Source: a virus | Virus record (IMG/VR): IMGVR_UViG_3300007504_000003 | Coordinates: 32,001-96,000 of that record | Strand: one strand, 5' to 3' | DNA length: 64,000 bases | Shown: one piece after another, positions 1 through 64,000 of the stretch | How positions within the stretch are numbered: position 1 is the stretch's first letter | Layout of the letters: each line of letters opens with the position of its first letter | Notes under the pieces: model-generated | The model's input: only the letters and a program-made list of their open reading frames with translations | Databases searched by the model: none | Told to the model about the DNA's origin: nothing | Program-made: the position numbers and the translations under genes

Positions 1-161
1 TCGGGCGATCGGGCTCATGACTTCTTCGGATCTGGTCGCTGCGATGGAGCAGGCGGAGCAGACAGAGAAGACGGCTGCGGTCGAGTTCCTCACGAAGGTC
101 GGTAGAGTGCTAGGCCCCATCCTAGCGGGGCTTATCAGCACCCTTATCTGACCGAGTCCAC

Positions 162-1118
162 ATGCCCCCGAAGAAGGAATTCACTCTCTATTGGAGCAGT
201 TTGCTCAAGTATGAAGAGTGTCCCCGGAAGTTTCTCTGGTACCGGGGTTGGGGCGATATCGACCTGGGCAGGGGTCCCGGTCGGGGGAAGGAAATCCCGG
301 AGAAGAAGAGCGAACACCACGCCGTGATGGGCATCGTCCTGGCGGACATGTGCGAGTATTTCTACAACGATGAGGAGTACAAGAACCCGGAGGGGCTCCT
401 CCGCCGCCTGGAGACGAAGTGCCGGGCGAGCTTCAACCGGAATCTACGGCGGAAGTATATCGACTGGCGATCGGCTCCGACCCGGGATGAGATGTGGGAG
501 GTGATCTGGTCTGGGGTGGAAGGCTTCATCCGGACGGTGAAGCAGAATCGTCTCCTGGGTGTGTACTCCAGATCGGAGGTTGACCTCCTGGGGTACGTCA
601 ACAAATACACCCCGATTGGTGGGCGGGCCGATATCATCATTCGCCGTGAGGACACCGGGATCACGATTCTGGATGGCAAGAACAGCAAGAGCAAGGGGAA
701 GTACACGGACCCGGACCAGCTACGCTGGTATGCCCTCTGTCATTACCTCTTGTACAATAAGCTGCCGGATCGCCTGGGCTTTGTGTACTTCCGTTACCCC
801 GCAGGGGCCCCTGTTCTGGATAAGGACGGGAACGACACGGGCGAGGTGGAGACCGGGGTGGACTGGATCCCGTTCACTCGGGAAGACATTCAGGGGTTGG
901 CGATTCGGGCTATCGAGGCCCGGAAGGGGATGGACAAGAAGAAGTTCCCGGCGACGCCGAAGCCGAAGGTCTGCCGGTGGTGCGAGTTTGAGCCCGTATG
1001 TACTCCCCGGTTGGAGCAGCGGGCCGCAAATTCGGCTAAGCGTCGTAAGAATTCTCTGAAGTCGTCGGAGGAGTTTTTCGGGACCCTGGATGGGGTTGTG
1101 GACCTCTCCTTCAAATGA
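162..1118 (+). CDS. PD-(D/E)XK exonuclease, Cas4/AddB-like, with probable Fe-S cluster
   Basis: GRADIII...ILDGKNSK catalytic pattern; N-terminal YEECPRKF and C-terminal CRWCEFEPVC give the 1+3 Cys arrangement. Confidence 0.85.
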   Translation: MPPKKEFTLYWSSLLKYEECPRKFLWYRGWGDIDLGRGPGRGKEIPEKKSEHHAVMGIVLADMCEYFYNDEEYKNPEGLLRRLETKCRASFNRNLRRKYIDWRSAPTRDEMWEVIWSGVEGFIRTVKQNRLLGVYSRSEVDLLGYVNKYTPIGGRADIIIRREDTGITILDGKNSKSKGKYTDPDQLRWYALCHYLLYNKLPDRLGFVYFRYPAGAPVLDKDGNDTGEVETGVDWIPFTREDIQGLAIRAIEARKGMDKKKFPATPKPKVCRWCEFEPVCTPRLEQRAANSAKRRKNSLKSSEEFFGTLDGVVDLSFK

Positions 1119-1128
1119 GAGGTGCCTT

Positions 1129-1593
1129 GTGGCGAAAAAGTCCCCCAGGAAAATGACTGAGGCGGAAATTCGCAAGCTTTCGGATCATGGGCTCCTCCGG
1201 TTCCGGGCGGCGGTGTTGGACGCTAAGCAACGCCTGGAGGAGCGATTCCTGGCTCAAGAGCCCTACCAAGCGGCTCGTATGCCTGACGGGACCGATAGGC
1301 GACGGGGCTTGAATCAGCGGTATGACCCCAGCGGCAATCGCCTGATGAGAGATATCACGGGTGAGGCTGATCTTTCCGAGCACAAGCGTCTTACCTTCCT
1401 GGCTTACGCGACGGATCGTGAGGCTCGTCGTCGGCGGATTGGGAAATGGCAGCGTTGGGAACCCAACCTTCAGGTAGACGACCCTTCTTCCGTGACTCCT
1501 TCTGACACACCGGGGGCTCACTGTCCTCTGCGGAGTCAGAGGGAGGGGTCCAGGTCCGGCCGCAGGGGCTATAAGAACCGCCACAGCAGATAG
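1129..1593 (+). CDS. hypothetical protein
   Basis: ORF in operon; GTG at 1129 follows GAGAGG. Confidence 0.5.
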   Translation: MAKKSPRKMTEAEIRKLSDHGLLRFRAAVLDAKQRLEERFLAQEPYQAARMPDGTDRRRGLNQRYDPSGNRLMRDITGEADLSEHKRLTFLAYATDREARRRRIGKWQRWEPNLQVDDPSSVTPSDTPGAHCPLRSQREGSRSGRRGYKNRHSR

Positions 1594-1644
1594 ACCGAAA
1601 GGTCAGCGGCGGTCGTATAGGGGGGAGCAGGAGGTGTTTACACC

Positions 1645-1914
1645 ATGTCCGGTCTTGACACTCGGATTCAGGAAGCTGTCCAGAAACGAGAACAGCTCGC
1701 GAAAGAAGTTCAACGCCTCTCTGGGCGGAGAGAAGAGGCTGAGGCTCGTCTCCGCCAGATAGACGATAGGTGTCGGGAGCAAGGTCTCGATCCTGCCCAT
1801 CTGGACGCCACGATTCTGGAGTTGGAGACGCGGTGCTCCGAGCTGGTACTGGCTTTGGAGCGAGACCTCCAGACCGCCGCCCACACCCTCGCCCCGTATT
1901 TGGAGAATGGATGA
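1645..1914 (+). CDS. small coiled-coil protein
   Basis: AGGAGG RBS; heptad-like helical sequence; overlaps next start. Confidence 0.65.
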   Translation: MSGLDTRIQEAVQKREQLAKEVQRLSGRREEAEARLRQIDDRCREQGLDPAHLDATILELETRCSELVLALERDLQTAAHTLAPYLENG

Positions 1915-3035
1915 AGATTCGAGCTGCCCAGAAAGATCTTGAGCAGGCCCTCAAGACCGCGTCTGTTGCACTCGCCAAGAAGGGCGGGTTGGAGTCTCAC
2001 TTTGTGGTCCGTCTGAAGGACGACAAGGTGGCGGTCCTGACGCACAACCAGCAGGTGCTCGCCTCCGCTCCTCTGGTCTGCGAAGTGACCGGTAAGGAAG
2101 GGGCTTTCACGGTGGAGGGCTGGCGTCTCCTCCGGTGGGTCTCCGGTGTGGGGGACGTTGCTCTCACCCTGGAGAGCAAGGGTTCGATCGTGACGGGGAC
2201 GTCCCCCTCCGGGAGTGTCCGCTGGCCCAGCCTGGATCCGGTCACTTTTCCTTATTGGGATAAAGGCTTCGCGAAGTCTTCCACCCAGGTGACGGTGAAG
2301 GCTGTGCGTCTCCGCGCTGCCCTCGACCACACCCGGGATTTCATCTTCCCTCATGAGTCTCAGGCTCCTCACCTCGCCCTTACGGAGGTTCAGGAGGGGG
2401 TCTTGAAGTCGATGGATCTTCGGGCCTTTGCGATGGTGGAGTCCGACGTCCTGAAGGGGTCCACTCTGAAGATTCACCTGGATCAGGTGGGTCCGGTCAT
2501 GTCCTACCTCGCCAGCCTGGGAGATGGTGACGTCGATCTGCGGCTGGCTGGGGGGACTCTCTTTTTCTCGGGATCAGATGGGTCCGTGTTCGGTCTCGCG
2601 TTGCCGCTGGCGGAGTTCCCTGAGATCGACGTGGACAAGGAGGATGAGCCCGATTGCGTGGTCTCCTTCCGGACGGAAGATCTTCGCCGTGTCCTGGTCA
2701 TCCTCTCGACGTCGGCGGATAAGGACAACCAGAAGGTTCGATTCCTCTGGGATCCGGAGGAGGAGAGGGCTTCCCTCTCTATGGAGAGCTTGGCAGGCAG
2801 CAGCGACTCGGTCCCGGTCCCGGCGGTCTCTGTAGAGAAGATCGAGGCGTTCCCTGATGGAGGCTTTCAGTTCTCTGTCCCGCACCTGAAGAAGATGCTG
2901 GACAAGAACCCGGAGGAGGTCATTCGGTTTGACCTCATCAAGAAGGTCAACAAGAAGGGCCAGCAGACGGGGCTCGTGCGCTTTTGCTGGGAAGCCCACG
3001 GGGACACCTACTTGACGGCTATTCAGTGGCTCTGA
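1911..3035 (+). CDS. dnaN: DNA polymerase III beta-type sliding clamp
   Basis: MKIRAAQKDLEQALKTA start, about 374 aa, three repeated clamp-like domains; near dnaX; ATG 1911 overlaps the upstream stop. Confidence 0.75.
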   Translation: MKIRAAQKDLEQALKTASVALAKKGGLESHFVVRLKDDKVAVLTHNQQVLASAPLVCEVTGKEGAFTVEGWRLLRWVSGVGDVALTLESKGSIVTGTSPSGSVRWPSLDPVTFPYWDKGFAKSSTQVTVKAVRLRAALDHTRDFIFPHESQAPHLALTEVQEGVLKSMDLRAFAMVESDVLKGSTLKIHLDQVGPVMSYLASLGDGDVDLRLAGGTLFFSGSDGSVFGLALPLAEFPEIDVDKEDEPDCVVSFRTEDLRRVLVILSTSADKDNQKVRFLWDPEEERASLSMESLAGSSDSVPVPAVSVEKIEAFPDGGFQFSVPHLKKMLDKNPEEVIRFDLIKKVNKKGQQTGLVRFCWEAHGDTYLTAIQWL

Positions 3036-3658
3036 CGGCTTCTGAGCTGCTCCAGGGTTACTCTCAGGCTGTGGGCCTGAGAGAGAGCCTTCGGCGCACT
3101 GAAGCTGCCTATCTTGGAGAGATTCAAGGTCTCGCGGCGGAGACAGAAATTCTGGATCTGGTCGCTCGTCTCTTCCAGAAGTTGATCGATCGCGAGGTCA
3201 CCGCTAGCGTCACGGCGGTGGAGCGACTCCAGGTGGAGGGGCTCCAGCGGATCTTCACGGATCAAGACATTGAGGTCAAGTCCACCGTAGAGGTCCAGCG
3301 AGGGAAGGTGTCGGTGTCGCTGACGACCATCCAGCACCTTGATAAGGACAACAGCATTGAAGGAGCCTCAGACGCCGCGTTTGGGGGGTCCGTGACCACG
3401 GTGCAGTCGGTGATTCTGAGGATCACCGTCTTGTTTCGTCGAGGGATGCGTCCGGTCCTGTTTCTGGATGAGGCTCTGCCTGCGGTGGACACCACCTATG
3501 TGGTGAACACGGGTTATTTCCTCCGGGGGCTGTGTGCTCGCCTGGGCATGGACCTGCTGATGGTGACTCACCTGACTGCCCTGGAGGAGTCCGCGGATCG
3601 CAGCTACCGGATTACTAACCGAGGCGGGGTGGCCTCAGTTAGGGAGCAGCCCCGGTAG
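3026..3658 (+). CDS. C-terminal half of a Rad50/SbcC(gp46)-like ABC ATPase
   Basis: Degenerate signature AFGGS, Walker B LFLDEA, D-loop PAVD, H-loop LMVTH; no Walker A; GTG 3026 overlaps the dnaN stop. Confidence 0.7.
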   Translation: MALTASELLQGYSQAVGLRESLRRTEAAYLGEIQGLAAETEILDLVARLFQKLIDREVTASVTAVERLQVEGLQRIFTDQDIEVKSTVEVQRGKVSVSLTTIQHLDKDNSIEGASDAAFGGSVTTVQSVILRITVLFRRGMRPVLFLDEALPAVDTTYVVNTGYFLRGLCARLGMDLLMVTHLTALEESADRSYRITNRGGVASVREQPR

Positions 3659-3677
3659 GGTGGGGACCGAGGAGACT

Positions 3678-4175
3678 ATGCAGTCAGAAGGATCGATCAA
3701 GCAGAAGTTGAAGCAGGTGCGCTTTCGCCACCTGAAGCGGCTGATCGAGCTGAATCTTGCTCCTCGCCCGTGTAACTGCGAGTTCAACGAGTCCGTGGGT
3801 TCCCCATCCGGGGAACCTCTCGGGATCTGCATGAACCCTGTTGGGAAGTTCGCGGATCTCTACCAGATCTGCGATGAGAACCTCAAGCTGGACCTGTCAG
3901 GGTCCTGCGGCATGTTCTCACCGCGGAAATCCAAGGAGGAGATCAAGAAGGACTTCGTGAACTTCTTGGAGGCTGCGACGATGGATGAGATCGGCGCCTC
4001 TTACCCGGTCCTGGCTGCTCTCATGTGGGTCCTCAGTGACCCCCAGGCGGGATCAGCTCCGCCTGTTGCTGAGAGCGAGCAGAGAGCACCCGTGAGTCTC
4101 CCGGTCCCTCCCCCCCGTCCGGAAGCGCGGAAGCGTTCCTGGTGGCAACGTCTCTGGGGCGGCTGGGGTGGCTGA
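3678..4175 (+). CDS. hypothetical Cys-containing protein
   Basis: GGAG RBS; PCNCEFN...C...C...C; amphipathic C-terminal SWWQRLW. Confidence 0.6.
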   Translation: MQSEGSIKQKLKQVRFRHLKRLIELNLAPRPCNCEFNESVGSPSGEPLGICMNPVGKFADLYQICDENLKLDLSGSCGMFSPRKSKEEIKKDFVNFLEAATMDEIGASYPVLAALMWVLSDPQAGSAPPVAESEQRAPVSLPVPPPRPEARKRSWWQRLWGGWGG

Positions 4176-4683
4176 TCTACTGCTAGTGAGGCCTTACCGG
4201 ATTCAGAGACGGAATGCTCTCTTCGCGGAGTTTGTGGTTGAGCCTGATCTGGCTCCTTTCCTGGTATCCTCAACTAGGGGCTTCCTTTGGGTGGATCGGG
4301 TCTCAACCAACCGGAGGATCCGAGCTGCTTTCCGACGCGATGTAGCTCGCGAGAATTACTACCGAGGCGTGGTCGCTGCGGTAATCACGGAGGGGGACCG
4401 GCGAGGATGGGGGAACGTCCATCCTCTCACATCAAAGGGACTTCAGGCCGCTATGGATCACCTGTCGTACTATGACCTCCTCCCGGTCGATGTGCTGGTG
4501 GGGGAGACTGTGGATCCTCGGGTCTGCGAGAACCAGGAACACACCAAGGTCTCCTGGTTGGGAGATGAGGTGGTGGTGGTACCTCGGGATCGAGCTTTTC
4601 TGGGGTTTCTTGGGGAAGACCCCAGCGGAATCAGCATCGTGGTGGTTCATAACGCTAGCCGTGGTATGGCGGTCCTACGGTGA
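4168..4683 (+). CDS. hypothetical protein
   Basis: ORF overlapping both neighbours in operon. Confidence 0.6.
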   Translation: MADLLLVRPYRIQRRNALFAEFVVEPDLAPFLVSSTRGFLWVDRVSTNRRIRAAFRRDVARENYYRGVVAAVITEGDRRGWGNVHPLTSKGLQAAMDHLSYYDLLPVDVLVGETVDPRVCENQEHTKVSWLGDEVVVVPRDRAFLGFLGEDPSGISIVVVHNASRGMAVLR

Positions 4684-5408
4684 AGGAGTGGCTTCAGGAG
4701 CGAGTGTCTTCGGCTCAGGATCTCTTCTACGTGGGTGAAGACTACGTCTTGGGTCGCGGCGTCCCGGAACCTCTGGCCCTTCGCCTGGGGATGGGCGTGT
4801 GGTCGGACATTCCACCCCCGACCCCGCACCCGGACCCGCTCTTTCGGGAGCGTCATGGCTCATATGGGGAGAAGCTGGAGGGAATGCTGGTGACGCCCCT
4901 GTACTCGCCCCGAGGCGAGTTGATCGGGGCGGAGTGTCGTGGGATGGAGCAGAAGCAACTCGTCCGGCTTCTGCTCCCAGAAGCCAAGTGGAATCCGGTG
5001 TTCCTGGGTCTTGATTTTGAAGCGGCTACCCAGATTCACACGGGCGGCGACGTCTGGGTTTGCGAGGGTCTCTTTGACCTGGGAGCCTTGAGTCATGTAG
5101 TCCCTCAGGAGGACACGGTGCTGGCGTCTATGTGGGCCCGTCTGTCGAAAAAGCACGTTACCTTCCTCCGGAGGTTTCTCCGGGGTTCGGTCTACGTCGT
5201 GTACGACGAGGACCCTACAGGGCGGAAGGGCGTGCTGGGTTGGGTGGACGAGAAAACCAAGCGGACATATTGGGGAGCCCTCCGTTCCCTGAGGGCTGCT
5301 GGTATTACGTGCCAGGATGTACGCTACAGAGGTGGCGGAGATCCTGGTGAGATTTGGGAAAAAACCGGTTCGGAGGGTCTGCGACAGGCCCTCGCGACTT
5401 ACCTGTGA
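4680..5408 (+). CDS. TOPRIM-domain DNA primase (DnaG-like, no zinc-binding domain)
   Basis: VWVCEGLFD, VVYDEDPTGRKG and GDPGE motifs. Confidence 0.8.
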   Translation: MKEWLQERVSSAQDLFYVGEDYVLGRGVPEPLALRLGMGVWSDIPPPTPHPDPLFRERHGSYGEKLEGMLVTPLYSPRGELIGAECRGMEQKQLVRLLLPEAKWNPVFLGLDFEAATQIHTGGDVWVCEGLFDLGALSHVVPQEDTVLASMWARLSKKHVTFLRRFLRGSVYVVYDEDPTGRKGVLGWVDEKTKRTYWGALRSLRAAGITCQDVRYRGGGDPGEIWEKTGSEGLRQALATYL

Positions 5409-5410
5409 GG

Positions 5411-5995
5411 ATGAAGATGGCTGTGAAGTTCTATCCTGCTAACGACACTATCTGGAAGTCGATGAAGGACCGGGTCTTTCAGGACCACCATGATCTCGTC
5501 GCGGTGATTGACGGGATCGCGGTGATGTTTCGGGACACGGCTCCGAAGGAGAACGGGATCGCTATCCCCTTCCAGGTGAAGAGGGCCCCGGGCGTGCTGG
5601 GGGGCCTCAGCGAGGTCCGGATCGAGTACGCCTTCTTCATCATCTTGTCGGCGGATCTCTGGGATCGGGCTTCGTCCAGGGAGAAGGACGCCTGGATGGA
5701 CTCGGCTCTCTGTGCCTGCTCTGCGGAGGAGGACACGGAGTCTGGAGAGACGAAGACCAAGCTCCGGAAGCCCGACGCCTGGGGCTTCCGGGATGCTATC
5801 CGTAGGCACGGCATCAAGGCCCTCTTCCCGCCCGTGGACAGCCAGGATGAAGTAGCGGACGGCAACAACATCCTGAACCTCTTGCAGGCTCCCAAGCCTG
5901 CGACGAAGAGGGTCCCGGGTGACGGTCCGGAGGTTGAGGCCGATTCCGCTCCGGAGCCCGAGGAAGCTAGCCTGGAAGTGGCGGCAGAGGCGTAG
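5411..5995 (+). CDS. putative phage metallopeptidase-like protein, HExxH not retained
   Basis: YAFFIILSADLWDRASSREKDAWMDSALC and KLRKPDAWGF resemble that family from memory; acidic tail. Confidence 0.4.
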   Translation: MKMAVKFYPANDTIWKSMKDRVFQDHHDLVAVIDGIAVMFRDTAPKENGIAIPFQVKRAPGVLGGLSEVRIEYAFFIILSADLWDRASSREKDAWMDSALCACSAEEDTESGETKTKLRKPDAWGFRDAIRRHGIKALFPPVDSQDEVADGNNILNLLQAPKPATKRVPGDGPEVEADSAPEPEEASLEVAAEA

Positions 5996-6015
5996 TCTCT
6001 TAGAGGAGGTGCCTC

Positions 6016-7374
6016 GTGGCGTGGGATACTCAGTATCGGCCGGCGGGCTATGAAGCCGTCGTGGGTCAAGAATCCCACGCGGCGATTCTGCGGGAGATCG
6101 TCTCGGCAGGGGCCGGGTTTGAGCAGAGCTACGTGTTTTCTGGGCCTTTTGGGTCGGGCAAGACGACGATGGGCCGGATCCTCGCCCGAGCTTTGCTCTG
6201 CGATGATCCGCAGAGGGGTAATCCCTGCGACGCCTGCCTCTCCTGTCGAAACATCCTCCGGTCGGGGTCTTCTGAGTCTTTCGTGGAAGTGGACGCCGCT
6301 ACGAACAGCGGCAAGGAGGATATCCGAGGGATCGTGGAGAGCCTCCAGTATGCGACGTTCTCAGGGACCCGTCGTATCTACCTCTTTGATGAGGCTCACC
6401 AGCTCTCCAAGGGAGCCCTGGACGCCCTCCTCAAGGTCATGGAGGATTGCATCCCCGGGACGGAGGACAAGTGGCTGATCTGCATCTTCTGTACGACGGC
6501 TCCGGAGAGCATGAGCGCGACGATCTTCGATCGTTGTGCCCCCTCGTTCACCATCAAAAAATGTACGCCAGAGCAGGTCGCGGACCGCCTCGCCTACATC
6601 TGCGATGAGGAGTCGGTGGTCTATGACAGAGCGACCCTGGAGCTGATCGCGGCCGTTAAGAAGTGCCACTTCCGGGGAGCCATCAAAGCGATGGAGACCG
6701 TCGCGAAGTTTGGCAGCGTGGACCGGACCAATACGGCTCGCGTCTTGAATCTGGGGGCCTTCGACGCTTATTTAGCGATTCTTGAGCAGATCGGTCAAGA
6801 TGAAGCGGCTTGTCAGGTCGCGGTGGACGGTCTCCTGCGCTCGACGAGCCCGGCGAGCGTTTACCACGCCCTGACTGATCTCTTCATGGTGGCTTACCGG
6901 GCGGTTCTGGGTGCCGGCTCCATCCCCTTGTACCTGGATAAAACCCGTGTGAAATCAGCAGGGAAGCTGCATGGTAGCTTTCTCGTGGCCTTCGCGACTC
7001 ACATGTCTTCCAGACTGGCCCGCCCCTCAGAGGCCACGCTTCGATGTGATCTCTCGTTGCTTCATCAGATAAGAGTGGGTACTCCTGTTAGGACCCCCGC
7101 GGCTGCGGTTGTTGTTCCACAACCCGCCGTGAAGTCTCAGCCGGAGAAAGCTGAGGCTCCCTCGGGAGATGATCCCGGTAAGGTGTCCCTACAAGTCCGA
7201 AACATCGGAGGAGTACACGTTGATGAGAGAGCAGTCAACCGGGAGACTCGAAAGCGGCTGGAGGATCAGCCAACCCCGATGGGGTTGCGGGGGATGTTGT
7301 CCCCGGAGCAGTTTCGGGTTGAACTTGGCACTCTCTTGGACCGTCTAAGTCACGATGACAGGCGACCTGCGTGA
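6016..7374 (+). CDS. dnaX: DNA polymerase III gamma/tau clamp-loader subunit
   Basis: YRP, Walker A GPFGSGKTT, Zn module C..C..C.SC, EVDAAT, DEAH, DRC arginine finger. Confidence 0.93.
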   Translation: MAWDTQYRPAGYEAVVGQESHAAILREIVSAGAGFEQSYVFSGPFGSGKTTMGRILARALLCDDPQRGNPCDACLSCRNILRSGSSESFVEVDAATNSGKEDIRGIVESLQYATFSGTRRIYLFDEAHQLSKGALDALLKVMEDCIPGTEDKWLICIFCTTAPESMSATIFDRCAPSFTIKKCTPEQVADRLAYICDEESVVYDRATLELIAAVKKCHFRGAIKAMETVAKFGSVDRTNTARVLNLGAFDAYLAILEQIGQDEAACQVAVDGLLRSTSPASVYHALTDLFMVAYRAVLGAGSIPLYLDKTRVKSAGKLHGSFLVAFATHMSSRLARPSEATLRCDLSLLHQIRVGTPVRTPAAAVVVPQPAVKSQPEKAEAPSGDDPGKVSLQVRNIGGVHVDERAVNRETRKRLEDQPTPMGLRGMLSPEQFRVELGTLLDRLSHDDRRPA

Positions 7375-7894
7375 TGCACCGACCTGGGTGGTTCTTGAAC
7401 TGACAAGTGCCGGGGAGGCCCTTGCCCGAGAGGGCGGTTTGGAAAAAGCCCTCCGAGATCATCTCGGGGTGGATTCAAGCCACCCTGTCTTTGTCCCCTG
7501 CGTCCGATTTACTCAGCAAGAGAGGACTGTCTCCATTTGTCTCATGGAGGGCTACGCTTTCGTTGCTTCGGGTCTGGGGGATTCGGATTATGTCGCCCTG
7601 GAGCGCGATTGCCCTTATGTCCGGTCGGTGCTCTCTCAGCCCGGAAGGGTCCGGACCCTCAAGGTCGTCCAGCAGCGTTCTATTGACGACATGAGGAAGC
7701 AGCTCGCGGAGCAAATCGCCTCCGATATCGAGGAAGGAATGACCGTCGTTGTCAACGACGGTCTTTACTCGTCTCTGGAGGGCGAGGTTTTGCTTCTTGA
7801 CGGAGATCATGCAAAGGTGATGTTCACCATGAGATCACTGAAGAGTGTCCAAACCATCCCGCGGGCTTTTCTTTCCCCGTTGGAAGATCAATAG
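7355..7894 (+). CDS. NusG/RfaH-family transcription elongation factor (NGN+KOW)
   Basis: VFVP...MEGYAFV NGN pattern; KOW EEGMTVVVNDGLYSSLEGEV. Confidence 0.75.
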   Translation: MTGDLRDAPTWVVLELTSAGEALAREGGLEKALRDHLGVDSSHPVFVPCVRFTQQERTVSICLMEGYAFVASGLGDSDYVALERDCPYVRSVLSQPGRVRTLKVVQQRSIDDMRKQLAEQIASDIEEGMTVVVNDGLYSSLEGEVLLLDGDHAKVMFTMRSLKSVQTIPRAFLSPLEDQ

Positions 7895-7903
7895 GAGAGA
7901 GGT

Positions 7904-8515
7904 ATGCGAGGTTGGTGGGGCGGTCACAAGGTTTTGGATCCCGCGGAGTTGGAGGCACGGTTTTCCAACGAGGACGGGTTGGGTGCCCTGGGGATCTCTC
8001 ATCGGGATCATCTGGATGATGTGCAGGAAGCCCAGATGGAGCGAGTCCGGGAGGCTCTTCGGAGCATCCCTCACCGCGAGGCGGATTTCATTGAGCTGTA
8101 CGTGTTCAAGCGTCGTAAGCAGACGGATATCGCAGCGATTTTCGGAGTAAGTCAACCGACGGTCAGCTACCGGCTGAAGCGGGCGTCGGCCCGGATTCGG
8201 TACCTGATTGAGCTGCCCCCTCTGAAGCAGGGGGAGCTGGAGGTCGTCCTCAAACGGACACTGGATGACCCTCTGGATGTTCAGATTATGCTGCTGATGT
8301 TTGAGACCACCTGCCAGAGCGAGGTGGCGAAGAGGCTGGGGGTCTCTCAGGGGTTGGTCAGGCACCGGTTCTTGCGGTCGATCAAACGCCTGGATGAAGC
8401 CGGCGGGTGCCAGAAGTATGCGGATTTGTTCCGGTATGTGTATAAGAATCTAAATATGTTGCGTGAAGTTCAGCGTCCCCAATGCCAGTCCACGATGACC
8501 TACCTGCTGGACTAG
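7904..8515 (+). CDS. sigma70-like factor with two region-4 HTH units (candidate late sigma)
   Basis: KQTDIAAIFGVSQPTVSYRL and CQSEVAKRLGVSQGLVRHR HTHs; last gene before the late block. Confidence 0.65.
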   Translation: MRGWWGGHKVLDPAELEARFSNEDGLGALGISHRDHLDDVQEAQMERVREALRSIPHREADFIELYVFKRRKQTDIAAIFGVSQPTVSYRLKRASARIRYLIELPPLKQGELEVVLKRTLDDPLDVQIMLLMFETTCQSEVAKRLGVSQGLVRHRFLRSIKRLDEAGGCQKYADLFRYVYKNLNMLREVQRPQCQSTMTYLLD

Positions 8516-8518
8516 TCG

Positions 8519-8531
8519 ATATTCGGTCTAT
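8519..8531 (+). promoter_or_regulatory. putative late promoter motif TA-N6-YTAT
   Basis: ATATTCGGTCTAT, intergenic, upstream of 8563. Confidence 0.5.
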
Positions 8532-8562
8532 TCAGGGCCAGGAGTAGAAACCCTGGATAGAC

Positions 8563-8877
8563 GTGAGCACGATCCTCTCAGTTCATCGAGTTGTCCTCGC
8601 CCGCACCGTGGCTCGACGGTGGCTGGAGGCTCAGGCTCGCCCTGAGTACCGGGTGAAGGTCTTCTTCAATGGTGAGCGAGACGGGCGGGGTGTGGGGAAG
8701 CTCCTGCATCTTTACCGGGATGGGAAGACCAAGGTCGGCGGCGTTGAGCCCATCTTGGACCTCGGGATCCGAGAAGAGTTCGATCATCTCGTACTTTGGT
8801 CCGAGGACCAGGAAGCGATGGTTCGTCTCAGCGAGTGGTTTGAGAAGAAGGGCTACGAGACCACCGGAGTCTGGTAA
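8563..8877 (+). CDS. hypothetical protein with N-terminal tag TVARRWL
   Basis: ORF; tag at 8605-8625. Confidence 0.65.
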   Translation: MSTILSVHRVVLARTVARRWLEAQARPEYRVKVFFNGERDGRGVGKLLHLYRDGKTKVGGVEPILDLGIREEFDHLVLWSEDQEAMVRLSEWFEKKGYETTGVW

Positions 8878-9308
8878 TGGCCGGAACGCTCATTCTCAGC
8901 GAGTTCACGTTCCGCTCCGGGGCGAGTAGTGCCAGCTACTACTATTTCACCATCGTCTCAGACTCCTCGGGGAACCTCTCGGTCAGGAACCTGACTGCAC
9001 CCACAGGTCTGCTTCAGGATTCTCTGACTGAGCTACCGCAGTCGGTCACGGACGATATCAGCTCTGCCTACACCACGGTGGAGGATTTCTTGGCTTCAAC
9101 TAGTGCGATCAGTGGTGAGGTGACCTTCACCGCGGAGACTTCCAAGAGCGTGACCTTCACGACGGCTCTCAACTCCGCTACCTACTCGGTGTTCTTCGAC
9201 TCTGACGCTTTCGTTCCTTTCAAGGCTACTTCTAAGGCGACGACGGGCTTCACGATCGAGGCAGGCACGACGTTTACCGGCACCGTCCGTTACAACGTCT
9301 TCCTCTAA
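8877..9308 (+). CDS. virion structural-like beta protein
   Basis: Ser/Thr-rich; C-terminal domain paralogous to that of 9318..10511. Confidence 0.6.
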   Translation: MAGTLILSEFTFRSGASSASYYYFTIVSDSSGNLSVRNLTAPTGLLQDSLTELPQSVTDDISSAYTTVEDFLASTSAISGEVTFTAETSKSVTFTTALNSATYSVFFDSDAFVPFKATSKATTGFTIEAGTTFTGTVRYNVFL

Positions 9309-9317
9309 GGACCGAAG

Positions 9318-10511
9318 ATGCCCGACAACTTCCAGGTGGACCAGCTTCAGATTGAGCCCGGCAGCGGAGATACTCTGACGGTGAGTCGGGACGCGACCGC
9401 GGGGGCGATGAAGTTTATCGACGCGGTGGAGACTTCAGGGCTCTTGCTCTCTCAGCTCGCGGGTCTCCAAACGATCACTGGCATTCTGATGGTCGGCCGG
9501 GCAGGCTCGGGGGCTCAGTACACCACCATCCAGTCAGCGATCGACGCTGTCTCGGGAGCCACCGCGGCCTCCCCGACGTTGATCCTGATCGGTCCCGGCA
9601 CCTACACCGAGAACCTGACCATTGATGAGGACGGGGTTTGTCTGGTGGGTCTGGGTCGGGTTGTTCTCCAGCCCAGCACCGCAACCAGTCCGACGATCAC
9701 GATTCAGGCGGGGTCCGGAATCCCTCTCTTCACCCTCCTGCGGAACCTTCGGGTGGAGCACACGGGGGACGGGGAGGACTGCGTTTACATCGTGGGTGGG
9801 GCCAGTTCGACCGTCGCCAGCACGGGAGTCTACCTCCACGATTGCGATCTGATTGCCTCCGGGGTCGGGACCTACAACATCCGAGCCTCCGCGGTTAATC
9901 ACATTCGGGTGGTCGGCGGGTCCTGGGAAGGGTCCAGCTCGACAGCGGTCTGCTCGGTTGCTAACTGCGCTTCGTTTCACCTGGAGCGGGTGGCTCGGGT
10001 CATAGACCTCCAGCTCTCCTATGACACCGCGAATTCTCGACCCTCGGTCACGACTTCAGAGTACAAGGTGGTGGGTTGCTCTCAGATAGGAGCCTCGACC
10101 AATGACTTGGACGGGGCAGGGAGCCTCCTTTATGCCGGCTGCCCTTCCGTTGGTGCCATTACGATCGGCGGAGATCGGACCCTGACCCTGGTGGGGTCTC
10201 GGGTGGGGAATCTGGTTCTCAATGAGACGATTGCTTGTACTCGTATCGGAGGAGCCCGGGGGACGCTGACAGGGGATGGAACGATGACGGAGTCCGGGGT
10301 GATGGCTGTGGTGGCTTTTTCTTCGGAGACCTCCAAGGCGGTTCTCTTCGACGCTGACATGCCTGATACCAGCTACGCGGTCCATCTCGATTGGGAGGAT
10401 ACCAGCCTCACAGCAGCGGTGACCTCCCGGGCAACGACGGGGTTCACGATCTCGACAAGTGCTAGCTACACGGGCAACGTGTCCTACACAGTCACAAGGC
10501 AGATGACATGA
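9318..10511 (+). CDS. tail spike/fibre-like protein with parallel beta-helix
   Basis: YTTIQSAIDA...ILIGPGTYTENLTI pectin-lyase-like entry motif. Confidence 0.65.
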   Translation: MPDNFQVDQLQIEPGSGDTLTVSRDATAGAMKFIDAVETSGLLLSQLAGLQTITGILMVGRAGSGAQYTTIQSAIDAVSGATAASPTLILIGPGTYTENLTIDEDGVCLVGLGRVVLQPSTATSPTITIQAGSGIPLFTLLRNLRVEHTGDGEDCVYIVGGASSTVASTGVYLHDCDLIASGVGTYNIRASAVNHIRVVGGSWEGSSSTAVCSVANCASFHLERVARVIDLQLSYDTANSRPSVTTSEYKVVGCSQIGASTNDLDGAGSLLYAGCPSVGAITIGGDRTLTLVGSRVGNLVLNETIACTRIGGARGTLTGDGTMTESGVMAVVAFSSETSKAVLFDADMPDTSYAVHLDWEDTSLTAAVTSRATTGFTISTSASYTGNVSYTVTRQMT

Positions 10512-10636
10512 TGAGAGAGGCCCGGGTCGCGTCCCGTTGGCTTACAGCTTCCCTGACCTTTCAGGAGTTGGCGGCGGGGGTCATCGAGTTGACCCAACGG
10601 GGCCGTAAAATGAGACTACTCCAGCCCCGTCGTTGA
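10508..10636 (+). CDS. 42-aa micro-ORF carrying RVASRWL (absent from supplied track)
   Basis: MMREARVASRWLTASLTFQELAAGVIELTQRGRKMRLLQPRR; ATGA overlap with the upstream stop; fills the gap before thioredoxin. Confidence 0.55.
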   Translation: MMREARVASRWLTASLTFQELAAGVIELTQRGRKMRLLQPRR

Positions 10637-10649
10637 GTAGGGTCAAGGC

Positions 10650-11036
10650 ATGGCCGAGGTTCCCTACACTAGTTTCGATGAGTTCACGGGGGACGTGTTG
10701 GACTCTGATGTACCTGTCATGGTCCAGTTCACGGCTTCCTGGTGCGGTCCCTGCAAGGCGATGGAGCCTTCACTGATCCAGATCCATGATGTTCTGGTGG
10801 CCTCAAAGACGGGTCGGGTGGTGAAGGTAGATGTTGAACAGGACATGGAGCTGGCTGAGCAGTTTGAGGTCCGGACGGTGCCTACATTCATCCTCTTCTG
10901 GGATGGCGATCCCGTTGATCGTTCTATCGGTGCCGTGGGGATGCAGGGCATCGTAAATCTCTTCACCCGGAATTCTTCCCATGCAGAAGCCCCTGAGTCC
11001 TCTTCAGAGACAGGTGATTCGTCTGGGGCAGGTTGA
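10650..11036 (+). CDS. thioredoxin
   Basis: WCGPC active site, KVDVE, VRTVPTFI. Confidence 0.92.
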   Translation: MAEVPYTSFDEFTGDVLDSDVPVMVQFTASWCGPCKAMEPSLIQIHDVLVASKTGRVVKVDVEQDMELAEQFEVRTVPTFILFWDGDPVDRSIGAVGMQGIVNLFTRNSSHAEAPESSSETGDSSGAG

Positions 11037-11259
11037 GCCTGAGCTGAGATCTGGACTTCTTCAGCTATTGAAAGAGGCTGGGTACAAGGGCAACCCGGAT
11101 GGGAAAGATATCTACCCGAATGAGATAGACCATGGTTACGACCAGCCCCTCGCTGGGGGGACGGACGTAATGAAGCGGCTTCAGGACCGCCTGCTCCACG
11201 AGCAGGGTCGTCCTCCTCGGGACAAGAACCCGGTGCTCAAGGGAGCCTCGAATGAATGA
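10981..11259 (+). CDS. small protein with IRL..PELR..LL tag
   Basis: LQRQVIRLGQVEPELRSGLLQLLKEAG. Confidence 0.6.
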   Translation: MQKPLSPLQRQVIRLGQVEPELRSGLLQLLKEAGYKGNPDGKDIYPNEIDHGYDQPLAGGTDVMKRLQDRLLHEQGRPPRDKNPVLKGASNE

Positions 11260-11887
11260 CGATTTCTGGAAGAGCCTCATGGGCAGCGAGTTCGGTGAGC
11301 GGGATGCTTTCGGCGGTTTCCTTGAGGACGAACCTGTGCCTGAAGCGGGTCTGGAGGCCCTATTCCCTCAGGGAACCCAAGGCGGCCCCCCTGAGGTCAA
11401 CTACTTCAGCGATCACGAGGTAGGTGGGGATTACTTCAGCCAAGTGGTCAACCTGACCGACAAGCTGAAGGAGGCCAACGCGGTCCCGGAGCACCCCCCA
11501 GCGGGGACCCGGGTGCGGTTCAAGGTCAACCTGGGCTCCGTGCTCACCTACGACGATGTGCCCGAAGGAGAGTCCATCGGTGAGGTGGTCACGGTTCGGA
11601 CGGCGGCGGGTGATTTGACGGAGTACAACGGTCTCGTCTTCACCCTCTGGCCTGATGGCAAGGTTCGTCCAATCGCCGCGAATCACTTGTGGTTGGAAGA
11701 GGTCCCTTCGCCCCCGGCTGCGACCAAGCGAGTCGCCAACCTGGGTGATCTCAACGGGTTCCTTCGGGTCGCCGCGGACACCCTGATCAACAAAGCGACG
11801 CGGGATCTCTGGTCTGTCCGGAAGGACGGGAAGGACTTCGTGATCGAGCGTCTCTTCCGCGATGATGGAAACCCCCTGAAGGCTTAG
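11252..11887 (+). CDS. hypothetical protein (SH3-like central region)
   Basis: GTRVRFKVN...IGEVVTV...VFTLWPDG; operon overlap. Confidence 0.6.
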   Translation: MNDDFWKSLMGSEFGERDAFGGFLEDEPVPEAGLEALFPQGTQGGPPEVNYFSDHEVGGDYFSQVVNLTDKLKEANAVPEHPPAGTRVRFKVNLGSVLTYDDVPEGESIGEVVTVRTAAGDLTEYNGLVFTLWPDGKVRPIAANHLWLEEVPSPPAATKRVANLGDLNGFLRVAADTLINKATRDLWSVRKDGKDFVIERLFRDDGNPLKA

Positions 11888-11896
11888 GATTTAGAC

Positions 11897-12115
11897 ATGT
11901 CCTCTCGACCTGACACGACCCTCTGGGATGTAGCCCAGCTCAACGCTGGGAAATCCGCAGACGCCCGGCCTTTCAGTGGTTCTCACAGCAACCGAAGGGT
12001 TGCTTCCGAGGTGGCTCTTCGTCGGAAGGCGATTCGGCTTGCTTCCGTGACGGAGAACCCGGAGCTGAAGACGGCTCTCCTGGGGGAGCTGAGGAAGGAT
12101 ATTCGTCGAGCATGA
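11897..12115 (+). CDS. small protein with IRLA..PEL..LL tag
   Basis: LRRKAIRLASVTENPELKTALLGELRK. Confidence 0.6.
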   Translation: MSSRPDTTLWDVAQLNAGKSADARPFSGSHSNRRVASEVALRRKAIRLASVTENPELKTALLGELRKDIRRA

Positions 12116-12357
12116 GTCTACGAGACCTCATCAATCAAGATACCTCCCTGGCTCCATTTACGGGGTCCAGTGCTCCTCCTGGTTTGACGGAGGAGGAGTT
12201 TCTTGCTCGTCAAGCTTCGGATTCCCAGCACATGACGATGAGTGAGTTGAAGGAGAGCCTGGGCCACCCGGGTCGGGTTGAAAAGGTGGCGGATACGGAG
12301 CGGGGACCCTTTACGGGAGCCTTGGTATATCGGGGGCCTCCTCTCACGACTCGGTGA
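12112..12357 (+). CDS. hypothetical protein
   Basis: ATGA overlap with the previous gene. Confidence 0.55.
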   Translation: MSLRDLINQDTSLAPFTGSSAPPGLTEEEFLARQASDSQHMTMSELKESLGHPGRVEKVADTERGPFTGALVYRGPPLTTR

Positions 12358-12401
12358 GGAGCCTATACCTCTGGTGGAGTTGAGACCTCAGGAGACTCCC
12401 C

Positions 12402-13022
12402 TTGACCCCCTCAGCTTCCCGAGTAGCTGACCGTTACTTGAAAGCGAAGGCCCGTTCCCGCACCGCGGGCGAGGTCATTTTCAAGAAGGACCGGAGCGGC
12501 GACCGCAACGAGTGGGCCTGGAATGATCACGCTCCCTCTGCTCGGGAGATGGACGAGGGGTTTGTGTTCGACCCCCGCCAGCTCAAGCCCCTCGCCCAGG
12601 TGCTTCGGTCTACCCTGGCTGGTTTGGGCCATGTCTCCAGTGCTCACCAGAATTTTCTCAAGGTCAAGAGCGCGAGGGTGAGCCCAGATGGGAACCTCGG
12701 AGGACGGGGTTACATCCAGAAGATCGCGGACATGCGGCGGGGGTTCATGAACGTCTGCGAGGCCCTGTCTGCGTTATCCGATACCCTCTATGATGAGATC
12801 AACGCCCCTCATTGGAACCCTGAGGCAGCCGTGGACAAGCGGGAGCGGGAAGAGGTTCAGGATATCGTGGACGACGCTGAAGAGATTCGTCGGGACCCGG
12901 AAGGTTGGGCGAAAGAGGAAGAGGCGGAGATGGACGCCGAGCATGACAAGATGGCTTCTTCTGAGCGGGTACAGATGAGGAATCGGGTCGCTCACCGTTC
13001 CTTGTCCCGGAGGATTGGCTGA
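12402..13022 (+). CDS. hypothetical protein with N-terminal RVADRYL tag
   Basis: GGAG RBS, TTG start; tag at 12420-12440. Confidence 0.65.
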   Translation: MTPSASRVADRYLKAKARSRTAGEVIFKKDRSGDRNEWAWNDHAPSAREMDEGFVFDPRQLKPLAQVLRSTLAGLGHVSSAHQNFLKVKSARVSPDGNLGGRGYIQKIADMRRGFMNVCEALSALSDTLYDEINAPHWNPEAAVDKREREEVQDIVDDAEEIRRDPEGWAKEEEAEMDAEHDKMASSERVQMRNRVAHRSLSRRIG

Positions 13023-15211
13023 TGAGTGTTGATAAGCATTTCCCGGATGACGTCCTCCTTGGCTCTGAGGATCCCATTCTTGACCTGGACGTAGATCCGG
13101 GTCAGATGAGCAACCTCTCCGCCGCCCTCTGGGGCGAGGACCCGGAGACGCCCCTGGAGGCGTCGCCTGGGATGTTCCAAGATGACAGCGGGGTCGCGGA
13201 TCTCGGGCGTCTGATGGAGAGTTCTGTTCAGGATTTGTCCTGGTTGAAAATCTCCGAGCAGGACGCTGAGCGTCTCCCTGAGAACACGGAGACCGGGACG
13301 GTCATCCCTGAGCTGGAAGAAGCGTGGGGCCAGCATGTGCAGGCTGACGCTCGTTATCCTGCCCTGGACCGGGAGAAGATTGCTTACGAGCGGAGTCAGG
13401 ACCGGCCCGTTCCCGAGAAGCACAAGTCGGCCTCGGACCTCCGGTGGGTGGTTCAGAGGGCGATGCGGCGATCGGCTCGGGGAGAGCCCCTCCAGGCTCT
13501 CCTTCAGGAGGCCCGTCAGGCGGCTGGTCGCAGTGCTCCTCGGGTCGCGAAAGCTCTCGCATGGGTCAAGGAAGATCATGGGCTCGCCGGTCGGGTCTTC
13601 CTTCGGGCTGAAGCGTACCCGGGTTGTGCCAAGGGCAAGTGGAAGTCCGAGCTACCGAAGATTGGACGGGGTGCCCGCTATCTGGTGAGCAAGCAGGGTT
13701 GCGGTGGTTGTGTCCACAACCGCGGTGGGTCTTGTTCCGTCTTTGCTCGGAAGCTTGTGGCGACGGTTCCCTGGGAAGAGGCTCAGGAAATCTATCAGCC
13801 ATTGCTTGAGGCCACGGGTCGGCAGGTAGCTGCCGACGCTACGCCTCGGCTCGCTCTGAAGATGGCATTTACGGCTCCCCAGGCCGACGTGAGAGCCGCG
13901 GGGGACCATCTCCCGACCCATACGGCACCTAGCCAGCGAGTCACGGCTGAGGAGGCTGTCAGGGCCTTCCAAGAGACTCCTCGGGAGCCTGCCCGAGCGT
14001 TGGACAACCGGGAAGCGGAGCTGTCCGTTGTCCGCCGGAAGGCCCAGCTCAAGATCGCAGGGTGGGTCAAGTCCGGGCTGTTGACTCGGGAGGCGGGATC
14101 TCAGATTGTCCGATCGGACCTCTCTCCCGGAGAGATGCTCCGTCGGGCAGCGACGCAGATTACCCGCCCCCTCCCTCCTGAGGCGTACTCCGGAGTCTCG
14201 AATGATGTGCGGCCTACACCGGCTAGCCCTGAACATGCCCGGGAAGCGATGGCGGAGGCCGCCAAGACCCCGGGCCCGGCTCCCGTGGATATCTCTCACC
14301 GAGAGCCAGCGGCTCGTCGGAAGCAGGCCCACCGTCAGCTCCTCGCGTGGCATCGGAAGGAGTGGTTGACCCGGGAAGACTGCCGGCGTCTGGTTCAATC
14401 CCAGGCGGATCCCCGCCTTGTCTTGAAGGCAGCGGCGACCTTGATCACTCGTCAGACCGGGTCGAACCCCTACACAGGTCAGCCCAACGAGAGGACGATC
14501 AAGCTGGCGACTCCGGAGCAGGTCTGGGCCTCGCTCAAGAAGGCGGCGGAAGGTCGTAAGGAGGTCCAGTCTCAGGTGGATGCTACCGTAGCCGTCCGGG
14601 AGCATCAGGCGACTCGGGAGTATCGCCTGAGTCAGGATCTCCAGCGACGAGCTGATCTGGTTCGTAACGCCATGCGACGGGGTCTGAAGGGCAAGGCCCT
14701 TCGGAACCATATCGCTCGGGTTGTTCCGAGGGAGCACGCCAAGGAAATCCTCGGCAGCCTGGGGCCAGATCTGCAAGCTGCTCTACAGTCGGCCCCGCCG
14801 AAGCGCCGGTCGTATGACGGAGTCCGCTATGAGGCGGCTCCCGGGGCGGGTAAGAAGGCCAAGGTAGCGAGTGCTCGGGAGGTCCGCGATTGCGTTCAGT
14901 GGACCCGCCGGCAGCTTCACTATGGGCTCTACGGGACTCGCCTCAAGCAAGGTCTACGGTCTCGGTTCGCCGCTCATGTCATCGGGGCGGCGATGCCTGC
15001 CCTCCGTGATCTGATTCAGGCTGAAGGTATCAAGGCTCGACAGAAGGCAGCGAAGAAGAAGGCTGAGCTGGAAGTGGTCCTTTCAGGGCCGGGATATGAC
15101 CCTGATGAATTCAAGTTGGGTCGCGAGGCAGAGTTGGAGCACATCAACTTCAACCAGTCTGAAGACCACGATCCCATTCAGGACATTCAGTTCGGTGGGA
15201 TGCTCTGGTGA
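13022..15211 (+). CDS. large basic protein with Cys cluster and about 94-aa internal duplication
   Basis: CAKG...CGGCVHNRGGSC; repeated units start near 14033 and 14315. Confidence 0.65.
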   Translation: MSVDKHFPDDVLLGSEDPILDLDVDPGQMSNLSAALWGEDPETPLEASPGMFQDDSGVADLGRLMESSVQDLSWLKISEQDAERLPENTETGTVIPELEEAWGQHVQADARYPALDREKIAYERSQDRPVPEKHKSASDLRWVVQRAMRRSARGEPLQALLQEARQAAGRSAPRVAKALAWVKEDHGLAGRVFLRAEAYPGCAKGKWKSELPKIGRGARYLVSKQGCGGCVHNRGGSCSVFARKLVATVPWEEAQEIYQPLLEATGRQVAADATPRLALKMAFTAPQADVRAAGDHLPTHTAPSQRVTAEEAVRAFQETPREPARALDNREAELSVVRRKAQLKIAGWVKSGLLTREAGSQIVRSDLSPGEMLRRAATQITRPLPPEAYSGVSNDVRPTPASPEHAREAMAEAAKTPGPAPVDISHREPAARRKQAHRQLLAWHRKEWLTREDCRRLVQSQADPRLVLKAAATLITRQTGSNPYTGQPNERTIKLATPEQVWASLKKAAEGRKEVQSQVDATVAVREHQATREYRLSQDLQRRADLVRNAMRRGLKGKALRNHIARVVPREHAKEILGSLGPDLQAALQSAPPKRRSYDGVRYEAAPGAGKKAKVASAREVRDCVQWTRRQLHYGLYGTRLKQGLRSRFAAHVIGAAMPALRDLIQAEGIKARQKAAKKKAELEVVLSGPGYDPDEFKLGREAELEHINFNQSEDHDPIQDIQFGGMLW

Positions 15212-15230
15212 AGTAACGGAGCAAACTCCA

Positions 15231-15243
15231 ATAGATTCCCTAT
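15231..15243 (+). promoter_or_regulatory. putative late promoter motif TA-N6-YTAT
   Basis: ATAGATTCCCTAT upstream of 15273. Confidence 0.5.
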
Positions 15244-15272
15244 GGAAAACGGGGGATCAGGAGTGCTCGCTC

Positions 15273-15842
15273 ATGAAGCTCGTCACTGGTCAGAAGCCCT
15301 TTACCATCCTGGTCGCCAATCTCAGGCAGGGGTCGGACCCGAGCCGCGGGTCCGTTGGGAACCCGGAGAAGGTGCGGACAGGGTTCACGATTCAGCATCT
15401 ACCCCAGGTCAGCCGTGGAGGGGATGGTCTCGCGAGGTCCAATCGCGGGACCACACCGGGGGTCACCACACAGCAGGGCCTCCTGTCTGGTGACCCTGCT
15501 GGAGCTACCGCGACGATTACCGTGGACGACAATGATTTCACGGACAAGGCGTTCTTGTTCATCGGCCCTTATGTCCTCACCTCGGGTGAGGATTTCACGG
15601 TTGGGGGGAGCACGGGAGCGACGGCGACGGCAATCGCTACTGCGATCGGAGCCCTCCCAGGAATCACGGCGAGCCCCTCAGGTTCAGATGTGAACATCAC
15701 AGTTCGGGGAGGTCCCGCGGGGGACCGGGTACGGTTTGATGTTCTCTTCGCCGGGTCAGTGACCAACTACACCCTGGCTCCTGCGAATGGCTACTGCTCG
15801 GGAGGCTCGCCGTCTCTCGGGGCCCCAACCCTTCTGCCCTGA
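15273..15842 (+). CDS. virion structural-like protein
   Basis: Gly/Thr-rich; DFTVGGSTGATATAIATAI pattern; ATG 15273 follows AGGAG. Confidence 0.55.
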   Translation: MKLVTGQKPFTILVANLRQGSDPSRGSVGNPEKVRTGFTIQHLPQVSRGGDGLARSNRGTTPGVTTQQGLLSGDPAGATATITVDDNDFTDKAFLFIGPYVLTSGEDFTVGGSTGATATAIATAIGALPGITASPSGSDVNITVRGGPAGDRVRFDVLFAGSVTNYTLAPANGYCSGGSPSLGAPTLLP

Positions 15843-15851
15843 AGGTAATTG

Positions 15852-16502
15852 ATGCCGAACCCTTCCCTGAACCAGATTCTTGCTAACCTGCCCGCAGGGA
15901 CTCAACGGGTGCAGGTGGTAGACGCCTCTGGGAAGACGAAGTGGAGGGCTCCAGATCAGGTCCGGAAGTCGGACGTGATTGCGATGAAAGGAGGAGCCCC
16001 CGTAGTCATGCGCGGTGCTCCTGGCCGCCCCGCTCGGGTGGAGTTGCCCCCCGCCTCGGACGAGGTCGGAGAGGTATGTCGGCAGAAGAAGGAGGCGATT
16101 CGGGATGACGATCTGCGGGGCAAATTGGCCCGGGACCCCAACCAGGATGTGCTCCCGGTAATCATGCAGGGGATCGCGGAAGAGGCCGCGAGTCTGAAGT
16201 TTGAGCGAGAGGAAGCAGAGCGGCAGGGGGAGCAGACCGCGATGATCTCTTCCCGGCGAGTCCGAGCCCTTACAGCTCTCGGGGATGCCTGGGTCAAGAG
16301 GATGGAGAGGACGGCGACAATCGATCTGGAGGGGGACCAGTTCAAGCTCCTCTTCCGATTCGTTTTGGAGACTTTCCGCGCGGTTTTGGAGGACTCCGGG
16401 GTTCGCCCCGAGCTGGTGGAGACCATCTTCACGAGGATGGGTGAGAAGCTCGACGACGCTTGGAAGGCCGAAGCCCGAGCTAAGATGCGAGGGAAGTCGT
16501 GA
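15852..16502 (+). CDS. probable terminase small subunit
   Basis: Directly upstream of and overlapping TerL; about 216 aa, helical. Confidence 0.45.
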   Translation: MPNPSLNQILANLPAGTQRVQVVDASGKTKWRAPDQVRKSDVIAMKGGAPVVMRGAPGRPARVELPPASDEVGEVCRQKKEAIRDDDLRGKLARDPNQDVLPVIMQGIAEEAASLKFEREEAERQGEQTAMISSRRVRALTALGDAWVKRMERTATIDLEGDQFKLLFRFVLETFRAVLEDSGVRPELVETIFTRMGEKLDDAWKAEARAKMRGKS

Positions 16503-19500
16503 GCCTCGCAGATCTCGCGAGGAATGTCGGGAGGACCACGACCACTCAGGGTCGTGAGGTCGCTGATATCATCACGTTCATCGAGGCTCCCTGGGGCCTC
16601 GACTTCAAGCTGTTCCCCGTTCAGCGGGTCATCCTCAAGGTCCACTACGGACTCGCTCTGGACGATAACGAGTTCGACTATCCGCTAGACGCCCCGGTCC
16701 CGGAAGACCACCCCCATTATGACCCGGAGGTGTTGGACCACGACGGGTACTACAAGCATCGACTCGTCATCTCGGACTGGCAGAGGAAGAACTACCAATA
16801 TCTGACGGAGGCGGGATATCTCCGCTACCTCCACGATGACGGTAGGTGCAATGTCCGAGAGGTCGTCCCCGGGCATGAACGTAGGGAGATGATCCTAAGT
16901 GTCGGAAGACGCTCAGGAAAGTGCTTGAAAGCCGGGTCTCTGGTCCTGACCTCAAAGGGAGTTCTTCCAATCGAGTCTTTGGGAGATCCCGAAGGCCCTG
17001 AACACCAACCCTGTCGGATTACAGTAGCTCAAGAGGGCAGGCAGACCACGGCAGAGTCAGCGTACTTCTATAACGGTGGTGTTCGTGAAATCCGAGACCT
17101 GAAGACCTACTGTGGATTCAGGCTTGGAGGCACACCCAACCATCGCATCAAAGTAATGAGCCCGGAAGGCTTTGTCGTCTGGAAGTACCTGGGGGATGTT
17201 GAAGAGGGCGATTTCGTTGCGATTCATCGAGGGACAAACCTGTGGCCGCAGGAGTATCTCGATGTTTCCCCCTACTGGTCTGACCTGGGTAGGAAAGACC
17301 TGTCTCTCCCGACACATCTGACTGAGGAATGGGGGCTTTTGCTTGGGGCTCTTGTGGGGGATGGCTCTTGGACTCGGGACCGGGTGGTTGAGCTGACAGT
17401 GGCTTGCCCAGAGTTTCGGGTCGAGATGAAGGCCCTGTGGACAAGGCTGTTCGGGGGGTTCAAGGAACAGGGTGTTGGGCACTCCCCGAAGACGACCAGA
17501 ATTCAGTTTCATAGCTTGGGGGCTCGACAGTTCCTCCACGACCTCGGGTGGGTCTACGACGCAGATCGTCGCTCCAAGATGGTCCCCTGGTCTGTCATGC
17601 AGTCTACGGCTCCTGTCGTTCGGGCTTTCCTCCGAGGTCTATTTGAGACTGATGGCGGGATGGAGTCCAACGGGAAGGTGGTCTCTTTCTGCTCCGCCAG
17701 CGAGCGTCTTGCCCATGAGGTTCAGACCCTCTTGCTGAACCTGGGGATCGTGAGTCGAATCCGGGCCAAGTGGAATAAGACCTATGAGCGGAACTATTAC
17801 ATCCTCATTGTCCGAGGGCTCCGGCATAGGCAGATGTTTGCGGAGCGAGTGGGATTCGTATCCCGACGCAAGATGGAGCCTCTCTGGGCGGGTCTGAAGT
17901 CTTCCAGTCGAGAGGGTGGGAATTCGGAGTCCATTCCATACCTCCGTGAATGGGGCTCAAAGCTGTTAGCCTCAGTCCCGACCAGTAAGCCGGGACAAGG
18001 GTGGTCGCGGTCTGACCTGCGGGGGGTGATGGGGAACACCATCAAGCCCAGCTCGACAGAGCAGATGACCTATCCGCGTCTGGAGAAGACGTTGGCAGAA
18101 GCTCGGCGGCTGGGGGCTGACCAGGAAATCGTCCAACACCTCCAGGAGATTTACGACCTCGACTATTTTTTCGACCCTGTGGTCTCGGTTGAGCAGGGTG
18201 AGGAAGCGGTCTACGACCTAAATGTCCCTCAGGGGTCCATGTTCGTTGCCAATGGGATGACGAACCACAACACGACAATATCTGCCTGCATCGCAGCTTA
18301 TGAGACCTACAAGCTGCTTTTGAAGGGGGACCCTCACCGGTACTACGGGCTGCCTCACTCCAACGTCATCCAGCTTATCAGCGTCGCGACGGATAAGGAT
18401 CAGGCGGGGCTCTTGTACCGTGAGGTCGCCGGGCACTTCAAGTCCTGTGACTTTTTCTCGCCGTACATGGCGAACAACACCATGTCATACGCGAACTTCC
18501 AGACGCCGTATGATATCGACCAGTATGGGAGCTACGCGGACGATCCCAAGGCCCGCTCCAGCATCAAGATCACGTTCCGCTCTTGCGTGGCGAAGGGGCT
18601 GCGAGGAGCAGGTAATATCCTGGTCATTCTGGATGAGGTGGCTCACTTCACGGACGCGGGCCAGTCCGGCGCGGACGAAGTCTATCAGGCGGTGACCCCC
18701 TCTACTTCTGCTTACTCCCCGAAGGACCCGGCGGATAAGCGGCTCCCGATTGGAGAGGTGGAAGGTCGGATTATTCTGATCAGCTCTCCTCTCGGTAAGA
18801 CCGGGCTGTTCTATGATCAGTACACCCTGGGGTTCCAGCCTGGACCCTCGGAGAACATGATCTGCGTTCAGGCTCCCACCTGGGAGGTGAACCCGACAAT
18901 CCCGGCTCATGAGTTTGAGAAGCACTACCTGAAGGACGTCCGGGTCTTCTTCACGGAGTACGGGGCGGTCTTCAGTGACCGGACACGAGGCTGGATTGAG
19001 AACGAGGACGACCTTCTTGCCTGCATAGACCCCGCCCGCAGGCCCAGGTTCCGAGGTCGGAGCCGGTTCCCGCATTACCTGGGCTTCGACTTCGCGATGG
19101 TGGGCGACGCCTCCGCTGTCGCTATCGGCCATGTCGAAGATCGAAACGTCGTCGTGGATTTTGTGGACTCGATCCAGGCAGGAGAGGGTCAATACGCGGA
19201 CGTGGATCGTCTTCGGATGGAGTGGGTCGCGGATTGGTTGAAGGATCTGAGTCAGCGGTTCTACCTCGTCAACGGGATGTTTGACCAGTGGGCTGGGCTC
19301 CCGTTGGAGCAAGCTCTGGAAGACCGGGGCCTGACTCAAATCAGGGCGGAGCACTTCACGGCTCCGTTGTCCTCTCGGATCTACCGCAACTTCTACAACA
19401 TGATGCAGGAGCGGAGGGTTGTCCTCTATGACTGGCCTCGCCCCGTAGATGAGCATGGGATTGAGCAGCACTGCCCTTATATCGCGGAGATGCTGACTCT

Positions 19501-19828
19501 CCAGGCGGAGCATAAGAGCAAGTATGTCACGGTGGTAGAGGCTCCTCCTGGGCGGGACAACCACGATGACCTCTCGGATGCTGTGGTTCGGATGGTGTGG
19601 CTGGCCTCTCAGTCCATCGGAGAAGGTCGGCATCTCGCGACGGGGGGTGGCCCACGTCCAGGTTCGTTGAACAGGCACCCGAATCCCGGATCCCTGTCCC
19701 GAGCACGCCGTAAGGCTCTCCTGGGTGGGAGTTCCCTGAAGCGTATGGATCCCCGTAAGGCGAGGGCGGGGGGGATGAGTCCATATCGGGGGCTGGTGAT
19801 GGTCTCCCACAAGAAAAAGAAGAGGTGA
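16499..19828 (+). CDS. terL: terminase large subunit containing an intein
   Basis: Spliced Walker A GRRSGK/T, Walker B VILDEVAHF, ISSP coupling motif, nuclease GFDFA...D; about 659 aa after splicing. Confidence 0.92.
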   Translation: MSLADLARNVGRTTTTQGREVADIITFIEAPWGLDFKLFPVQRVILKVHYGLALDDNEFDYPLDAPVPEDHPHYDPEVLDHDGYYKHRLVISDWQRKNYQYLTEAGYLRYLHDDGRCNVREVVPGHERREMILSVGRRSGKCLKAGSLVLTSKGVLPIESLGDPEGPEHQPCRITVAQEGRQTTAESAYFYNGGVREIRDLKTYCGFRLGGTPNHRIKVMSPEGFVVWKYLGDVEEGDFVAIHRGTNLWPQEYLDVSPYWSDLGRKDLSLPTHLTEEWGLLLGALVGDGSWTRDRVVELTVACPEFRVEMKALWTRLFGGFKEQGVGHSPKTTRIQFHSLGARQFLHDLGWVYDADRRSKMVPWSVMQSTAPVVRAFLRGLFETDGGMESNGKVVSFCSASERLAHEVQTLLLNLGIVSRIRAKWNKTYERNYYILIVRGLRHRQMFAERVGFVSRRKMEPLWAGLKSSSREGGNSESIPYLREWGSKLLASVPTSKPGQGWSRSDLRGVMGNTIKPSSTEQMTYPRLEKTLAEARRLGADQEIVQHLQEIYDLDYFFDPVVSVEQGEEAVYDLNVPQGSMFVANGMTNHNTTISACIAAYETYKLLLKGDPHRYYGLPHSNVIQLISVATDKDQAGLLYREVAGHFKSCDFFSPYMANNTMSYANFQTPYDIDQYGSYADDPKARSSIKITFRSCVAKGLRGAGNILVILDEVAHFTDAGQSGADEVYQAVTPSTSAYSPKDPADKRLPIGEVEGRIILISSPLGKTGLFYDQYTLGFQPGPSENMICVQAPTWEVNPTIPAHEFEKHYLKDVRVFFTEYGAVFSDRTRGWIENEDDLLACIDPARRPRFRGRSRFPHYLGFDFAMVGDASAVAIGHVEDRNVVVDFVDSIQAGEGQYADVDRLRMEWVADWLKDLSQRFYLVNGMFDQWAGLPLEQALEDRGLTQIRAEHFTAPLSSRIYRNFYNMMQERRVVLYDWPRPVDEHGIEQHCPYIAEMLTLQAEHKSKYVTVVEAPPGRDNHDDLSDAVVRMVWLASQSIGEGRHLATGGGPRPGSLNRHPNPGSLSRARRKALLGGSSLKRMDPRKARAGGMSPYRGLVMVSHKKKKR
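16922..18271 (+). mobile_element. intein with LAGLIDADG homing endonuclease (450 aa) in TerL
   Basis: Starts CLKAGS, ends THN-type NHN/T; LLGALVGDG and FLRGLFETDG motifs. Confidence 0.92.
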
Positions 19829-19833
19829 GGTAG

Positions 19834-20091
19834 ATGCCTGTCCGAACCCCTACCTCGCCCCTGTCTGCTCACCATCGTTTGATGGTGACGATGGTGAAGA
19901 CCAGTCACCGGAAGGCGAAGGTCAGCCCCACGCCGGAAGCCTTGGATAGGGTCTCTCGTGTCTTTCAACGAGCAGGGGGCTCCTGGGAGAGGCTGTACCT
20001 TGGAAGTTCAGAGGACATGACTCTCCTGAAGCGAACACTGAAAGTGGCGGTAAAGTCAGGCGTCTTTACGAAATCACCCTCTTGGTCCTGA
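19834..20091 (+). CDS. hypothetical protein
   Basis: GAGG RBS; between terL and portal. Confidence 0.5.
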   Translation: MPVRTPTSPLSAHHRLMVTMVKTSHRKAKVSPTPEALDRVSRVFQRAGGSWERLYLGSSEDMTLLKRTLKVAVKSGVFTKSPSWS

Positions 20092-20102
20092 ATTGGTGGT
20101 CG

Positions 20103-20426
20103 ATGCCAACACGAAGCCACGCCCGCAATGCCCCGAATGAGCGAGAGAAGCGTCTTCTTGTTCATCTGGTGCGTGCTCAGAGAGAGCTGGACTCCGCTCT
20201 GAGGCTTTGTCGGGAGGCTGCTCGTCGCGATGAAAATCCCGAGCGGAAGAAGGCTTATCGGAGAATGTCCGTGAACCTGATGCGTCTACACAGGCAGGTC
20301 AGTGAGATTCAAGGGACTCATCGGATTCAGGATCCGGTGTCCCCGGCGACCCCTCCCCTGAGTCGGGATGCGTTTTCGAGTCTGGTCCGTGGGGTTCAGG
20401 CAGACCTTGGGGTGACTGATGGCTGA
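20103..20426 (+). CDS. hypothetical helical protein
   Basis: ORF overlapping the portal start. Confidence 0.5.
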   Translation: MPTRSHARNAPNEREKRLLVHLVRAQRELDSALRLCREAARRDENPERKKAYRRMSVNLMRLHRQVSEIQGTHRIQDPVSPATPPLSRDAFSSLVRGVQADLGVTDG

Positions 20427-23400
20427 TGAACCTACGACAGGCTCGGGGTCTCCCCCGGGTAAGCCGCCACGTCGTCTCGCGTCGATGGGTCCGGATCTGT
20501 CTGAGCAGGAGGGAGTCCCGGTGAGTCGAGTGAAAGATCGGAGCAAGGTCCGAGTCGGCAAGCCGAAGAGGCTCGTCCGGGCTTCCTCGATGCGAATGGG
20601 CTACAGCAGCTCAGGGCTCGGGTCGGCCAGCACTGTGGATGCGGCTCACGGGAACTACTACCACCCGGAGCTGAGCACCGATTTTCTGGAGCTGCCCCAG
20701 AGTCAGCAGGAGCAGTGGAACTTTTATCGGCACTTCTACCGGTCTCATCCCTTCGTGGGGCAGGCGCTTGATCTCCATACGGAGTTGCCTCTGTCGAAGG
20801 TCCGGATCTCGCCTCCTAAGGCGAGGAACCGGGATTTGGCGATGGCGGCTTCGCGGTTCTGTACTCGCTGGGCACAACGAATCAAGCTGCTCTCTCGTCT
20901 CAGGGAAATCGTCCACGAGTATCACCTGTTGGGCGTGGTGAACATCTACGCAGAGGATACCTCTCCGGATATGCCGGATGAGGTGCGGTTCCGTTCGGAC
21001 ACGTACCTGGAAGAGACTCCAGATGGAGAACCGCTCCTCAGGACAGAGCGACGGCTCCGGGAGGACGCCAACGAGCGTGCCGTTGCGTGGTTGAAAAAGA
21101 ACTACAAGGGGTGGACAGCCCTGCGGGTTCTTCCACCTGAGCAGGTGGATGTAGAGAGCTTCCCTTTCACTGATGAGAAGCTGTTTAGTCTCCGCCCAGA
21201 CAAGCGGACTTTGACCCTGGTTGACCGGGCTCGTGGGGGGGATCGTCGAGCACGTCGGGTGTTGGAGTCCATGCCTGTGGAGGTGGTCAAGGCTCTACAG
21301 GATGGGGAGGCTATCCCTCTCAACACGGATCCGGACGCCGGCTCCTTCATCTACCACATGGAGCGAAAGCGGTCGCAGTACGAGAACCGCCCCCACAGCA
21401 TGTTGGAGCGGTGCATCCTCCCAGGCACCCCCATCACGGTTCTTCGGAACAACACCATACTTGAAGTACCTGTCGAGCTGGTCAACGTCGAGACCGATCT
21501 CCTGCTCACGCATACCGGAGCCTTTCATAAGGCTGAAGCAGGCTCCCGCCCTGTAGCGGAGGACATTACTGTTCTTTGGCTCGATGGCGAAGACCGTCCC
21601 CTATGCCTCACCTCAGACCACCCGCTCCTCCGTCTTGACGACGACAGTTCTGAGAAGTGGGTTTACGCCGGGAATCTCAAGGAAGGTGACACCCTCCGAG
21701 AAGCCCACCCGGTCCCTACTTCAGGACACCCTGAAGTCATCGATCTCGCTGCTTGGTGGGAGAATAAGGGCTCGCTTCAGGTTGAGCGTCGAGTTCGGGA
21801 CAACCAGCAAGGTCTGGTTGTTGACACCACCCGTGAAGTTCGGGTAGCCGAAGTCATGGCGGATGAGGAGGGCCTTACGGTCCACTTTGAGCATGACCAG
21901 GACGATGTAGGACGTGTCAGAACCGTCGAGAACGACCGGCGACTTACTCGTTGGCTCAAGTCCCTCAAAGAATCAAAGACGGCGTCCTCGACGGCTGTGG
22001 CCGCCGTTACGGGGCTCACCAAGTCCGAGGTCCAGAACGCTGTCCGTCGTTTCGAGAGAGATGTGCCTGCCTTCCATCGGACAGTCGAGGGGCGAAAGGT
22101 CACTTGGTACCCTCTCCCGGAGACTGCCACCTCCCCAGGCTCAGTCGTCACCAGAACAGAAACCAGCTCTATTCACCAGATCCCGCTCACCCCCGATTTC
22201 ATGTACCTCCTGGGTACATGGTTCGGAGATGGTTGGGCTTGGAAGGCAAAGGGCAAGTTCCTCAACACAGTTTGCCTTGCTTGGTCTATCGATAAGAACG
22301 CCGACAAGCTCCGGTCTCGAATCCGAGACCACCTGGAGACCTTCTTCGGGGCAGATTCCGTGGTCGAGGGCAACCTGTTCTCTGGTTCCGGCTCCTCTAC
22401 AGAGAATCTCCGGGTTGAAGATTCCTTGTTGGCTCGGTGGTTTTACGAGGAGTTCGGAGGATCGGCTCAGACCAAGACAGCCCCCAAGTGGGTGTTCGAC
22501 CTTCCTGAGCAGCACATCTTGTCCTTCCTCCAGGGTCTTCTGGACACCGATGGTTTCTGTCGAGCAGGCCGGGTCTCGACTGCTCTGGTTCAACTGGACA
22601 ACGAGACTCTCATCCGTCAGGTCCATCTGCTATGCAGCCGAGTCGGGATCAAAACACAAGTGAGACCTGTTCGCCGGGAAGCCCGCAGTTGGACACGCAC
22701 CTGGGTGACGACGGAAGGGGTTCAGGAGAAGACTTACGACTACGAGCCTAAGACCTTCTGGCAGGTGTCCTGCACCCGACATGAGGATGTTCTCAAGTGG
22801 GTCTCCGGGACCATCAAGGGTGCCGAGGTCAACTGGCCGGAGAGGAACCACTCCTGGGGGAGCCCGTTCCAAGACGGGTGGCTGACCCGGAAGGTCAGGA
22901 AGGTCGAGACCGTCTGGTACGAAGGGCTTGTCCACTCTTTTGACGTTGAAGTAGATTCGAGCCTTGTTGCTCTAAGTGTCTGTATTCACAACTGTATTCG
23001 GACGCTCGTCCACCAGGATAAGTTGCGACAGGCAAATGCTTCTATCGCCTCTCGGCATATGACTCCGGTGAGGATCGTCTGGGCGGAGGATATGGACGCC
23101 GCGGACACGGAGGCTCTTCGCGATCAGGTCGATATGGCTCTCGCGGATCCAGATTTCTCCATCGTGGCGAACTTTGAAATTCGCTGGGAGGAGATGGGGG
23201 GAGGACAGGGGAACCGACTCCTTGAGACCTCCCAAGAGTATGACCGGGCGGATCGGGAGCTGTACGCCGGCCTCAGTGTCACCGAGTCTCTTCTGACAGG
23301 AGAGTCAACCTACTCCGCCGACAGGACGAGCCTGGAGGTTATCAACACCCGATACATGTTCCTTCGGGAGTTCCTTCAGGACTTCGTTCAGGACTGCCTA

Positions 23401-23787
23401 TTTGAGCCCATGTGCCGTCGAATGGGTTTTATCGAAGAGGATGAAGATGGGGAAGAGGTGGTCCTGACTCCGCTTCTGAGCTTCACCCGGTTGGGCATCC
23501 GGGACACTCAGGACACCTTCGACGCCTTCATGAATCTCTACCAGAAGGGTTCACTCCCGGTGGAGACCATCTATGAGTTGCTCAACATCGATCCGGTGAC
23601 CGCGACTGAGAAGCTCAAGGAGGACTCCATGACGCTTCGGGACGCGACCTTCAACGAAGTCTTCCGAGGTCTCTATAGCGAGGTAGCTCGACAGTTGGTT
23701 GAGGGCTCTGACGCCGTGGATAAGATCGCGAAGATTCTGGGGCTGGAGTACGAGAAGCCGAAGGAGGACTCTGGAGGGAGGTTCTAA
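20419..23787 (+). CDS. portal protein containing an intein
   Basis: Follows terL; FYRSHPFVGQALDLHTELPLS helix, acidic C-region; about 595 aa after splicing. Confidence 0.78.
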   Translation: MADEPTTGSGSPPGKPPRRLASMGPDLSEQEGVPVSRVKDRSKVRVGKPKRLVRASSMRMGYSSSGLGSASTVDAAHGNYYHPELSTDFLELPQSQQEQWNFYRHFYRSHPFVGQALDLHTELPLSKVRISPPKARNRDLAMAASRFCTRWAQRIKLLSRLREIVHEYHLLGVVNIYAEDTSPDMPDEVRFRSDTYLEETPDGEPLLRTERRLREDANERAVAWLKKNYKGWTALRVLPPEQVDVESFPFTDEKLFSLRPDKRTLTLVDRARGGDRRARRVLESMPVEVVKALQDGEAIPLNTDPDAGSFIYHMERKRSQYENRPHSMLERCILPGTPITVLRNNTILEVPVELVNVETDLLLTHTGAFHKAEAGSRPVAEDITVLWLDGEDRPLCLTSDHPLLRLDDDSSEKWVYAGNLKEGDTLREAHPVPTSGHPEVIDLAAWWENKGSLQVERRVRDNQQGLVVDTTREVRVAEVMADEEGLTVHFEHDQDDVGRVRTVENDRRLTRWLKSLKESKTASSTAVAAVTGLTKSEVQNAVRRFERDVPAFHRTVEGRKVTWYPLPETATSPGSVVTRTETSSIHQIPLTPDFMYLLGTWFGDGWAWKAKGKFLNTVCLAWSIDKNADKLRSRIRDHLETFFGADSVVEGNLFSGSGSSTENLRVEDSLLARWFYEEFGGSAQTKTAPKWVFDLPEQHILSFLQGLLDTDGFCRAGRVSTALVQLDNETLIRQVHLLCSRVGIKTQVRPVRREARSWTRTWVTTEGVQEKTYDYEPKTFWQVSCTRHEDVLKWVSGTIKGAEVNWPERNHSWGSPFQDGWLTRKVRKVETVWYEGLVHSFDVEVDSSLVALSVCIHNCIRTLVHQDKLRQANASIASRHMTPVRIVWAEDMDAADTEALRDQVDMALADPDFSIVANFEIRWEEMGGGQGNRLLETSQEYDRADRELYAGLSVTESLLTGESTYSADRTSLEVINTRYMFLREFLQDFVQDCLFEPMCRRMGFIEEDEDGEEVVLTPLLSFTRLGIRDTQDTFDAFMNLYQKGSLPVETIYELLNIDPVTATEKLKEDSMTLRDATFNEVFRGLYSEVARQLVEGSDAVDKIAKILGLEYEKPKEDSGGRF
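21412..22992 (+). mobile_element. intein with LAGLIDADG homing endonuclease (527 aa) in portal
   Basis: CILPGT...CIHN/C; YLLGTWFGDG and FLQGLLDTDG. Confidence 0.9.
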
Positions 23788-24080
23788 TCTCCCAGGAAAG
23801 AGAAGACCTCGGAGATCGCTGCCGTCATCTTCTTCCGGCAGCGAAGACAGTCGATTGCGTCGCTGCCGGGGGCTCCCGCGATGAAGTCCTCCAGAATCAC
23901 GTAGGCAGGAGCGGCGTCCGTAAACACGCGGACGTTCCACCTGGAACGGAAGATGAGGCCCGGGTCGGCGGCTACAGCGAGCCAGAAGCTCGCCTCTGAG
24001 ATGAGCTTCTGCCCACAAAGAGCCACGGAGACGCCGCCCTGGGGGTCTTCTTTCATGCAGTGGACGCGCAGCTTAGCCAC
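23784..24080 (-). CDS. hypothetical protein (CxxC)
   Basis: VHC...LCG...CLRC; in minus-strand island. Confidence 0.5.
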   Translation of the reverse strand: MAKLRVHCMKEDPQGGVSVALCGQKLISEASFWLAVAADPGLIFRSRWNVRVFTDAAPAYVILEDFIAGAPGSDAIDCLRCRKKMTAAISEVFSFLGD

Positions 24081-24768
24081 CTTTGCCCCTCCTCAGTAGG
24101 CTCGCCTTGCGGTTGCGTTTCTTTTCGTCCCGGGGAGACAGGACCCGAGGGTAGCCTCTCTTTGAGCAGCCGAGGCGATGGGTCTCTTTGAGGTGGTTCC
24201 ACTTGTCAGTCAAGTACCACTCGTCATCCACAGCGTCCTGGGGAGAGAGCATATCCCAGCCTTCCAGCCGACTGGCGATCTCGATCATCCTCGTGTTTGG
24301 GGATGCGAAGCCGTACCTCTGGTGCCTTGCTTGGCAGCGGTAGACGTACTCCGCTGCCTCTCGGGCTCGGGATTCACCCCACTGGCTCGCGTGGATGATA
24401 TACGCAGCCGCGGTGCTTCGGCTGATGCCGACGTAGCAATGGATCAGCAAGTCCCCTTCTGCGTCCAGGTCCAGACCCTTTCCGAAGTCGAGGAGGGCTC
24501 GGATGTGGTCTTCGGTGGGGCCGAAGAAGGCGGGGACGGGGCCCCCCCAGCCTCCGGAGGCTGAGCGATATTCTACCTCTTGTTCGATATCGTCGAATTC
24601 CAGGCGGAGACGTGGGCCTCCGAAAGACTGGAAGCCGAAGGGGGGGTGTCTGTTGGTTCTCTCCCGGCGGCTGGAGCCGATTGAGACGACGGCACGCAGA
24701 GCAGCCCGGCGACTCTTGGAGTTGAGCCGTCGGGCTGCTTGTGTCCGTCCGCAGATGATCAGGTTCAT
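24073..24768 (-). CDS. CX5R protein-tyrosine/dual-specificity phosphatase-like protein
   Basis: LLIHCYVGISRSTAAA, FDD acid loop, SPNTRM; ATG 24768 overlaps the upstream stop. Confidence 0.85.
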   Translation of the reverse strand: MNLIICGRTQAARRLNSKSRRAALRAVVSIGSSRRERTNRHPPFGFQSFGGPRLRLEFDDIEQEVEYRSASGGWGGPVPAFFGPTEDHIRALLDFGKGLDLDAEGDLLIHCYVGISRSTAAAYIIHASQWGESRAREAAEYVYRCQARHQRYGFASPNTRMIEIASRLEGWDMLSPQDAVDDEWYLTDKWNHLKETHRLGCSKRGYPRVLSPRDEKKRNRKASLLRRGKGG

Positions 24769-24995
24769 GATTCTTTTTGGATCGGGAGTCCTTGGACTCG
24801 GAAGGCGAGCGGGCTTCGTTTTCGGCACTCGGGTCCGATAGCGAAACCCCCGTGGCTGTCCTCACCGTCGTAGTCTTTCGGTACGATGACTTCGTCCAGG
24901 GTGATGTGGACAACCCAATAGGGGCGATCGATCCGAACCGGTTTCTCGCAGAAGAAACACGGCTCGTATCGGTTTGGGTCCCGCGTCCGAGTCAT
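24765..24995 (-). CDS. small zinc-finger-like protein
   Basis: CFFCEK...IGPECRK. Confidence 0.55.
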   Translation of the reverse strand: MTRTRDPNRYEPCFFCEKPVRIDRPYWVVHITLDEVIVPKDYDGEDSHGGFAIGPECRKRSPLAFRVQGLPIQKES

Positions 24996-25495
24996 CAGAA
25001 CAGGTCGTCCAGGTTGGAGGCGGCGGGGTCCACCCGGGGACCGTCCGCCGGGACGGTCACGGTCATGGTGAAGGGCTGGTCGGTGGGGCGACCCTCCATG
25101 TCCCTCATCGCCTTGGCGATGCGAGCCGCGTCGGCGTCCAGGGCGGCCCGGAGGGTCTCCCTCTCCTCCACCGCGGTGATGCGGTTCAGACCCTCGGTCG
25201 CCACCGCGAGGGTGTGCTTGCAGGGGCCCACGTCTGCGCCCCGGATGGCGTCGCGGCAGGTGCAGGTCCAGCGGTAGGCCCCGCGGCCCGTGTGGCGGAC
25301 GGTCTGGTTGTAGGTCCGCTCGCCGTCCTGCGAAGCGGTGGTCGCGGTGACCTCGTAGACCTCGCCCCGACGGTTGCGGCGAGAGTTGAGAGTGTTGACG
25401 GAGAGGGACTCGGCGCGGTCCTTTCGCTTGTCTTCGCCGCTGGCGAAGATGTGGGAGAGGATGCCCTTCAGGGTGTTGCGGGTGATGACGGCCAT
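24995..25495 (-). CDS. SWIM zinc-finger protein
   Basis: WTCTCRD...PCKH; AAGGAG RBS before ATG 25495. Confidence 0.8.
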   Translation of the reverse strand: MAVITRNTLKGILSHIFASGEDKRKDRAESLSVNTLNSRRNRRGEVYEVTATTASQDGERTYNQTVRHTGRGAYRWTCTCRDAIRGADVGPCKHTLAVATEGLNRITAVEERETLRAALDADAARIAKAMRDMEGRPTDQPFTMTVTVPADGPRVDPAASNLDDLF

Positions 25496-25565
25496 GATGC
25501 TCTCCGCTCCTTGAGTTCTGTTGATGTATACGCCCACCCCCGAAAAAGTTACCGCTTTTTTCCGG

Positions 25566-25578
25566 TATAATTTTTATG
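25566..25578 (+). promoter_or_regulatory. putative late promoter motif TA-N6-YTAT
   Basis: GTATAATTTTTAT upstream of 25603. Confidence 0.5.
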
Positions 25579-25602
25579 GTTGGGGCGGGGTGAGGAACCT
25601 CG

Positions 25603-28600
25603 ATGAATCAGCATGTTCAGGTCGCTGCGGAGCTTCGCCGTCGCATGGGGAGTCTGGTGTATACCAGCTCGGGTGTGTTGTATGTCCTGACACCCGAGAC
25701 GCTGGCTCAGTTGTCTGAGGGTGACCAATGGGTCGGGCTGGTGTCTTCGGACGATCTGGAGGGGGCTCACCGGCTTGTAGAGCACTGCGGCGGGGGTGTA
25801 CTCCGGGAGCCTTCGTCGGGGACCTATGCGGTAGAGACCGTTGCCAAGTGGGGTCGTGTAGGGGCTCAGGTCGGGACTGATACCGCCGCGGTCTGGGCGA
25901 TTGCTCCGGAGCAGCTCCATCATTTTATCGAAGATGAGGGGCTCGCTGGCCTGGATTGGCAGGTGTGGGCGAATCGCTGGGAGGATCTGGAGTCGTCCTG
26001 GCGTGCTCATGGCGGCGCCGTCTTTCATACGGGTGGGGACGGGGGGTTTGAGGTTGAGGTTGAGGGAGCGGTGCGTAGTCTGGGTTTGACTCGCCCCTAC
26101 GGTACCCCGCAGTACCGGGAGGCTGGCTGGTGGGCGATCACTCCAGAGGACCCTGGAATCAACCCGCCGCCCGTGGATAAGGGCGGCCTCATGAACGCGG
26201 TCCCTGGCGTCGATCCTGATGAAGGGGCGTTGTATAACGGGGACGGCCCAGCGGACATGATGGAGGCAGTCCTCGATGAGATCGACATGATCTATCGAGA
26301 GGCGTGGGGTCGTGGGGCCACCGTGGCGGAGATGGATGCCGTCTGGGAGTTTATCTTTCGCGGGTACCGGAAGGGAGCGAAGGCGTCGGGCTGGAATGTC
26401 TGGGTAGACAAGGCGGTCGAGTTGACCGGCGTTCCAATGAAGGTTCTCCTCCTTTGTCTGGACGAGTCGAGGACTCGGGACGCTGTTCGCCTTTGGCGTG
26501 AGGGGTCTGAGCGCGGGGACTTTACGGGGTTCGGGGAACATATCAAGGCGTGTGTCAGTCTCGCCTGGGATGATTCTTCTTTCATGATGGAGCAGCTTCC
26601 AGCGAAGCCGGATTCGGTCAAGTTACTCCTGGCTCGCCAGTACCGGCAGGCGTTTGATGAGGAGCGTTTGACGGAAGCTGGTAAGGCGATCGAAGGGTTC
26701 TCTCTCGGGATGGCTCTGGCAATCACGCAGGGGTTTGTGAGCACCCACCCGTTCTTCGACCTGGGGGAGATCCGACGATTCATCCAGATCCGGAAGAAGT
26801 ACCACGGGGTGTTTACGGCAGCCGCCGCTGTGCTGGCGGAGTATTTCGGGGACGCCCCTCGATTCCAAGCCGCTATCCCGGGTCTCAGGCGGATCTCTAT
26901 CATGCCCCCGGCTCAGGTTCGGGGAGCCTTGTCCGCGGGCGTTCAGGCATTCCGGTCGCTAGGTCGTGTTCGGGTGTCGGACCTCCCCGGGTACGAGTAC
27001 CAGTCTCCTCCGCGATTGGTAGTTCAGTCCTTCGTCGCGATTCACCGAGCCTTGCGGCTCTCGGGTCTTGAGGAGCGGGGGGACTACTACCGGGCATTCT
27101 CGGACCTGGAGACCCTTCTGGACGTCTTCCTCCGGAGTCGTTCGACTCCCGCCCCCGTGAAGACTCTCTTCCGTAAGCTGAAGCTGCTGGGCATCCCCAG
27201 GGACAGCGCAGACGTGCTCCACTTCGACGCAGACCCCGGGGCTTGGTTTGACCTGACTTCGGACCAGAGAGCGGGAATCCGTAGAGAGGTTCTCGGCCTC
27301 CAAGATGAGCTGTCCTCGTTGTTCACTCGGGACATGGACGTGGAAGAGCGTTCTGCGGAAGCAAAGCGGCTGATGGGGGCGTTGTCGCAGATTCAGGCCC
27401 GAGCCGGCATCCACCTTGCTCATCTCATGGAAGAGGACCAACCTCCTCTGGACAAGGTGCTTCGATCCGAGGCTCAGGTGAACCGGGACGGGCCGACAGA
27501 ATACGTCTTGGATTCGTTCAAGAAAGACCTCCTTTCCTCCTGGGAGGAGAGCCCCTCTTTCCGGCCGAAGCTCCTCAGTAAGCGAGAGTTGGGGAAGCTG
27601 TTCACGACGCTGGACAAGGTGAAGACGTTCTCGACGATGGAGCGGGTGATCAAGACTGCGGTTCGTCGTGGTCTGCTCCATAAGACCGCTCTGGAGACGC
27701 TGACGAGCAAGCTGGATAAGGCTCGTCGAAACAAGGCTCTTCGGGACAATCCTGTCCTGGCCCCTCTCCAGTGGGAGCCGATGACGGAGCAAGAGTTTGT
27801 CGCGGCTCATGATGCGGGAGGCGTTGATTTCCGAGGAGATGCTTGGACTGAGGAGCAGAAGGCAGAGGTGCTGGGCCGGGCGAGCCGGGCGATTGTGGAC
27901 TTGGAGGGCGTCTTCGGGAAGGGGTTCTGCGGCAGGCACGCCAGGAAGTTGATGTTCCGGTTCCACGAGGGCTCCGGGACGGGGTCGGGAGCCCTCGCTC
28001 ATTACTTCGGGTGGGAGGATCGGAATCGCTGGCAGCCTCGGGTGAGCTTCGGGGAGGATTTCGACGGGCTATTAGCCCACGAGCTGTCTCATTACTTTGA
28101 AGACCTCCTGGCCTTCCGGATTGAGAAGGCGACCAACCCGGACATGCCAGAGTACCAGTATGGGGACGTAGCCCATGGCTGGGGAGACCTCTTCGGGAGG
28201 ACGGGGACCTCTCTCCGTCAGTTTGTGGAGAGGTCGGGCAATAGCACGATGGGGAAGGCTCTTCAGGAGCACTTCCCGGAGTTCTTGGAGCTGATGGCGA
28301 CGGTGGTGTCCACGCCCGATTATGCTCGGTGGGAGGACAAGATCGGCGGTGCCCTCAGTGACGCTCTCTATGAGGCGATCACTGAGGTGACGGGTCAGAG
28401 CCCCTATGCCGAGGGCAACGAGCAAGCTCGTGGTTGGATGGATGCTCAGTACCAGTCAGACCTCCCTCCGGAGGTACTGGAGGCAGCCAAGCGGAGGGCG
28501 ATTCGGCTACGGGATGGGGATCCGCGGAAGCTTACCTACTACCACTCCTCCCCAGAGTGCTGGGCTCGGCTCTGCGAGCAGTATGTCTACACGAAATTGG

Positions 28601-29346
28601 CCCGCCAGGGGATCGCGAATCCCTGGCTGACGCAGTTGACCTATGACGTGGATGTGTTGGACCAGTTCGTAGAGGAGGCCACCTTTGAAGAGCGGATCGA
28701 ACCTCTCATGGACGCCGTGTTCAACAAACTCCGGGACCGCTCGATCATCGCCCGGGTCGTTCGTCGAGAGCAGGAGCTATCTCGGATAGTTGATAGAAAG
28801 TTGATCCTGTTAAAAACAGGTACTTACGAGCGTCTCCTCCGCTGTGGGGCGGCTGAAGGAGATGGTTCTCGGGTTGGTGTCTTCATCCCCTTGCCCGCGA
28901 ATCTGGCTCAGCAGTTCCCCTCTCTCAAGGAGGATTCGAGCCCTGTTCATGTGACCTTCCTGTACGCCGGGAAGGTCTGGGAGGAGGGGTTGTTCATGGA
29001 GATTCTGAGGCGTCGGCTAGGGGAGCTGGAGGCTCCTGTCCAAGCGAGGCTGGACGGTCAGGACTTCTTCCGCAACGCAGACGGCTACATCCCTCATGTC
29101 CGGGTTCGGTTCGATCAGGATCTTGCTCGGGTTCGGAAGCTAGTGATCGACGATCTTCGGGAGGCGGGCTGGACTCTGGCGGATAGGAGTCAGATGGTGT
29201 GGCGGCCTCATGTCACTCTCGGCTACCAGAAGCCCCACTCGGAGCATTATCAGGGTGAGGTCCCGACAGGCGGTTGGGAATTTGATCGCTTGGAAGTCTG
29301 GGGCCTGGAGCGTAAGAAGGTTTTGCTCCTGGGCAAAAAAGCCTAG
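25603..29346 (+). CDS. polyvalent protein: unknown N-region + LPD1-like zincin + 2H phosphoesterase
   Basis: LAHELSHYF and YYHSSPECWARLCEQYVYTKL (LPD1-like); two HVT motifs at 28948 and 29209. Confidence 0.75.
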   Translation: MNQHVQVAAELRRRMGSLVYTSSGVLYVLTPETLAQLSEGDQWVGLVSSDDLEGAHRLVEHCGGGVLREPSSGTYAVETVAKWGRVGAQVGTDTAAVWAIAPEQLHHFIEDEGLAGLDWQVWANRWEDLESSWRAHGGAVFHTGGDGGFEVEVEGAVRSLGLTRPYGTPQYREAGWWAITPEDPGINPPPVDKGGLMNAVPGVDPDEGALYNGDGPADMMEAVLDEIDMIYREAWGRGATVAEMDAVWEFIFRGYRKGAKASGWNVWVDKAVELTGVPMKVLLLCLDESRTRDAVRLWREGSERGDFTGFGEHIKACVSLAWDDSSFMMEQLPAKPDSVKLLLARQYRQAFDEERLTEAGKAIEGFSLGMALAITQGFVSTHPFFDLGEIRRFIQIRKKYHGVFTAAAAVLAEYFGDAPRFQAAIPGLRRISIMPPAQVRGALSAGVQAFRSLGRVRVSDLPGYEYQSPPRLVVQSFVAIHRALRLSGLEERGDYYRAFSDLETLLDVFLRSRSTPAPVKTLFRKLKLLGIPRDSADVLHFDADPGAWFDLTSDQRAGIRREVLGLQDELSSLFTRDMDVEERSAEAKRLMGALSQIQARAGIHLAHLMEEDQPPLDKVLRSEAQVNRDGPTEYVLDSFKKDLLSSWEESPSFRPKLLSKRELGKLFTTLDKVKTFSTMERVIKTAVRRGLLHKTALETLTSKLDKARRNKALRDNPVLAPLQWEPMTEQEFVAAHDAGGVDFRGDAWTEEQKAEVLGRASRAIVDLEGVFGKGFCGRHARKLMFRFHEGSGTGSGALAHYFGWEDRNRWQPRVSFGEDFDGLLAHELSHYFEDLLAFRIEKATNPDMPEYQYGDVAHGWGDLFGRTGTSLRQFVERSGNSTMGKALQEHFPEFLELMATVVSTPDYARWEDKIGGALSDALYEAITEVTGQSPYAEGNEQARGWMDAQYQSDLPPEVLEAAKRRAIRLRDGDPRKLTYYHSSPECWARLCEQYVYTKLARQGIANPWLTQLTYDVDVLDQFVEEATFEERIEPLMDAVFNKLRDRSIIARVVRREQELSRIVDRKLILLKTGTYERLLRCGAAEGDGSRVGVFIPLPANLAQQFPSLKEDSSPVHVTFLYAGKVWEEGLFMEILRRRLGELEAPVQARLDGQDFFRNADGYIPHVRVRFDQDLARVRKLVIDDLREAGWTLADRSQMVWRPHVTLGYQKPHSEHYQGEVPTGGWEFDRLEVWGLERKKVLLLGKKA

Positions 29347-29365
29347 TTGGTTCGTATAGAGGGAC

Positions 29366-30634
29366 ATGTCGCCTTACGCTCCAAGAATCGCGGACCTTTG
29401 GCTGTCCCGCTCTGCGGATTCGGCTGCCCACGTTCGTTCAATCGCGTTGATGCGGTTTCTCTCCCGGCTGGCTCTCCGGCTGGGGAGAGCCGTGGCTGAG
29501 AACGTCTACGTGGTGGGCGGGGCGGTTCGGGATTTCGTCTTGGACCGTCCGATCAAGGATATCGACGTGGTGATCGACTCCGTCTCTCTCGGGAGAGACA
29601 GCGAGTGGTTCGCCCGTCAGATTTCCGCAGCCGTCCCGGCTCGGACGTCGCTGGTGACCAACAACTATGGGGTCGCCATTCTCACCATTTCGGAGTCCTG
29701 GGTTCTGGAAGGTGTGGAGATGCAGGGCGAAGTGATCGAGATCGCCAATGCCCGGACGGAGTCCTATGGGGGTGCTTCAGGGAAGGGCTACAAGCCCTCG
29801 GAGGTCGCTCCGGCGAGGATTGAGGATGACGTGGCACGCAGGGAGTTGTCCTACAACACCTTGATGATCCGGCTCCTCCATCTGGCGGACGGGCCGGATA
29901 AGGCAGACATTCTGGACCTGACGGGCTGCGGCCTCAGTGACCTGGAAGCTGGGATTATGCGTTGCCCGGCGGATCCCAACATTGTGTTCTCCGACGACCC
30001 GAGCCGGATGATCAGGGTGATTAAGTTCGCTCTTCGTTACGGGCACCGTCTCACTGAGGACACTCGGGCGGCGATCCTCAACAACGCGGAGAAGATCAAG
30101 AACATCCCGGGCGGGCATCTCATCAACCTCCTGACGGGGATCATCCTCCGTGAGGCGACCTGGAAAGAAGCCCTTCAGTGGATGCAGGATCTGAACCTCC
30201 TGGCACCGATCAGGGAGATGGTGCTGTCGGACGAGCAGCTCAAGACCTCTCTCATCAACCACATCCGGGGTTACCGGTTGGAGATGCTGTTCAGCTTGAT
30301 GGATCTGGGATTGCCGGTGGGCTACCGCGTGCGTTTCCTCCCTCGGGCGGATCAGAGTCATCTACGCGACTCTATCGGTCACTGGCCGGCTGAGGAAGCG
30401 TGGGGGTTCGTGGAAGCCTTGCGGAACCCTGGCGTCATCATCCAGGACAAGAAGTTTTTCCCTGAACTGGCTCGGGAGCATGGGTTCCTCGGCCCTCAAA
30501 TCGCGGGGTTCAACCGCGAGGTGTACCTGCCCATAGCTCGGAGGATCCTGATGGGGGATCCCCACATTCGGTTGAGCCCGGCCCGCTTTCGACGAGAGAT
30601 CGCTGACCGAGTCAGGGCACGTCTTCGGCGGTAG
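29366..30634 (+). CDS. CCA-adding/poly(A) polymerase-family (class II) nucleotidyltransferase
   Basis: VGGAVRD, DIDVV, ARTESY, RRELSYN (D to E), DDPSRMIR; no HD domain seen. Confidence 0.9.
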   Translation: MSPYAPRIADLWLSRSADSAAHVRSIALMRFLSRLALRLGRAVAENVYVVGGAVRDFVLDRPIKDIDVVIDSVSLGRDSEWFARQISAAVPARTSLVTNNYGVAILTISESWVLEGVEMQGEVIEIANARTESYGGASGKGYKPSEVAPARIEDDVARRELSYNTLMIRLLHLADGPDKADILDLTGCGLSDLEAGIMRCPADPNIVFSDDPSRMIRVIKFALRYGHRLTEDTRAAILNNAEKIKNIPGGHLINLLTGIILREATWKEALQWMQDLNLLAPIREMVLSDEQLKTSLINHIRGYRLEMLFSLMDLGLPVGYRVRFLPRADQSHLRDSIGHWPAEEAWGFVEALRNPGVIIQDKKFFPELAREHGFLGPQIAGFNREVYLPIARRILMGDPHIRLSPARFRREIADRVRARLRR

Positions 30635-30643
30635 GTTCTCTAT
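30631..30643 (+). promoter_or_regulatory. putative late promoter motif TA-N6-YTAT
   Basis: GTAGGTTCTCTAT upstream of 30658. Confidence 0.5.
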
Positions 30644-30657
30644 CTCAGTGGGGTGAT

Positions 30658-31782
30658 ATGAAGGATTACCCGCCCTCTCGTCTTGTAGCCTCTCGTTGGT
30701 TGGTTGCATCCAAGTCGAAGTACCGATCCGTTTTGCGGCGGGGTCGCTCTCGCGTGGAAGCCGCCTACCGGCAGGATGATTGGACTGCGGCTGCGGCTGC
30801 CTATGAGCAGGCGGCTTCGGCTCTCCGTCCCCTCGGGGGACTTCTGGATGGGGTTACCGTCGAGCGGCAGAGTGAGCGGAGGAAGCTGAAGAACGTCCGC
30901 CGGAACCTGTCTCTGATCAAGCGGTATACGGCTCCTGGCTTCCTCCGAGATACCGAGTATCAGACCGCCTATTGGGCTTGGAGTAGCTGGGAGACGCTAG
31001 AAGATGCCGTGAAGGCTGTTCTGAGAGTCTGGGAGCGAGTGACCGGGTACCAGAGCTTGACTCGCTCCTTCCAGCACGGCCCTTTCACGGTTGAGAATCA
31101 CTACGGCTACCGTGAGGAGGAATTGGCGGCACCCTTATCGCTCCTCTCAGGAGCGATGGATCAGATCCGCTCCCGGGGGTTTGAGGAGGTCTTGTACGGG
31201 GTCGTTCAAATAGTGAGCCCGAAGAGCGGGGGGTTCTGTGGGAGGTACTTCAAGAATGGGGACTTCCTTCAGATCAACGCGGATTGCCAGTACCGCTTAG
31301 GGGCTGTTCATACGGTGGTCCACGAGCTAGGTCACCGGTTCTGGTTCCAGAAGATGACGTCCGCACAGCAGAAGGCATATGACGACGCCTATTCGGGTAC
31401 AGCAGGCGTTGTGTTCTCTCTGGGGGACCGGGAGGACATGTGGCAGGCGTTCAAGGAAGCCGGGTACACCCTCCGAGGTGCTCATCGGCGGTTGAGGAAC
31501 CCCGCCTTGCGGGAGCATCTCTCGGATTATGTCCGGGAGAGGAGGAAGGGGTTGTTGATCGTCCCGGACCCGCGGACGGGGTTCATGGAGGCCCATGCTC
31601 AGAGAGCTTTCGTGGTCCCTTCTGTGAGAAACTTCTTCCTGGGCCGCCCCGTCTCCGTGAGTGATTACGCTGAAACAGGCGGGGTGACGGAGGATTTCGC
31701 TGAGGTCTTCGCGTTCTTCTGCACCGGGAAGAGGGTTGACGCAAGGGCTCTGGAACGCTTCCGGGACGCGACCGGCCGCTAG
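30658..31782 (+). CDS. zincin-like metallopeptidase-domain protein with tag
   Basis: VVHELGHRF ... SDYAETGGVTEDFAEVF; LVASRWL at 30682. Confidence 0.75.
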   Translation: MKDYPPSRLVASRWLVASKSKYRSVLRRGRSRVEAAYRQDDWTAAAAAYEQAASALRPLGGLLDGVTVERQSERRKLKNVRRNLSLIKRYTAPGFLRDTEYQTAYWAWSSWETLEDAVKAVLRVWERVTGYQSLTRSFQHGPFTVENHYGYREEELAAPLSLLSGAMDQIRSRGFEEVLYGVVQIVSPKSGGFCGRYFKNGDFLQINADCQYRLGAVHTVVHELGHRFWFQKMTSAQQKAYDDAYSGTAGVVFSLGDREDMWQAFKEAGYTLRGAHRRLRNPALREHLSDYVRERRKGLLIVPDPRTGFMEAHAQRAFVVPSVRNFFLGRPVSVSDYAETGGVTEDFAEVFAFFCTGKRVDARALERFRDATGR

Positions 31783-31791
31783 TTCCTCTAT
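31779..31791 (+). promoter_or_regulatory. putative late promoter motif TA-N6-YTAT
   Basis: CTAGTTCCTCTAT upstream of 31806. Confidence 0.5.
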
Positions 31792-31805
31792 GTGGGGAGG
31801 CTAGC

Positions 31806-33305
31806 ATGGAAACCCTCGCCCACGCTGAAGCCTCTGACGGCTCGCTCCCTATCATGGAGCCCCTCCACAATGTGCGGGAGGTGGCTAAGCAACTCATCCT
31901 GTTGGAAGACCACCTCTTTCATCCTGAGCGGCACTGCGAGGATTGCATCACCAAGCATCTCCTGACCGCTGAGGCGTTCGCAGAGGAGGCCCGTTCTCTC
32001 GACGTGGCGGGAGAGTTTTCCGAGCTGCTGAACCCTCTCCCAGGGGTCTTGAGGCGGCTGTTCCGAATGTTTCAGGAGGAGAAGCCGGTGCAGGAAATCG
32101 CTCAAGCAGCTCGCAAGTTGAGGAAGCGATTGATGCCGGAGACCCTCAAGGTGCGGGTGGCCTCCCGTTGGTTGTCGGCGGAGCGAGGTCGTCAGGTTTC
32201 GGACCTGCCTAGGTTTTTGATGGTGGGTAACCGCATTCTGAACAACTTGAACGCTTTGAAGCGGGCTGAGGCTGAGGGCCGCCATGACCGGTCAGTAGTC
32301 TGGGCTCTCAACACGGATTGGTCTAGCATTGTCTCAGCGGGTCGGCGGTGGTCAGAGGAGGTGATTGAGACTCGGGCTACTCCCAGGGGTAAGGCGAAGA
32401 AAATTGAGCTGGCGGTTCGGGCTTTCCAGGTCAGCCGTACTCGCGACTCAACGAAGTGGCTCAAGAAGAACCGTCGCCACATTGAGTTGCTGATTGAAGC
32501 GGAGAGGTGGCCCCTTCGCTCTGAAGCTTCCGACGATTTGGCGAGGCAGTTCCAGCAGGGTTCGTTTACCGTTCACAACACCATCCACGCTGAAGGAAAC
32601 AAGCTTCAGGCTGTCCGGGATATGATCTCTGCTGCGTCGAGGGCCCTCCCCAGGACGGGGCTCGCAGGTGCTCAGAGCATGGCTTACGGCGATCTGTTGA
32701 TTGTGGGTCAGATTGGCCGGGCGTCCTGGGCTGCGTGGTACACCCCGTCGAAGGACAATATCGCGATTCGCCCCTTCATTCGGGGGATTTCTGCGGCTGA
32801 TGCTGCTCGGCATCTTGTCCATGAGATTGGACACCGGTATTGGCATAAAGTCATCGCCCGAGATCGGGATCTGGTCCGGGCGTGGCACGCTTACCACCGG
32901 AGGCTGGGGAGCCAGCCGGTAGACCCTGTGGCTTTTCCGGGGGTTGGGGAACAGCTCCCTCACCCGATCCACATGAAGATTCTTCCTCCAGGGAGAAAGC
33001 GTAGGAAGAGGGTGCTTATTCAACCCACGGTCAAGGCTCGGGGCTCTGAGTGGGTTGAGTTTGAGGAGGCTCCCGGGGTTCGCTATAGCGTGATTTCAGT
33101 TCAGCGGATTCTGGAGAACACTGGTCGGACAGGTCGTTTCCCCTCTCCGTATGCGGCCACGGATCCGCAGGAGCATTTCTGCGAGGCGTTTTCCTTCAAG
33201 GCGTTTGGAGAACTTTCCCCTGAAGGGGTGGAAGCGTTTGACAGGATCTTTTTGGGCCGCACGGCGGCGGATCGGGTAGCCGATCGCTGGAGTGAGCAAA
33301 GCTAG
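31806..33305 (+). CDS. Cys/His N-domain + zincin-like metallopeptidase, two tags
   Basis: LEDHL..PERHCEDCITKH; LVHEIGHRY...SPYAATDPQEHFCEAF; RVASRWL at 32154, RVADRW at 33273. Confidence 0.75.
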   Translation: METLAHAEASDGSLPIMEPLHNVREVAKQLILLEDHLFHPERHCEDCITKHLLTAEAFAEEARSLDVAGEFSELLNPLPGVLRRLFRMFQEEKPVQEIAQAARKLRKRLMPETLKVRVASRWLSAERGRQVSDLPRFLMVGNRILNNLNALKRAEAEGRHDRSVVWALNTDWSSIVSAGRRWSEEVIETRATPRGKAKKIELAVRAFQVSRTRDSTKWLKKNRRHIELLIEAERWPLRSEASDDLARQFQQGSFTVHNTIHAEGNKLQAVRDMISAASRALPRTGLAGAQSMAYGDLLIVGQIGRASWAAWYTPSKDNIAIRPFIRGISAADAARHLVHEIGHRYWHKVIARDRDLVRAWHAYHRRLGSQPVDPVAFPGVGEQLPHPIHMKILPPGRKRRKRVLIQPTVKARGSEWVEFEEAPGVRYSVISVQRILENTGRTGRFPSPYAATDPQEHFCEAFSFKAFGELSPEGVEAFDRIFLGRTAADRVADRWSEQS

Positions 33306-33308
33306 CTG

Positions 33309-33321
33309 GTATCCCTTCTAT
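33309..33321 (+). promoter_or_regulatory. putative late promoter motif TA-N6-YTAT
   Basis: GTATCCCTTCTAT upstream of 33357. Confidence 0.5.
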
Positions 33322-33356
33322 GGACTCCGGGGGTCGAGTCCTCTCGGAGTTGTAGG

Positions 33357-34019
33357 ATGCCCAAGGTCAAAGACCCGCTTGTCCGTCAGGCGGCGGATCG
33401 TCTTCGGGAAAGCACAAAGAAGGTGATCCGGGCTTTCGTGGAGCAAAAGCCTGGAGATAGTCGTGCTCTGAGGTCAGATGGACGGTCGTTGTGGAAGCGA
33501 TCTTTTGGGGAGAGCAAGTTCGCAGTCTGGAGAGCGGGTCGAATCCTCATCCTGAACGACGAGTCCTCTAAATTTGACGACCGGGTGATCCGGTACATCA
33601 TCCGGCTTGCAGGAAAGCCAACCGTAGCTTTCGAGTACGACCGCGGGGGTGCCCACCCCAATATGAAGCTGACGTTTGAGATAGTTTGGGATGACGTAAT
33701 CGGCCGAGAGGAGTACAAGGCTCGTCTCGGTGCCGTCATGACCGATGGGGGTGAGCGAGGGCTCGTGGGTTGGGTGGACTACTCCAAATATCAGGGGGAG
33801 TACACGATCGACCACGTTCATGTGGTGCCTGAGTATCGCCGTAGCGGGGTCGCCACTGCCTTGTATAAGGAGCTGTTCCGTCGGGAAGGGATCACTGTCC
33901 GGGACCTGGGCCCGAGCGCGAGGACCGACCTGGGGCAGAAGTTTCGGGAGAATGCCCGGCTCGCAGCAGCACGCCGGGTCGCTGCCCGTTACCTAGGGGG
34001 CAGTCGTGAGTCGGGATAA
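33357..34019 (+). CDS. GNAT acetyltransferase-domain protein with C-terminal tag
   Basis: IDHVHVVPEYRRSGVATALY motif A; RVAARYL at 33975. Confidence 0.8.
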   Translation: MPKVKDPLVRQAADRLRESTKKVIRAFVEQKPGDSRALRSDGRSLWKRSFGESKFAVWRAGRILILNDESSKFDDRVIRYIIRLAGKPTVAFEYDRGGAHPNMKLTFEIVWDDVIGREEYKARLGAVMTDGGERGLVGWVDYSKYQGEYTIDHVHVVPEYRRSGVATALYKELFRREGITVRDLGPSARTDLGQKFRENARLAAARRVAARYLGGSRESG

Positions 34020-36717
34020 AGCGGCCATTCCTTCCGTTGAGAAGGTGGTGCGTTGTTATCGTGAGACTCAGGCGAAGACGTTCAAGATTGAGGTGGGTGA
34101 CCCGATCTGGTACGGGAAGTACAAGAATAAGAAGGGGATCGTCAAGGGCTTCAAGGGGAACGACAAGGGAGATACGATCGTTGTGATCGAGCCTGACCCG
34201 AAGGGGCGGAAGCAGAACAAGGAGCTGAAGCTCTTCAAGATTCGGCCTCGGAAGGCCCATGTCTCCCCTGAGGTTTACGTTGAGGGGGACCCCGAGGATT
34301 ACCTCCGGTTCTTCCTCCGTGATGGGAGGATGGGAGAGAATTTGGCCCGGGTCTGGATTGTCCAGATGGATCCGGAGGGCTACTGGTACCTGGATAGCGC
34401 GAAGGCGTATATCCGGGGTCAGGGCTTCGGGGTTGAAGCCTACATGGCCGCGATCAAGTATGCGACGGAGCATGGGGCCGGGCTCGTCTCGGACGATGAG
34501 GCGTCAGCCGCCGCGAAGCGGGCTCGGCAGGATCTCCGGAAGCGAGGGGTTCAGTTTACTCCGGGCTACGTTTTCAAGACGCACCGGTCCTCCCATATGT
34601 TCGGGACCGCTCTTCCGGTGGACGCCTGGGATGTTCGGTCGGCGGTTCTGATGAAGTCTCGGCGTGGTCCTGCGTACCCGATCCGCCAAGCTGGCTCCGC
34701 CCCGGCTTGGGGTGCCGACAGTGTGGACGCTTTCCAGTACCTCATTCGGGGGGAGTACGACGAGGGGTTGGAGTGGGTCGAGAAGTGGGGTCTGAAGTCC
34801 TCTCAGTGGGAGGAAATCGAGGGTGGGGATGGACCCCAGGTGGCTTTGGTGAATGACGCCTTCAACGACCTGGATGACTTCATCAGTCGTCACAACGACA
34901 GGCTCCACTACCGTCACAAGGACCAGGAAGCTCGGGATTGGGCTCCGCTTGGGCGACATTTCAAGGAAGCAGGTTCGGGTCTACCTGTGGGCTGGACTCT
35001 TCGCCACAAGTGGTATGGCCGGACGCTCATGGTGGAAATCTGGGATGACCAGAAGGATGAGCAGGTTGTCCTGATGGCGACCCGAGAGTCTGTTTCTTCC
35101 ATGTCGTCAGGATGCCAGGAGGATATCCGTGCTCTCGCGGCTCAGACAGGAGCCTCGGAGGCTGACGTGCTCGTTGTACGGTCGGCCCATGCCGGGGACC
35201 ACCAGGGTCGGGGGTTTGGCCGGATGGTGTATGAGCGGGCTCTGGGAGAGGCTGCGGCAGCTAATTTGATCCTGGTCCCTGATGACTGCGAGGAAGCCCG
35301 GCGGACGAGCCCCTCAGCGGCTCGGGTCTGGGATTCTCTTCGTCGCAGGTATCCGAATGACGGGGACGCTTTCTGGGGCCGGAAGGCCAGTGAGGACGTG
35401 ATGGGTCGCACAGCGTCGTATGGGGAGCAGTTGTTTATGTTGCGGCCTGGGCAGGCGTGGTCACCCAGGTTGATGAACAACGTCACCGTGTCCACCTCCC
35501 GGTCGGATATGAACAAGCCCCGCGGCGGGTTCTGGACGTCCACGTATGCGGGGGGTCGGTCGGACTGGCTGGACTGGTGTGATCGAGAGGGCTTCCGTGG
35601 CGGCAACCAGGGGGTTCTATTTGTCCCTGGGGGCAGCGTCTTCCATATCCGCGATCTGAAGAGCTATCTCCAGCTCGCTGCGGCTCATGGTCGGGTTCAT
35701 CGCGACGCCATGTTCGGGGACACGGAGAACCTGATCGATTGGAATTCTGTCGCTCTCTACTACGACGGGGTTCACTTCACTCGGGAAGCCCTACGGGACC
35801 GTGCCTTATCCGAGTACCTCTATGGGATAGATGCGGAGTCAACGATCTGGTTCAACCCTCGGGTTCTCCAGTACAAGGGGCTCGTAGATATCCAGTCGCG
35901 GTGTCGGGTGAGAGCCGCCCGGGTTGCTCAGCGGTGGCTGGAGGGGGCTCGTCCAATTCCCTTGAACCCGGCGATGGTGGATAAGGTCGTTGCTCGGGTG
36001 GTGCGGAAGATCATTTCGGGGCTCTCCGTGTTCCGGCGAGATCGAGACGATTCTCTCTATTACGTCCGGGGCTTTGACCCGAGGAAGTGGGGCGGTGAGG
36101 TCGCGGTCTACGAGACGACCGATGTTCGGGGTCAGCGGATTAATGTCCCTGTCCGATTGAAGACAGAGCAAGAGCTATCGAATCACGTTCGGCGGTACAT
36201 CGTCGGTGGAGCGGTCAGCGCCCGGTATTCCCACGGGGAAAAGTTTGGTCGTAAGTGGCAGATGGTGATCAAGCTGAATTCAGCGAGGACTCCGAATGAG
36301 ATTATGGGGGACTTGAATCGGGTTACCCAGGAGGTCCGCTCCGTGGTCATCCACGAGGCGACTCATTTGCGAGACCTCCTCCGTCTTCAGTCCCCGGAAG
36401 ATCGGGAGACGAGTCAGCGTGACCCCGACGCCTATTACAACCTCCCCCATGAAGTTCGGGCGTTCATGCAGCAGGTCGTCGCGGAGGTGCGGGAGGGTTT
36501 GGAGGACGCCGCCAAGTCAGGGGCTCGCTGGTACTGGCGAGCCCGGAAGATCGACAAGAGGGTCTCCAGCGGCTTTGTTATGCGGGCCTTGGAGCAGGCT
36601 CCGACATGGAACCGGGTGAGGCCGTTCATGACTGAGGAAAACCGCCGGCTGATCCTCAAGGCGGTCGCGACGTCTCTGACGGATTGGGATCCTTTCTCCA
36701 TCGGGGTCCAGGTATGA
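34006..36717 (+). CDS. polyvalent protein: SH3-like + GNAT + GNAT + ART-like + HExxH domain
   Basis: IRGQGFGVEAY, HQGRGFGRMVY, PRGGFWTS...DAESTIWFNP, VIHEATH...YYNLPHEVRA. Confidence 0.72.
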   Translation: MSRDKAAIPSVEKVVRCYRETQAKTFKIEVGDPIWYGKYKNKKGIVKGFKGNDKGDTIVVIEPDPKGRKQNKELKLFKIRPRKAHVSPEVYVEGDPEDYLRFFLRDGRMGENLARVWIVQMDPEGYWYLDSAKAYIRGQGFGVEAYMAAIKYATEHGAGLVSDDEASAAAKRARQDLRKRGVQFTPGYVFKTHRSSHMFGTALPVDAWDVRSAVLMKSRRGPAYPIRQAGSAPAWGADSVDAFQYLIRGEYDEGLEWVEKWGLKSSQWEEIEGGDGPQVALVNDAFNDLDDFISRHNDRLHYRHKDQEARDWAPLGRHFKEAGSGLPVGWTLRHKWYGRTLMVEIWDDQKDEQVVLMATRESVSSMSSGCQEDIRALAAQTGASEADVLVVRSAHAGDHQGRGFGRMVYERALGEAAAANLILVPDDCEEARRTSPSAARVWDSLRRRYPNDGDAFWGRKASEDVMGRTASYGEQLFMLRPGQAWSPRLMNNVTVSTSRSDMNKPRGGFWTSTYAGGRSDWLDWCDREGFRGGNQGVLFVPGGSVFHIRDLKSYLQLAAAHGRVHRDAMFGDTENLIDWNSVALYYDGVHFTREALRDRALSEYLYGIDAESTIWFNPRVLQYKGLVDIQSRCRVRAARVAQRWLEGARPIPLNPAMVDKVVARVVRKIISGLSVFRRDRDDSLYYVRGFDPRKWGGEVAVYETTDVRGQRINVPVRLKTEQELSNHVRRYIVGGAVSARYSHGEKFGRKWQMVIKLNSARTPNEIMGDLNRVTQEVRSVVIHEATHLRDLLRLQSPEDRETSQRDPDAYYNLPHEVRAFMQQVVAEVREGLEDAAKSGARWYWRARKIDKRVSSGFVMRALEQAPTWNRVRPFMTEENRRLILKAVATSLTDWDPFSIGVQV

Positions 36718-37664
36718 GCAGTATCACCGCTGGTACCTGGGGCTACGAGCCCTGGGCGGGCGACGCTCAGGAGGACAACCTGAGCGCGGTCCTGAAGACC
36801 TTGAAGAAGGGGCCGGCATACAAGAAGCTGCGGGATCTCCGGCCAAAGGCGAAGGATCTGAAGGACGAGTCCCCGGTTCGCCAGATCCTCCTCCCCTGGG
36901 ATTGGGTGGGTGAGGTGTACCTCGTCTCAGACGCCCTCCAGGGTGTCCCTGAGAGCCTTGTGAAGCACGCCCTGGAGTTCGTAGAGGGGATCGAGGAACA
37001 CCCCGCCTACGAGGAATTCCTGGCTTCTTGGAAGGAGCCTGAGGAGTTCCCAGCTATGCGTGAGCGGGTGGAGGCGGACCTCCGTCAGGCGTTGGATTTC
37101 AGCCGTGATGGGAGGGTCAGGCTGACTATCCCTCCTATGGGTCGGCTGGCGAAATACCGGCAACCACCGCTAGGCCCCCGCCAGGATCTTGTGGACAAGA
37201 TTCGTTACCGAGTGCGGTCCAACAGTGATGGGATTGTCATCGCTCTCTATTCTGGGAGGCGTTCAGCGGGAGCGATGGTCGCGCACTGGAAGAGGTTCCC
37301 CGGGGACCTTTGCGTCTCGGATATCGGGATGCTCTCGATCACGGTGACTCCCACGCCCCAGCGGATCTTGCAGGTGTATACGTCAGGCTTGGAAGAGGGG
37401 TTCCGAGGGCTGGGATATGGTCGGGCGATGTATCAAGCGTTGATGGCGGAGGGCTGGAAGCAGGAGGGCCGCCCGTTTTTCCTGACGCCGATGTGGTGTA
37501 GCTATGGATCAGGCACGTCGGCTATGGCGATGCGAGTCTGGGATTCGCTGGCTCGACAGTATCCTTCCAGCGGCAAGGTGATTGCGGTGACGGGTCCCGT
37601 GAAGCCGGGTGTCCGGACTTCTGCGGGCGTCGTAGCGAATCGCTGGTTGGGGCTTCATGAGTGA
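36714..37664 (+). CDS. unknown N-domain + GNAT domain, C-terminal tag
   Basis: FRGLGYGRAMYQ; VVANRWL at 37629; ATGA overlap at the start. Confidence 0.72.
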   Translation: MSSITAGTWGYEPWAGDAQEDNLSAVLKTLKKGPAYKKLRDLRPKAKDLKDESPVRQILLPWDWVGEVYLVSDALQGVPESLVKHALEFVEGIEEHPAYEEFLASWKEPEEFPAMRERVEADLRQALDFSRDGRVRLTIPPMGRLAKYRQPPLGPRQDLVDKIRYRVRSNSDGIVIALYSGRRSAGAMVAHWKRFPGDLCVSDIGMLSITVTPTPQRILQVYTSGLEEGFRGLGYGRAMYQALMAEGWKQEGRPFFLTPMWCSYGSGTSAMAMRVWDSLARQYPSSGKVIAVTGPVKPGVRTSAGVVANRWLGLHE

Positions 37665-40600
37665 GACCTGTCGGTCTGCGGGTGGCAGCAAGGTGCTCTT
37701 CTACATAGGGCATCGGCCTGCTCGACCTGTCCCGAAGCGGACCTCCTGGGTAGACCGGGGACAAGAGGGGCCTGATTGGGTCCGACCCTGGTTGGATTCC
37801 CCGGTTCAGGCTGGCGTCTTTCTTACGACCAACCCGTTTAATGTAGCGACAGAGCACGGCATCATGGGCCACGTCTATGCCTATCAGGTCCCTCGGTGGG
37901 TCCTGAAGGAAGCCGGTGGTCTCCAGCGGTATGACCACGCGACCGAGGTGCTGATTCCGGAGCCCTTGTGGGAGCACGTCAAGTTTCTGGGGAAGTCTCT
38001 GGACAAGGGGGCTTTCAGGCAGCGGGTTTTAGAAGGCCAGAATGAGCGAGCCTTCGCGCCTCATAATCTGGCTGTAGGGCTCGGTGAGGCAAGAGAGGTT
38101 TACATGAGGCCGAAACCCCAGAGGGTTGCTTTCCGGTACCTTCAGTCTTCTGATATCGCGGAGCGGGTCGCCGCTCGTTACCAGAAGAAGAAGGAAGTTC
38201 CGAAGGCGAAGGGCGAGGGGACCACCACGGTGTACGAGTACAGCGAGGGTCAGGTTCAGCACCGGAATCGGGAGAAGGCGAAGCGGATTGAGAAGCTCCG
38301 CACGGGAATCGGGAAGCTGCGAGCCAAGGTCAAGGGAGACCTCACCTCGTCAGACGATAAGACCCGTTTGACAGCCCTGGCTGTGGCTTTGATGGACGAG
38401 ACCTATGAGCGGGTTGGGAATGACCAATCGGCTAAGGAGGGCCATTTCGGGGTCACTGGCTGGCAAGCCAAGCATGTGAAGTTCAGCGGGGGGAAGGCGA
38501 CCATTTCCTACGTTGGAAAATCCGGTGTCCGTCAGAAGAAAGAGGTCACCACTGCGAAGGTGGTCTCGGCACTCAAGCGGGCGATGAAAGGCAAGTCCGG
38601 GACCACGCAGGTGCTCTGCGAGGGGGATGACTGTCGGGTTCTGGCTCAGGACGTCAACGGCTACTTGAAGCCTTTCAACATCACGGCGAAGGATATCCGT
38701 GGGCTCCACGCCAATGAGGAAGTCAAGACCCGACTGAAGGAAGTCCGCAGGAAGGGCGGCAAGCTCCCGACCGATCCGAAGAAGAAGGCTGAGAAGCTCA
38801 AGGCGGAGTTCAAGGAAGCCTTGGAAGCCGCCGCTTCGGCTGTCGGTCACCAGCCCGGCACCCTCAAGAGTCAGTACCTCGTACCTGGAGTAGAGCAGAC
38901 CTTCCTGAAGGATGGCTCTGTTTCCGTGAAGCACGCCTCCAGCCGGGTCGCGATTATCAATCTCAACCACGCCACGGATGGGGAGAAGGGAGACCACTCC
39001 CTACGTGGAGTGGCTGGGTTGATCTCCAGTCTCACCTACTATGAGCGGGCTCTGGTTCAGGATATGCTGGTTCACGATCAGCCAATCCGGAAGGGGAAGG
39101 AGGGGTATTCTCTTCGCGGCCACCCCGTCATGTCTGATGCTGTAGGTGAGCTGGTCGCCGCGGGCTATCTGGAGGGGGAGGGGGAGGTCCGGCTCTCGGG
39201 GTTGTTCCTGGCGAAAAAGAAGCTCTACAAGAAAGAAGCTTCCCTGGACCGGGCGGCGGAGGCTTTTCTGTCTTCTGCCCCGGAGAAGTGGGGTCGGGCA
39301 GATCTCCTGGCTTTCACTCGGGTCGATCCCTGGTTCCAGGCGATGACTCTCCCCTCACGAGTCGCAGCGGCGGGTGAGTTGTTTGGTCGGGTTCTCCGAG
39401 CGGGTGTCATGGATCGCTCACATCCCCAGGCGGTAGCCTGGGTGGAGTCGTTTTTTCAGCGGCATCCAGCTCTGCGTCGCTACCAGGGGATTCCGGTTCT
39501 CCACGTCTCCTCGCCGGGGTCGGGTTCGCATCCCGAGGCTCGTCAGACCTATCGGGGGATTGAGCTGTATCCGAAGTTCTGGGGTCACTCCACGGAAATC
39601 CAGGACTTCATCTTCGCGCATGAGATCGGTCACGCGGTTCGATCGGAGTGGGGCTTGGCTTTTGGCGTGGCTGCTGCTGCTCTTGGGATTGACCCGTGGG
39701 ATACACCGAATCTCCCCTTCGGTCAGTTCAATCAGGACGAGGCCTTCGCGGATTCCTTCGCCAGTTATTTCACGGATGGGGATGTAGGTCGGAGGTATCC
39801 GGCGTGGAGTCGGCTCGTAGAGGAGGGGCTCCGGATTCGGGTAGGGAAGAAATCCCCCGCGGACAAAGAGGATGCCGAGGTAGAGCGGCTGGTGAGGCCC
39901 TCGCCTAAGAAGAAGCCGCCGCGGAAGGACAAGAGACGAGAGCAAATTCGTGAGGAGGATCGGGACACGGACGGAGACCGGGACACCAAGCGAGACAAGG
40001 ATATGAGCCTCAACTACAAGGATAGCGTCAGCCGGGTGGCGGCTCGTTATCTGGAGGCCCTCCGCGTCAAGACGGTTCGGGTCTTGAATACGGATACCGG
40101 GAAGATGGAGAACATCTCTCCGGAGCGGTTCCAGAGGAACCCGGGGAAGTACAAGCTGTGGCGGGACATGTCCCCCGAGGAAAAGGACAAGAATAGGCTC
40201 CGTAAGAAGCCTCCGGTTGAGGAGACTCCCCAGGAGGAAGAGGCGGAAGAAGCTCCTCAGGAAGAGGAGGGAGGAGAGGAGGGGGAAGAGGAGGAAGAAG
40301 AGGCCCCCCAGGAAGAAGAGGCCCCCCAGGAGGAAGAGGTTTCCCAGGAGGAAGAGGTTTCCCAGGAAGAAGAATCTACGAGTGACCCGGACACGGAGGA
40401 CTACGAGGATGTGTCTTCCCTGCTGGAGGAGATCCCGGAGTCTCTGACTCCGGAGCAGAAGGCAATTCGCCGGAGCGAGTTGGTTGAGGCTGCCTTGTCC
40501 GTGATGACGAACAAGTTGGCGGCTGCTGAGAAGGAAGTGGCTGAACTGGAGGAGTCCCTGGATTCCCTTTTGGCTGACCCTGCCACGACCAGTAAGCAAA

Positions 40601-41694
40601 AGGCGTCTGCGAAGCAGAAGCTCCAGGCAGCGGTGAAGGGCCGCAACGAGATGAAGAAGGAGGTGTCCCGCCTCCAGAGCCGTCGGGACACCCTGGAGTC
40701 CGAGCGGCAGCAGAGAGAAGACGCTGCGGCTGCAAAGAAGATGAAGTCTGAGCGAGCCAAGGCTCTACAGGACTTGGTCGGTCAGGTCGGCGGCATGGTG
40801 GATCGTCTGGATGATCCTGGCGGGGATTTCACTGACCCGCTGGAGGTCGGTCAGATGTTCTACAAGGAAATCTCTGGTCTGACCCCAGCAGAATCTCAGA
40901 GCCTCGTCGATCAGATCCAGGACCGAGTCCGGGAGCTTCCGGGAGAGGAGTCCGTTCTCCGGGCAGGGTATGTGGCTGCCCTCGACGCGGTGGAGGTTGC
41001 GTCTATCGTTCGTGGTCAAGAAGTCGCCATTGAGGGGCGTTCCCCGCTGATGCAGATGGCTCACCGTCTTCTGAAGACGGTCGCGAAAATCCCTGGAAAG
41101 GAGGTTGACCTTCTTGGAGTGGGTCGCGGGGTCGGGTCAGGCTCCTGGGTTGGGATTTCGGACCAGATTAAGAACCTCTCCCATGAGGATCTGGTCCGGG
41201 TGGTAGGGGCTGACTCGGACCAACACCCCTTTTCCGGCATGGCGAAGTTCTTGCTGGACTCTGAGGCTCCTGATGAGCGGAAGGCGATGGCTCGCCAATG
41301 GATGCAAGATGCCGCCTTGGACGCTTTTGGTTTGCTCTCCCCGGTGGCAGAGGAGATCGTTCAGGACAGTCGGGATCTGGGTTCCGGAGCGGGTGAGGAA
41401 TTGGTGATAGAGGTGCAGGAGGCATACGCCGGCACCTGGGCTGCCGTGGAGGGTGGGGGCGACAGCGACGACCAAGAAGAGGCCGATCTTTACTCTTTTG
41501 AGGACCCTCTTCAGGAAACCCTGGGGAGCCCGGAGAAGCAGGAGGTCTCGCGCTTGGATAGCCTTCAACGTGTTCTGGACATGCTCCAGAAGCGGTTTGA
41601 GGGGGTTCGTACACGGACTATGAAAGTAATCGAGGCCCTCCTCATTAAGGGGGATCCGGACGTGGGTCCGGTCTCGTTCAACCGAGCAACCTAA
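37657..41694 (+). CDS. polyvalent protein: ART-like + topoisomerase IB + HExxH domain + acidic linker + coiled coil
   Basis: TopIB residues RVGN, GKSG, KDIR, GH...QY; FAHEIGH...DEAFADSF; three RVAxRY tags. Confidence 0.82.
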   Translation: MSETCRSAGGSKVLFYIGHRPARPVPKRTSWVDRGQEGPDWVRPWLDSPVQAGVFLTTNPFNVATEHGIMGHVYAYQVPRWVLKEAGGLQRYDHATEVLIPEPLWEHVKFLGKSLDKGAFRQRVLEGQNERAFAPHNLAVGLGEAREVYMRPKPQRVAFRYLQSSDIAERVAARYQKKKEVPKAKGEGTTTVYEYSEGQVQHRNREKAKRIEKLRTGIGKLRAKVKGDLTSSDDKTRLTALAVALMDETYERVGNDQSAKEGHFGVTGWQAKHVKFSGGKATISYVGKSGVRQKKEVTTAKVVSALKRAMKGKSGTTQVLCEGDDCRVLAQDVNGYLKPFNITAKDIRGLHANEEVKTRLKEVRRKGGKLPTDPKKKAEKLKAEFKEALEAAASAVGHQPGTLKSQYLVPGVEQTFLKDGSVSVKHASSRVAIINLNHATDGEKGDHSLRGVAGLISSLTYYERALVQDMLVHDQPIRKGKEGYSLRGHPVMSDAVGELVAAGYLEGEGEVRLSGLFLAKKKLYKKEASLDRAAEAFLSSAPEKWGRADLLAFTRVDPWFQAMTLPSRVAAAGELFGRVLRAGVMDRSHPQAVAWVESFFQRHPALRRYQGIPVLHVSSPGSGSHPEARQTYRGIELYPKFWGHSTEIQDFIFAHEIGHAVRSEWGLAFGVAAAALGIDPWDTPNLPFGQFNQDEAFADSFASYFTDGDVGRRYPAWSRLVEEGLRIRVGKKSPADKEDAEVERLVRPSPKKKPPRKDKRREQIREEDRDTDGDRDTKRDKDMSLNYKDSVSRVAARYLEALRVKTVRVLNTDTGKMENISPERFQRNPGKYKLWRDMSPEEKDKNRLRKKPPVEETPQEEEAEEAPQEEEGGEEGEEEEEEAPQEEEAPQEEEVSQEEEVSQEEESTSDPDTEDYEDVSSLLEEIPESLTPEQKAIRRSELVEAALSVMTNKLAAAEKEVAELEESLDSLLADPATTSKQKASAKQKLQAAVKGRNEMKKEVSRLQSRRDTLESERQQREDAAAAKKMKSERAKALQDLVGQVGGMVDRLDDPGGDFTDPLEVGQMFYKEISGLTPAESQSLVDQIQDRVRELPGEESVLRAGYVAALDAVEVASIVRGQEVAIEGRSPLMQMAHRLLKTVAKIPGKEVDLLGVGRGVGSGSWVGISDQIKNLSHEDLVRVVGADSDQHPFSGMAKFLLDSEAPDERKAMARQWMQDAALDAFGLLSPVAEEIVQDSRDLGSGAGEELVIEVQEAYAGTWAAVEGGGDSDDQEEADLYSFEDPLQETLGSPEKQEVSRLDSLQRVLDMLQKRFEGVRTRTMKVIEALLIKGDPDVGPVSFNRAT
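40303..40374 (+). repeat. four in-frame 18-nt tandem repeats (A/V-P/S-QEEE)
   Basis: gccccccaggaagaagag / gccccccaggaggaagag / gtttcccaggaggaagag / gtttcccaggaagaagaa. Confidence 0.9.
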
Positions 41695-41771
41695 TCTTCT
41701 AAAGGGGCTCGGGAGTTAGGTCTGCGGGTACTCAGACCGCCCTCCGTAAATAACTGCGGGTAACTTTGGCG

Positions 41772-41784
41772 GTATTCTCCTTAT
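41772..41784 (+). promoter_or_regulatory. putative late promoter motif TA-N6-YTAT
   Basis: GTATTCTCCTTAT upstream of 41854; a second CTATAG follows at 41793. Confidence 0.5.
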
Positions 41785-41853
41785 AGCCCTCTCTATAGGT
41801 CAGACAGCAGTAAACCCCTGCTTGCGTATGAGCATGACCTGTGGAGATAGCAA

Positions 41854-42363
41854 ATGGCGAAGCTGACCCTTGCGGGTGCTAAGCGAGTCACGGCTGATAT
41901 GGAGCGGATCGCTGAGGTTGTTCAGCGTGAGTTTGCTGTTCTCGGGATTCCCGAGAAGGTGGCGATGGATTACGCCTATCGGACAGACCTCCTTTCGGAT
42001 CGGATTGAGAAGGTCGCAGCGGACAACGCAGCGTCTATCGCTCCGGATGAGATCGGGGAGATCAAGCCCGGTCCTGAGGAGATGGAGTCGGACGAGTCCT
42101 ATATGAAGGGGCAGTTCACTCAGGTGGACAACGAGGAGCTGAGCCGCAAGCAAGAGTCGGGTCGGCTTGCTCGCCTCAAGGAGCTACAGGCGTCCCTGGC
42201 GACACTCCAGGGGGAGATTCAAGTTCTCCAGGCCGGTTCAGAGGATTCTGAGAAGAAGGAAGCTGCGGCGGAGCCTGTTGAGGAGAAGGAAGCTTCCACT
42301 CCTCCCACGGAGAAGGAGGCTTCCGAAGCCCCTTTTAGCCACGGCTACAACCTCTTCGCCTGA
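41854..42363 (+). CDS. acidic head-assembly/internal scaffolding-like protein
   Basis: First gene of the head operon; coiled coil; KVAA, KEAA and KEAS sites. Confidence 0.5.
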   Translation: MAKLTLAGAKRVTADMERIAEVVQREFAVLGIPEKVAMDYAYRTDLLSDRIEKVAADNAASIAPDEIGEIKPGPEEMESDESYMKGQFTQVDNEELSRKQESGRLARLKELQASLATLQGEIQVLQAGSEDSEKKEAAAEPVEEKEASTPPTEKEASEAPFSHGYNLFA

Positions 42364-42372
42364 GTTCTACGG

Positions 42373-42888
42373 ATGGTCCGTTCCGCCCTCGATTACCAGT
42401 CTCTTGCTCGCGATTTCAGCGAGGGAGACATGGTGTCCGTGGTCCGGACCCCAAACTCTCGGGGTCGGGTGACCGAGGTCTACCAGGGGATCGGGATGGT
42501 TGACGTGAAGTTCCCCACGGGGACTATCCGTTACCCGGTGGAAGACCTCATGCGGCTGGACCAGAGCAACGCGGAGGTGGCTCCTCCGAAGGACCGGGAA
42601 GCGTCCCGTGCCCCCAACCCGGAGAGGGTTGCTAAGGCGTTTGCTCGTAAGGCGATCTATTGGGCTTCCCGAGATCGCCAGTACCGGGCAACCAGGGGCG
42701 AGCAAGACTCTCGCAGCTACGCCTGTCCTCGGTGCGGTTCGTCCCTGAAAGCCATGATCTACAAGCGGGAAGAGGGCCGGAGCCAGCGGCTCTATGGCTG
42801 CTCTGGGCACGAGTGCTCGTTCTTGATCAAGCCCACAGCCATCCATGGGTGTCACCTCAATGGTTGTGATGAGGAGGCTGGGCTCTGA
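42373..42888 (+). CDS. SH3-like + zinc-ribbon protein
   Basis: EGDMVSVV...GRVTEV...VDVKFP; CPRCG...CSGHEC. Confidence 0.65.
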   Translation: MVRSALDYQSLARDFSEGDMVSVVRTPNSRGRVTEVYQGIGMVDVKFPTGTIRYPVEDLMRLDQSNAEVAPPKDREASRAPNPERVAKAFARKAIYWASRDRQYRATRGEQDSRSYACPRCGSSLKAMIYKREEGRSQRLYGCSGHECSFLIKPTAIHGCHLNGCDEEAGL

Positions 42889-45800
42889 TGGCTTTCCGTA
42901 AGTTCGCCAACGCCAGGGTCACACACCCGCGAATCTCTTCCCGGGGCTGGGGTCGGGTGCGGACTGCGGCTCGGAAGAAGGGCGGCGCGTCCCCGATTGC
43001 CTCTCATGATCTCGCCTCTCGGGCGTCAGAGATTCTCGGGGAGCGGTTCGACCCTGATCGGTATCTCCTCTCCCACGCTACGATCGTGGCTTCGGTGGAT
43101 GTGGAGGAGGTCCAGGGCGCCAAGCTGGGCAAGGTGCGGGTGGGCAGCAAGACCATCGATCGTCGATGGGGTGCTTACTACATCAATCCGGCGTGCTCTG
43201 ATCTGGTCAACAACAACGGGGATGCGTGGTCGAGGAAGGTGCTCCTGGCGAGCTACCCCACGTTCATTGGTTCCCACAACTTCTGCTTCGCGGCTGGTAC
43301 CGGCATTCTCCTGTCGGATGGCACTTACAAGGCTATCGAGGAAGTCCAGGTGGGGGACCGTGTGGTAACCCATACGGGTGCTTGTCAGGCAGTAACTCAT
43401 AAGTTCGAGCGGGATTACGAAGGGGACATTCACGCTATCGGATTCGACCGATTTAAGGATCCGGTGTTGGTGACGGGCAACCATCCCTTCCGAGGGATTC
43501 AAGTCTCTTCGGCACCCGTCAAACCACGGTCAGGTTCCAAGGCGTCCAGCACTACCCGTTATTACAAAGATCAGGTGGCTAAGGCTCTACGGGGCGACAA
43601 GCACTCTCTCAAGGATTTCAAGGCTGAATCCACTTGGGTTCGTGCTGATCAGATGCGGGTAGGGGACCGGGTTCTGGGTCCCGTCCGAGAGGCTGGCACT
43701 CATTCGGATCCGGGCCTAGCTGAGTTGCTAGGGTACTACTTGGCTGAGGGATGCCCTTTGTCTCCGAGTTCGGATCAGGGCTTCGTGCTCGCCTTCGGGC
43801 ACCACGAAGTTGATCTGGCTCGCCGTGCTGAGTCTCTGGCTTACGCAGTGCTGAACCCAAGCTCCGTGACGGTGGCTACGGTTCAGACCGGCATTCAAGT
43901 GCGGGTATACTCCGCGGAGGCATCCCGTCGAATGGTGTCCCTGGGCGGGCACCGGGCTGCGGATAAGCGGCTGTCGGAAGAGGTTTTCTCCTGGGATGAG
44001 GAGTCCTTGCTCCGTCTCCTGGCCGCTTGGTTGGCTGGGGACGGGAACCTCCATAAGGCCACCCTTCGTCTGCGTGGAACCACCACCTCTGAAGCTCTCG
44101 CTCAGCAAATGCAGCGGGTGGCTGAGCTGGCTGGTGTCAAGTCTTTTGTTATGTTTGAGCCCCAGAAGATTGGGGAAGTCCAGAGTCGTGTTGTGATGAC
44201 CATCGGGGGCGAAGATAGGTCCTTTGATGTAGTTCCTCGTCACCACGTCTGGACGCTGGTTGTCTCCAAGGGCTCTACTTCGCAAGTGGCTTCGGCAACC
44301 CCAAGGTGGGGCACCCCGTTGTTTGATGCGACGGCGAAGCGGAAGCGGTCGGAGTTGGCTTGGTGGGGTGGCTGCCGCACTCATCGAGTGGCTTCTAATG
44401 AGACTCTTCCTTTCCGTGGAAAGGTCTACAATATTGAGGTCGAGGGCGATCACAGCTACGTTATCGATTACGGAATCGCAGTACATAACTGCGAGCATGT
44501 CCAGGTAGAGGAGCTGTCCAAGGGCAGGATTATCGACGCCGCCGCGAGGGATATCGGTCGGTCGGTCTACGTGGATATTCTGGTCGCGACTGACCGGAAG
44601 CACACCCAGCTTGTCACGGATATTGAATCCGGGAAGATGGGCACGCTCTCGATGGGCTGCACAACCCAGACGACTCAGTGTACGAAGTGCGGCAACGTCG
44701 CCGTGGATGACACGGATACCTGCGACTGCATCCGGTACCACAAACTCGATACCTTCTACGACAGTCAAGGTCAGCGTCGAGTCATCGCGGAGCTGTGTTT
44801 CCCTCCTGGCATCCGAGTCTCAATCGGAGATGGGAGTCGGGTAGCCATTGAGGATCTCCAAGTTGGGGATGTGGTTCTCTCCCACACGGGGCACCGACGT
44901 GAGGTCGTTGAGATTTTCGAGCGGGACTTTGATGGTGATCTGGTAGCCTTGGACTTGGTGGGTCTCCCGCAAACGCTACGGAGCACCCCCAACCACCCCT
45001 TCTGGGTTATCAGCCAGAATGATGTGTGTGCCTGTGGTTGCGGCATCAAGCTTAAGAGCGTCCGCAAGACCTTTGCACGGGGGGAATATACTCGTAAGTA
45101 TGCCCCAGGGCACAACCCTACGAATGTCGTGTCCTTGGATGCGCCCTCTTTTGACTTTGTCGAAGCCGGGAACGTGAGGGTTGGGGACATGGTGGCGATG
45201 CCGGCCCCGCAGGGTGTGGTGGTTCCGGAGGATGTGGATGAGGACAGGGCACGGCTCCTGGGATGGTTCTTGGCTGAGGGCTGCTACATCAAGAAGGATG
45301 GGCAGCGGGTGGGCATTCAACTCACCCTTAATGCAGAGGATGAGGTGGGTGTTGCGGAAGCCCTGGCTTCCCTCCTGAGCAAGTGCTTTACTCCCGAGTT
45401 CAACCTCCAGAAGGCCACGAAGGTCCGGCTGTTGGAAGCTCTGGCGATCCCCGCAACGACTCGACAGGTTTCTCGTAGATTGGGGTTGCGAGAGAAGACA
45501 ATTCAACTGGCTTTGTCGGGGCTCAGGTCAGAGGGACTCGTTTCGAGTCGGAGGCTTCGTGCTTCGGAGAAGACGCAATTCGGGGCCTCCGGGACCAACG
45601 CTCTCGTGTGGGAGCGGCTGAGTGGTGCTCCGGCTGATTGGTTTAATCTAGCCCGGGTTCATTGCTTTGACCGGGTTGCGGAGCCCGGCAAGAAGTTGGT
45701 CGTCTGCTATACGAACCGAAGTGCTGCCGACTGGTTCTATAAGCACGCCGGGGAGTATTCCGGTTCCAAGAGGCTCTCGGAGGATGCAATTCTCTGGCCC

Positions 45801-46949
45801 AAAACCCTGCAAGCATCGATGCTTCGATCTTACCTCTGGGGGGACGGCACCGTTGACACCCGAGGTCGCCATTCTGTGTCGTCCGTGTCGGAGACCCTGA
45901 TCAGCCAGATGCAAGTGGTGGCTGCTCGGTGTGGTTTCTGGACCCGACGGCAAGTGATTTTCGAGGGTCAATGTGTAGAGCTTCAGCAAGTCGTCAACGG
46001 GACAGCGGTGCCTGTTGGGTCTGACGGATTCCGTGCTCGTCATGAACTGCACATCCAGCCTTCTGATGAGGCCACGGCGTTTTTCGGATTGACTGAGGTT
46101 GGTAGTCGAGGTTTGACCCCGGCATGGCGTACCCATGAGGGGTACATGCTGTACCGGGTCCGGGATGTGTGGACGGAGTCCTATAAGGGGAAGGTTCACA
46201 ACATCGCAGTGGACACCGATCATTCGTATCTGGCGGAAGGGATTGCCGTACATAATTGCGGGCATCATTCCCTGGATGACACTGGCGGAGTGGTGTTCAT
46301 TGAGGCTTCCTGGGTGGGGAATCCTGCGTTCAAGGGAGCCGTTCTCCGGAACGTTCTTTCTCCTACTCAGGCGATTCCCCACAACAAGACTCTCCAAGAT
46401 GTGCTCTCCTCTCCTCCCCCGACCTGGACTGAGGGGGGGATGCCGCGAGCGGCGGCTCTAGCCTTCGACTTCGGTGATCCGGAGGATGGCGAGGAAGAGC
46501 AGGATTCTCCGAAGTCCCCTGCGCGTCCCTTGGACAAGACCAAGGAGAAGCTCAAGGAGAAGCTCATCAAGGATGTTCGTGAGGACATTGAGAAGGATTT
46601 GGAGGACGAGAAGCCTCCATCCTCGGATGAAGTCCACACCAACGACAATCTTCACAAGCAAGCTCAGGAGCGGGTAGAGAGGGTTCTCCTCCGTACCGCG
46701 AGTTCCGAGACCGATCTCATCAACAAGGTCGCTCTTCTGGATGCTGAGTTTGGCTGTGTTCAGCCTCGGGACACCTACCTGACTGCCCTCCGGGTTGGAG
46801 GGCAGGCATACCGCGACAACCCGGCTCGCTTCCTCTTGGCGTGTCAGGATCACACGGGACGCCGCTTTGGTATCCCAGAAGTCAAGGTGTTCCGACGCCT
46901 TGGAAGTCTCCTCTCCCTGCTGGAGAGCCCCCCCAACAAGACCCCCTAG
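42888..46949 (+). CDS. prohead (capsid maturation) protease with two inteins
   Basis: Spliced exteins HNF/CEH...KGRIIDA...TLSMGC...C-rich...EL/C...FIEASWVGNPAF fit an HK97/herpes-fold protease; sits just upstream of scaffold and MCP; about 464 aa spliced. Confidence 0.72.
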   Translation: MAFRKFANARVTHPRISSRGWGRVRTAARKKGGASPIASHDLASRASEILGERFDPDRYLLSHATIVASVDVEEVQGAKLGKVRVGSKTIDRRWGAYYINPACSDLVNNNGDAWSRKVLLASYPTFIGSHNFCFAAGTGILLSDGTYKAIEEVQVGDRVVTHTGACQAVTHKFERDYEGDIHAIGFDRFKDPVLVTGNHPFRGIQVSSAPVKPRSGSKASSTTRYYKDQVAKALRGDKHSLKDFKAESTWVRADQMRVGDRVLGPVREAGTHSDPGLAELLGYYLAEGCPLSPSSDQGFVLAFGHHEVDLARRAESLAYAVLNPSSVTVATVQTGIQVRVYSAEASRRMVSLGGHRAADKRLSEEVFSWDEESLLRLLAAWLAGDGNLHKATLRLRGTTTSEALAQQMQRVAELAGVKSFVMFEPQKIGEVQSRVVMTIGGEDRSFDVVPRHHVWTLVVSKGSTSQVASATPRWGTPLFDATAKRKRSELAWWGGCRTHRVASNETLPFRGKVYNIEVEGDHSYVIDYGIAVHNCEHVQVEELSKGRIIDAAARDIGRSVYVDILVATDRKHTQLVTDIESGKMGTLSMGCTTQTTQCTKCGNVAVDDTDTCDCIRYHKLDTFYDSQGQRRVIAELCFPPGIRVSIGDGSRVAIEDLQVGDVVLSHTGHRREVVEIFERDFDGDLVALDLVGLPQTLRSTPNHPFWVISQNDVCACGCGIKLKSVRKTFARGEYTRKYAPGHNPTNVVSLDAPSFDFVEAGNVRVGDMVAMPAPQGVVVPEDVDEDRARLLGWFLAEGCYIKKDGQRVGIQLTLNAEDEVGVAEALASLLSKCFTPEFNLQKATKVRLLEALAIPATTRQVSRRLGLREKTIQLALSGLRSEGLVSSRRLRASEKTQFGASGTNALVWERLSGAPADWFNLARVHCFDRVAEPGKKLVVCYTNRSAADWFYKHAGEYSGSKRLSEDAILWPKTLQASMLRSYLWGDGTVDTRGRHSVSSVSETLISQMQVVAARCGFWTRRQVIFEGQCVELQQVVNGTAVPVGSDGFRARHELHIQPSDEATAFFGLTEVGSRGLTPAWRTHEGYMLYRVRDVWTESYKGKVHNIAVDTDHSYLAEGIAVHNCGHHSLDDTGGVVFIEASWVGNPAFKGAVLRNVLSPTQAIPHNKTLQDVLSSPPPTWTEGGMPRAAALAFDFGDPEDGEEEQDSPKSPARPLDKTKEKLKEKLIKDVREDIEKDLEDEKPPSSDEVHTNDNLHKQAQERVERVLLRTASSETDLINKVALLDAEFGCVQPRDTYLTALRVGGQAYRDNPARFLLACQDHTGRRFGIPEVKVFRRLGSLLSLLESPPNKTP
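43284..44489 (+). mobile_element. intein 1 with LAGLIDADG endonuclease (402 aa)
   Basis: CFAAGT...VHN/C; LLGYYLAEG and LAAWLAGDG. Confidence 0.9.
44796..46256 (+). mobile_element. intein 2 with LAGLIDADG endonuclease (487 aa)
   Basis: CFPPG...VHN/C; LLGWFLAEG and LRSYLWGDG. Confidence 0.9.
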
Positions 46950-46959
46950 GAGTCTACTC

Positions 46960-48276
46960 ATGTCCAAGCGACAGCGCATGACCCAGAAGCAGGGCGAGGA
47001 CAAGGCCGCCGCTCTGCCTCCTGCACAGCCCACTGAGAGCGGTTGGCACCCCGCCCACCAGTCCGAGGATCCGGGCCTCCACGACTACGAGAACGGCGAC
47101 ACTTCCAAGTGGAAGGAAGACGTAGCTCAGCCCCCCTACCCCGAGGGTAAGCCCCCCGCCCAGCCCTCCGAGAGTGGCTGGCACCCCGCGGAGAAAGCCG
47201 CCGCGGATCAGATCCGCGTCGCCGCTACGGAGAAGGCTGCCAAGTGCATCCGGTTGGCTGAAGCCATGCTCCCCCCCGGCACCGACACCGCCGCGATCGA
47301 GGATCAGGCCCTCACCTTCATGGACATGGCCGACACGGCGATCGATCAGAGCCTCAGCCGCCTCGCGGCCGATGAGGAAGAGGAGGAAGAGGTGGATGAG
47401 GGCAAGAAGGCGGAGACCCAGGTCACCGCGTCGGACCAGAAGATCGCGGAGCTGACCTCCCTGGTCCAGAGCCTCGCGGCTTCCGTCCAGGGTCTCATGA
47501 CTGCGAAGAAGGCCGAGGTCGCTCCCGCGGCGGTCGAGACCCCCGTCGAGAAGAAGGCCGAGGAGGTCGATTCCGACGAGGCTCTCCTCAAGAAGATGCT
47601 GGCGGAAGAGGCGGCTCGCCCCGATCCCGATGAGGCCCTCCTTCAGCAGATGCTCGCTGAAGAGAAGGCCGCTTCGGATCCCGATGAGGTTCTGCTTCAG
47701 CAGATGCTCGCGGAGGAGACCGCTGGGAAGAAGGCCGAGATCGATCCCGATGAGGCCCTCCTTCAGCAGATGCTCGCGGAAGAGGAGGATGACTCCGACG
47801 ACGACAGCGAGGATGACTCCGACGATGACAGCGGGGAGTCCGACGACGACGCCGGGAAGAAGGCCGAGGAGGTCGCTGAGACCGGCAAGGCTGCCGAGGA
47901 GGCTGACAAGGCTGCCTGCGGTGAGATGGCGGACATGGGCCTGGACGATCTGCTCGCGGAGCCCGAGGAAGAGGACATGCTCGACATGGGCATGGCCGAG
48001 GACCCGATGGGCCTCATGAGCGACGAGGTCCCCTACCCTGAGGATGACTCGGTGCTCTCCGCCATCTTCGCGGAGGAGGCCCGCTCCTCGATGGGCCTGG
48101 AGTCCGACTCCACCGCCGCGGACACCATCAACAAGGCCGCCGCTCAGACCCCCCGCCCCCGCAAGGCGTCCAAGGGTCCGAAGACCGTGGGTGCTCAGGT
48201 CCGCACCGCGTCCGCGGACGTGGACCTGGAAGGTCTCTGGGAGACCAAGCCCGATATCAGTCAGGTGTTCTCCTGA
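46960..48276 (+). CDS. capsid scaffolding protein
   Basis: Very acidic, repetitive, between protease and MCP; ATG 46960 follows GGAG; strongly C/G-ending codons. Confidence 0.72.
   Translation: MSKRQRMTQKQGEDKAAALPPAQPTESGWHPAHQSEDPGLHDYENGDTSKWKEDVAQPPYPEGKPPAQPSESGWHPAEKAAADQIRVAATEKAAKCIRLAEAMLPPGTDTAAIEDQALTFMDMADTAIDQSLSRLAADEEEEEEVDEGKKAETQVTASDQKIAELTSLVQSLAASVQGLMTAKKAEVAPAAVETPVEKKAEEVDSDEALLKKMLAEEAARPDPDEALLQQMLAEEKAASDPDEVLLQQMLAEETAGKKAEIDPDEALLQQMLAEEEDDSDDDSEDDSDDDSGESDDDAGKKAEEVAETGKAAEEADKAACGEMADMGLDDLLAEPEEEDMLDMGMAEDPMGLMSDEVPYPEDDSVLSAIFAEEARSSMGLESDSTAADTINKAAAQTPRPRKASKGPKTVGAQVRTASADVDLEGLWETKPDISQVFS
47569..47790 (+). repeat. four in-frame D[SP]DE[AV]LL[QK][QK]MLAEE repeats
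   Basis: Visible in translation and DNA (gatcccgatgaggccctccttcagcagatgctcgc). Confidence 0.85.
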
Positions 48277-48464
48277 TTTGATTGCGTCCCCCTGGGGCGG
48301 CGAGTTTCGCCTCAGGGGAGCGTGAGCCCCCTCGGGATGGGCTGAAAGTCTCGATAACATGTAAATACGACAAACATGTATAGGTGAACCCGGTCGGTCT
48401 GAGCGGGTGAATCAAACTCAACCCCCTCTCCCCTGTAAACAGGGAGCACGAGCCCGGAGAAATC

Positions 48465-49127
48465 ATGGCTTTGCTTGGACAGGCGAGCGGTGCGTGGACT
48501 GAGTCGAGCAGCGCCCTGAGGATCCTCTACAAGGGGATCAACAACTCGGTGGGCATCCTGACCGATGATAGCTTCACGCAGACCAACCCGCCGATCGTCA
48601 CCGCAACCTCTACCATCGCTTCCAACGTGGACACCAGCCTCCTGGGCGTCCTCAGCGGCTCGGTGGCCTTCACCCGCCCCGATGAGGGCAGCAACTACAT
48701 CGGCGGCAACGCCGAGGGTCTCGCGACCGCCAGCCACGAGCTGATCGTCCGTCCCCTGGGGCTGTTCATCAACAACGCGGCGGGCAACTCTTTCGAGAAC
48801 CAGCCGGCGTCCGCCAGCGGCAAGGGGCCCTACGTCTCCGGCCAGGGCACCTACGCCAGCCAGCTCTTTGAGACCCAGCTCCTCAGCGGCACCGGCCTCA
48901 CCGGATCCGCTGGCGACGATATCAGCTACCTGACGGGCCTCTCCCTGGTGGCGAGCCGCAACGGCTACCTCCAGCCGTCCTACGATCTCACCAACACTGA
49001 GACGATGGACGTGGCTTCTGTGGCTGCCGAGGTCGAGCACGGCCAGTCGGCGTCCACCGTCATCGGAATCCTCAAGATGCCCTCGGATGCCACGCAGGCC
49101 GAGATCGTCTTCGACCAGCGCATCTGA
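48465..49127 (+). CDS. probable head decoration/minor capsid protein
   Basis: Between scaffold and MCP; G/S/T-rich; high-expression codon bias. Confidence 0.6.
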   Translation: MALLGQASGAWTESSSALRILYKGINNSVGILTDDSFTQTNPPIVTATSTIASNVDTSLLGVLSGSVAFTRPDEGSNYIGGNAEGLATASHELIVRPLGLFINNAAGNSFENQPASASGKGPYVSGQGTYASQLFETQLLSGTGLTGSAGDDISYLTGLSLVASRNGYLQPSYDLTNTETMDVASVAAEVEHGQSASTVIGILKMPSDATQAEIVFDQRI

Positions 49128-49140
49128 GGAGGGAGACACA

Positions 49141-50016
49141 ATGGCAAAGGTAAGCAACGCTGTCAAGCAGCGGATCATCAGCGAGTACATCAAGACCCCC
49201 CGCGGTCGTGCTCGCCTCGCAGCCTCCATGACGCAGCCCCTCCGGATGCGTCGGGACTACTCGGCGGTCGGTCGCAAGACCTTCCTCGTCGAGGATCTCC
49301 CCGATGGAGCCCTCCCGATCTACGACAAGGATCCGGAAGTCACCGCCTACGTGGTGGGCGAGGAAGGTGAGAACATCCTCGCCATCCAGAAGCCGCGTCG
49401 GGTGCTCTTCCCCCTGTTCGAGATCGCGTCGAACCCCGAGATCCCGCTCACGCAGATCAAGGAACGCCGGTTCGACATGATCGACCGGGCCCAGGTGCTC
49501 GCGAAGTCGCAGGTCCAGGCCGCCGAGGACGAGCGTGTCTTCGCCGTGCTGGACGCCATCGCGACCAACGGCTTCGACTCCGTGGCGGGCGGCACCAACG
49601 CCGATATCCCCGTCATCGCGCCGCTGTCCGCCGCGGTCATCGCTGACGCGATGGGTCTCGTCGAGCGGCACGACCTCCACGCCGCTCGGATCTACATGAA
49701 CCAGCGGGACTTCACGGATATCCGGAAGTTCGGCCGCGACGTGTTCGACCCCGAGAGCCAGCGGGAGCTGGTCCGCACCGGCCTCGTCGGCACCATCTAC
49801 GGCTGCCAGATCGTGACCTCCCGCCTCGTCCCGGTGGGCACGGTGTACGTGTGTTGCGATCCCGAGATGTTCGGCCGCATCCCCGTCCGCACCGAGCTGA
49901 CGGTGCTCTCGGCCGACGACCCGAAGGCCCGGACCATCGGCTTCAGTATTTTCGAGAACCTCGGTCTGGGTGCCTACAACCCCCGGGGCCTCGCTCGGAT
50001 GACGATCACTCGCTGA
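49141..50016 (+). CDS. major capsid protein (HK97 fold)
   Basis: 291 aa; GAGGAGGG RBS; position; GTIYGCQIVTSRLVPVG C-terminal pattern; followed by a strong hairpin. Confidence 0.82.
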   Translation: MAKVSNAVKQRIISEYIKTPRGRARLAASMTQPLRMRRDYSAVGRKTFLVEDLPDGALPIYDKDPEVTAYVVGEEGENILAIQKPRRVLFPLFEIASNPEIPLTQIKERRFDMIDRAQVLAKSQVQAAEDERVFAVLDAIATNGFDSVAGGTNADIPVIAPLSAAVIADAMGLVERHDLHAARIYMNQRDFTDIRKFGRDVFDPESQRELVRTGLVGTIYGCQIVTSRLVPVGTVYVCCDPEMFGRIPVRTELTVLSADDPKARTIGFSIFENLGLGAYNPRGLARMTITR

Positions 50017-50037
50017 TTGGCCTGCTGAGCGAGTCTA

Positions 50038-50073
50038 CGAGGCCCGGCCTTCCCACCAGGAGGCCGGGCCTCG
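50038..50073 (+). terminator. 13-bp hairpin, probable terminator of the capsid operon
   Basis: cgaggcccggcct / aggccgggcctcg; the T-rich tract starts about 12 nt later. Confidence 0.6.
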
Positions 50074-50181
50074 CCGCGTCTGGTCTTTACTTAATGTTCC
50101 TTTCTGTTTTTGTTCTCGGACAAAGTATACACATGTCGCAAGGGGTGTATACTTCTGCTCGAATGAGCGGGATATGGTACA

Positions 50182-52083
50182 TTGATTACCGAAGAAGAAT
50201 TACGGCGTCTCTACTGCGACGATTTGAAGTCCGAACAAGAGATTGCGGAAGCCTTTGGCACCTATCAGGTGAAGGTGGGTCGGCTTCGCCGCAAATTTGG
50301 TATCCCGACCATCAGTAAGGCCCAACGACTTGAACGTCAGTTGCCACCTTTGACGACATTCCAGGTGGAACTCCTGGTGGGTTCGCTCTTGGGTGACGGG
50401 CACATGAAAGAGTCGAGTAGGGCTTCAGCTCGGTTTATCGAACGTCATGGAGAGTCTCAGGCTCCCTACCTCATGTGGAAAGCGGGCTTGCTGGGTGACT
50501 ACATCTCCAGCACCTACCCCACCGTGAAGCGGCTACCTGACGGTCGCGAGTTTCATGGCATGGAACTGAACACTAAAAGTTGCCCCCAGCTCCGAGGGCT
50601 GTTCGACTTGTTTTACCAGAGCGGGAAGAAGGTGTTTCCCGCCAGTCTCCCAGATCTGATGACACCAATGGTTTTGGCGGTCTGGTACCTGGACGATGGT
50701 TCCTTAGCCTCTAACTATCACCCCAGGATTCACTTCGGTCTCGGCTCCAGAAGCCTCAAACGGGCTGTGAAAGCCCTGAGGCGGTTGGGTCTGAAACCAG
50801 ATCATCGTGGTGAGAATGGGGACCAGATGATTTCGTTCCCAGGACAGGGCAGGAAGTTCTTTGACTTGGTCCGGCCACACATCCCAGATTGTATGAGCTA
50901 CAAGGTCCCCAGGACGGATTCACCTCGTCGTGTTCAGGACCGGAATGCGTCTCAGGTGACCCCTGAGATGGTGGGCCGGCTTTACTCTGATGGGATGTCT
51001 TTGGGTGCCATCGCCCGACGATACGGGGTGGGCCGCTCCACAGTCCATCGTCGTTTGAAAGCCGTGGGTGCTACACCACGTCGGATGGGGAGGCCCAGAG
51101 CCGGATACACGGTGGAGTCCGCTACTGTCCTCCTCGGAAATCTCGATCCGATTCTGGGTACTGACCAGTTGCTTGAGGAAGCCTTGCGGATCCTCAAAAA
51201 GACTCCGTTTCCTTTCCCGGCTCCGATGGACGAGACGGAGGCTCACAAGGAGCTGGCTCGGGTTCAGAAGTCCAAATCCGGGATCACTTCCTGGACCCCT
51301 GTTGGGGTGCGGGTGTGTAACAGCCTCTTCCCCAACAGGTACAAGGCTACCTACAAGAGCAACGTCTCTGCGTGGGAGGGCTGGCATGACGAGAAGCACC
51401 TTCGTAGGGCGATCAGGTTCCAGGTTCGGGTGGGAGATCCGGTCATCCCGAAGAGAGTTTTGAGAGCCTTGACCGCCAACTGTCGGACGCCCTCGGTCTT
51501 CCGTCCCGTGGTAGCCAGATACCTGTACGAGACCTACTGCCCCTCTGGTGGGGTGGTCTGGGATCCCTGCTCAGGGTACGGTGGGCGGCTCCTGGGGGCT
51601 CTCGCGGCGGGTGTTGGGAAGTATATCGGGACGGACGTGGAGCCTGAGACAGTGGGGGGGAACCGTCGTTTGGCTGCTCTCCTGGGCATGGAAGACCGGG
51701 CTGAGATTCATCTGAACCCCGCTGAGACGTTTGATCCCGGTCCTGTGGACTTGGTCTTTACGTCCCCTCCCTACTTCAACCTGGAGCTGTACGGGAGATC
51801 GCGGGATCAATCGTCGGTGACGAATTCTGGTTTTGAGGAGTGGGTCTCTGGGTTTCTGGTTCCGGTCCTCGTCACGGCGTACAGGAGGCTCCCAGATGGC
51901 GGTGTGTTGGTCCTGAACGTCACCGATGTTCGCCAGGGTAGGAAGACCTTCCCCCTGGTCGAAGCAGCCATCAGGGAGGCTGTGACGGCGGGTTTCAAGC
52001 ATGAGGACACCCTCCGGATGCCTTTGGCGAGCTTAAACCGGAAGAACGCCTCGGAGCCTTTGCTGGTGTTCCGACGACGATGA
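50182..52083 (+). CDS. HTH + LAGLIDADG endonuclease + HTH fused to amino-DNA methyltransferase
   Basis: LVGSLLGDG and LAVWYLDDG; MTase motif I WDPCSGYGG, motif IV FTSPPY; one continuous ORF. Confidence 0.85.
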   Translation: MITEEELRRLYCDDLKSEQEIAEAFGTYQVKVGRLRRKFGIPTISKAQRLERQLPPLTTFQVELLVGSLLGDGHMKESSRASARFIERHGESQAPYLMWKAGLLGDYISSTYPTVKRLPDGREFHGMELNTKSCPQLRGLFDLFYQSGKKVFPASLPDLMTPMVLAVWYLDDGSLASNYHPRIHFGLGSRSLKRAVKALRRLGLKPDHRGENGDQMISFPGQGRKFFDLVRPHIPDCMSYKVPRTDSPRRVQDRNASQVTPEMVGRLYSDGMSLGAIARRYGVGRSTVHRRLKAVGATPRRMGRPRAGYTVESATVLLGNLDPILGTDQLLEEALRILKKTPFPFPAPMDETEAHKELARVQKSKSGITSWTPVGVRVCNSLFPNRYKATYKSNVSAWEGWHDEKHLRRAIRFQVRVGDPVIPKRVLRALTANCRTPSVFRPVVARYLYETYCPSGGVVWDPCSGYGGRLLGALAAGVGKYIGTDVEPETVGGNRRLAALLGMEDRAEIHLNPAETFDPGPVDLVFTSPPYFNLELYGRSRDQSSVTNSGFEEWVSGFLVPVLVTAYRRLPDGGVLVLNVTDVRQGRKTFPLVEAAIREAVTAGFKHEDTLRMPLASLNRKNASEPLLVFRRR

Positions 52084-52084
52084 G

Positions 52085-52909
52085 ATGGTTCGGTATGCTC
52101 CCTATGGGAGACCTCCAGTAAACGCTGAGGTCTCCCTATGTCTGACTCCACCCTCCCCTCTCGCTTGTTCAGGTAGAGCCCACAAGTTCGACGCCTGGGG
52201 TCGTATGGGGAGACAGGAGAAGCCTGTGACCCCAGGAGAACTATCCAGTCCGCCTCAGCCCCGTCGATCCGTGAATGCCGGCATTCCTGGCATGATGCCC
52301 TTGTTGCCCGGCGGTAATTTCTTGTCGGGTCAGATCACGCAGGTCATGGGTTCCTTTGATCTGCTCAGGTGGTTCCGCGAGATGGTGTGGCGGCACCATG
52401 CCGAGCAGGAGGGTTCCCCGGTGGTTCACGTCACTTCCCGAGGGTCTCTCGTTTCGACTCGGGTGGCCGGTTCAGAGGATTGGGTCAAAGGAGCCCGGGT
52501 TGATGTGGTGGAGAACTTCTGGAGGGCAACCGATCTCGCGGTAGCGGCGGGCTCTCCGCTGGTACTCGCGGACGTGGAATTTCTCCCGAAAATCACTCAC
52601 CCGGCGGCACCCGGGCCTGTTTATAGGGCCAAGATGACCTCGGTGTTTGTCCAGAATATTGGCCCTCGCTTGGAATCTACCGGGGCAGCCTTACTCGTCT
52701 TGACGGAAGCGAAGGATCACCGAAACGTGGCGGGGTCAAGGGTGTGGGGCTTCGCATCCTCGGAACGTTTCTTCTTGTCGCGAGAAGACGGTGGGATCAA
52801 GATCGAGTGCCTGAAGCCCCGGAGCGGGCTTTCTTTTGGGGCTTCCGTGGTGGTCTGCCCGGAGACCGGCTTGCTGCGCTCTTCCTCTTTGCCGGAGGCA
52901 GGAGCGTAG
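52085..52909 (+). CDS. degenerate RecA-like protein lacking Walker A (true start probably 52271-52292)
   Basis: LPGGNFLSGQITQVMG, LVLAD, AGSRVWGFASSERF parallel RecA motifs. Confidence 0.45.
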   Translation: MVRYAPYGRPPVNAEVSLCLTPPSPLACSGRAHKFDAWGRMGRQEKPVTPGELSSPPQPRRSVNAGIPGMMPLLPGGNFLSGQITQVMGSFDLLRWFREMVWRHHAEQEGSPVVHVTSRGSLVSTRVAGSEDWVKGARVDVVENFWRATDLAVAAGSPLVLADVEFLPKITHPAAPGPVYRAKMTSVFVQNIGPRLESTGAALLVLTEAKDHRNVAGSRVWGFASSERFFLSREDGGIKIECLKPRSGLSFGASVVVCPETGLLRSSSLPEAGA

Positions 52910-52910
52910 C

Positions 52911-53366
52911 GTGGATAAGCTCACGGAGACTCTTCCTCACCCGATCCCGGCTGACAGCTTTCTCCGGTGTCAAGCGTGTGGGATCACCTACGACGATATC
53001 TGCTACCTGAACCTCTGGTGGGAGGCTGACGAGGACGATGAGTGGGAGGATACCTCCCCTGCCGTCTTGGTCTGCAAAGCGGACCCGTGCAAGCAGGTGA
53101 TTCTGGACCACGAGCGGCTGTATGCAGAGATGCCCTGGTCTCGCGGGGGCCCCGGTCGGTTTATGCTCGTCTGCGGGACTTGTCCCCACCGGGAGGGGAC
53201 TACATGTACCCACCCCAAGCTGACTGCGAATGGCGGGGAAGGGCTGCTGGTTACCGCGAGCCAGATTCTTCCTTCGGTCCATATCAACCGAGGTCCCGGT
53301 CGTTCCGGGTGGTTGCCCTTTACTCCAGCGACGAAGTGTGAGGGCAACCCGGACGGAGGGGCTTGA
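52911..53366 (+). CDS. Cys-rich hypothetical protein
   Basis: CQAC, C..DPC, CGTC...CTH. Confidence 0.55.
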   Translation: MDKLTETLPHPIPADSFLRCQACGITYDDICYLNLWWEADEDDEWEDTSPAVLVCKADPCKQVILDHERLYAEMPWSRGGPGRFMLVCGTCPHREGTTCTHPKLTANGGEGLLVTASQILPSVHINRGPGRSGWLPFTPATKCEGNPDGGA

Positions 53367-53441
53367 ACTTTTGGTGTAATCTGTCTTACATCAATGAACC
53401 GTCGGCTTCCGGTTTGGGATCAGTTGTGGTCTCATGCGTCC

Positions 53442-54062
53442 ATGAGAATGATCACCCTCTTGGCAGCCTTCCTCTTCACCTTTATCCCCGTTGCGGGGGC
53501 CAGCGGGAGCTATTCCGGGGTCTCCTTTCAGGACGATGAAGTCTCGTTCTCGGTCAGCGAGATCAACGGGCTTCTGGTTCTGAGTATCGGTGAAGCCTTT
53601 GAGCAGATCTGGGAGTCCTACGACGCTGACCACAGCGAGATGACCACCCCGCTCCAGGTGCCTTCCACCGGGACTTTGGTGAGTCTGGATCCTGAGGCGG
53701 TTTACTACCGCTATGAGGCGGGGGAGGATCCGGAAGAGGTCTCCGTTGATGAGATGCTGGGCTTCCTGGGCAGCGAGGTGGTTTGGGTGTCCAAGGTGCT
53801 TCCGGACGGCACCTATGCCAATCTCTTCGTTTGCTCTTCCGGGATGGCGTTTCCGAAGGAGTACGACTCCTCGGGCGGGCCTGGGTCGGGCATCTGGGTA
53901 GGCAAGTGCGGTGGGGTGTTGTACTCTGCGACCAAGCCTTCCCAGGCAGGGGGTACGGGCTCCTCGATGGGCTCCCTTCTGTACAGCCCGATCGTGACGG
54001 TGAGCAATCCCTGTTGGTTTGAGCTATGGCCGGGAGTCCATGAGCCTCCCTGGTGTGGCTAG
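53442..54062 (+). CDS. putative exported protein
   Basis: MRMITLLAAFLFTFIPVAGA signal-peptide-like start; acidic body. Confidence 0.55.
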   Translation: MRMITLLAAFLFTFIPVAGASGSYSGVSFQDDEVSFSVSEINGLLVLSIGEAFEQIWESYDADHSEMTTPLQVPSTGTLVSLDPEAVYYRYEAGEDPEEVSVDEMLGFLGSEVVWVSKVLPDGTYANLFVCSSGMAFPKEYDSSGGPGSGIWVGKCGGVLYSATKPSQAGGTGSSMGSLLYSPIVTVSNPCWFELWPGVHEPPWCG

Positions 54063-54063
54063 C

Positions 54064-55056
54064 TTACAGGAATTCCGGCCCCCGTTGGTGGAATCGGACT
54101 CGGGTGCTCCCCCAGGGATTCCAGATCCGAATCCACTCTCGCAGCGTCTTGGAATAGACGTCCACGAATTTGATTGAAGCCTCGTTCAAGTTCGCTTTCA
54201 TGTCGGGCACGGCAGCGGTGGCTGATACACAAGCGATCAGGGCGAAACTCCTCTGTCTCAAGTTGGATAGGTTGGTCCCGGCTTCATACTCCGCCCGAGC
54301 GATCGACACCCCCCAGCGGTCACAGCCTCTAAGGGAGCAGATTTTGCTGAAGAGGGCTCGGCCCAGGGCTTCCTCTGGCATGTAGTCCCCGACCCCGATC
54401 TTCAGAGATCGAAGGTTCGGGCCAGGGTCGGACCGGGTTCTGTCGGCTTCTTCTTCCACGAGTCGGAGTTGAAGGGCTCGGGTGACTGCGTTCGCGGAAT
54501 CCTTGTAGAAGGTCCCCTTGTAGAAGACGATCTCTCGCTCTCGCAGCCCCACTTGACCTAACTGACCCTGGAGTTCAAGCAGCGGTGTAGGTTCAGCCCC
54601 ACCACCGCGGACGGTGTACCACTGGAGGACGTCGGAGGTCTCGACTTTAAGGGAGCATCCCAGCCCGGAGGAGCAGAAGGCGGGGTCCAGGTCAATGGTC
54701 CCTGCTTTGGGATCCATCTTGCCCCCCGCACCTTCCAGGTGAGCGAAACTTCGCCCCTTGCCCTGAATCTCAGCCATGAACAGCTCGTGGCCCAGACGCT
54801 TCCCTCTTTGGGCCTCGCCCCATTGAGCTATCTCGGTTCGGTTGCTCCCCCATTGAGAACCGTAGGCTCTCTCTCCTGCGATGGAGTAGGAGCCTCCTTC
54901 GATTTTCCCTGTGGAGAGAATTCGACGTAGCTCTTCCCCGTCGAAGACACGGAAGAGCTGGATGGGGGAGAGAAACTTTCCGATAGCAATGGCCCCGCCG
55001 AATTGCTTCCGGGCTTTGTTTGTCCCTCTGGGGGACACTTGGACTTTGACCGCCAT
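54064..55056 (-). CDS. hypothetical protein (possible ART-like N-region)
   Basis: ATG 55056; LFRVFDGEELRRILSTG pattern only weakly suggestive. Confidence 0.5.
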   Translation of the reverse strand: MAVKVQVSPRGTNKARKQFGGAIAIGKFLSPIQLFRVFDGEELRRILSTGKIEGGSYSIAGERAYGSQWGSNRTEIAQWGEAQRGKRLGHELFMAEIQGKGRSFAHLEGAGGKMDPKAGTIDLDPAFCSSGLGCSLKVETSDVLQWYTVRGGGAEPTPLLELQGQLGQVGLREREIVFYKGTFYKDSANAVTRALQLRLVEEEADRTRSDPGPNLRSLKIGVGDYMPEEALGRALFSKICSLRGCDRWGVSIARAEYEAGTNLSNLRQRSFALIACVSATAAVPDMKANLNEASIKFVDVYSKTLREWIRIWNPWGSTRVRFHQRGPEFL

Positions 55057-55082
55057 ATTCGGGCCCTCATATAGGAGCCCGA

Positions 55083-55095
55083 ATAATTGGTTTAT
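55083..55095 (+). promoter_or_regulatory. putative late promoter motif TA-N6-YTAT
   Basis: ATAATTGGTTTAT upstream of 55123. Confidence 0.45.
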
Positions 55096-55122
55096 TGTCC
55101 TTGAGAGGTGTCTGGAGAAGTA

Positions 55123-55947
55123 ATGAGATCTCTGCGTTCTAGCGTCATCCGGCTGGCTGCTTCCTTGGAAGCAGGAGACCCGCTTCGGGGTCATCTTGTA
55201 GAGGCAGCAGCGGGCTTTGAGGAGTTGACGAGATTCAATTTCTCTTCCGTCTTGCAGTCCTTAGTGGCTCAGATGCTCCGAGAGAACACGGGTACGCTCT
55301 ATGTAGTGGACGATGACGGCGTCACCTCGGAGCGGGCTTTGAAGGACAAGTTGGACGAGGCACTCTCAGGTGCCTCGGTTCGGCCTACTTCCGGTATGTG
55401 GACCGGCCGGGGGCCTAAGCCCCGGAAGCCGACTCTTCCTCGGGTAGAGGGGTTCAAGGCTCGCTATGAGCAGCTCTTGGATGCGGAACGTATGGACTGG
55501 AGGAACAAGACGGTAGAGGTGCAGGCTATCCGGTCACCCAGGACTCGGAGGCCCGGGTACAGGGTCACCTGGGAATTCAAGCGTCCGGCTGCCCAGCCGA
55601 TGCAGTCTCTTGATTTCCGTCGCCTTGTGACGATCCACTATGGTTCAGGTCGAGAAGCTTTTCAGCAGGTTCTCCCTGAGATTTTGAGGTACCTGAGCAG
55701 TCAGCGGGGCGTACAGGTTGTTCGGGAGTCGGCTCCCGTGGCATTCACTTATGAGGGAGAGGAGTTCGGGCTTCACTTTTCTGTCAACGCTTACGGGAGC
55801 AACAACGTGCTCTCGATCGTTCGTCCCGACCCTCATGAGGTGATTTCTCTTTCCGTGCTGGGTCACTGGTCGGTGCCCACCCTCGGGGACCTCCCGAGGG
55901 TGGTCTGGGAGGAGTTCGTCAAGAACCTCGCGGCTAAGAACCGCTAG
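55123..55947 (+). CDS. hypothetical protein with N-terminal IRLA tag
   Basis: LRSSVIRLAASLEAGDPLRGHLV. Confidence 0.65.
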   Translation: MRSLRSSVIRLAASLEAGDPLRGHLVEAAAGFEELTRFNFSSVLQSLVAQMLRENTGTLYVVDDDGVTSERALKDKLDEALSGASVRPTSGMWTGRGPKPRKPTLPRVEGFKARYEQLLDAERMDWRNKTVEVQAIRSPRTRRPGYRVTWEFKRPAAQPMQSLDFRRLVTIHYGSGREAFQQVLPEILRYLSSQRGVQVVRESAPVAFTYEGEEFGLHFSVNAYGSNNVLSIVRPDPHEVISLSVLGHWSVPTLGDLPRVVWEEFVKNLAAKNR

Positions 55948-56549
55948 GCGGCCTCGACCTGGAAGGTGCCGCCCGCCTGACCCTTGAGCCGGAGCACCTC
56001 TCCGTCCTCGGTCTCGAAAGTGTGGGTCTCTTCCCACGTCTTCGGACAGAAGGTGCTGTCGGTACGTCGCCCGGCCTTCAGACGCTCCCAGAGCGTCGAT
56101 CGCCCTCGCGGGGGTCCCGGGAGGCTCCGGAACTGAATCGAGGTGCCTGGGAGGCACTGGACCGTCCGAGGTCGCCGTGCGGGGATCTTCGCCGGGACCT
56201 GCTCCGGCTCCGCCTTGACGGGTTCCGGCTTCGGCGGGCTCGGAGCTTCGGGCTTGGGTGTGGCCTTCTTCGGGCCGAAGTGCTTCCGGCAGAAATCCCG
56301 CTGCTGGAGCCCCAGGCGGAGGTAGGTGACGATTACATGGTCGTAGATGTGCTCGCAGATGATCCCGAGAAAGTCGTGGGTCAGCCAGTACCGGGTGTTC
56401 TGGCTCCGGTTCCCTCGTCGGCCCAGGAGGACCATGACGAGGTCCGGGCTCAGCTCAGTGGCGACGTGGCGGGCCGCGAGCAGGGCTAGCGGTGTGGCTT
56501 CCGGGTGATGTATCTGGAATCGCTGGATCGCGTGTCGTCCGACTCGCAT
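55944..56549 (-). CDS. hypothetical protein
   Basis: AGGAGG RBS; Pro-rich linker. Confidence 0.6.
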   Translation of the reverse strand: MRVGRHAIQRFQIHHPEATPLALLAARHVATELSPDLVMVLLGRRGNRSQNTRYWLTHDFLGIICEHIYDHVIVTYLRLGLQQRDFCRKHFGPKKATPKPEAPSPPKPEPVKAEPEQVPAKIPARRPRTVQCLPGTSIQFRSLPGPPRGRSTLWERLKAGRRTDSTFCPKTWEETHTFETEDGEVLRLKGQAGGTFQVEAA

Positions 56550-56661
56550 GGGATACCTCCTATTTTCGTATACGACTGGCCCGGAGATATTTCCCTAAAA
56601 ATGTCCGGGGTTGCGGCCGGTAGATCCCTGATAGGTTCCACCAGTGTAGAGGAGCCCGCTG

Positions 56662-57549
56662 ATGGGATTCAGCAATCAAGAGCGGATCAACCTGCTTACC
56701 AAGGCGCTGGCCGCCGGGGTGTTGGACGCTAATTCGGTTTCTTCCTGGTATGAGACCTTCTTCCCGTTTCGGTTCATCAACGAGGCGGGGACGGTGTGGA
56801 TGGAGCTGGGGACGCTCAGGGGCTTCCCAGCCGCGAATCTGTCAGCCGCCCAGACGAACGCGGCAGACCCGGCTCTCTCCACAATTTTGGAGGATCGTTC
56901 CGCAGCCGCGAACGCGGTTCGTTTAACCGCGGTGACGGGGACCAACGGTAGCACTTGGGTTGCTCACAGCACCTACAACGACGCCTCTTCAGCCGTCCTG
57001 ACCAACTGGCTCCTCCCGCAGCTTGTTCCGCAGTCTTCTGGGGTGCCTTCCAACGGGTACGCGATTCGCTTGTATGAGGGCGACCCGGCGAGCGGCGGCA
57101 CGGAGATCTCTACGACCTCAGGGACGACCGGGACGGGTGACGAGAAGACTGTCGGCTGGGTCTGGAACTACGCGAACGGGATGCTGCTGCTCTCTGACGA
57201 CTTCAAGGGGAGCGTCTCGGACCCTTACGTGGTCGGGTTCCGGTATGTCGGACGAACGGCTCAGGATACGGAGGATGACCTCCAGACTCTTGAGGCGAGC
57301 GTAGCGACGACCCAAGGAGAAGTCAGCACTCTCCAGTCGGAAATGGCGACGGCTCAGTCAAATATCACGACTCTTCAGTCAGAGATGACCGCTGCGGAGG
57401 CGGATATCGACTCCCTGGAGTCTGATATGACGACAGCGCAATCAGATATTACGACGCTTCAAAGCGACGTAACAACGCTTCGGGACGACGTGGATGCCCT
57501 TCAGCAATCGGCTAATGGGATGGTGGTTCGTTTCGTAAAGGGCGGGTGA
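56662..57549 (+). CDS. virion structural protein with C-terminal trimeric coiled-coil repeats
   Basis: 14-aa periodic TLQSEMATAQSNI-type repeats at about 57290-57500. Confidence 0.7.
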   Translation: MGFSNQERINLLTKALAAGVLDANSVSSWYETFFPFRFINEAGTVWMELGTLRGFPAANLSAAQTNAADPALSTILEDRSAAANAVRLTAVTGTNGSTWVAHSTYNDASSAVLTNWLLPQLVPQSSGVPSNGYAIRLYEGDPASGGTEISTTSGTTGTGDEKTVGWVWNYANGMLLLSDDFKGSVSDPYVVGFRYVGRTAQDTEDDLQTLEASVATTQGEVSTLQSEMATAQSNITTLQSEMTAAEADIDSLESDMTTAQSDITTLQSDVTTLRDDVDALQQSANGMVVRFVKGG

Positions 57550-57552
57550 TCT

Positions 57553-59571
57553 ATGCCGCTTGGACAAGCTGGAGATCCCTTCACCTTCCACGTCCTCTGG
57601 TTGGACGCGGAAGGGAGCCCGATGACGGTGACCTCTCCTGCGATCGATATCTTCTACTTCGATAACGCTGGGGATAGGCAGAATCTTGTCACCAGCGGGG
57701 TGATGACTGCCGTGACCGGGGACACGGGGCGGTATGCCTACGTCTACACCGTCAGCTCTTCCTACGACGAGCCCTCACCTGTCTACGGGTTGATGACGGC
57801 GACGGAGACGGCGACGGGGTTGGAGCTGGTGGAAGAGATGGTGGTCGATGTGATCGACCCCAACGCGAGCACCCTGACGGTGAAGAACGAAGGGGTGGTG
57901 CTCAACACCAGCGTGACTAGCATCGATTTCATCGGGGTCGATGTGGAGTCCGACAACCCTTCTGGAGACGCGATCCGGGTCTTTATCCCGCCTCCCAGCT
58001 ATCAGTCTCACTGGAATACTTCGGACGGGGACAACGGGAACCAGTCGGTCACGGAGTCGATCTCCAGAACGACGACTCGGATCCCCGACCCCAGCGGGGG
58101 TGAGGGCTCCCCATTCAAGACAGGCGGGTGGGCTGACTCCAATCAGGACACCACGCTGAGCACCTCAGCGACCTTCACGACTCCGGATGTGACCACGGGG
58201 TTCGGTGGGGACTCCACCATGACAGTGAATGTCTACGACGCAGACGGCTCTACTGTCTTGGAGACCTTCACTACGGCAGCCCTGGACGGGGATGGCTCGT
58301 ATGACGCCCCTAGCGGGAACATCAGCGTCACCTTGTCCAGCTACGGGTCGGATACTCTTCAGTGGAAGGCGAAGGCGTCTGTCGTCGTGGACTTCGACGG
58401 GGTTTTGTCTGACGCTGGCCTCACGGGGGGACGCTGCCACGCTGAAGTGATTCACACCACGGACAGCGGAACCGACGGTACCGGTCCCTACACGTATACT
58501 CAAGACCCGTTCTTTCTGGACAGCAACCCCAGCACCCCAGCGATTAACGGCACCGTTTCGGTGTCCGAGACCGCTGGGCAGGTGTTAACCAAGCATCTCT
58601 CTGGGGTGGAATACTACATCCTCAGCTCGCAGTTCACAGCGTCGGTGACGGATATCGACGGCTTGAACGCCAACAGCATCAGAACGAGCGCGAACCTCGT
58701 CCTGACCGGGTCGGAGTACGGTCTCTCTTCCCTCTCCCACAGCCCCTTCGGGACAGGTAGTGCGAATTTCTCGGGTTGGTCATCTGCGGAGAACCAGGAT
58801 GACGTGTCCTACAGCAACACTGCCTGGGCGATCACCCAGGGGAGCTATCGCTATTTCGGCTCGACCGCGAATATCTCCAGCTATCCCCGGGACCCTTGGG
58901 CTAACGGCTCTACTCAGAACTCGTCCAATGCCTCGATTCTGATCGACACCTACACGTCCAGCTCAAGTGCCCTGGTCGAGAACTTTGACGACGAAGATCT
59001 CCGCCAGGACAGCGGGTTCAACAGCGGGGCCGCAGCGGGCAACTGGACCAGTACGACAGCTCTGGTTTCCGGGGAGGGCTTTGTCCACAACGGGAAGCTC
59101 ATGTCTCCGGAGGCAGCCTCCTACCAGGACTGGTCCAGCTTTCAGCCTTCAGCCGGCGGCGCCAACCCAGACTACTCCGCCTTGTCGGTTCCCGTGAGCT
59201 ATTACCGGACTTTTGAGGACACGTCAGGGGATTCTCGCTCCAGCTTTTCGGTGGTGTTCAGCGGGGCCTTTGTGTCCGACGCGACGACGGATCTCGCCAA
59301 TAGCGACCTGGAGATCTTTGTCAGGCGGGTGTCTTCGCCGCTTGGCGATTCCGGCCCGAGTGCGAATCCGCTCAACCTCCACGGGTCGCTGTACAACTTT
59401 TCCTCATTCGACGACGGGGTCACCAACGGTGATATCCGAGAGGGGTCGTCGTCTGGGAACACCGTGAATGGCACCTTCGGGGGGCTCCCTTGTGAAGATG
59501 GGATCCATGTCCACGTCCGCATCAACGACGCGACGATTCAGATCGACAGCATGACGGTGACCTTCTTCTGA
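57553..59571 (+). CDS. large Ser/Thr/Gly/Asp-rich virion (tail/baseplate-like) protein
   Basis: Beta-rich composition; N-domain paralogous to 60322..60639. Confidence 0.65.
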   Translation: MPLGQAGDPFTFHVLWLDAEGSPMTVTSPAIDIFYFDNAGDRQNLVTSGVMTAVTGDTGRYAYVYTVSSSYDEPSPVYGLMTATETATGLELVEEMVVDVIDPNASTLTVKNEGVVLNTSVTSIDFIGVDVESDNPSGDAIRVFIPPPSYQSHWNTSDGDNGNQSVTESISRTTTRIPDPSGGEGSPFKTGGWADSNQDTTLSTSATFTTPDVTTGFGGDSTMTVNVYDADGSTVLETFTTAALDGDGSYDAPSGNISVTLSSYGSDTLQWKAKASVVVDFDGVLSDAGLTGGRCHAEVIHTTDSGTDGTGPYTYTQDPFFLDSNPSTPAINGTVSVSETAGQVLTKHLSGVEYYILSSQFTASVTDIDGLNANSIRTSANLVLTGSEYGLSSLSHSPFGTGSANFSGWSSAENQDDVSYSNTAWAITQGSYRYFGSTANISSYPRDPWANGSTQNSSNASILIDTYTSSSSALVENFDDEDLRQDSGFNSGAAAGNWTSTTALVSGEGFVHNGKLMSPEAASYQDWSSFQPSAGGANPDYSALSVPVSYYRTFEDTSGDSRSSFSVVFSGAFVSDATTDLANSDLEIFVRRVSSPLGDSGPSANPLNLHGSLYNFSSFDDGVTNGDIREGSSSGNTVNGTFGGLPCEDGIHVHVRINDATIQIDSMTVTFF

Positions 59572-59581
59572 AGTCGCCGGG

Positions 59582-59594
59582 GTATTCGGCCTAT
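59582..59594 (+). promoter_or_regulatory. putative late promoter motif TA-N6-YTAT
   Basis: GTATTCGGCCTAT upstream of 59610; near-identical to the 8519 site. Confidence 0.5.
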
Positions 59595-59609
59595 ACATCC
59601 GGGAGGGCA

Positions 59610-59915
59610 ATGAGTCGTTTTTCTGACCCGTTTCGCCTCAGGGTGCTGGAAGACCAGATCCGAATCTCTGTCCGGGTGACGGAGAGGAAGGTGGACGAGT
59701 ACACGTTCTCCATTTCTGAAATCCGGGGGATCACTCTGTCGTTCCCGCCCGGCCCGGAGTGGGTGGAGGCCGGGTCCCTGAAGGTTCGTATCCGCGACGG
59801 GAAGGCGATGATCGGGTTCCAGGTCTCCGCTTACAAGTGGGAGATTTATTCGATGGTCCCCGGCAATCTCGTTCGTTTCCTAGCCCAGCTCCGGGCAGCG
59901 TTGGGGGAGGGCTGA
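59610..59915 (+). CDS. hypothetical protein
   Basis: GGAGGG RBS. Confidence 0.55.
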   Translation: MSRFSDPFRLRVLEDQIRISVRVTERKVDEYTFSISEIRGITLSFPPGPEWVEAGSLKVRIRDGKAMIGFQVSAYKWEIYSMVPGNLVRFLAQLRAALGEG

Positions 59916-60322
59916 TGCCTATCGGAAGATCGCCTCGGATTCGGGCCGCCCAGATCAGGTCTTACCTGACCATCGAGGCTTATGGCGTGACTCAGGGGGA
60001 GGTTGTCTCCGTGGTAGACGATGGAGGCACGATGAAGCTGCTTCCTTGCTCGTCAAATCTCTATGCGGACACCTTCTATGGATTCGCGGACGCGACGACG
60101 GCTCAAGGGACCATCCCTACCATCACGGGCAGGGGGTCTCGGGTAACCCCGCTCGTTAAAAACGACGACCCTCTGGTGATCGGTGTCGGCGTGTGGCTGA
60201 GCGACACCGCGGGTCGGGTGGTACAGACACCCCCCTCGTCGGGCACGATTCTCCGGGTGGGGACCGCGGTGACTACGACTGAGATGGTCCTGGCGACAGA
60301 TGCCAAGGTGAGCATCGGTTGA
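59915..60322 (+). CDS. small structural-like protein
   Basis: TGATG coupling; GEVVSV...GFA...GTVLRVG-type beta pattern. Confidence 0.6.
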   Translation: MPIGRSPRIRAAQIRSYLTIEAYGVTQGEVVSVVDDGGTMKLLPCSSNLYADTFYGFADATTAQGTIPTITGRGSRVTPLVKNDDPLVIGVGVWLSDTAGRVVQTPPSSGTILRVGTAVTTTEMVLATDAKVSIG

Positions 60323-60639
60323 TGGCATACACCACCCTGGGTGAGGCGGTGACCTTCACCGCGGTCTTTGTGGACGGGGTCAATGACCCGCTCACGGTGA
60401 CCTCTCCACTGATCGATATCTTCTACTTCGACAGCGGAGGCGACAAGCAAGCCCTGGTGACTGAGCAAGCCATGACGAGCCTGGGATCAGGGCACTACGT
60501 GTATTTCTACACCCCGGTGGGGCTCTCCACAGGCGTGGTTCTCGTGGGGTTCATGCGGGGAACTTCTGATGGGGTCCAGGTTTCTACGGAGCAGAGTTTC
60601 TCTATCCGGTCAAGCGTCCCCCTTAAACTCTCCAGGTAG
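60322..60639 (+). CDS. small Ig-like structural protein
   Basis: Paralog of the 57553 N-domain (TVTSP.IDIFYFD..GD.Q.LVT). Confidence 0.65.
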   Translation: MAYTTLGEAVTFTAVFVDGVNDPLTVTSPLIDIFYFDSGGDKQALVTEQAMTSLGSGHYVYFYTPVGLSTGVVLVGFMRGTSDGVQVSTEQSFSIRSSVPLKLSR

Positions 60640-60654
60640 ATCGTATACAAGACC

Positions 60655-61026
60655 ATGCTCTCTCTTTCCGAAATTGATCGCCGGCTGGTCCGGGCTCACC
60701 AGACGAGCCGAGTCGTCGTTTCCCTGGGTGAAACCATCCGGGAGATGATTTCGGAGGATCCCGAGGTGACTCTGCTCCGGGTTGAGAAGAGGCTCCGGGA
60801 GCTTGGTAGCTCAGTACATCTCCTCGCGGCTCCCCTGGAGCAGATGCGGCCTGGGCTTGAGGCCCGGAACGTTGATGGTTCCCTGGCTTCCTATTGGCTC
60901 TGGATATGCCTCTATCCTCGGGAGCTGGAATCAACCCGGGAGCGATTCGGAATCCAGAGCCCGCAGGAAAATCTCCTCCGGCTCCGGGAGACTGGTTTCC
61001 TCATGCTTCAGGATTCTCATGGTTGA
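60655..61026 (+). CDS. hypothetical protein
   Basis: ORF in operon. Confidence 0.55.
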   Translation: MLSLSEIDRRLVRAHQTSRVVVSLGETIREMISEDPEVTLLRVEKRLRELGSSVHLLAAPLEQMRPGLEARNVDGSLASYWLWICLYPRELESTRERFGIQSPQENLLRLRETGFLMLQDSHG

Positions 61027-61429
61027 TCTCACTCAGCGGTATCTTCAGGAGCCCCTCCTTCACGCCGTCGTGACCGCTCTGGTCAACATCTCGCTGGATG
61101 GGGTGGAAGACCAGCCCGGTCGAACGAAGGACTTCCTCGGGCGAGTCGCCCGAGAGTTTCTGGTCCGCGGAGAAGCGATCCTGGTTCGGGTTGGTGACGA
61201 GGCTGCTTTGATCGCCCCTGGCGCGATCACCGAGCTGGGGTCAGTGCCCATTCTGGAGGGGGTCACCCTGGAGCCCGAGTCCGTCTTGAGGATCTCTCGG
61301 CCTACGGGTCTGGACCCGAGCCGTATCCGGAAGGACACTGATCTCCAGGGAGTCGATATTCCGGTGCTCCGGAACTTCATTCCTCGCACTCTCACGTTCC
61401 TTGGGGACAGGAGGTTGATCGGTGTCTGA
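61019..61429 (+). CDS. hypothetical protein
   Basis: Overlapping start and stop with neighbours. Confidence 0.55.
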   Translation: MVDLTQRYLQEPLLHAVVTALVNISLDGVEDQPGRTKDFLGRVAREFLVRGEAILVRVGDEAALIAPGAITELGSVPILEGVTLEPESVLRISRPTGLDPSRIRKDTDLQGVDIPVLRNFIPRTLTFLGDRRLIGV

Positions 61430-61805
61430 TTACGAAATCAGCGGTGGGCTCATGTCTCCAGACGGGATGGGCTCCCTGTTTCTGGATGGCTATGCGATTC
61501 CCGAGCCCGTAGATCCCAGGATCGTGGGGGCCCATGTCGGATCGAGTGTGCCCGGCTCCTGCTGCATTCGGGGTGAGAAGGAAGGGCTCCCCGTGGAGTG
61601 GGTGGTGGAGTTCGACTGGCTCTTCGCCTCGTTTACCCCGGACAAGGTGAACCACCATGTCGCAGTTATCTGCGGAACCTTCCCGGTGCATGTGGAGGCT
61701 GTCCACGAGCCGGTCACCGTGACCCTGAGGTGGAAGGACGCAGAGGGGCTCCATGAGGAGGAGCGTCGCTTGGATTCCGGAGTCGCGGAATTCCGCTCCC
61801 GATAG
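61422..61805 (+). CDS. hypothetical protein
   Basis: ORF in operon. Confidence 0.5.
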   Translation: MSDYEISGGLMSPDGMGSLFLDGYAIPEPVDPRIVGAHVGSSVPGSCCIRGEKEGLPVEWVVEFDWLFASFTPDKVNHHVAVICGTFPVHVEAVHEPVTVTLRWKDAEGLHEEERRLDSGVAEFRSR

Positions 61806-61814
61806 ATTCTCTAT
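61802..61814 (+). promoter_or_regulatory. putative late promoter motif TA-N6-YTAT
   Basis: ATAGATTCTCTAT, one mismatch to the 15231 site. Confidence 0.5.
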
Positions 61815-61847
61815 AGGGCTTCGTGGTTGAAGCCTTGGAGAATCCGC

Positions 61848-62501
61848 ATGAGTGGCCTGCGTCGAGCTATCATCCGTTTGGCCGCTTCTACGGCGGAGGC
61901 TGACCTCAAGAGCGACTTGCTCCGGTTGGTCGCAGCTCCCGCAAAGGGAGGGCTGTACCTCCGTCCCCAGAACCCGCGTGTTACCGAGAGGTGGAGTGCC
62001 CTTCTGGGTCGAATCCTGTACGATAAGTATGGGTCTGGGGTTGTGAATATCCCAGATGTGTCCCTAGTGGACACGGATCACGGGGAAGAAGTCTTCGTGG
62101 ACATGTACGGGGTCGGGATTTCGGTCAAGAGCCACACCACTGTCCTGGCTTTGCTCGGGGTTAGCTTCTACGATGAGAAGTCTGGGATCGAGGCGGTCAA
62201 GACACTCCAGAAGGATCCGCGTCACCCCCCGCTAGGCTTGTTTCGCGCAACCAAGTATCGCAGCACCCGCGTCTATCCTCCGATGAAGGAGGTCCCCCAG
62301 GGGGGTTCGTCCTACAGAATTCGGGGGGACAAAGTGCAGGTTTCTATAAATCCTGACCGGATTTACGTCAGCGGATCGACGTACCCGATCAAGGATGACC
62401 TCCGGAGTATGGGGTTTCGCTGGGATCGAGACCGCAAGGCGTGGTGGCTGGATGCCCGCCGGTATGACCGAGGCGTTGAGCAGCGCCTCAAGGCAATGTA
62501 G
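61848..62501 (+). CDS. protein with N-terminal IRLA tag and C-terminal GxTYP.KD.L...GFRWD...W domain
   Basis: LRRAIIRLAASTAEADLKSDLL. Confidence 0.65.
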   Translation: MSGLRRAIIRLAASTAEADLKSDLLRLVAAPAKGGLYLRPQNPRVTERWSALLGRILYDKYGSGVVNIPDVSLVDTDHGEEVFVDMYGVGISVKSHTTVLALLGVSFYDEKSGIEAVKTLQKDPRHPPLGLFRATKYRSTRVYPPMKEVPQGGSSYRIRGDKVQVSINPDRIYVSGSTYPIKDDLRSMGFRWDRDRKAWWLDARRYDRGVEQRLKAM

Positions 62502-62510
62502 GGGAGAGCG

Positions 62511-63200
62511 ATGCCCGGTGGAGCAGTCAAGACTCCCGCAGATGAGAAGCGGTGGAGCCGAGCCAAGGAGATCTTCAAGGAGCAGAAGGGCCGAGACCCG
62601 GAGGGGGATGACTATGCCCTGGTCATGCACATCTTCCAGGGGATGAAGCGGACCAAGCATGTCCCCGGTCAGAAGAAGAAGGCTCTCACGGATCTTCGTC
62701 GGGCGGTGATCCGGCTCGCGGCTTCTGAGCCGCAGGAGAGCCCCCTCCGGAAAGCTCTCCTCGCCTCCATGTATGGTCCTGCTCCGACAGAGCGAGTCTC
62801 CCGGCCGAAGGAGGTGAGGAATCCTCGGCCCCTTCGGTACCACAGGTCCAATCGTGATTTTGTGGAGATCAAGAAGGCGGTGGAGGGTTCCATCGTTTTC
62901 TACCAGGAGGAAGACCCGCGGTTCTCCAGCAGCCGACCTGACCCGGAGTTTGACTATCTCATGGTTCTGGCTCACTACCAGAACCCACGACACGGGGTTC
63001 ACTACGTGTGGGAGATGTTCGACCTGGATTCGGACAGCGGGGAGCCTATCTGGGAGGAAGAGGAGGAGGAAGATCCTCGTCGGTGGTGGAGTGTCCAACA
63101 GGCGTGGAAGCACGCTACGGATTCCGCTATCGACACCAGGAACGACCCAGGCGACCCACCGGACTCCTATTTCGAGCAGGGGTCTTACTACAGCTTCTAG
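62511..63200 (+). CDS. ChaB-like N-helices + IRLA tag + acidic domain
   Basis: DEKRWSRAKE...YALVMHIF; LRRAVIRLAASEPQESPLRKALL. Confidence 0.6.
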   Translation: MPGGAVKTPADEKRWSRAKEIFKEQKGRDPEGDDYALVMHIFQGMKRTKHVPGQKKKALTDLRRAVIRLAASEPQESPLRKALLASMYGPAPTERVSRPKEVRNPRPLRYHRSNRDFVEIKKAVEGSIVFYQEEDPRFSSSRPDPEFDYLMVLAHYQNPRHGVHYVWEMFDLDSDSGEPIWEEEEEEDPRRWWSVQQAWKHATDSAIDTRNDPGDPPDSYFEQGSYYSF

Positions 63201-63213
63201 CTGAGGTGTTGAG

Positions 63214-63657
63214 ATGGCGAAGGAAACTCTCCGTAGGAGAGCGATTCGGGTCGTGAAGGCTCAGCCGGTGGGGTCACCCTTGCGGCGACACTTGCTCGCA
63301 GCCCTGAAGCAGAGCTACGAGCCCTACCGGGAGTATGAGGATCATTATGAGGATGTGGAGCAACCATTCCCGAGCCGGCTAGCCCCCACTCGGGTGTCTC
63401 CGACCTCCTATCATCGTCGTCAGCGGGAGTTTCAATCCGTCGCTCGGGCGTGGAAGGGTTCCATCAGCTACGGGAGAAAGCGGGACGACTACTTCCTTTT
63501 TCTGGTGGTCTATGAGGACGGGGTCTTCTGGGAAGCCTTTCAAGATGGCGTCTGGGATGGGCCCGTGTTCGATGACAGCTACGACAACGACAGGCCGGAG
63601 TCGGTCTGGAGGCGGGTGGTGACGTCGGTGCTGGAAGACGACGGCTACGACTTCTGA
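63214..63657 (+). CDS. protein with N-terminal IRLA-like tag
   Basis: LRRRAIRVVKAQPVGSPLRRHLLAALKQS. Confidence 0.6.
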   Translation: MAKETLRRRAIRVVKAQPVGSPLRRHLLAALKQSYEPYREYEDHYEDVEQPFPSRLAPTRVSPTSYHRRQREFQSVARAWKGSISYGRKRDDYFLFLVVYEDGVFWEAFQDGVWDGPVFDDSYDNDRPESVWRRVVTSVLEDDGYDF

Positions 63658-63998
63658 ACGTGCAACAAGAGATCACGGGCTGAGCCATAGGGCTTGTCGA
63701 ATCCCAGGAGCGCGTTCCCATCCCTGTCCGCCTTTTTCACCCATTCCAGCATCTCGGGATCAAAGACCCCGATAGGGTCGGAGAAACAGGAGCCTGGGCG
63801 GTGCTGAGCGGCGTTCTGGGGCGGGTAAATGTCAGGGCTTACCCTGACCCCTAAGAGGGCTTCAAGAGCCTTGTAGAGGCGGCTGGAGTCCAGCAAGAGG
63901 TCAATCTGGAGGGGAGACCCGAAGGCCCATTCGGTCGTCCAGGTGAACAGCCCGGCTCTTCGATTGAGGAGACTCGGTCGGAAGTCCGGGTCCCCCTT
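63645..63998 (-). CDS. hypothetical protein, 5' end beyond the window
   Basis: Frame stays open to the right edge. Confidence 0.45.
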   Translation of the reverse strand, partial: KGDPDFRPSLLNRRAGLFTWTTEWAFGSPLQIDLLLDSSRLYKALEALLGVRVSPDIYPPQNAAQHRPGSCFSDPIGVFDPEMLEWVKKADRDGNALLGFDKPYGSARDLLLHVQKS

Positions 63999-64000
63999 GG

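Follow-up and report, generated by a model that had tools for sequence, protein, structure and literature searches.

Among the closest described systems is the capsid-targeting sequence (CTS) of phage T4, which is strictly N-terminal on the internal proteins IPI-III and on Alt, where gp21 cuts it off at L/I-x-E. The encapsulation peptides of microcompartments (BMC) are amphipathic helices. In the scaffolds of herpesviruses and phages a C-terminal capsid-binding tail is freed by the maturation protease (at the M-site, cut between A and S), and UL26/UL26.5 and lambda C/Nu3 are protease-scaffold fusions. In the Dar system of P1 (DarB, DdrB and others) large anti-defence enzymes reach the head by way of specific regions and with the help of head-assembly proteins, and in P22 the loading of ejection proteins depends on the scaffold; no shared linear motif is known for either. 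Finally, the polyvalent proteins of phages, whose genes lie beside those for portal and terminase, have been predicted to be packaged (Iyer, Burroughs, Anand, de Souza and Aravind 2017; PMC5512222).

The window analyzed here is a stretch of 64,000 nucleotides from a 126-kb virus record, which amounts to approximately 28% of a huge phage genome related to Bacillus phage G. It contains repeated copies of a peptide tag, RVAxR[YW]L (Arg-Val-Ala-x-Arg-Trp/Tyr-Leu; in its fuller form A-x-R-V-A-x-R-[WY]-L-x-A), that a previous sequence-only reading had listed at 13 positions. A six-frame scan of the window recovered every one of these, in 10 ORFs, all on the plus strand and each copy within an ORF, and two copies elsewhere in the record bring the total to 15:

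8605 to 8625, plus strand: tag TVARRWL, residues 15-21 (N-terminal) of the 104-residue ORF 8563-8877
10523 to 10543, plus strand: tag RVASRWL, residues 6-12 (N-terminal) of the 42-residue ORF 10508-10636, which falls below a 60-residue ORF-list minimum
12420 to 12440, plus strand: tag RVADRYL, residues 7-13 (N-terminal) of the 206-residue ORF 12402-13022
29384 to 29404, plus strand: tag RIADLWL, residues 7-13 of the CCA/poly(A)-type nucleotidyltransferase 29366-30634
30682 to 30702, plus strand: tag LVASRWL, residues 9-15 of the 374-residue, peptidase-like ORF 30658-31782
32154 to 32174, plus strand: tag RVASRWL, residues 117-123 of ORF 31806-33305, at the joint of an N-module and an HExxH (HEIGH) region
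33273 to 33293, plus strand: tag RVADRWS, residues 490-496 of 499 (C-terminal) in ORF 31806-33305
33975 to 33995, plus strand: tag RVAARYL, residues 207-213 (C-terminal) of the 220-residue GNAT acetyltransferase 33357-34019
35920 to 35940, plus strand: tag RVAQRWL, residues 639-645 of the 903-residue ORF 34006-36717, right after a phrog_8582 domain (501-617)
37629 to 37649, plus strand: tag VVANRWL, residues 316-322 (C-terminal) of the 326-residue ORF 36684-37664
38122 to 38184, plus strand: tandem tags RVAFRYL and RVAARYQ, residues 156-176 of the 1345-residue ORF 37657-41694, just upstream of a topoisomerase IB core (201-405)
40033 to 40053, plus strand: tag RVAARYL, residues 793-799 of ORF 37657-41694
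Outside the window, same record: tag at residue 259 of a 335-residue C39-like peptidase
Outside the window, same record: tag at residue 349 of a 357-residue protein

The strict form RVAxR[YW]L occurs 8 times in the proteome and not once in 300 shuffles of it, VAxR[YW] occurs 13 times against 0.85 in shuffles, and the PWM scan that the sequence-only reading had proposed finds 15 sites where 0.1 are expected. The mean pairwise identity of the tag 21-mers is only 0.61 and the copies differ at synonymous sites, so conservation is at the level of the protein, as first suggested, and not that of a DNA repeat; this codon divergence rules out a DNA repeat or recombination junction as the origin of the tag. 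The residue after R-V-A is variable (D and S four times each, A three times, and L, R, Q, N and F once each), and the positions that follow it (R, W/Y and L) are conserved. Four of the 15 copies read [RL]VAS. The tag is basic, and runs of Lys/Arg often come after it.

Five of the 15 copies are N-terminal, four lie within 20 residues of the C-terminus and six are internal. With nine copies within 20 residues of a terminus (p = 1.6e-6) and all copies outside Pfam domain spans, the tag indeed sits at termini and junctions and not in catalytic folds. Its carriers were also said to be unrelated, which is nearly correct: two pairs of ORFs (30658/31806 and 34006/36684) share one domain each. The gene order of the region is TerL, portal, cargo block, scaffold-like gene, protease and MCP, of which the following genes are needed below:

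20419 to 23787, plus strand: portal protein with an intein, marking the boundary of the cargo block
25603 to 29346, plus strand: untagged 1247-residue polyvalent-type protein with a weak LPD1 match and a 2H phosphoesterase, first after the portal gene
41854 to 42363, plus strand: scaffold-like protein with a conserved N-domain (residues 1-108), an acidic middle part, K-E-A-S at two sites, and S-H-G-Y-N-L-F-A as its C-terminal tip
42373 to 42888, plus strand: conserved 171-residue protein with a KOW/Tudor-like barrel, a disordered linker carrying a tag-like helix RVAKAF, and a zinc ribbon
42888 to 46949, plus strand: homolog of prohead proteases, split by two inteins (intein-free orthologs have 474-480 residues)
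46957 to 48276, plus strand: very acidic protein, 439 residues as translated, carrying the DPDEALLQQMLAEE-type repeat four times and [KR]-x-A-S at three sites
49087 to 50016, plus strand: major capsid protein (MCP), HK97-type, untagged

The interval from portal to protease holds 10 of the 15 tags, though it accounts for only 14% of the coding residues (p = 4.6e-6). Three tagged genes lie upstream of the terminase gene in the window and two tag copies 50-58 kb upstream of the cargo block, and the largest protein of the cargo block (25603-29346) is without a tag. The clamp loader, the Toprim protein, the PD-(D/E)XK nuclease, TerL, the portal, the protease and the MCP of this record are all tagless, in agreement with the earlier statement that neither the replication genes nor the MCP carry the tag.

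The locus shares several traits with polyvalent proteins. More than one enzymatic domain per polypeptide is found in 25603-29346 (LPD1 and 2H, the LPD1 match scoring 23.9 bits and thus below the curated cut-off of 27) and in 37657-41694 (Topo IB and further regions), and the cargo block stands in a portal, terminase and head context. As far as the searched text of PMC5512222 goes, the likeness extends to multi-enzyme proteins, the portal/terminase context, the presence of a 2H phosphoesterase and peptidases, and module shuffling. The same text makes no mention of a recurrent short peptide between modules or at termini and, unlike the polyvalent proteins it describes, many modules here are separate ORFs with their own tags.

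Compared with the T4 CTS, the tag is likewise a short peptide on unrelated proteins that by analogy could be a prohead address for delivery with the DNA, and the T4 carriers are host-modifying or counter-defence enzymes, as the carriers here appear to be. The sequences are unrelated, however. A removable leader of the T4 type is not supported, and the T4 parallel drawn in the sequence-only reading breaks down here: the tag is also C-terminal or internal and neither L/I-x-E nor any shared cut site is seen behind the tags. Since it works at ends or between modules, the tag is unlike the T4 leader and resembles the cargo peptides of encapsulins and microcompartments, which are also short, can be found at the N- or the C-terminus of unrelated enzymes and bind a partner in the shell or scaffold; encapsulin shells and the MCP of this phage moreover have the HK97 fold in common. 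The differences are another consensus, the internal copies, and the setting in a DNA-packaging virus with protease and scaffold. The tag was rejected as an encapsulin cargo-loading peptide proper, the motif being R-V-A-x-R-[WY]-L and the shell a phage MCP with portal and terminase.

The portability of the tag is best illustrated by the nucleotidyltransferase family. Among 120 homologs we found 24 tag matches against 6.6 expected. The tag may directly precede the core helix, mark the joint with a fused 2H domain or stand at the C-terminus, and some homologs are without it. Thirteen homologs start at the core helix or no more than 12 residues from it. A G003 protein with a C-terminal tag is related to an untagged G000 protein over approximately 130 residues. 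In the AF2 model of 29366-30634 the fold has an overall pLDDT of 94 (above 95 in the core) with the tag outside it, residues 1-20 forming a helical overhang at pLDDT 51-67. The proposal of a position-independent, protein-level tag on diverse enzymes is borne out, and within this one family the tag moves between N-terminus, joint and C-terminus.

Relatives were scanned at the protein level with the regular expression [RKN][VI]Ax[RK][YWFH], and observed and expected counts were compared. The matches numbered 8 against 1.4 expected in G001, 7 against 0.23 in G002, 4 against 0.17 in G003 and 14 against 1.9 in LR745208, where W/Y is seen to change to F/H, and FLOH01000042 has five tags across three cargo proteins. 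The tag is retained in orthologs at 25-60% identity. The ortholog of ORF 8563-8877 in G002 keeps VARRWV, that of ORF 12402-13022 in LR745208 reads RVAGRML, that of ORF 34006-36717 in L070 has RVASRWLEA, and the second tandem copy in the topoisomerase ORF (at 38164) is conserved in G001, G002, LR745208 and FLOH01000042. The modules of the relatives are heavily shuffled, split and fused, and the tags sit at the joints. In LR745208 the N-module of ORF 31806-33305 is a stand-alone 134-residue ORF with a degenerate tag at its C-terminus, and the tag at residue 793 of the topoisomerase ORF corresponds to the C-terminus of a 508-residue protein; the equivalent of the latter tag reappears as NYKR[VI]AxR[WY] in long fusion proteins.

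Enrichment of the tag near the head module, which had been expected, is seen in the present record, but the tagged genes of the complete LR745208 genome (485 kb) are dispersed along its whole length, so that clustering with head genes is not a general property. The cultured relative Tunturi_5 showed no enrichment over its whole genome (2 matches against 1.6 expected), and no tag was found in the 40-kb head region of phage G. As Tunturi_5 infects Tunturiibacter, the hosts of tag-bearing phages may be guessed to be soil bacteria or Acidobacteriota. Degenerate DNA patterns run on the whole LR745208 and Tunturi_5 records gave counts no better than the controls, and scans at the protein level are therefore required. 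An exact scan of IMG/VR for RVAxRWLE returned 43 loci, nearly all of them chance matches in short or off-frame ORFs, L070 being the only true relative, so that exact DNA patterns are poorly suited to tracing the tag. No match came up when the cargo block was compared with the phage collection by megablast. Collectively, these data show a genuine tag that is conserved as a protein sequence, lies at termini or junctions, is portable and is confined to this group of phages.

Such extensive shuffling with tags at the joints could be taken to mean that the tag is a functionless relic, either an old linker from fusion joints or a microhomology used in module shuffling. We consider this highly improbable, as the 15 copies are near-perfect with diverged codons, the nucleotide identity of 0.61 is too low for recombination sites, and the tag is kept in the distant orthologs, at true termini and even on an ORF of 42 residues. 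A signal for import into a phage nucleus was set aside because the MCP groups this phage near phage G and not with the nucleus-forming phiKZ-like phages.

Turning to the head genes, the protein encoded just before the protease gene (41854-42363) occurs once per genome and is modelled in the ESM Atlas at a pLDDT of 0.54. Its family comprises 278 cluster representatives at E <= 0.001, most of them with a C-terminal K-K-A-S-H-G-[FY]-N-L-F, and among the best 150 of these 21 are the C-terminal part of proteins of 600-2211 residues. A tip of the form [HF]-G-[FY]-x-L ends 74 of 129 short and most of the long members and is often preceded by K-K-A-S. A scaffold-like protein with a conserved K-K-A-S-H-G-F/Y-N-L-F tip before the protease is newly described here. 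The conserved C-terminal peptide behind a candidate protease site, the proximity to protease and MCP, and the low-complexity middle are all traits of the scaffold type, and from position, composition and the conserved tip we infer that 41854-42363 may be a scaffold. The tip behind K-K-A-S recalls the scaffolds of herpesviruses and lambda, as do the N-terminal fusions in the relatives, given that scaffolds bring the protease into the procapsid; it is the scaffold-like module, rather than the tag, to which this likeness applies, and cleavage and capsid binding would be predictions from sequence. The acidic protein 46957-48276, by its position and composition, is probably the main scaffold. Searches of Pfam, PHROGs and the ESM Atlas left 41854, 46957, 42373 and an intein-free protease ortholog without annotation, and the protease could not be placed in a family; its counterpart in Tunturi_5, gp331, bears the annotation head maturation protease.

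Fusions of carrier enzymes with the scaffold-like module are thus recurrent. When six long fusions were scanned against Pfam, four contained Topo IB, GNAT or 2H domains, which constitutes indirect evidence for the entry of such enzymes into the prohead. In the long forms there are 13 tags where 0.59 would be expected, and in the short forms there is a single one (0.53 expected). The relatives carry proteins of 2108-2233 residues fused to the module, and since giants fused in this way retain up to five tags, the tag cannot merely replace the fusion.

The motif [KR]-x-A-S, found 5 times in the two scaffold-like proteins against 0.6 expected (z = 6.3) and present also in the 42373 linker and towards the C-terminus of the protease, is likely to be the protease motif of this phage. 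It raises the question of whether the tag itself is recognized or cut by the prohead protease in a "load and cut" arrangement, with R-V-A read as [KR]-x-A and the tags marking where polyproteins are split. The conserved K-K-A-S before the tip throughout the family of 278 representatives, the tags at module joints and the four [RL]VAS copies would fit such a role. However, the residue after R-V-A varies and the conserved R, W/Y and L would be needless for a site cut between A and S; in nine cases the tag is so near a terminus (6-20 residues) that a cut would free a mere stub; and in the cargo interval [KR]-x-A-S is not enriched (7 against 4.8 expected) and lies off the tags save for the RVAS copies. 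On balance cleavage at the tag appears unlikely.

Above we showed that the tagged genes of LR745208 are scattered and that module fusions keep their tags, and both observations would also suit a tag that docks enzymes on a hub outside the capsid, such as a protein of the host, the phage DNA during injection or replication, or a cytoplasmic scaffold of the phage on which RNA-repair and DNA-modifying enzymes would be brought together. Several carriers are of the RNA-repair type (nucleotidyltransferase, 2H phosphoesterase) and could form a complex, and a basic tag with Lys/Arg runs would suit contact with nucleic acid. We regard such a hub as possible but doubtful, because two thirds of the tags here (10 of 15) are within a co-oriented late head operon, the carriers are recurrently fused to a module of the head-assembly type, the replication proteins are tagless and no hub candidate was found.

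Our best explanation, to which we give roughly an even chance, is that the tag is a docking label for enzymes carried inside the phage head; entry of the cargo into the head, and a role of the tag as its loading signal, are what we infer. The short, basic, amphipathic helix would act as a portable docking motif on accessory-enzyme modules, fused or separate (nucleotidyltransferase, topoisomerase IB, GNATs and peptidases, to which the relatives would add 2H phosphoesterase and a zeta-toxin-like kinase), expressed late together with the head genes. The exposed helix would then bind a single common partner in the assembling prohead, and this binding would load the modules, or retain them after processing, for delivery with the DNA. 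The first candidate for such a reader is the N-domain of 41854-42363, followed by the acidic EALLxxMLAEE repeats of 46957-48276, the KOW/zinc-ribbon protein 42373-42888 and, lastly, the protease, portal or MCP. As for the third of these, the tag-like helix RVAKAF is not docked on the barrel in the structure model, and the KOW/Tudor matches from Foldseek were no more than weak (E about 0.01).

More tentatively, and with the odds against it, the tag could be one letter of an address code in many uncultured huge phages, where a head-assembly reader binds the helix and loads any carrier; the most likely reader would be the N-domain of the K-K-A-S-H-G-F-N-L-F family, with the acidic repeats of the main scaffold as the alternative. 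In that case the full injected effector arsenal of such phages would be readable from sequence, and reader and tag could be used as a pair for loading foreign proteins into phage capsids. Huge phages have hundreds of accessory genes, and a virion-delivery label that can be read from sequence would reveal the first-strike enzymes that enter with the DNA (RNA repair enzymes, topoisomerase, acetyltransferases and peptidases) and would account for the location of their genes in a late operon. The enzyme fusions to the scaffold-like module offer a second, independent handle on the question of head entry, and the likeness to encapsulin and microcompartment peptides hints at a common logic among HK97-fold shells.

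Three relatives of the acidic protein 46957-48276 have a D+E content of 23-27%, and the longer minus-strand ORF at 46954-48360 is spurious, judged by the homology of the plus-strand ORF.

All 13 copies of the peptide RVAxR[YW]L proposed by the sequence-only reading were found where it had placed them, on the plus strand and in frame, the copy at 10523 being part of a 42-aa ORF, and two extra copies lie in the record outside the window, in a C39-like peptidase and a 357-aa protein. The residues R, V, A, R, W/Y and L are invariant, and the broader consensus is A-x-R-V-A-x-R-[WY]-L-x-A-S. The tag is commoner than in a shuffled proteome (8 observed against 0 for RVAxR[YW]L, 13 against 0.85 for VAxR[YW]), and the PWM scan which the same reading had called for gave 15 sites where 0.1 were expected. 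It had also held that codons differ between copies; synonymous positions indeed vary freely, with a 21-mer mean identity of 0.61, which points to selection on the peptide. This codon divergence excludes a DNA repeat or recombination site as the origin of the tag.

Nine of the 15 tags lie no more than 20 residues from a terminus (p = 1.6e-6), and 10/15 fall between portal and protease, an interval with 14% of the coding residues (p = 4.6e-6). The gene order, from simple ORF calls made in this analysis, is as follows.

162-7374: clamp loader, Toprim protein and nuclease, first in gene order
Between nuclease and TerL: small ORFs
10650-11036: thioredoxin gene, directly 3' of the 42-aa tagged ORF and 5' of the terminase
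16499-19828: TerL with intein
20419-23787: portal with intein
25603-29346: 1247-aa protein with a weak LPD1 match and a 2H phosphoesterase domain
29366-41694: seven tightly packed ORFs in the same orientation
Between these seven and the prohead protease: conserved 169-aa ORF, then 171-aa ORF
42888-46949: prohead protease with two inteins
Downstream of the protease: acidic protein, then decoration-like protein, then MCP

None of the tags lies within a Pfam domain span, in agreement with the earlier placement outside recognisable folds, and the replication genes and MCP are tagless as reported, as are TerL, portal and protease. The description of the carriers as unrelated is true of most of them, but two pairs have one domain each in common.

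Judged from sequence comparison, internal tags are the counterparts of termini in other genomes. Close homologs of the nucleotidyltransferase (29366-30634) number 446, many of them encoded on contigs of 100-436 kb, and tag arrangements were read in the best 120 of these, which contain 24 tag matches against 6.6 expected. In many of the 120 the tag stands shortly before the first helix of the core, which is conserved (H..S-[VI]-A-L-M-K-F-L-S), in P0068, P0098 and P0111 it sits where a 2H domain is fused to the nucleotidyltransferase, and in P0067, P0085 and P0089 it is the extreme C-terminus; in 13 of the 120 the core helix starts in the first 12 residues. The AlphaFold2 model of this enzyme (59 sequences) has a mean pLDDT of 94, and residues 1-20, which bear the tag, are modelled as a helical overhang at pLDDT 51-67, suggesting that the tag is an add-on outside the fold. 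Likewise, the topoisomerase protein has at residue 793 a tag that corresponds to the C-terminus of its 508-aa ortholog in the related phage LR745208. In this phage the N-module of 31806-33305 stands alone as a 134-aa ORF with a degenerate tag at its end. One protein of the related record G003 carries a C-terminal tag, and its homology with an untagged protein of our own record covers about 130 residues. The 903-aa ORF begins with a small module, G-D-P-I-x-Y-G-K-Y-K-N-K-K-G (34006-34250), which is preceded by a clear tag in the relatives G001, G002 and G003; in the window that tag has decayed to K-V-V-R-C-Y, and the GNAT ORF upstream, overlapping by 14 nt in another frame, ends in an intact tag.

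The scaffold-like ORF 41854-42363 has a conserved N-domain (1-108), an acidic middle, two K-E-A-S sites and the C-terminal tip S-H-G-Y-N-L-F-A. Pfam and PHROG gave no family match to this protein or to its copies in the fusions scanned, and an exhaustive HMMER search gave 278 cluster representatives (including P0144-P0293). The end [HF]-G-[FY]-x-L is found in 74/129 short and most long members, the typical tip K-K-A-S-H-G-[FY]-N-L-F is nearly universal, and each genome has exactly one protein with such a tip; the family looks a good marker of this huge-phage group. In 21 of the best 150 members the module sits near the C-terminus of proteins of 600-2211 aa, and 4/6 scanned long fusions carry Topo IB, GNAT or 2H domains. 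It is also the C-terminal part of a 2233-aa protein in G002 and a 2108-aa protein in G003, which contain a topoisomerase IB module, the 34006 N-module and several tags besides. Long family members hold 13 tags against 0.59 expected, short ones 1 against 0.53. Three traits combine here into what we take to be the signature of a scaffolding protein: the terminal peptide is conserved and follows a candidate protease site, the gene lies next to the protease and MCP genes, and passengers are attached N-terminally. Herpesvirus and lambda scaffolds bring the protease into the procapsid, and on this model we infer from the fusions that the topoisomerase, GNAT and 2H enzymes would be head cargo.

A second putative scaffold-like gene is 46957-48276 (plus strand), masked by a spurious minus-strand ORF (46954-48360) that is the longest at the locus. 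The product of the real gene is very acidic and has four DPDEALLQQMLAEE-type repeats and three [KR]-x-A-S sites. It is conserved in three relatives, whose versions contain 23-27% D+E; the repeat occurs four times in FLOH01000042, once in LR745208 and once or twice, in degenerate form, in G003.

Given this genomic and fusion context, we rank first a role of the tag in prohead docking or loading, and give it about an even chance of being right. In a two-turn helix V, A, W/Y and L would lie on one face with both Arg beside them, a shape that would suit docking of the peptide in a groove. The proposed analogy with T4 capsid targeting stands for function only: the T4 sequence is N-terminal and cut at L/I-x-E, whereas the tag is not confined to N-termini and is not followed by such a site. 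Alternatively the tag could be a cleavage site of the [KR]-x-A-S type, a motif that is clearly over-represented in the scaffold-like proteins (5 against 0.6) and is kept before the tip; however, [KR]-x-A-S is not enriched in the block of tagged and accessory enzymes (7 against 4.8), R-V-A is followed by a variable residue, the conserved residues come after the putative cut, and most tags are too near a terminus for a cut to matter.

ORF 42373-42888 (171 aa, 18 homologs), kept just before the protease, could be a reader of the tag or another client of the tag's partner. Its model runs from a KOW/Tudor-like barrel through a disordered linker to a CPxC...C..C zinc ribbon, with weak fold matches. 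In the linker, R-E-A-S comes before a conserved helix that resembles the tag, R-V-A-x-A-[FWY] (R-V-A-K-A-F in the window). A second common leader, about 30 aa long and of the pattern L-R-x-x-[AV]-I-x-[LV]-[AV] ... P-L-[RK]-x-x-L-L, occurs in these proteins:

11897-12115: internal leader
55108-55947, 63214-63657: N-terminal leader, in the window
65198-65626, 90271-90993 (window-equivalent): N-terminal leader, elsewhere in the record

A sixth protein (10981-11259) matches the second half only. In its first half (R-R-A-I-R-L-A) the leader can be loosely aligned with R-V-A-x-R-W-L, and V-E-A-S-S comes after one copy; the leader could be a propeptide that is cleaved off, or else a divergent form of the tag.

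The record (126,159 bp, the window being its bases 32001-96000; G+C about 60%; no tRNAs found) is 28% complete by CheckV, and hence a fragment of a phage of about 0.4-0.5 Mb. Its MCP (49087-50016) shares 76% identity with the MCP of LR745208, an uncultured phage of 485 kb, 44% with that of Tunturiibacter phage Tunturi_5 and 40% with that of Bacillus phage G. Relatives were fetched by way of tagged proteins.

Tag counts in relatives by the regex [RKN][VI]Ax[RK][YWFH]; those from fragmentary records are lower bounds
G001, 208 kb: 8 observed, 1.4 expected
G002, 63 kb: 7 observed, 0.23 expected
G003, 36 kb: 4 observed, 0.17 expected
LR745208 (complete), 485 kb: 14 observed, 1.9 expected
Tunturi_5 (cultured), 309 kb: 2 observed, 1.6 expected

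Contig FLOH01000042 (436 kb) has its head region laid out in the same way and bears five tags on three cargo proteins, and no tag was found in the 40-kb head region of phage G; the tag thus appears to be a trait of a subgroup of uncultured phage-G-related huge phages. LR745208 mostly has F, H or Y at the aromatic position, and its tagged genes lie dispersed round the whole genome; this dispersal, together with the retention of tags in fusions to the scaffold-like module, is consistent with the possible docking of the tag on a non-capsid hub. A zeta-toxin-like kinase of G001 (L014:15331-17163, 610 aa) has a tag at residue 503, extending the tagged repertoire to a toxin-type kinase.

Inteins interrupt three essential head genes. 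TerL has Intein_splicing and LAGLIDADG matches (orthologs without intein are 636-772 aa), portal orthologs of 564-584 aa align either side of an insert of about 520 aa with a LAGLIDADG match, and the two protease inserts are of Hint/intein type. Directly after the MCP gene, 50182-52083 encodes a homing endonuclease of LAGLIDADG type that contains an HTH and is either fused to a DNA methyltransferase fragment or precedes one; its A-I-A-R-R-Y match was rejected as a tag, lying inside the HTH. The true start of the MCP ORF is probably about 18 codons past the first ATG (49087-49140), since alignment with the 291-aa orthologs begins at residue 19, and so short an MCP probably lacks a long N-terminal propeptide.

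Follow-up and report, generated by a model that had tools for sequence, protein, structure and literature searches.

A helix-loop-helix tag on otherwise unrelated proteins of a huge-phage lineage, and its possible role as a docking handle

What does a stretch of about 30 residues do when it recurs in small proteins that otherwise have little in common? The question is raised by a 64,000-nt window, positions 32,001 to 96,000 of the 126-kb record IMGVR_UViG_3300007504_000003, in which such a stretch, here called the tag, occurs in six small genes (T1 to T6, given in window numbering; coordinates marked "genome" are in record numbering); the whole record holds nine. The original prediction placed motif copies at 11002, 12017, 55132, 61857, 62694 and 63229, and all six are confirmed, on the plus strand and within open reading frames. 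T1 (10981-11259, 92 aa) has its tag core near the N-terminus, at 11002-11061. In T2 (11897-12115, 72 aa) the core is C-terminal (12017-12082) and is preceded by an RVAS motif, so the RVAS-like remnant ascribed to this protein is present. T3 (55123-55947, 274 aa from the ATG at 55123, with a GTG at 55108 possible too) and T4 (61848-62501, 217 aa from the ATG at 61848) have N-terminal cores at 55132-55200 and 61857-61922; these two ATGs are the likely starts and put the tag at residues 4-5. The C-terminus of T4 is weakly DUF5710-like. T5 (62511-63200, 229 aa) carries an internal core at 62694-62762, behind a 58-aa N-terminal module, and T6 (63214-63657, 147 aa) an N-terminal one at 63229-63297. 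Across the record the tag is N-terminal in seven of nine copies, the exceptions being T2 and T5. Beyond the tag, T5 and T6 are 27% identical over 160 aa (E 3e-11) and thus paralogous, so the claim that the rest of each protein is unrelated fails for this pair and holds for all others.

The copies are recognizable well above chance. A regular expression for helix 1, run over all six frames, returned the six copies and one unrelated match. Hidden Markov models built from the copies, as had been proposed, recover whichever copy is left out of them: each omitted copy was found at E 9e-9 to 4e-3 (T1 at 6e-4, T2 at 8e-6), ranking straight after the training copies, while in ten control shuffles of 2,395 six-frame ORFs the best E per shuffle was 0.02-0.87. 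T3 was also found, at E 8e-5, with a profile made solely from relatives. The six-copy model further detected three untrained copies in the same record outside the window, at genome 97216 (E 1e-7), genome 122307 (E 1e-3) and genome 120210, the last of canonical type and on the minus strand. Codons are shared at just 34% of identical residues and nucleotide identity averages 53%; the conservation of the tag acts at the protein level.

The structure prediction suggested earlier was run with AlphaFold2 and gives a helix-loop-helix mini-domain of ~30-35 residues, with a helix of ~12 residues, a loop of 6 and a helix of ~11. The hairpins have pLDDT 80-94 in P0033 (helices 6-17/24-34 and 57-68/75-86) and 73-86 in tagged protein T7 (helices 3-13/20-31). 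In the window copies, 3-8 residues precede helix 1, which leaves little or no space for a β-strand ahead of it. The tag is moderately basic. Its hydrophobic positions hardly vary, its turn is Pro-x-Gly and four Arg/Lys are conserved, with conserved Arg/Lys where helix 2 begins; about ten positions are conserved at >90% across hundreds of otherwise unrelated proteins. N-terminal tags have a mean net charge of about +4, and acidic residues are frequent in the loop and just beyond it. Eight of the record's nine copies belong to a divergent subtype, and relatives carry the canonical one, in which helix 2 is followed by Ala (66%) and then Gly (67%). That Ala-Gly is missing from the window's subtype, which shows no conserved cleavage motif after the tag.

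No known family accounts for this mini-domain. It has no match in Pfam, PHROG or the PDB sequences, nor by tblastn in 50,697 deposited phage records. Foldseek with two models gave nothing meaningful (best E 1), a language-model atlas gave no usable match, and a literature search on the motif string returned a chance match only. Similarity to a DNA-binding or generic domain already known had been named as the outcome that would count against packaging or docking; as Pfam, PHROG and PDB contain none, that idea survives as a hypothesis.

Judging from sequence comparison, the tag is instead a large virus-only family, which is undescribed and has no entry in the domain databases searched. When 1.84 billion representatives were searched with a profile, 1,397 matched at E<=1e-3, and a tag-only HMM finds the tag in 157 of the best 158 of these. 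Among those best 158, tags at the extreme N-terminus (133) outnumber those that lie between domains (88) and those at the C-terminus (39). There are one to three copies per protein, three being the maximum seen since P0024 (7,596 aa), which is from a nematode and a false match of the wide profile, was discarded. Architectures include N+C and N+internal+C, and many proteins are tagged at both ends. Among prokaryotes, the tag was found in one 5-kb MAG contig in 185,579 species.

The proteins that carry the tag are diverse. Pfam gave almost no matches on 101 carriers, whose bodies are mutually unrelated, and LPD families matched neither these nor the tagged proteins of the record. The majority are small single-body proteins; some are of polyvalent type, with ParB-like, ADP-ribosyltransferase or pentapeptide domains, and some have weak winged-helix or DUF5710-like parts. 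In multi-domain polyvalent-type carriers the tags separate domain-sized units (median spacing 165 aa), and a Met lies immediately ahead of 41 of the 127 non-N-terminal tags, as expected of fused tag-led genes. The body of tagged protein T7 has many homologues without a tag, which makes the tag portable; together with the hundreds of unrelated carriers, these homologues bear out the view of a module that moves between unrelated proteins. The RVAxRWL-type motif and the tag are also found together in relatives.

The carriers are related to this phage, with a capsid protein about 76% identical, and the relatives have 5-23 tags per contig, the 23 being those of a near-complete 297-kb contig. The tag has thus multiplied strongly in a single lineage of uncultured huge phages that includes this record, and size estimates point to carrier genomes of about 450 kb. 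A complete 316-kb contig that shares only the C39 peptidase with them has zero tags, which places the tag outside the shared core assembly machinery. In gene neighbourhoods, taken from IMG/VR loci only, T1 and T2 are surrounded by genes with homologues that, in relatives, border the terminase and portal genes, and the stretch 55123-63657 lies downstream of the capsid gene. In relatives, tagged genes also lie within the replication module and are spread over >100 kb; such scatter and such sites do not suggest strictly late expression. No promoter class separating tagged genes from others was found, and an intergenic TATAGG motif, considered as a timing marker, shows enrichment between genes, yet it stands ahead of replication, head and tagged genes without distinction.

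Conservation is far higher in the tag than in any sequence joined to it, from which we infer that it may be a docking handle for one conserved phage-encoded partner, a reading to which we give about an even chance. The wide hydrophobic face and the conserved arginines would contact the partner, and many interchangeable proteins would be gathered at the same place. Our best guess for that place, among the candidate destinations, is the inside of the assembling head, although this step is itself rather doubtful. There the tag would attach to the scaffold core or to the coat protein on its inner face, as the helix-loop-helix of P22 scaffolding protein does, and the tagged proteins would be packaged and then delivered with the DNA, like the internal proteins of T4. 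Taken as a whole, a docking handle with the head interior as a further step is the best explanation we have, with a likelihood somewhat short of even.

Two observations count for the head: the polyvalent-type carriers belong to a class predicted to be packaged, and T1 and T2 lie among gene types that flank terminase and portal. Against it count the scatter of tagged genes, within the replication module in relatives, and the array of polyvalent-type proteins that this phage encodes between portal and protease, in which the HMM finds no tag; the portal-to-scaffold interval of two relatives is likewise free of tags. The divergent subtype in eight of nine copies, despite ~76% capsid identity, is awkward for the capsid protein as partner. 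From their sequence, the conserved Arg/Lys where helix 2 begins would be compatible with binding an inner coat face. Three direct resemblances were considered and rejected: a conserved stretch of the scaffold-like protein (46960-48276) as a homologue of the tag (hhalign E 0.07, probability 0.8%); the capsid N-terminus as a look-alike of the tag, which is no more than part of a protein conserved throughout, varies independently of the tag subtype, is unscored by the HMM and is taken as a chance likeness; and a motif shared by T1-like bodies or P0123 with the scaffold N-terminus (BLASTP not significant).

Known systems offer partial precedents. The T4 capsid-targeting sequence (CTS) is about 10 residues long. 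This short conserved N-terminal peptide on the internal proteins IPI, IPII, IPIII and Alt takes them into the scaffolding core and from there into the head (PMC3012670). Like the CTS, the tag is a short conserved and often N-terminal element that one phage lineage has on diverse accessory or anti-defence proteins, which evolve fast. However, the CTS is strictly N-terminal and is removed by the prohead protease, whereas the tag is internal or C-terminal in 127 of 260 copies, is a folded hairpin with up to three copies per protein, and has no sequence similarity to the CTS. In P22 scaffolding protein, a helix-loop-helix of ~30 residues anchors to the inner capsid surface by charge through basic residues of helix 2, and foreign proteins fused to it are loaded into P22 capsids (PMC9965877, PMC9962691). 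The tag, as modelled by AlphaFold2, matches this domain in size and fold, but it has no detectable sequence relationship to P22 gp8 among the PDB sequences and no Foldseek structural match to it; moreover, the P22 domain is the C-terminus of the scaffold, and the scaffold-like protein of this phage has no detectable tag. Polyvalent proteins of phages and conjugative elements are predicted to be packaged (PMC5512222), and some long multi-domain carriers with a ParB-like domain or an ADP-ribosyltransferase resemble them, although a scan of Pfam "large polyvalent protein-associated domain" families gave no match to the tag. One such domain, LPD1, is present in a neighbouring protein without a tag, at 25603-29346.

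The rival that survives best keeps the docking and takes it away from the virion: the hairpins would associate among themselves, or with some other hub such as a replication or host-takeover complex, and so assemble accessory proteins in the infected cell. This would suit a lone two-helix hairpin that cannot bury its wide hydrophobic face, the proteins with a tag at each end and the siting of tagged genes among replication genes in relatives. However, AlphaFold2 packed the tags of a two-tag mini-protein against each other without confidence (pTM 0.37), so tag-tag packing in one chain was rejected; we consider this explanation unlikely, if still a real contender.

Clearly less probable is a non-specific nucleic-acid-binding hairpin that acts in the manner of a helix-hairpin-helix motif and tethers effectors and polyvalent proteins to phage DNA, more copies giving more avidity. 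The four conserved Arg/Lys, the charge of N-terminal tags, the several copies per protein and the ParB-like, weak winged-helix or DUF5710-like parts of some carriers would fit such a role, but the Gly-hydrophobic-Gly hairpin signature is absent from the tag, acidic residues are common in and after the loop, and a Pfam scan of the nine tagged proteins at E<=1 returned no helix-hairpin-helix, ribbon-helix-helix or helix-turn-helix family.

It is more improbable still that the tag has no common partner and is a neutral stabilizing or linker element, multiplied by duplication, fusion and cassette exchange in one lineage. Its lineage-specific expansion (0 to 23 copies per contig), the duplicates T5 and T6 and the evidence of gene fusions are what such an element would leave behind. 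Its addition to the T7 body family, which normally lacks it, speaks against neutrality, and the high conservation at about ten positions combined with synonymous drift implies strong selection on the tag itself.

Least probable of all is a recognition or cleavage leader for a protease, either a C39-like peptidase or the prohead protease, that would fence off polyprotein units and be removed from single-domain proteins. The idea has a source in the record, which encodes a C39-like cysteine peptidase at genome 5365-6372, and in three relatives a tagged gene, with a different body each time, stands directly upstream of the C39 homologue; tags that bracket domain-sized units and the Met residues just upstream of internal tags would also suit it. 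An amphipathic N-terminal helix on diverse products, encoded alongside a C39-like peptidase, further recalls double-glycine leaders. However, the adjacency holds at just three of 32 C39-homologue loci, 25 of which have no tag within 6 kb (a fourth locus is borderline, with an ORF that ends 9 nt before the gene and a tag 1.7 kb upstream), and the complete 316-kb contig has the peptidase and not the tag; on these results the linkage suggested by the three relatives was rejected. The tag also lacks a Gly-Gly, Gly-Ala or Gly-Ser site, its Ala-Gly is only about 66% conserved and is absent from the window's subtype, no ABC transporter accompanies it, and a leader would have no reason to stand at the extreme C-terminus, where some tags lie.

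Returning to the docking handle, an extended form can be imagined for the ~450-kb phages, in which the hairpin would be a general cargo address that binds the procapsid interior and loads dozens of swappable effectors per genome, while a second, independent label (RVAxRWL) would stand on the large enzymes whose genes lie between portal and protease; two classes of injected cargo would then be sorted in the particle by two codes. We regard this as speculative and unlikely. If the tag is an address label at all, it marks by sequence on the order of a thousand unknown proteins that huge phages send to a single destination. Such proteins could form a catalogue of candidate injected effectors and anti-defence factors, and foreign proteins could be loaded into large capsids with the tag as a small natural handle. 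Whatever its function, the tag is a virus-only mini-domain, well defined and under strong selection. Gene callers can clip it off: one public call of the gene for tagged protein T7 begins inside the tag.

The helical-hairpin tag is present in the translations at all six places named in the original prediction, in + strand genes beginning at window 10981, 11897, 55123, 61848, 62511 and 63214, and a six-frame search for the pattern of its first helix returned these copies and one unrelated site. Leave-one-out profiles regained every omitted copy (E values of 9e-9 to 4e-3, against best values of 0.02-0.87 in ten rounds of shuffling the residues of the 2,395 six-frame ORFs), and the six-copy profile found three further copies beyond the window, at genome positions 97216 (+), 122307 (+) and 120210 (-). 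Only 34% of identical residues share a codon and mean coding-DNA identity is 53%, so the likeness of the tags reflects selection at the protein level and not a DNA repeat. The proteins were thought to be otherwise unrelated; all-against-all BLASTP bears this out for most pairs, which have the tag alone in common, but those at 62511 and 63214 are paralogous over a stretch of 160 residues. If translation starts at the likely ATG codons, seven of the nine proteins have the tag from residue 3-8 onward. The 62511 protein carries it internally, behind a separate 58-residue N-terminal module (window 62511-62690; KRWSRAKEIF...YALVMHIFQGM) that has no family match. The 72-residue 11897 protein does carry the RVAS motif ascribed to it, N-terminal of a C-terminal tag.

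Judged by its sequence, the window's tag is one branch of a large family. The nine-copy profile, searched against 5.8 billion proteins, brought up metagenomic proteins with a closely similar, better conserved motif, whose canonical consensus is M-K-x-LTASDRxALIRLAASLPxGSxERRAILAGL. The ninth copy in the record is itself canonical and is found at 5e-15 by a profile of relatives only. That profile places four window-type copies (three in the window and genome 97216) at 8e-5 to 2e-3 and misses four others, with shuffles reaching 1e-4, and therefore the link between the two forms rests mainly on the reverse search and on hybrids such as the C-terminus of database protein P0059, which joins a window-type first helix to a canonical loop and second helix. 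An exhaustive search, with a profile that included some non-tag columns and had a false positive as one top match, produced 1,397 matches at E<=1e-3 among 1.84 billion representatives; a tag-only model found the tag in 157 of the 158 best matches. In these best carriers, a sample biased to multi-tag proteins because their scores add up, there are one to three tags per protein (133 N-terminal, 88 internal, 39 C-terminal), usually laid out as N, N+internal, N+C or N+internal+C, and the median spacing of tags is 165 residues. About ten positions are >90% conserved; the conserved features are four hydrophobic positions and two Arg in helix 1, an Ala, Leu-Pro-x-Gly, the Arg-Arg/Lys that opens helix 2, and a Leu within it.

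Tags and bodies are not tied to each other. Members P0166-P0179 of the body family of the genome 97216 protein lack the tag and have unrelated N-termini, and three tagged genes that lie directly upstream of the peptidase gene, each in a different relative, share the tag alone. Of the 127 tags that are not N-terminal, 41 have a Met just ahead of them, which fits an origin of multi-tag proteins by fusion of tag-led genes.

The tag is undescribed. Pfam and PHROG had no match for the nine tagged proteins or for ten multi-tag carriers, PDB sequences had none for the tag, tblastn of two carriers against 50,697 deposited phage records returned nothing, and the sole match in 185,579 prokaryotic species genomes was one 5-kb MAG contig. 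Across 101 carriers there are only stray body domains (one ADP-ribosyltransferase, one pentapeptide-repeat protein and a few others), and the database name of carriers is in all cases 'hypothetical protein'. Some copies of the tag may be missed by automated annotation: the public call for the P0165 gene (116 aa; L003:1216-1626, window-equivalent 65216-65626) starts within the tag, clipping it off.

The tag led to IMG/VR contigs that are related to this phage, with replication genes 30-65% identical and in the same order, terminase and portal 55-68% identical and a capsid protein about 76% identical. They bear 5-9 tags per 34-205 kb, and CheckV completeness of 25-46% for four contigs of 113-205 kb suggests a genome size of about 450 kb. 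A C39-like cysteine peptidase that stands alone (genome 5365-6372, outside the window), in which a very basic tail follows an RVADRWL motif, is conserved at 57-71% identity in 32 viral contigs, the largest of them 536 kb. Among contigs sharing it, one of 297 kb (67% complete) has 23 tags; three that are complete or nearly so have 2 (536 kb), none (316 kb) and 2 (290 kb). The tag is thus an expansion within one huge-phage lineage and not a core feature of the wider group.

AlphaFold2 modelled an 87-residue, nearly all-tag protein as two helix-loop-helix hairpins (pLDDT 80-94), and the 136-residue tagged protein as a tag (H3-13/H20-31) followed by a confidently folded alpha/beta body (mean pLDDT 85). 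Foldseek returned nothing meaningful for either model. A short, near-invariant module on hundreds of unrelated bodies suggests a common binding partner, and we give roughly even odds to the tag being a docking handle for one; a wide hydrophobic face and conserved arginines would suit protein-protein contact. That the head is the destination is a more doubtful proposal. In shape the tag is an element of the same kind as that by which P22 scaffolding protein grips coat protein, through two basic residues (PMC9965877); its logic is that of the T4 capsid-targeting sequence, which alone is conserved among the otherwise diverse internal proteins of T4 (PMC3012670); and phage polyvalent proteins, a type to which some carriers belong, are predicted to be packaged (PMC5512222). 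Head loading is made less likely by the scatter of tagged genes, by one tag-free relative and by a tag subtype that has diverged although the capsid protein is conserved. The tags might instead meet at another hub or associate with each other; the two hairpins of the 87-residue model pack together without confidence (pTM 0.37). Less probable alternatives are nucleic-acid binding by the hairpin and a spreading element with no partner. A protease-recognition leader fares worst; the idea that the C39-like peptidase reads it was tested and largely failed.

The tagged genes had been called late, which stays an assumption because they are scattered and TATAGG, a hexamer preceding several of them, gives no timing class. 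The genes at 10981 and 11897 are interleaved with genes 9318 and 11252, whose homologues directly follow portal in two relatives, and the other four follow the capsid gene at a distance of 5-14 kb. Tagged genes of relatives also occur among replication genes and spread over >100 kb; the portal-to-scaffold stretch holds none in the two relatives where both genes can be placed. TATAGG is under-represented in the record (22 sites, about 40 expected) and enriched between genes, where 10 of the 22 sites fall although 9% of the sequence is non-coding, with sites at window 1616, 41794, 48379, 52622, 55070 and 61812 and others in the record. The intergenic form is often CTC-TATAGG-G, reminiscent of the start site in promoters of single-subunit RNA polymerases, and TATAGG may be a phage promoter core. 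It precedes the genes at 55123 and 61848, the copy at genome 122307, the clamp gene and head genes alike, and as a timing-class marker it was rejected.

The window covers bases 32001-96000 of one virus record of 126,159 bases, and is about 60% GC with most genes on the + strand. It encodes a PD-(D/E)XK nuclease (162), sliding clamp (1770), clamp loader (6016), intein-split large terminase (16499-19828) and portal (20419-23787), an array of large multi-domain enzymes with LPD1, 2'-5' RNA ligase, CCA/poly(A) polymerase-type and topoisomerase IB domains (25603-41694), a head protease with Hint/LAGLIDADG inserts (42888-46949), an acidic repeat protein (46960-48276) and the major head protein (49087). 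Inteins or homing-endonuclease inserts interrupt three head-morphogenesis genes: terminase (1,109 aa, against about 640-654 aa in relatives; gap at residues 143-592), portal (1,122 against about 571 aa; residues 333-856) and protease, whose ORF contains LAGLIDADG and two Hint regions. The acidic protein, between protease and capsid genes, is probably the scaffold; it has about four DPDEALLQQMLAEE-like repeats, and its first 130 residues, including a KAAKCIRLA stretch, are near-invariant among relatives. An antisense ORF opposite it (46954-48360) misled a simple GC3-based gene call. The capsid N-terminus (window 49141-49260) contains RARLAASMTQPLRMRR, resembling the window's tag subtype; this stretch is kept in relatives along with the whole protein, is unscored by the tag HMM and was judged a chance likeness. 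Directly 3' of the capsid gene, ORF 50182-52083 encodes a LAGLIDADG endonuclease and a resolvase-type HTH together with the first part of an N6/N4 DNA methylase domain; a mobile element has probably inserted in a methylase gene or next to one.

Motifs like the second motif of this phage, RVAxRWL, recur beside the hairpin tag in relatives (KKVAIEWLEG, RRVAxxYQEY, RVARLYL), in the carrier proteins P0015, P0063, P0114, P0147, P0160, P0021, P0039 and P0155. They often lie ~10 residues ahead of a C-terminal tag or directly behind an N-terminal one, and the two 'tags' of the phage, for which two address codes had been proposed, therefore belong to one shared vocabulary.

Follow-up and report, generated by a model that had tools for sequence, protein, structure and literature searches.

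Inside the head-morphogenesis operon of a huge uncultured, phage-G-like phage, a 16-kb block (25603-41694) of eight co-oriented, tightly spaced plus-strand ORFs encodes mosaic enzymes, the modules of which are joined or capped by a short conserved peptide (the tag). Judging from sequence, we put the chance at about even (roughly 0.5) that these products are polyvalent-type cargo, which would be packaged in the prohead, separated there by cleavage and ejected with the DNA. Comparison with related genomes indicates that the block is an exchangeable, hypervariable island.

An exchangeable block in the head operon

The first-pass annotation had placed an array of eight genes between portal and prohead protease in the window, that is, the whole 64,000-nt stretch of DNA analysed. 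The ORF map and the identities of the flanking genes confirm this position: TerL and an intein-bearing portal lie upstream of the block, and downstream come a prohead protease with two inteins, the scaffold and the major capsid protein (MCP). The array is not, however, the sole content of the interval, as three minus-strand genes separate the portal from the first array gene (g1), and the conserved head genes p169 and p171 separate the last (g8) from the protease. Positions below are counted from the first letter of the window.

20419-23787, plus strand: portal, marking the conserved upstream edge of the island (phrog_16240 portal, 6.1e-25), with a LAGLIDADG intein (LAGLIDADG_3 match) at about nt 21418-22980
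23784-25537, minus strand: three genes, namely an ORF of 98 aa, one of 251 aa that weakly matches dual-specificity phosphatases (Pfam DSPc 1.8e-4, short of the curated cut-off) and one for a SWIM zinc-finger protein of 180 aa (Pfam SWIM 4.2e-4)
25603-29346, plus strand: g1, 1247 aa; N-terminal modules (aa 85-187 and 172-345) found again in relatives, a conserved zincin/LPD1 unit of ~700 aa (aa 369-1061; HExxH at 826, LPD1 at 977-1045) and a 2H phosphoesterase (aa 1082-1244)
29366-30634, plus strand: g2, 422 aa; nucleotidyltransferase of the class-II CCA-adding/poly(A)-polymerase type, N-terminally marked by the tag variant RIADLWL (aa 7-13)
30658-31782, plus strand: g3, 374 aa; a gluzincin-like module (HELGH at 222, followed by TEDFAEVF) behind an N-terminal tag, LVASRWL (aa 9-15)
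31806-33305, plus strand: g4, 499 aa; four-helix bundle g4N (aa 1-117), tag RVASRWL (117-123, nt 32154-32174), zincin (HEIGH at 339), RTAA site (485) and a second, C-terminal tag RVADRWS (490-496, nt 33273-33293)
33357-34019, plus strand: g5, 220 aa; GNAT acetyltransferase (aa 121-180) and C-terminal tag RVAARYL (aa 207-213, nt 33975-33995)
34006-36717, plus strand: g6, 903 aa; phrog_8582 match; N-terminal module (4-79) common to topoisomerase IB (TopIB)-bearing proteins elsewhere, two GNAT-like domains (~100-200 and ~330-466), RKAS at 459, RTAS at 468, ART-fold domain (472-631), tag RVAQRWL (639-645, nt 35920-35940) and zincin (HEATH at 783)
36684/36714-37664, plus strand: g7, 326 aa from a TTG start, the ATG at 36714 (316 aa), which overlaps the g6 stop, being the more likely start; GNAT fold (aa ~162-310) and C-terminal tag variant VVANRWL
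37657-41694, plus strand: g8, 1345 aa; N-terminal module (6-133), tags RVAFRYL (156) and RVAARYQ (170), TopIB (about 177-428), zincin (HEIGH at 655), basic linker with tag RVAARYL (793, nt 40033-40053), acidic/coiled-coil tail (848-1021) and C-terminal region
41854-42888, plus strand: p169 and p171, conserved head-operon genes closing the island; p169 is acidic, with a conserved N-domain and, ahead of a hydrophobic C-terminal tail, a K-x-A-S site, and p171 combines an SH3-like part with a zinc ribbon
42888-46949, plus strand: prohead protease, the downstream conserved border, matching phage G gp19, with inteins at about nt 43284-44474 and 44799-46256
46960-48276, plus strand: scaffold, with acidic repeats and R-K-A-S and K-x-A-S sites ahead of a conserved LSKLWESAPDVS tail
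48465-49127, plus strand: p220, decoration-like
49141-50016, plus strand: HK97-fold MCP, 40% identical to phage G gp27

About twenty modules, several of them small, are thus spread over the eight array genes. At the minus-strand genes the AT skew flips.

The order portal, variable block, p169, p171, protease, scaffold, MCP is kept in about 80 relatives, and the portal is 60-69% identical to those of LR745208 and 80 IMG/VR contigs, most without the insert. Across 36 distinct relatives the portal-to-protease interval ranges from 3.6 to 18.8 kb, with the same modules reshuffled, split, absent or fused into proteins of 1358-2257 aa. This variable content between conserved borders upholds the earlier proposal of an exchangeable block and rules out an invariant structural unit. 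In 22 of the 31 complete relatives g4N is the first gene past the portal, and all 31 keep p171.

Among the enzyme modules, TopIB is retained most often (17/31 complete blocks), and it always stands last before p169-p171-protease. Its prevalence and position could point to helpers of head assembly and DNA handling, with TopIB easing torsion during packaging or release of ~0.5 Mb, zincins aiding maturation, and the rest serving as internal head proteins for charge balance or spacing; the near-universal g4N and p171 fit such a role, as does the long acidic coiled-coil tail of g8, which resembles scaffold and p169. We nevertheless regard it as improbable. About half of the relatives lack TopIB and most lack a 2H, CCA, GNAT or ART-fold module, a dispensability unexpected of an assembly factor, and no assembly role is obvious for RNA-repair or acetyltransferase modules.

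Identity of the modules

Most of the domains proposed for the array stood up to profile and motif searches. The 2H phosphoesterase of g1 scores above the Pfam cut-off (PF13563, 2.6e-8, 34.5 bits versus 27) and has both HxT motifs (HVTF and HVTL), 87 residues apart. In g2, the nucleotidyltransferase matches the PolyA_pol head domain (PF01743, 3.3e-16) and the phrog_2244 tRNA nucleotidyltransferase (3.5e-26), with head-domain motifs A, B and D present (GGAVRD at 51, DID at 65, RRE at 158, DDPSR). The TopIB module of g8 (PF01028, 3.7e-24) aligns with Deinococcus radiodurans TopIB (2f4q) through ERVGND, YVGKSGV, TAKDIRG, VGHQPG and KSQYLVP, leaving the catalytic set of Arg, Lys, Arg, His and Tyr intact. 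For LPD1, the match of g1 itself is weak (4.3e-5), and PF18796 is recorded for four of six g1 homologues.

Behind each of the five proposed HExxH motifs comes an E-x-[FW]-[AC]-x-x-[FVY] helix supplying a downstream Glu, which marks these modules as gluzincin-like. The g1 residues H826, E827 and H830 are invariant, and the g3 module is a paralogue of the g4 zincin (E 6e-6) with a weak phrog_4415 peptidase match (5e-4). The MPTase-PolyVal Pfam model found zero matches in the array proteins.

Four GNAT domains had been claimed and four can be counted, of which that in g5 is firm, exceeding two curated cut-offs (PF14542, 1e-7, 32.4 versus 30; PF00583, 5.4e-6, 27.1 versus 20.7). The g7 domain and the two in g6 are softer: Pfam GNAT matches to g6 132-159 (18.9 bits) and to g7 (14.9 bits, E 0.033) fall below cut-off, the g7 fold resembles GNAT clusters (Atlas structure matches, TM 0.56-0.70 depending on the row), and g6 370-456 is paralogous to the g7 GNAT (E 3e-8).

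Of the two ART-like domains claimed, one is a candidate, supported by its fold alone, and no second one was identified. The model of g6 472-631 has a pLDDT of 92, and all 26 VIA rows with Z of at least 2 are ART-fold proteins, the best Z being only 4.2 (rmsd 4.5, 97 residues aligned). Foldseek returned no significant match and Pfam no match for this segment, and a regex search found no canonical triad (R-S-E or H-Y-E); its invariant residues are K, P, W, S, D, E and W.

A conserved peptide at module junctions

The tag, RVAxR[WY]L with variants included, occurs on seven of the eight array genes, the number that the first-pass annotation had reported. The contig holds 12 in-frame plus-strand matches versus about 0.005 expected by our own estimate from residue frequencies, and loose matches number 72 on the plus strand versus 4 on the minus strand. 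The peptide is short, basic and amphipathic, of the form (L/S)-A-x-R-V-A-[SA]-R-[YWF]-L, and occurs at N-termini, at C-termini and at internal joints. It marks the 2H|CCA, 2H|TopIB and g4N|next-module joints whether the flanking modules are fused or split, and tag-like N-termini such as that of g2 recur in relatives.

Its placement exactly where modules swap could suggest a DNA-level recombination signal, the peptide itself being functionless. We consider this very improbable. At the 21-nt sites, mean nucleotide identity is 67% versus 76% amino-acid identity, and variable residues are chemically constrained (W/Y/F, S/A/D). Because synonymous codons vary freely, with only 40% of codons identical at identical tag residues, the tag is, on this evidence, selected at the peptide level.

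The core of the tag extends to proteins of head assembly. [KR]-x-A-[SAG] is kept in 29/31 protease N-termini, 11/13 p169 tails and 14/14 scaffold tails, the protease motif being W-x(2-4)-R-[VT]-A-[SA] in the same 29 of 31 distinct sequences; on the contig, R[VIT]A[SA] occurs 22 times versus 7.3 +/- 2.9 expected. The tag core thus coincides with the motif at the expected maturation sites of protease, scaffold and p169, where we infer cleavage. Within the array, core sites flank TopIB (RVAA at aa 170 and KHAS at aa 425 of g8) and precede the ART-fold domain (aa 468 of g6).

Proposed delivery in the virion

Virion delivery of the array products, which the first-pass annotation had proposed along with putative roles in host takeover and anti-defence, is plausible because the genes sit in the head operon, because three relatives (L021, L062 and L065) carry p169 as a fusion to the end of their TopIB polyprotein, and because the core is shared with the protease, scaffold and p169 sites. 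In the cargo reading, array proteins would be made together with the head proteins and enter the prohead, where the prohead protease would cleave at the junction motif and free individual enzymes, which would leave the capsid with the DNA. In the cell, the 2H and CCA enzymes might repair damaged tRNA 3′ ends, TopIB might relax the ~0.5-Mb genome as it comes in, and host proteins might be modified or cleaved by the GNAT, ART-fold and zincin modules. Were the tags to release every module, gene boundaries would be irrelevant, which would explain why modules are freely fused, split and reordered in relatives.

Several observations count against the cargo reading. Tags lying 4-10 residues from a terminus make poor sense as cut sites alone; g1 is the sole array gene without a full tag, and g2 and g3 carry variants only; and in phage G, the nearest cultured relative, BLAST detects no homologue of the eight genes. 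CCA enzymes, 2H phosphoesterases and topoisomerases are, moreover, ordinary cytoplasmic enzymes for which packaging is unnecessary. The sole plus-strand TATAAT of the window, 32 nt upstream of g1, counts in the same direction, as it could be a host-type early promoter.

The motif-preceded array genes of the earlier description are also present: a YCTAT[CG]/GTATAG element, a predicted promoter, lies in each spacer before g2-g5 and likewise before p169. For the [GC]TATA[GC] class, 36 of 90 matches are intergenic versus 4.8 expected.

In an alternative reading, the region past the portal is a hot spot for accessory genes, whose counter-defence and RNA-repair enzymes are expressed in the usual way and act in the cytoplasm, none being packaged, and the tag is a linker or a site of zincin self-cutting. 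Such enzyme types work without a capsid; non-head minus-strand genes have inserted here too; the lone TATAAT could mark early expression; five of the eight proteins have a zincin module of their own; and zincin-mediated self-processing has been proposed for polyvalent proteins (PMC5512222). We judge this alternative unlikely, though worth keeping in view. The junction core is also kept on the head-assembly proteins protease, scaffold and p169, the polyprotein is fused to p169 in the relatives named above, and in minimal relatives core head-operon proteins (g4N, a large low-complexity protein and p171) are tagged as well. The TopIB polyproteins of relatives, furthermore, keep tags yet lack HExxH, which would call for a cutting enzyme that works in trans.

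Comparison with known systems

In phages, the genes for polyvalent proteins that bear zincin, LPD, 2H, GNAT and ART domains lie next to portal genes, and the products are thought to be packaged (Iyer, Burroughs, Anand, de Souza and Aravind 2017; PMC5512222). The first-pass annotation had likened the array to them, and its zincin hub, LPD1, 2H, GNAT and putative ART-fold domains do match that repertoire (PMC5512222). Like polyvalent proteins, the array combines hallmark domains (a zincin-like metallopeptidase hub and LPD), heavy shuffling and a location near portal/TerL and late structural genes with several effector domains per polypeptide: at least two unrelated ones occur in g1 (zincin/LPD1 and 2H), g6 (GNAT-like, ART-fold and zincin) and g8 (TopIB and zincin). 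Unlike them, it divides its modules among eight genes instead of uniting them in one giant protein, and it joins them by a conserved peptide tag that is absent from PMC5512222; TopIB and the CCA-type nucleotidyltransferase are not among the polyvalent domains in the main text of that paper. Cutting in the array would likely fall to the prohead protease in trans, versus a built-in zincin in polyvalent proteins.

The TopIB of g8 resembles the D. radiodurans (2f4q) and vaccinia/variola (2h7f) enzymes in that the catalytic core aligns and the Arg, Lys, Arg, His/Asn and Tyr residues are present. It differs from them as a ~250-residue module in a 1345-residue mosaic protein, flanked by the junction motif. 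Poxvirus TopIB is carried in the virion core. Among phages, TopIB has been reported in some jumbo phages of group 2.2 (PMC7824862), though not as part of a head operon.

The Dar proteins of phage P1 (DarA, DarB, DdrA, DdrB, Hdf and Ulx) are discussed in PMC5512222. As proposed for the array, they are large multidomain enzymes built into the head as it forms, at least one of them proteolytically processed, and injected, in P1 to protect the incoming DNA; unlike the array, they are not encoded between portal and protease, and the two sets have no sequence similarity. We know of no shared junction tag in P1 Dar proteins.

In T4, a capsid targeting sequence (CTS) loads Alt and the internal proteins, which the prohead protease trims (summarised in PMC5512222), and in the giant, phiKZ-like phage SPN3US many ejection proteins are packaged and cleaved (PMC7411985, PMC10052503). 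Like the array tag, the T4 CTS (on IPI-III and Alt; removed by gp21) is a short portable peptide on unrelated proteins encoded alongside the head genes, with a motif common to head-protease substrates, an ADP-ribosyltransferase-type fold (putative in the array) among the marked proteins and enzymes thought to be injected. In T4 the signal occurs strictly at N-termini and has L/I-x-E at its end, and SPN3US sites are of the A-x-E type, whereas the array peptide, known from sequence alone, has a [KR]-x-A-[SA] core and a basic, aromatic character and stands at either terminus or between modules. On these comparisons, the array is best read as a set of polyvalent-type proteins equipped with a junction tag, which would make it kin in design to the CTS cargo of T4.

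The array and its genomic setting

The window is bases 32001-96000 of a linear contig of 126 kb, which portal, terminase, prohead protease and major capsid protein (MCP) place among the phage-G-like huge phages. The nearest deposited record is the uncultured phage LR745208 (485 kb, portal ~60% identical), followed by Tunturiibacter phage Tunturi_5 (309 kb) and Bacillus phage G (498 kb). Related IMG/VR contigs of similar size have CheckV-type completeness of 12-31%, indicating that the contig is a fragment of a far larger genome. The eight-gene array reported by the first-pass annotation (g1-g8) was recovered at 25603-41694; three minus-strand genes that separate it from the portal had gone unmentioned.

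Gene layout of the head region (window coordinates, strand, product)
16499-19828, +, TerL, with an intein
20419-23787, +, portal, with a LAGLIDADG intein
23784-25537, -, three genes inserted between portal and array, one weakly phosphatase-like and one SWIM zinc-finger
25603-41694, +, array g1-g8
41854-42888, +, conserved small genes p169 (acidic) and p171 (SH3-like plus zinc ribbon)
42888-46949, +, prohead protease, with two inteins
46960-48276, +, scaffold, acidic and repeat-rich
between scaffold and MCP, +, decoration-like protein (p220)
49141-50016, +, HK97-fold capsid protein

Spacers of 19-51 nt separate g1, g2, g3, g4 and g5, and the overlaps g5/g6, g6/g7 and g7/g8 indicate that these pairs are translationally coupled. 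The 16-kb block had no megablast match in the phage collection, tblastn searches with g1-g8 returned nothing at 1e-3 from the phage G and Tunturi_5 head regions, and Rfam and tRNA scans found no matches. The phage is also unusually rich in inteins: TerL, the portal and a ribonucleotide-reductase-like gene (contig 17219-21436) have one apiece and the prohead protease has two; those of portal and protease are absent from most relatives.

Enzyme modules of the array

Most of the proposed domains were confirmed. A ~700-residue zincin/LPD1 unit in g1 has six homologues, four of which carry PF18796 and all of which retain its HExxH; the end of g1 is a 2H phosphoesterase with both HxT motifs. Gene g2 encodes a class II CCA-type nucleotidyltransferase with motifs A, B and D, and in the g8 topoisomerase IB (TopIB) Arg, Lys, Arg, His and Tyr align with those of D. 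radiodurans TopIB. Each of the five expected HExxH motifs (g1, g3, g4, g6, g8) has an E-x-[FW]-[AC]-x-x-[FVY] helix ~60-160 residues downstream, as is typical of gluzincins, and the zincin modules of g3 and g4 are paralogues. Among the four GNAT domains claimed, that of g5 is firm, scoring above curated Pfam cut-offs; the remaining three are softer, GNAT-like assignments that draw on sub-cut-off Pfam matches (g6 132-159, g7 214-260), on an Atlas model of g7 162-310 that matches GNAT clusters, and on paralogy of g6 370-456 to the g7 domain (E 3e-8).

Two ADP-ribosyltransferase-like (ART) domains had also been proposed, of which one survives as a fold-level lead and the second was not found in the array. 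Residues 472-631 of g6 (window 35419-35898) belong to phrog_8582, an extensive phage family without a Pfam entry that comprises 463 clusters at 50% identity and whose members are mostly stand-alone proteins of 150-190 aa. The predicted fold (pLDDT 92) was compared exhaustively with known structures, and all rows with Z of at least 2 were ART-fold proteins, with a best Z of only 4.2; neighbours included MbcT, NatT, ParT, diphtheria and cholix toxins, PARPs and RES, and the top row, at low Z, was a region of a cyanophage A4 pre-ejectosome chain. Foldseek on the same region returned nothing significant. These model comparisons make g6 472-631 a candidate for an ART/RES-like fold. A regular expression for the canonical R-S-E ART triad gave a single spurious match across all eight proteins, in the acidic tail of g8. 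The N-terminal module of g8 (aa 6-133), suspected by eye of an ART-like H-Y-E arrangement, has a His that is not conserved in homologues and was left unassigned; just one stand-alone homologue of the module exists, and a profile search of PDB sequences found no match.

The N-terminal module of g4 (g4N, aa 1-117, window 31806-32156) is a confidently modelled four-helix bundle whose invariant E, D, H, C, C, H, E and E look like a putative metal site. Its only relatives by sequence or structure, at 29-38% identity, are uncharacterised proteins of the giant eukaryotic viruses Fadolivirus, Tetraselmis virus 1 and Yasminevirus, and sequence-profile and Foldseek searches of the PDB found no match beyond generic four-helix bundles.

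Variable content between fixed neighbours

Using the portal C-terminal domain, we collected 80 IMG/VR loci (62-69% identity) and mapped the window proteins onto them. The frame is constant: portal, variable block, p169, p171, protease, scaffold, p220 and MCP. The block spans 3.6-9.8 kb in loci with the protease inside the fetched 10 kb and 12.4-18.8 kb in five further, extended relatives; across 36 distinct relatives it ranges from 3.6 to 18.8 kb (median 5.5 kb), compared with 19.1 kb in the window. Among 31 complete blocks, p171 is present in all 31, g4N in 22 (each time as the first module after the portal), p169 in 20, TopIB in 17, 2H in seven and the CCA enzyme in four, and every other module occurs in one to three. 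Gene boundaries are equally fluid: within one protein, 2H is joined through a tag to the CCA enzyme in L053, L078 and L082 and to TopIB in L038, L041 and L043; L090 fuses g4N, the small N-terminal g6 module (g6N) and TopIB (2257 residues), L093 fuses g6N, TopIB and g1[88-181] (2044 residues), and L092 fuses a g7-type GNAT to TopIB (1662 residues).

The first-pass annotation had suggested an exchangeable cassette array, and this is borne out, as length, module order and gene boundaries all vary between portal and protease. Had the block been a fixed structural unit, relatives should agree in content; they differ, and the fluid order, fusions and missing modules argue that it is neither invariant nor purely structural. 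Ten otherwise unexplained ORFs in the blocks of relatives gave almost no Pfam matches, and a tail-sheath-like gene in one block indicates that post-portal gene order differs in a few relatives. Three CCA-type homologues carry inserts of ~1 kb (L090:5810-8081, L092:3788-6422, L093:1914-3902), one of which matches the window's TerL intein, so that even a cargo enzyme gene hosts inteins.

A peptide tag at module joints

Seven of the eight genes carry a junction peptide of RVAxR[WY]L type (the tag) or a close variant, as first reported, and g4 and g8 carry several each. The pattern R-V-A-x-R-[WY]-[LSQ] occurs 12 times in frame on the plus strand of the contig, against an estimated ~0.005 expected by chance; one extra R[VIL][AV]xR[WYF] match lies outside the RVA consensus. 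Across the contig and the 80 relatives, a loose form of the tag gave 72 distinct plus-strand sites versus 4 on the opposite strand, with an extended consensus of (L/S)-A-x-R-V-A-[SA]-R-[YWF]-L-x-A. One explanation for a short repeated element at module borders is a DNA recombination site. Synonymous codons of the tag vary freely, however, which makes this very unlikely and indicates selection on the peptide rather than the DNA.

The position of the tag is that expected of a linear motif: in the g4N model it lies just beyond the folded bundle, in a low-confidence stretch. Joints in relatives are tagged whether modules are fused or split, with RVASRF, RVADRW, RVAKLY or RVALRF after g4N, RVAARY, RVAAKY or RNVAAKY followed by KKK before TopIB, and a tag between 2H and the CCA enzyme. 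In minimal blocks the ends of core proteins are marked likewise: one C-terminus has HRIVARYLSE and the N-terminus that follows it has SRIASRYL, and a p171 homologue ends with KVASRYL.

Outside the window, a C39-family peptidase (locus L094, contig 5365-6372, Pfam 2.4e-9) has RVADRWL at residue 257 followed by a lysine run, placing the tag also on enzymes encoded far from the head operon. A 42-codon ORF at window 10508-10636 comprises an N-terminal tag (MMREARVASRWL...) plus 30 residues and little more; it represents either a tagged peptide of minimal size or a vestige of a module that has been lost. Pfam gave no support to the earlier description of a 357-aa protein ending in RVALRWL as sigma-like.

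A core motif common to the tag and the head-assembly proteins

The tag core, [KR]-x-A-[SA], recurs in the head-assembly proteins. In 29 of 31 distinct protease sequences, W-x(2-4)-[KR]-x-A-[SAG] lies ~20-28 residues from the N-terminus; 11 of 13 p169 sequences have K-x-A-S ahead of their hydrophobic C-terminal tail, and all 14 scaffolds have [KR]-x-A-type sites, mostly 2-4 (range 1-5), before a conserved LSKLWESAPDVS tail. Prohead proteases of HK97-, T4- and phiKZ-type systems normally trim themselves and free the scaffold at such places, and by analogy the same places would be trimmed in this clade. Both forms of the core exceed their shuffled expectation on the contig, with 22 R[VIT]A[SA] sites against 7.3 +/- 2.9 and 112 [KR]xA[SA] sites against 66 +/- 8. 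Module borders in the array carry core sites even without the aromatic half of the tag: TopIB in g8 is flanked by RVAA (170) and KHAS (425), the ART-fold domain in g6 is preceded by RKAS/RTAS (459/468), and the last g4 tag by RTAA (485).

The built-in zincins might have been the processing enzymes; relatives' TopIB polyproteins are tagged and have no HExxH, so zincins cannot fill this role in general. In three relatives the TopIB polyprotein continues into p169 as a single ORF, physically tying the enzymes to a head-operon protein. A predicted complex of p169 (alignment A3) with the tag-bearing C-terminal 45 residues of g5 scored 0.00 in a run lacking controls, a value that weighs on binding in neither direction. 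The scaffold also has four DPDEALLQQMLAEE-type repeats in tandem, alongside long acidic stretches; acidic character is common to scaffold, p169 and the g8 tail (aa 848-900), opposite in charge to the basic tags.

Regulatory signals

The motif TTC(N0-2)[GC]TAT[ACG] occurs in every spacer before g2-g5 and before p169. Hits of the [GC]TATA[GC] class are intergenic in 36 of 90 cases on a contig with 5% intergenic DNA, and relatives have CCTATC/TCTATA-type elements ahead of their g4N and p169 homologues. This distribution is consistent with candidate phage-specific promoters common to array and head genes. In the spacers, among them those within 29347-33356 and at 41695-41853, the form ...[CG]TATAG[GA]... 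is similar to the part of T7/SP6-type promoters at which transcription initiates (CTATAG|G); the large ORFs scanned on the contig, itself a genome fragment, yielded no T7-like or single-subunit RNA polymerase. A scan for sigma-70 promoters and terminators across 23.5-43 kb gave nothing above shuffles. The divergent spacer before g1 (25538-25602) holds the window's only plus-strand TATAAT and a bidirectional hairpin, and this lone element leaves room for early expression of the array.

A perfect hairpin, CCCCTGTAAACAGGGAG, lies at 48430-48446, ~20 nt upstream of the decoration/MCP operon; the element recurs, as CCTGxAAACAGGGAG, ahead of the p220 homologue in nearly all IMG/VR relatives, and a similar CTCCCTCGTAAAGGGAG precedes another contig gene (genome 98400-98453). 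The element is absent from Rfam and may be a leader for highly expressed late genes.

Discussion

The analysis establishes the array's anatomy and variability, a tag conserved as peptide and placed at module joints, and a core motif common to head-assembly proteins. In the inferred mechanism the prohead protease would cut at the core motif, array proteins would accordingly have to be inside the prohead when it acts, and they would exit with the DNA. A bolder reading is that RVAxR[YWF]L/[KR]-x-A-[SA] serves phage-G-like huge phages generally as a 'load and cut' address, whereby any enzyme acquiring it, at either end or as a bead in a polyprotein, would be loaded into the prohead, released by the protease and injected. 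We put the probability of this reading at roughly 40%. A tag near a terminus fits docking better than cutting, suggesting that the peptide may do both. Once delivered, the modules might, judging from their families, repair tRNA 3' ends (2H and CCA enzyme, adjacent in 7 of 13 loci with both), relax DNA (TopIB) and modify proteins (GNAT and ART-fold modules). The original observation is largely confirmed, and its interpretation is partly supported: the array is exchangeable, delivery in the virion is plausible, and the host-takeover and anti-defence roles are putative.

On the 'load and cut' reading, a simple and portable rule would decide what enters a huge-phage capsid, and an evolvable plug-in toolkit that includes a functional topoisomerase IB and two enzymes for tRNA 3'-end repair would enter the cell ahead of gene expression. 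Such a rule would account for phages entering the cell already armed against tRNA-cutting and other defences, and would place topoisomerase IB and a CCA-adding enzyme among the enzymes that virus particles carry. It would also allow sequence-based prediction of virion cargo for thousands of uncultured huge-phage genomes and supply a short peptide with which chosen proteins could be directed into phage heads. Should the reading prove wrong, the island still clearly illustrates how domains are shuffled at one fixed hot spot within a conserved operon.

Proteomic analysis of purified phage G virions reports many enzymes (PMC12484599), which makes the idea of virion cargo in this clade reasonable but does not bear on g1-g8. 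The nearest mechanistic parallels are cargo bearing the T4 capsid targeting sequence (CTS) and the cleaved ejection proteins of SPN3US (PMC7411985, PMC10052503). The T4 sequence serves both docking and cutting, as proposed for the tag; the T4 and SPN3US signals differ from the array tag and are N-terminal only. The closest described concept is that of polyvalent proteins (PMC5512222), whose sequence-level character the array shares, in agreement with the first-pass view. It differs from them in being dispersed over eight genes with a conserved junction peptide, in including TopIB and a CCA-type enzyme, and in probably depending on the prohead protease.
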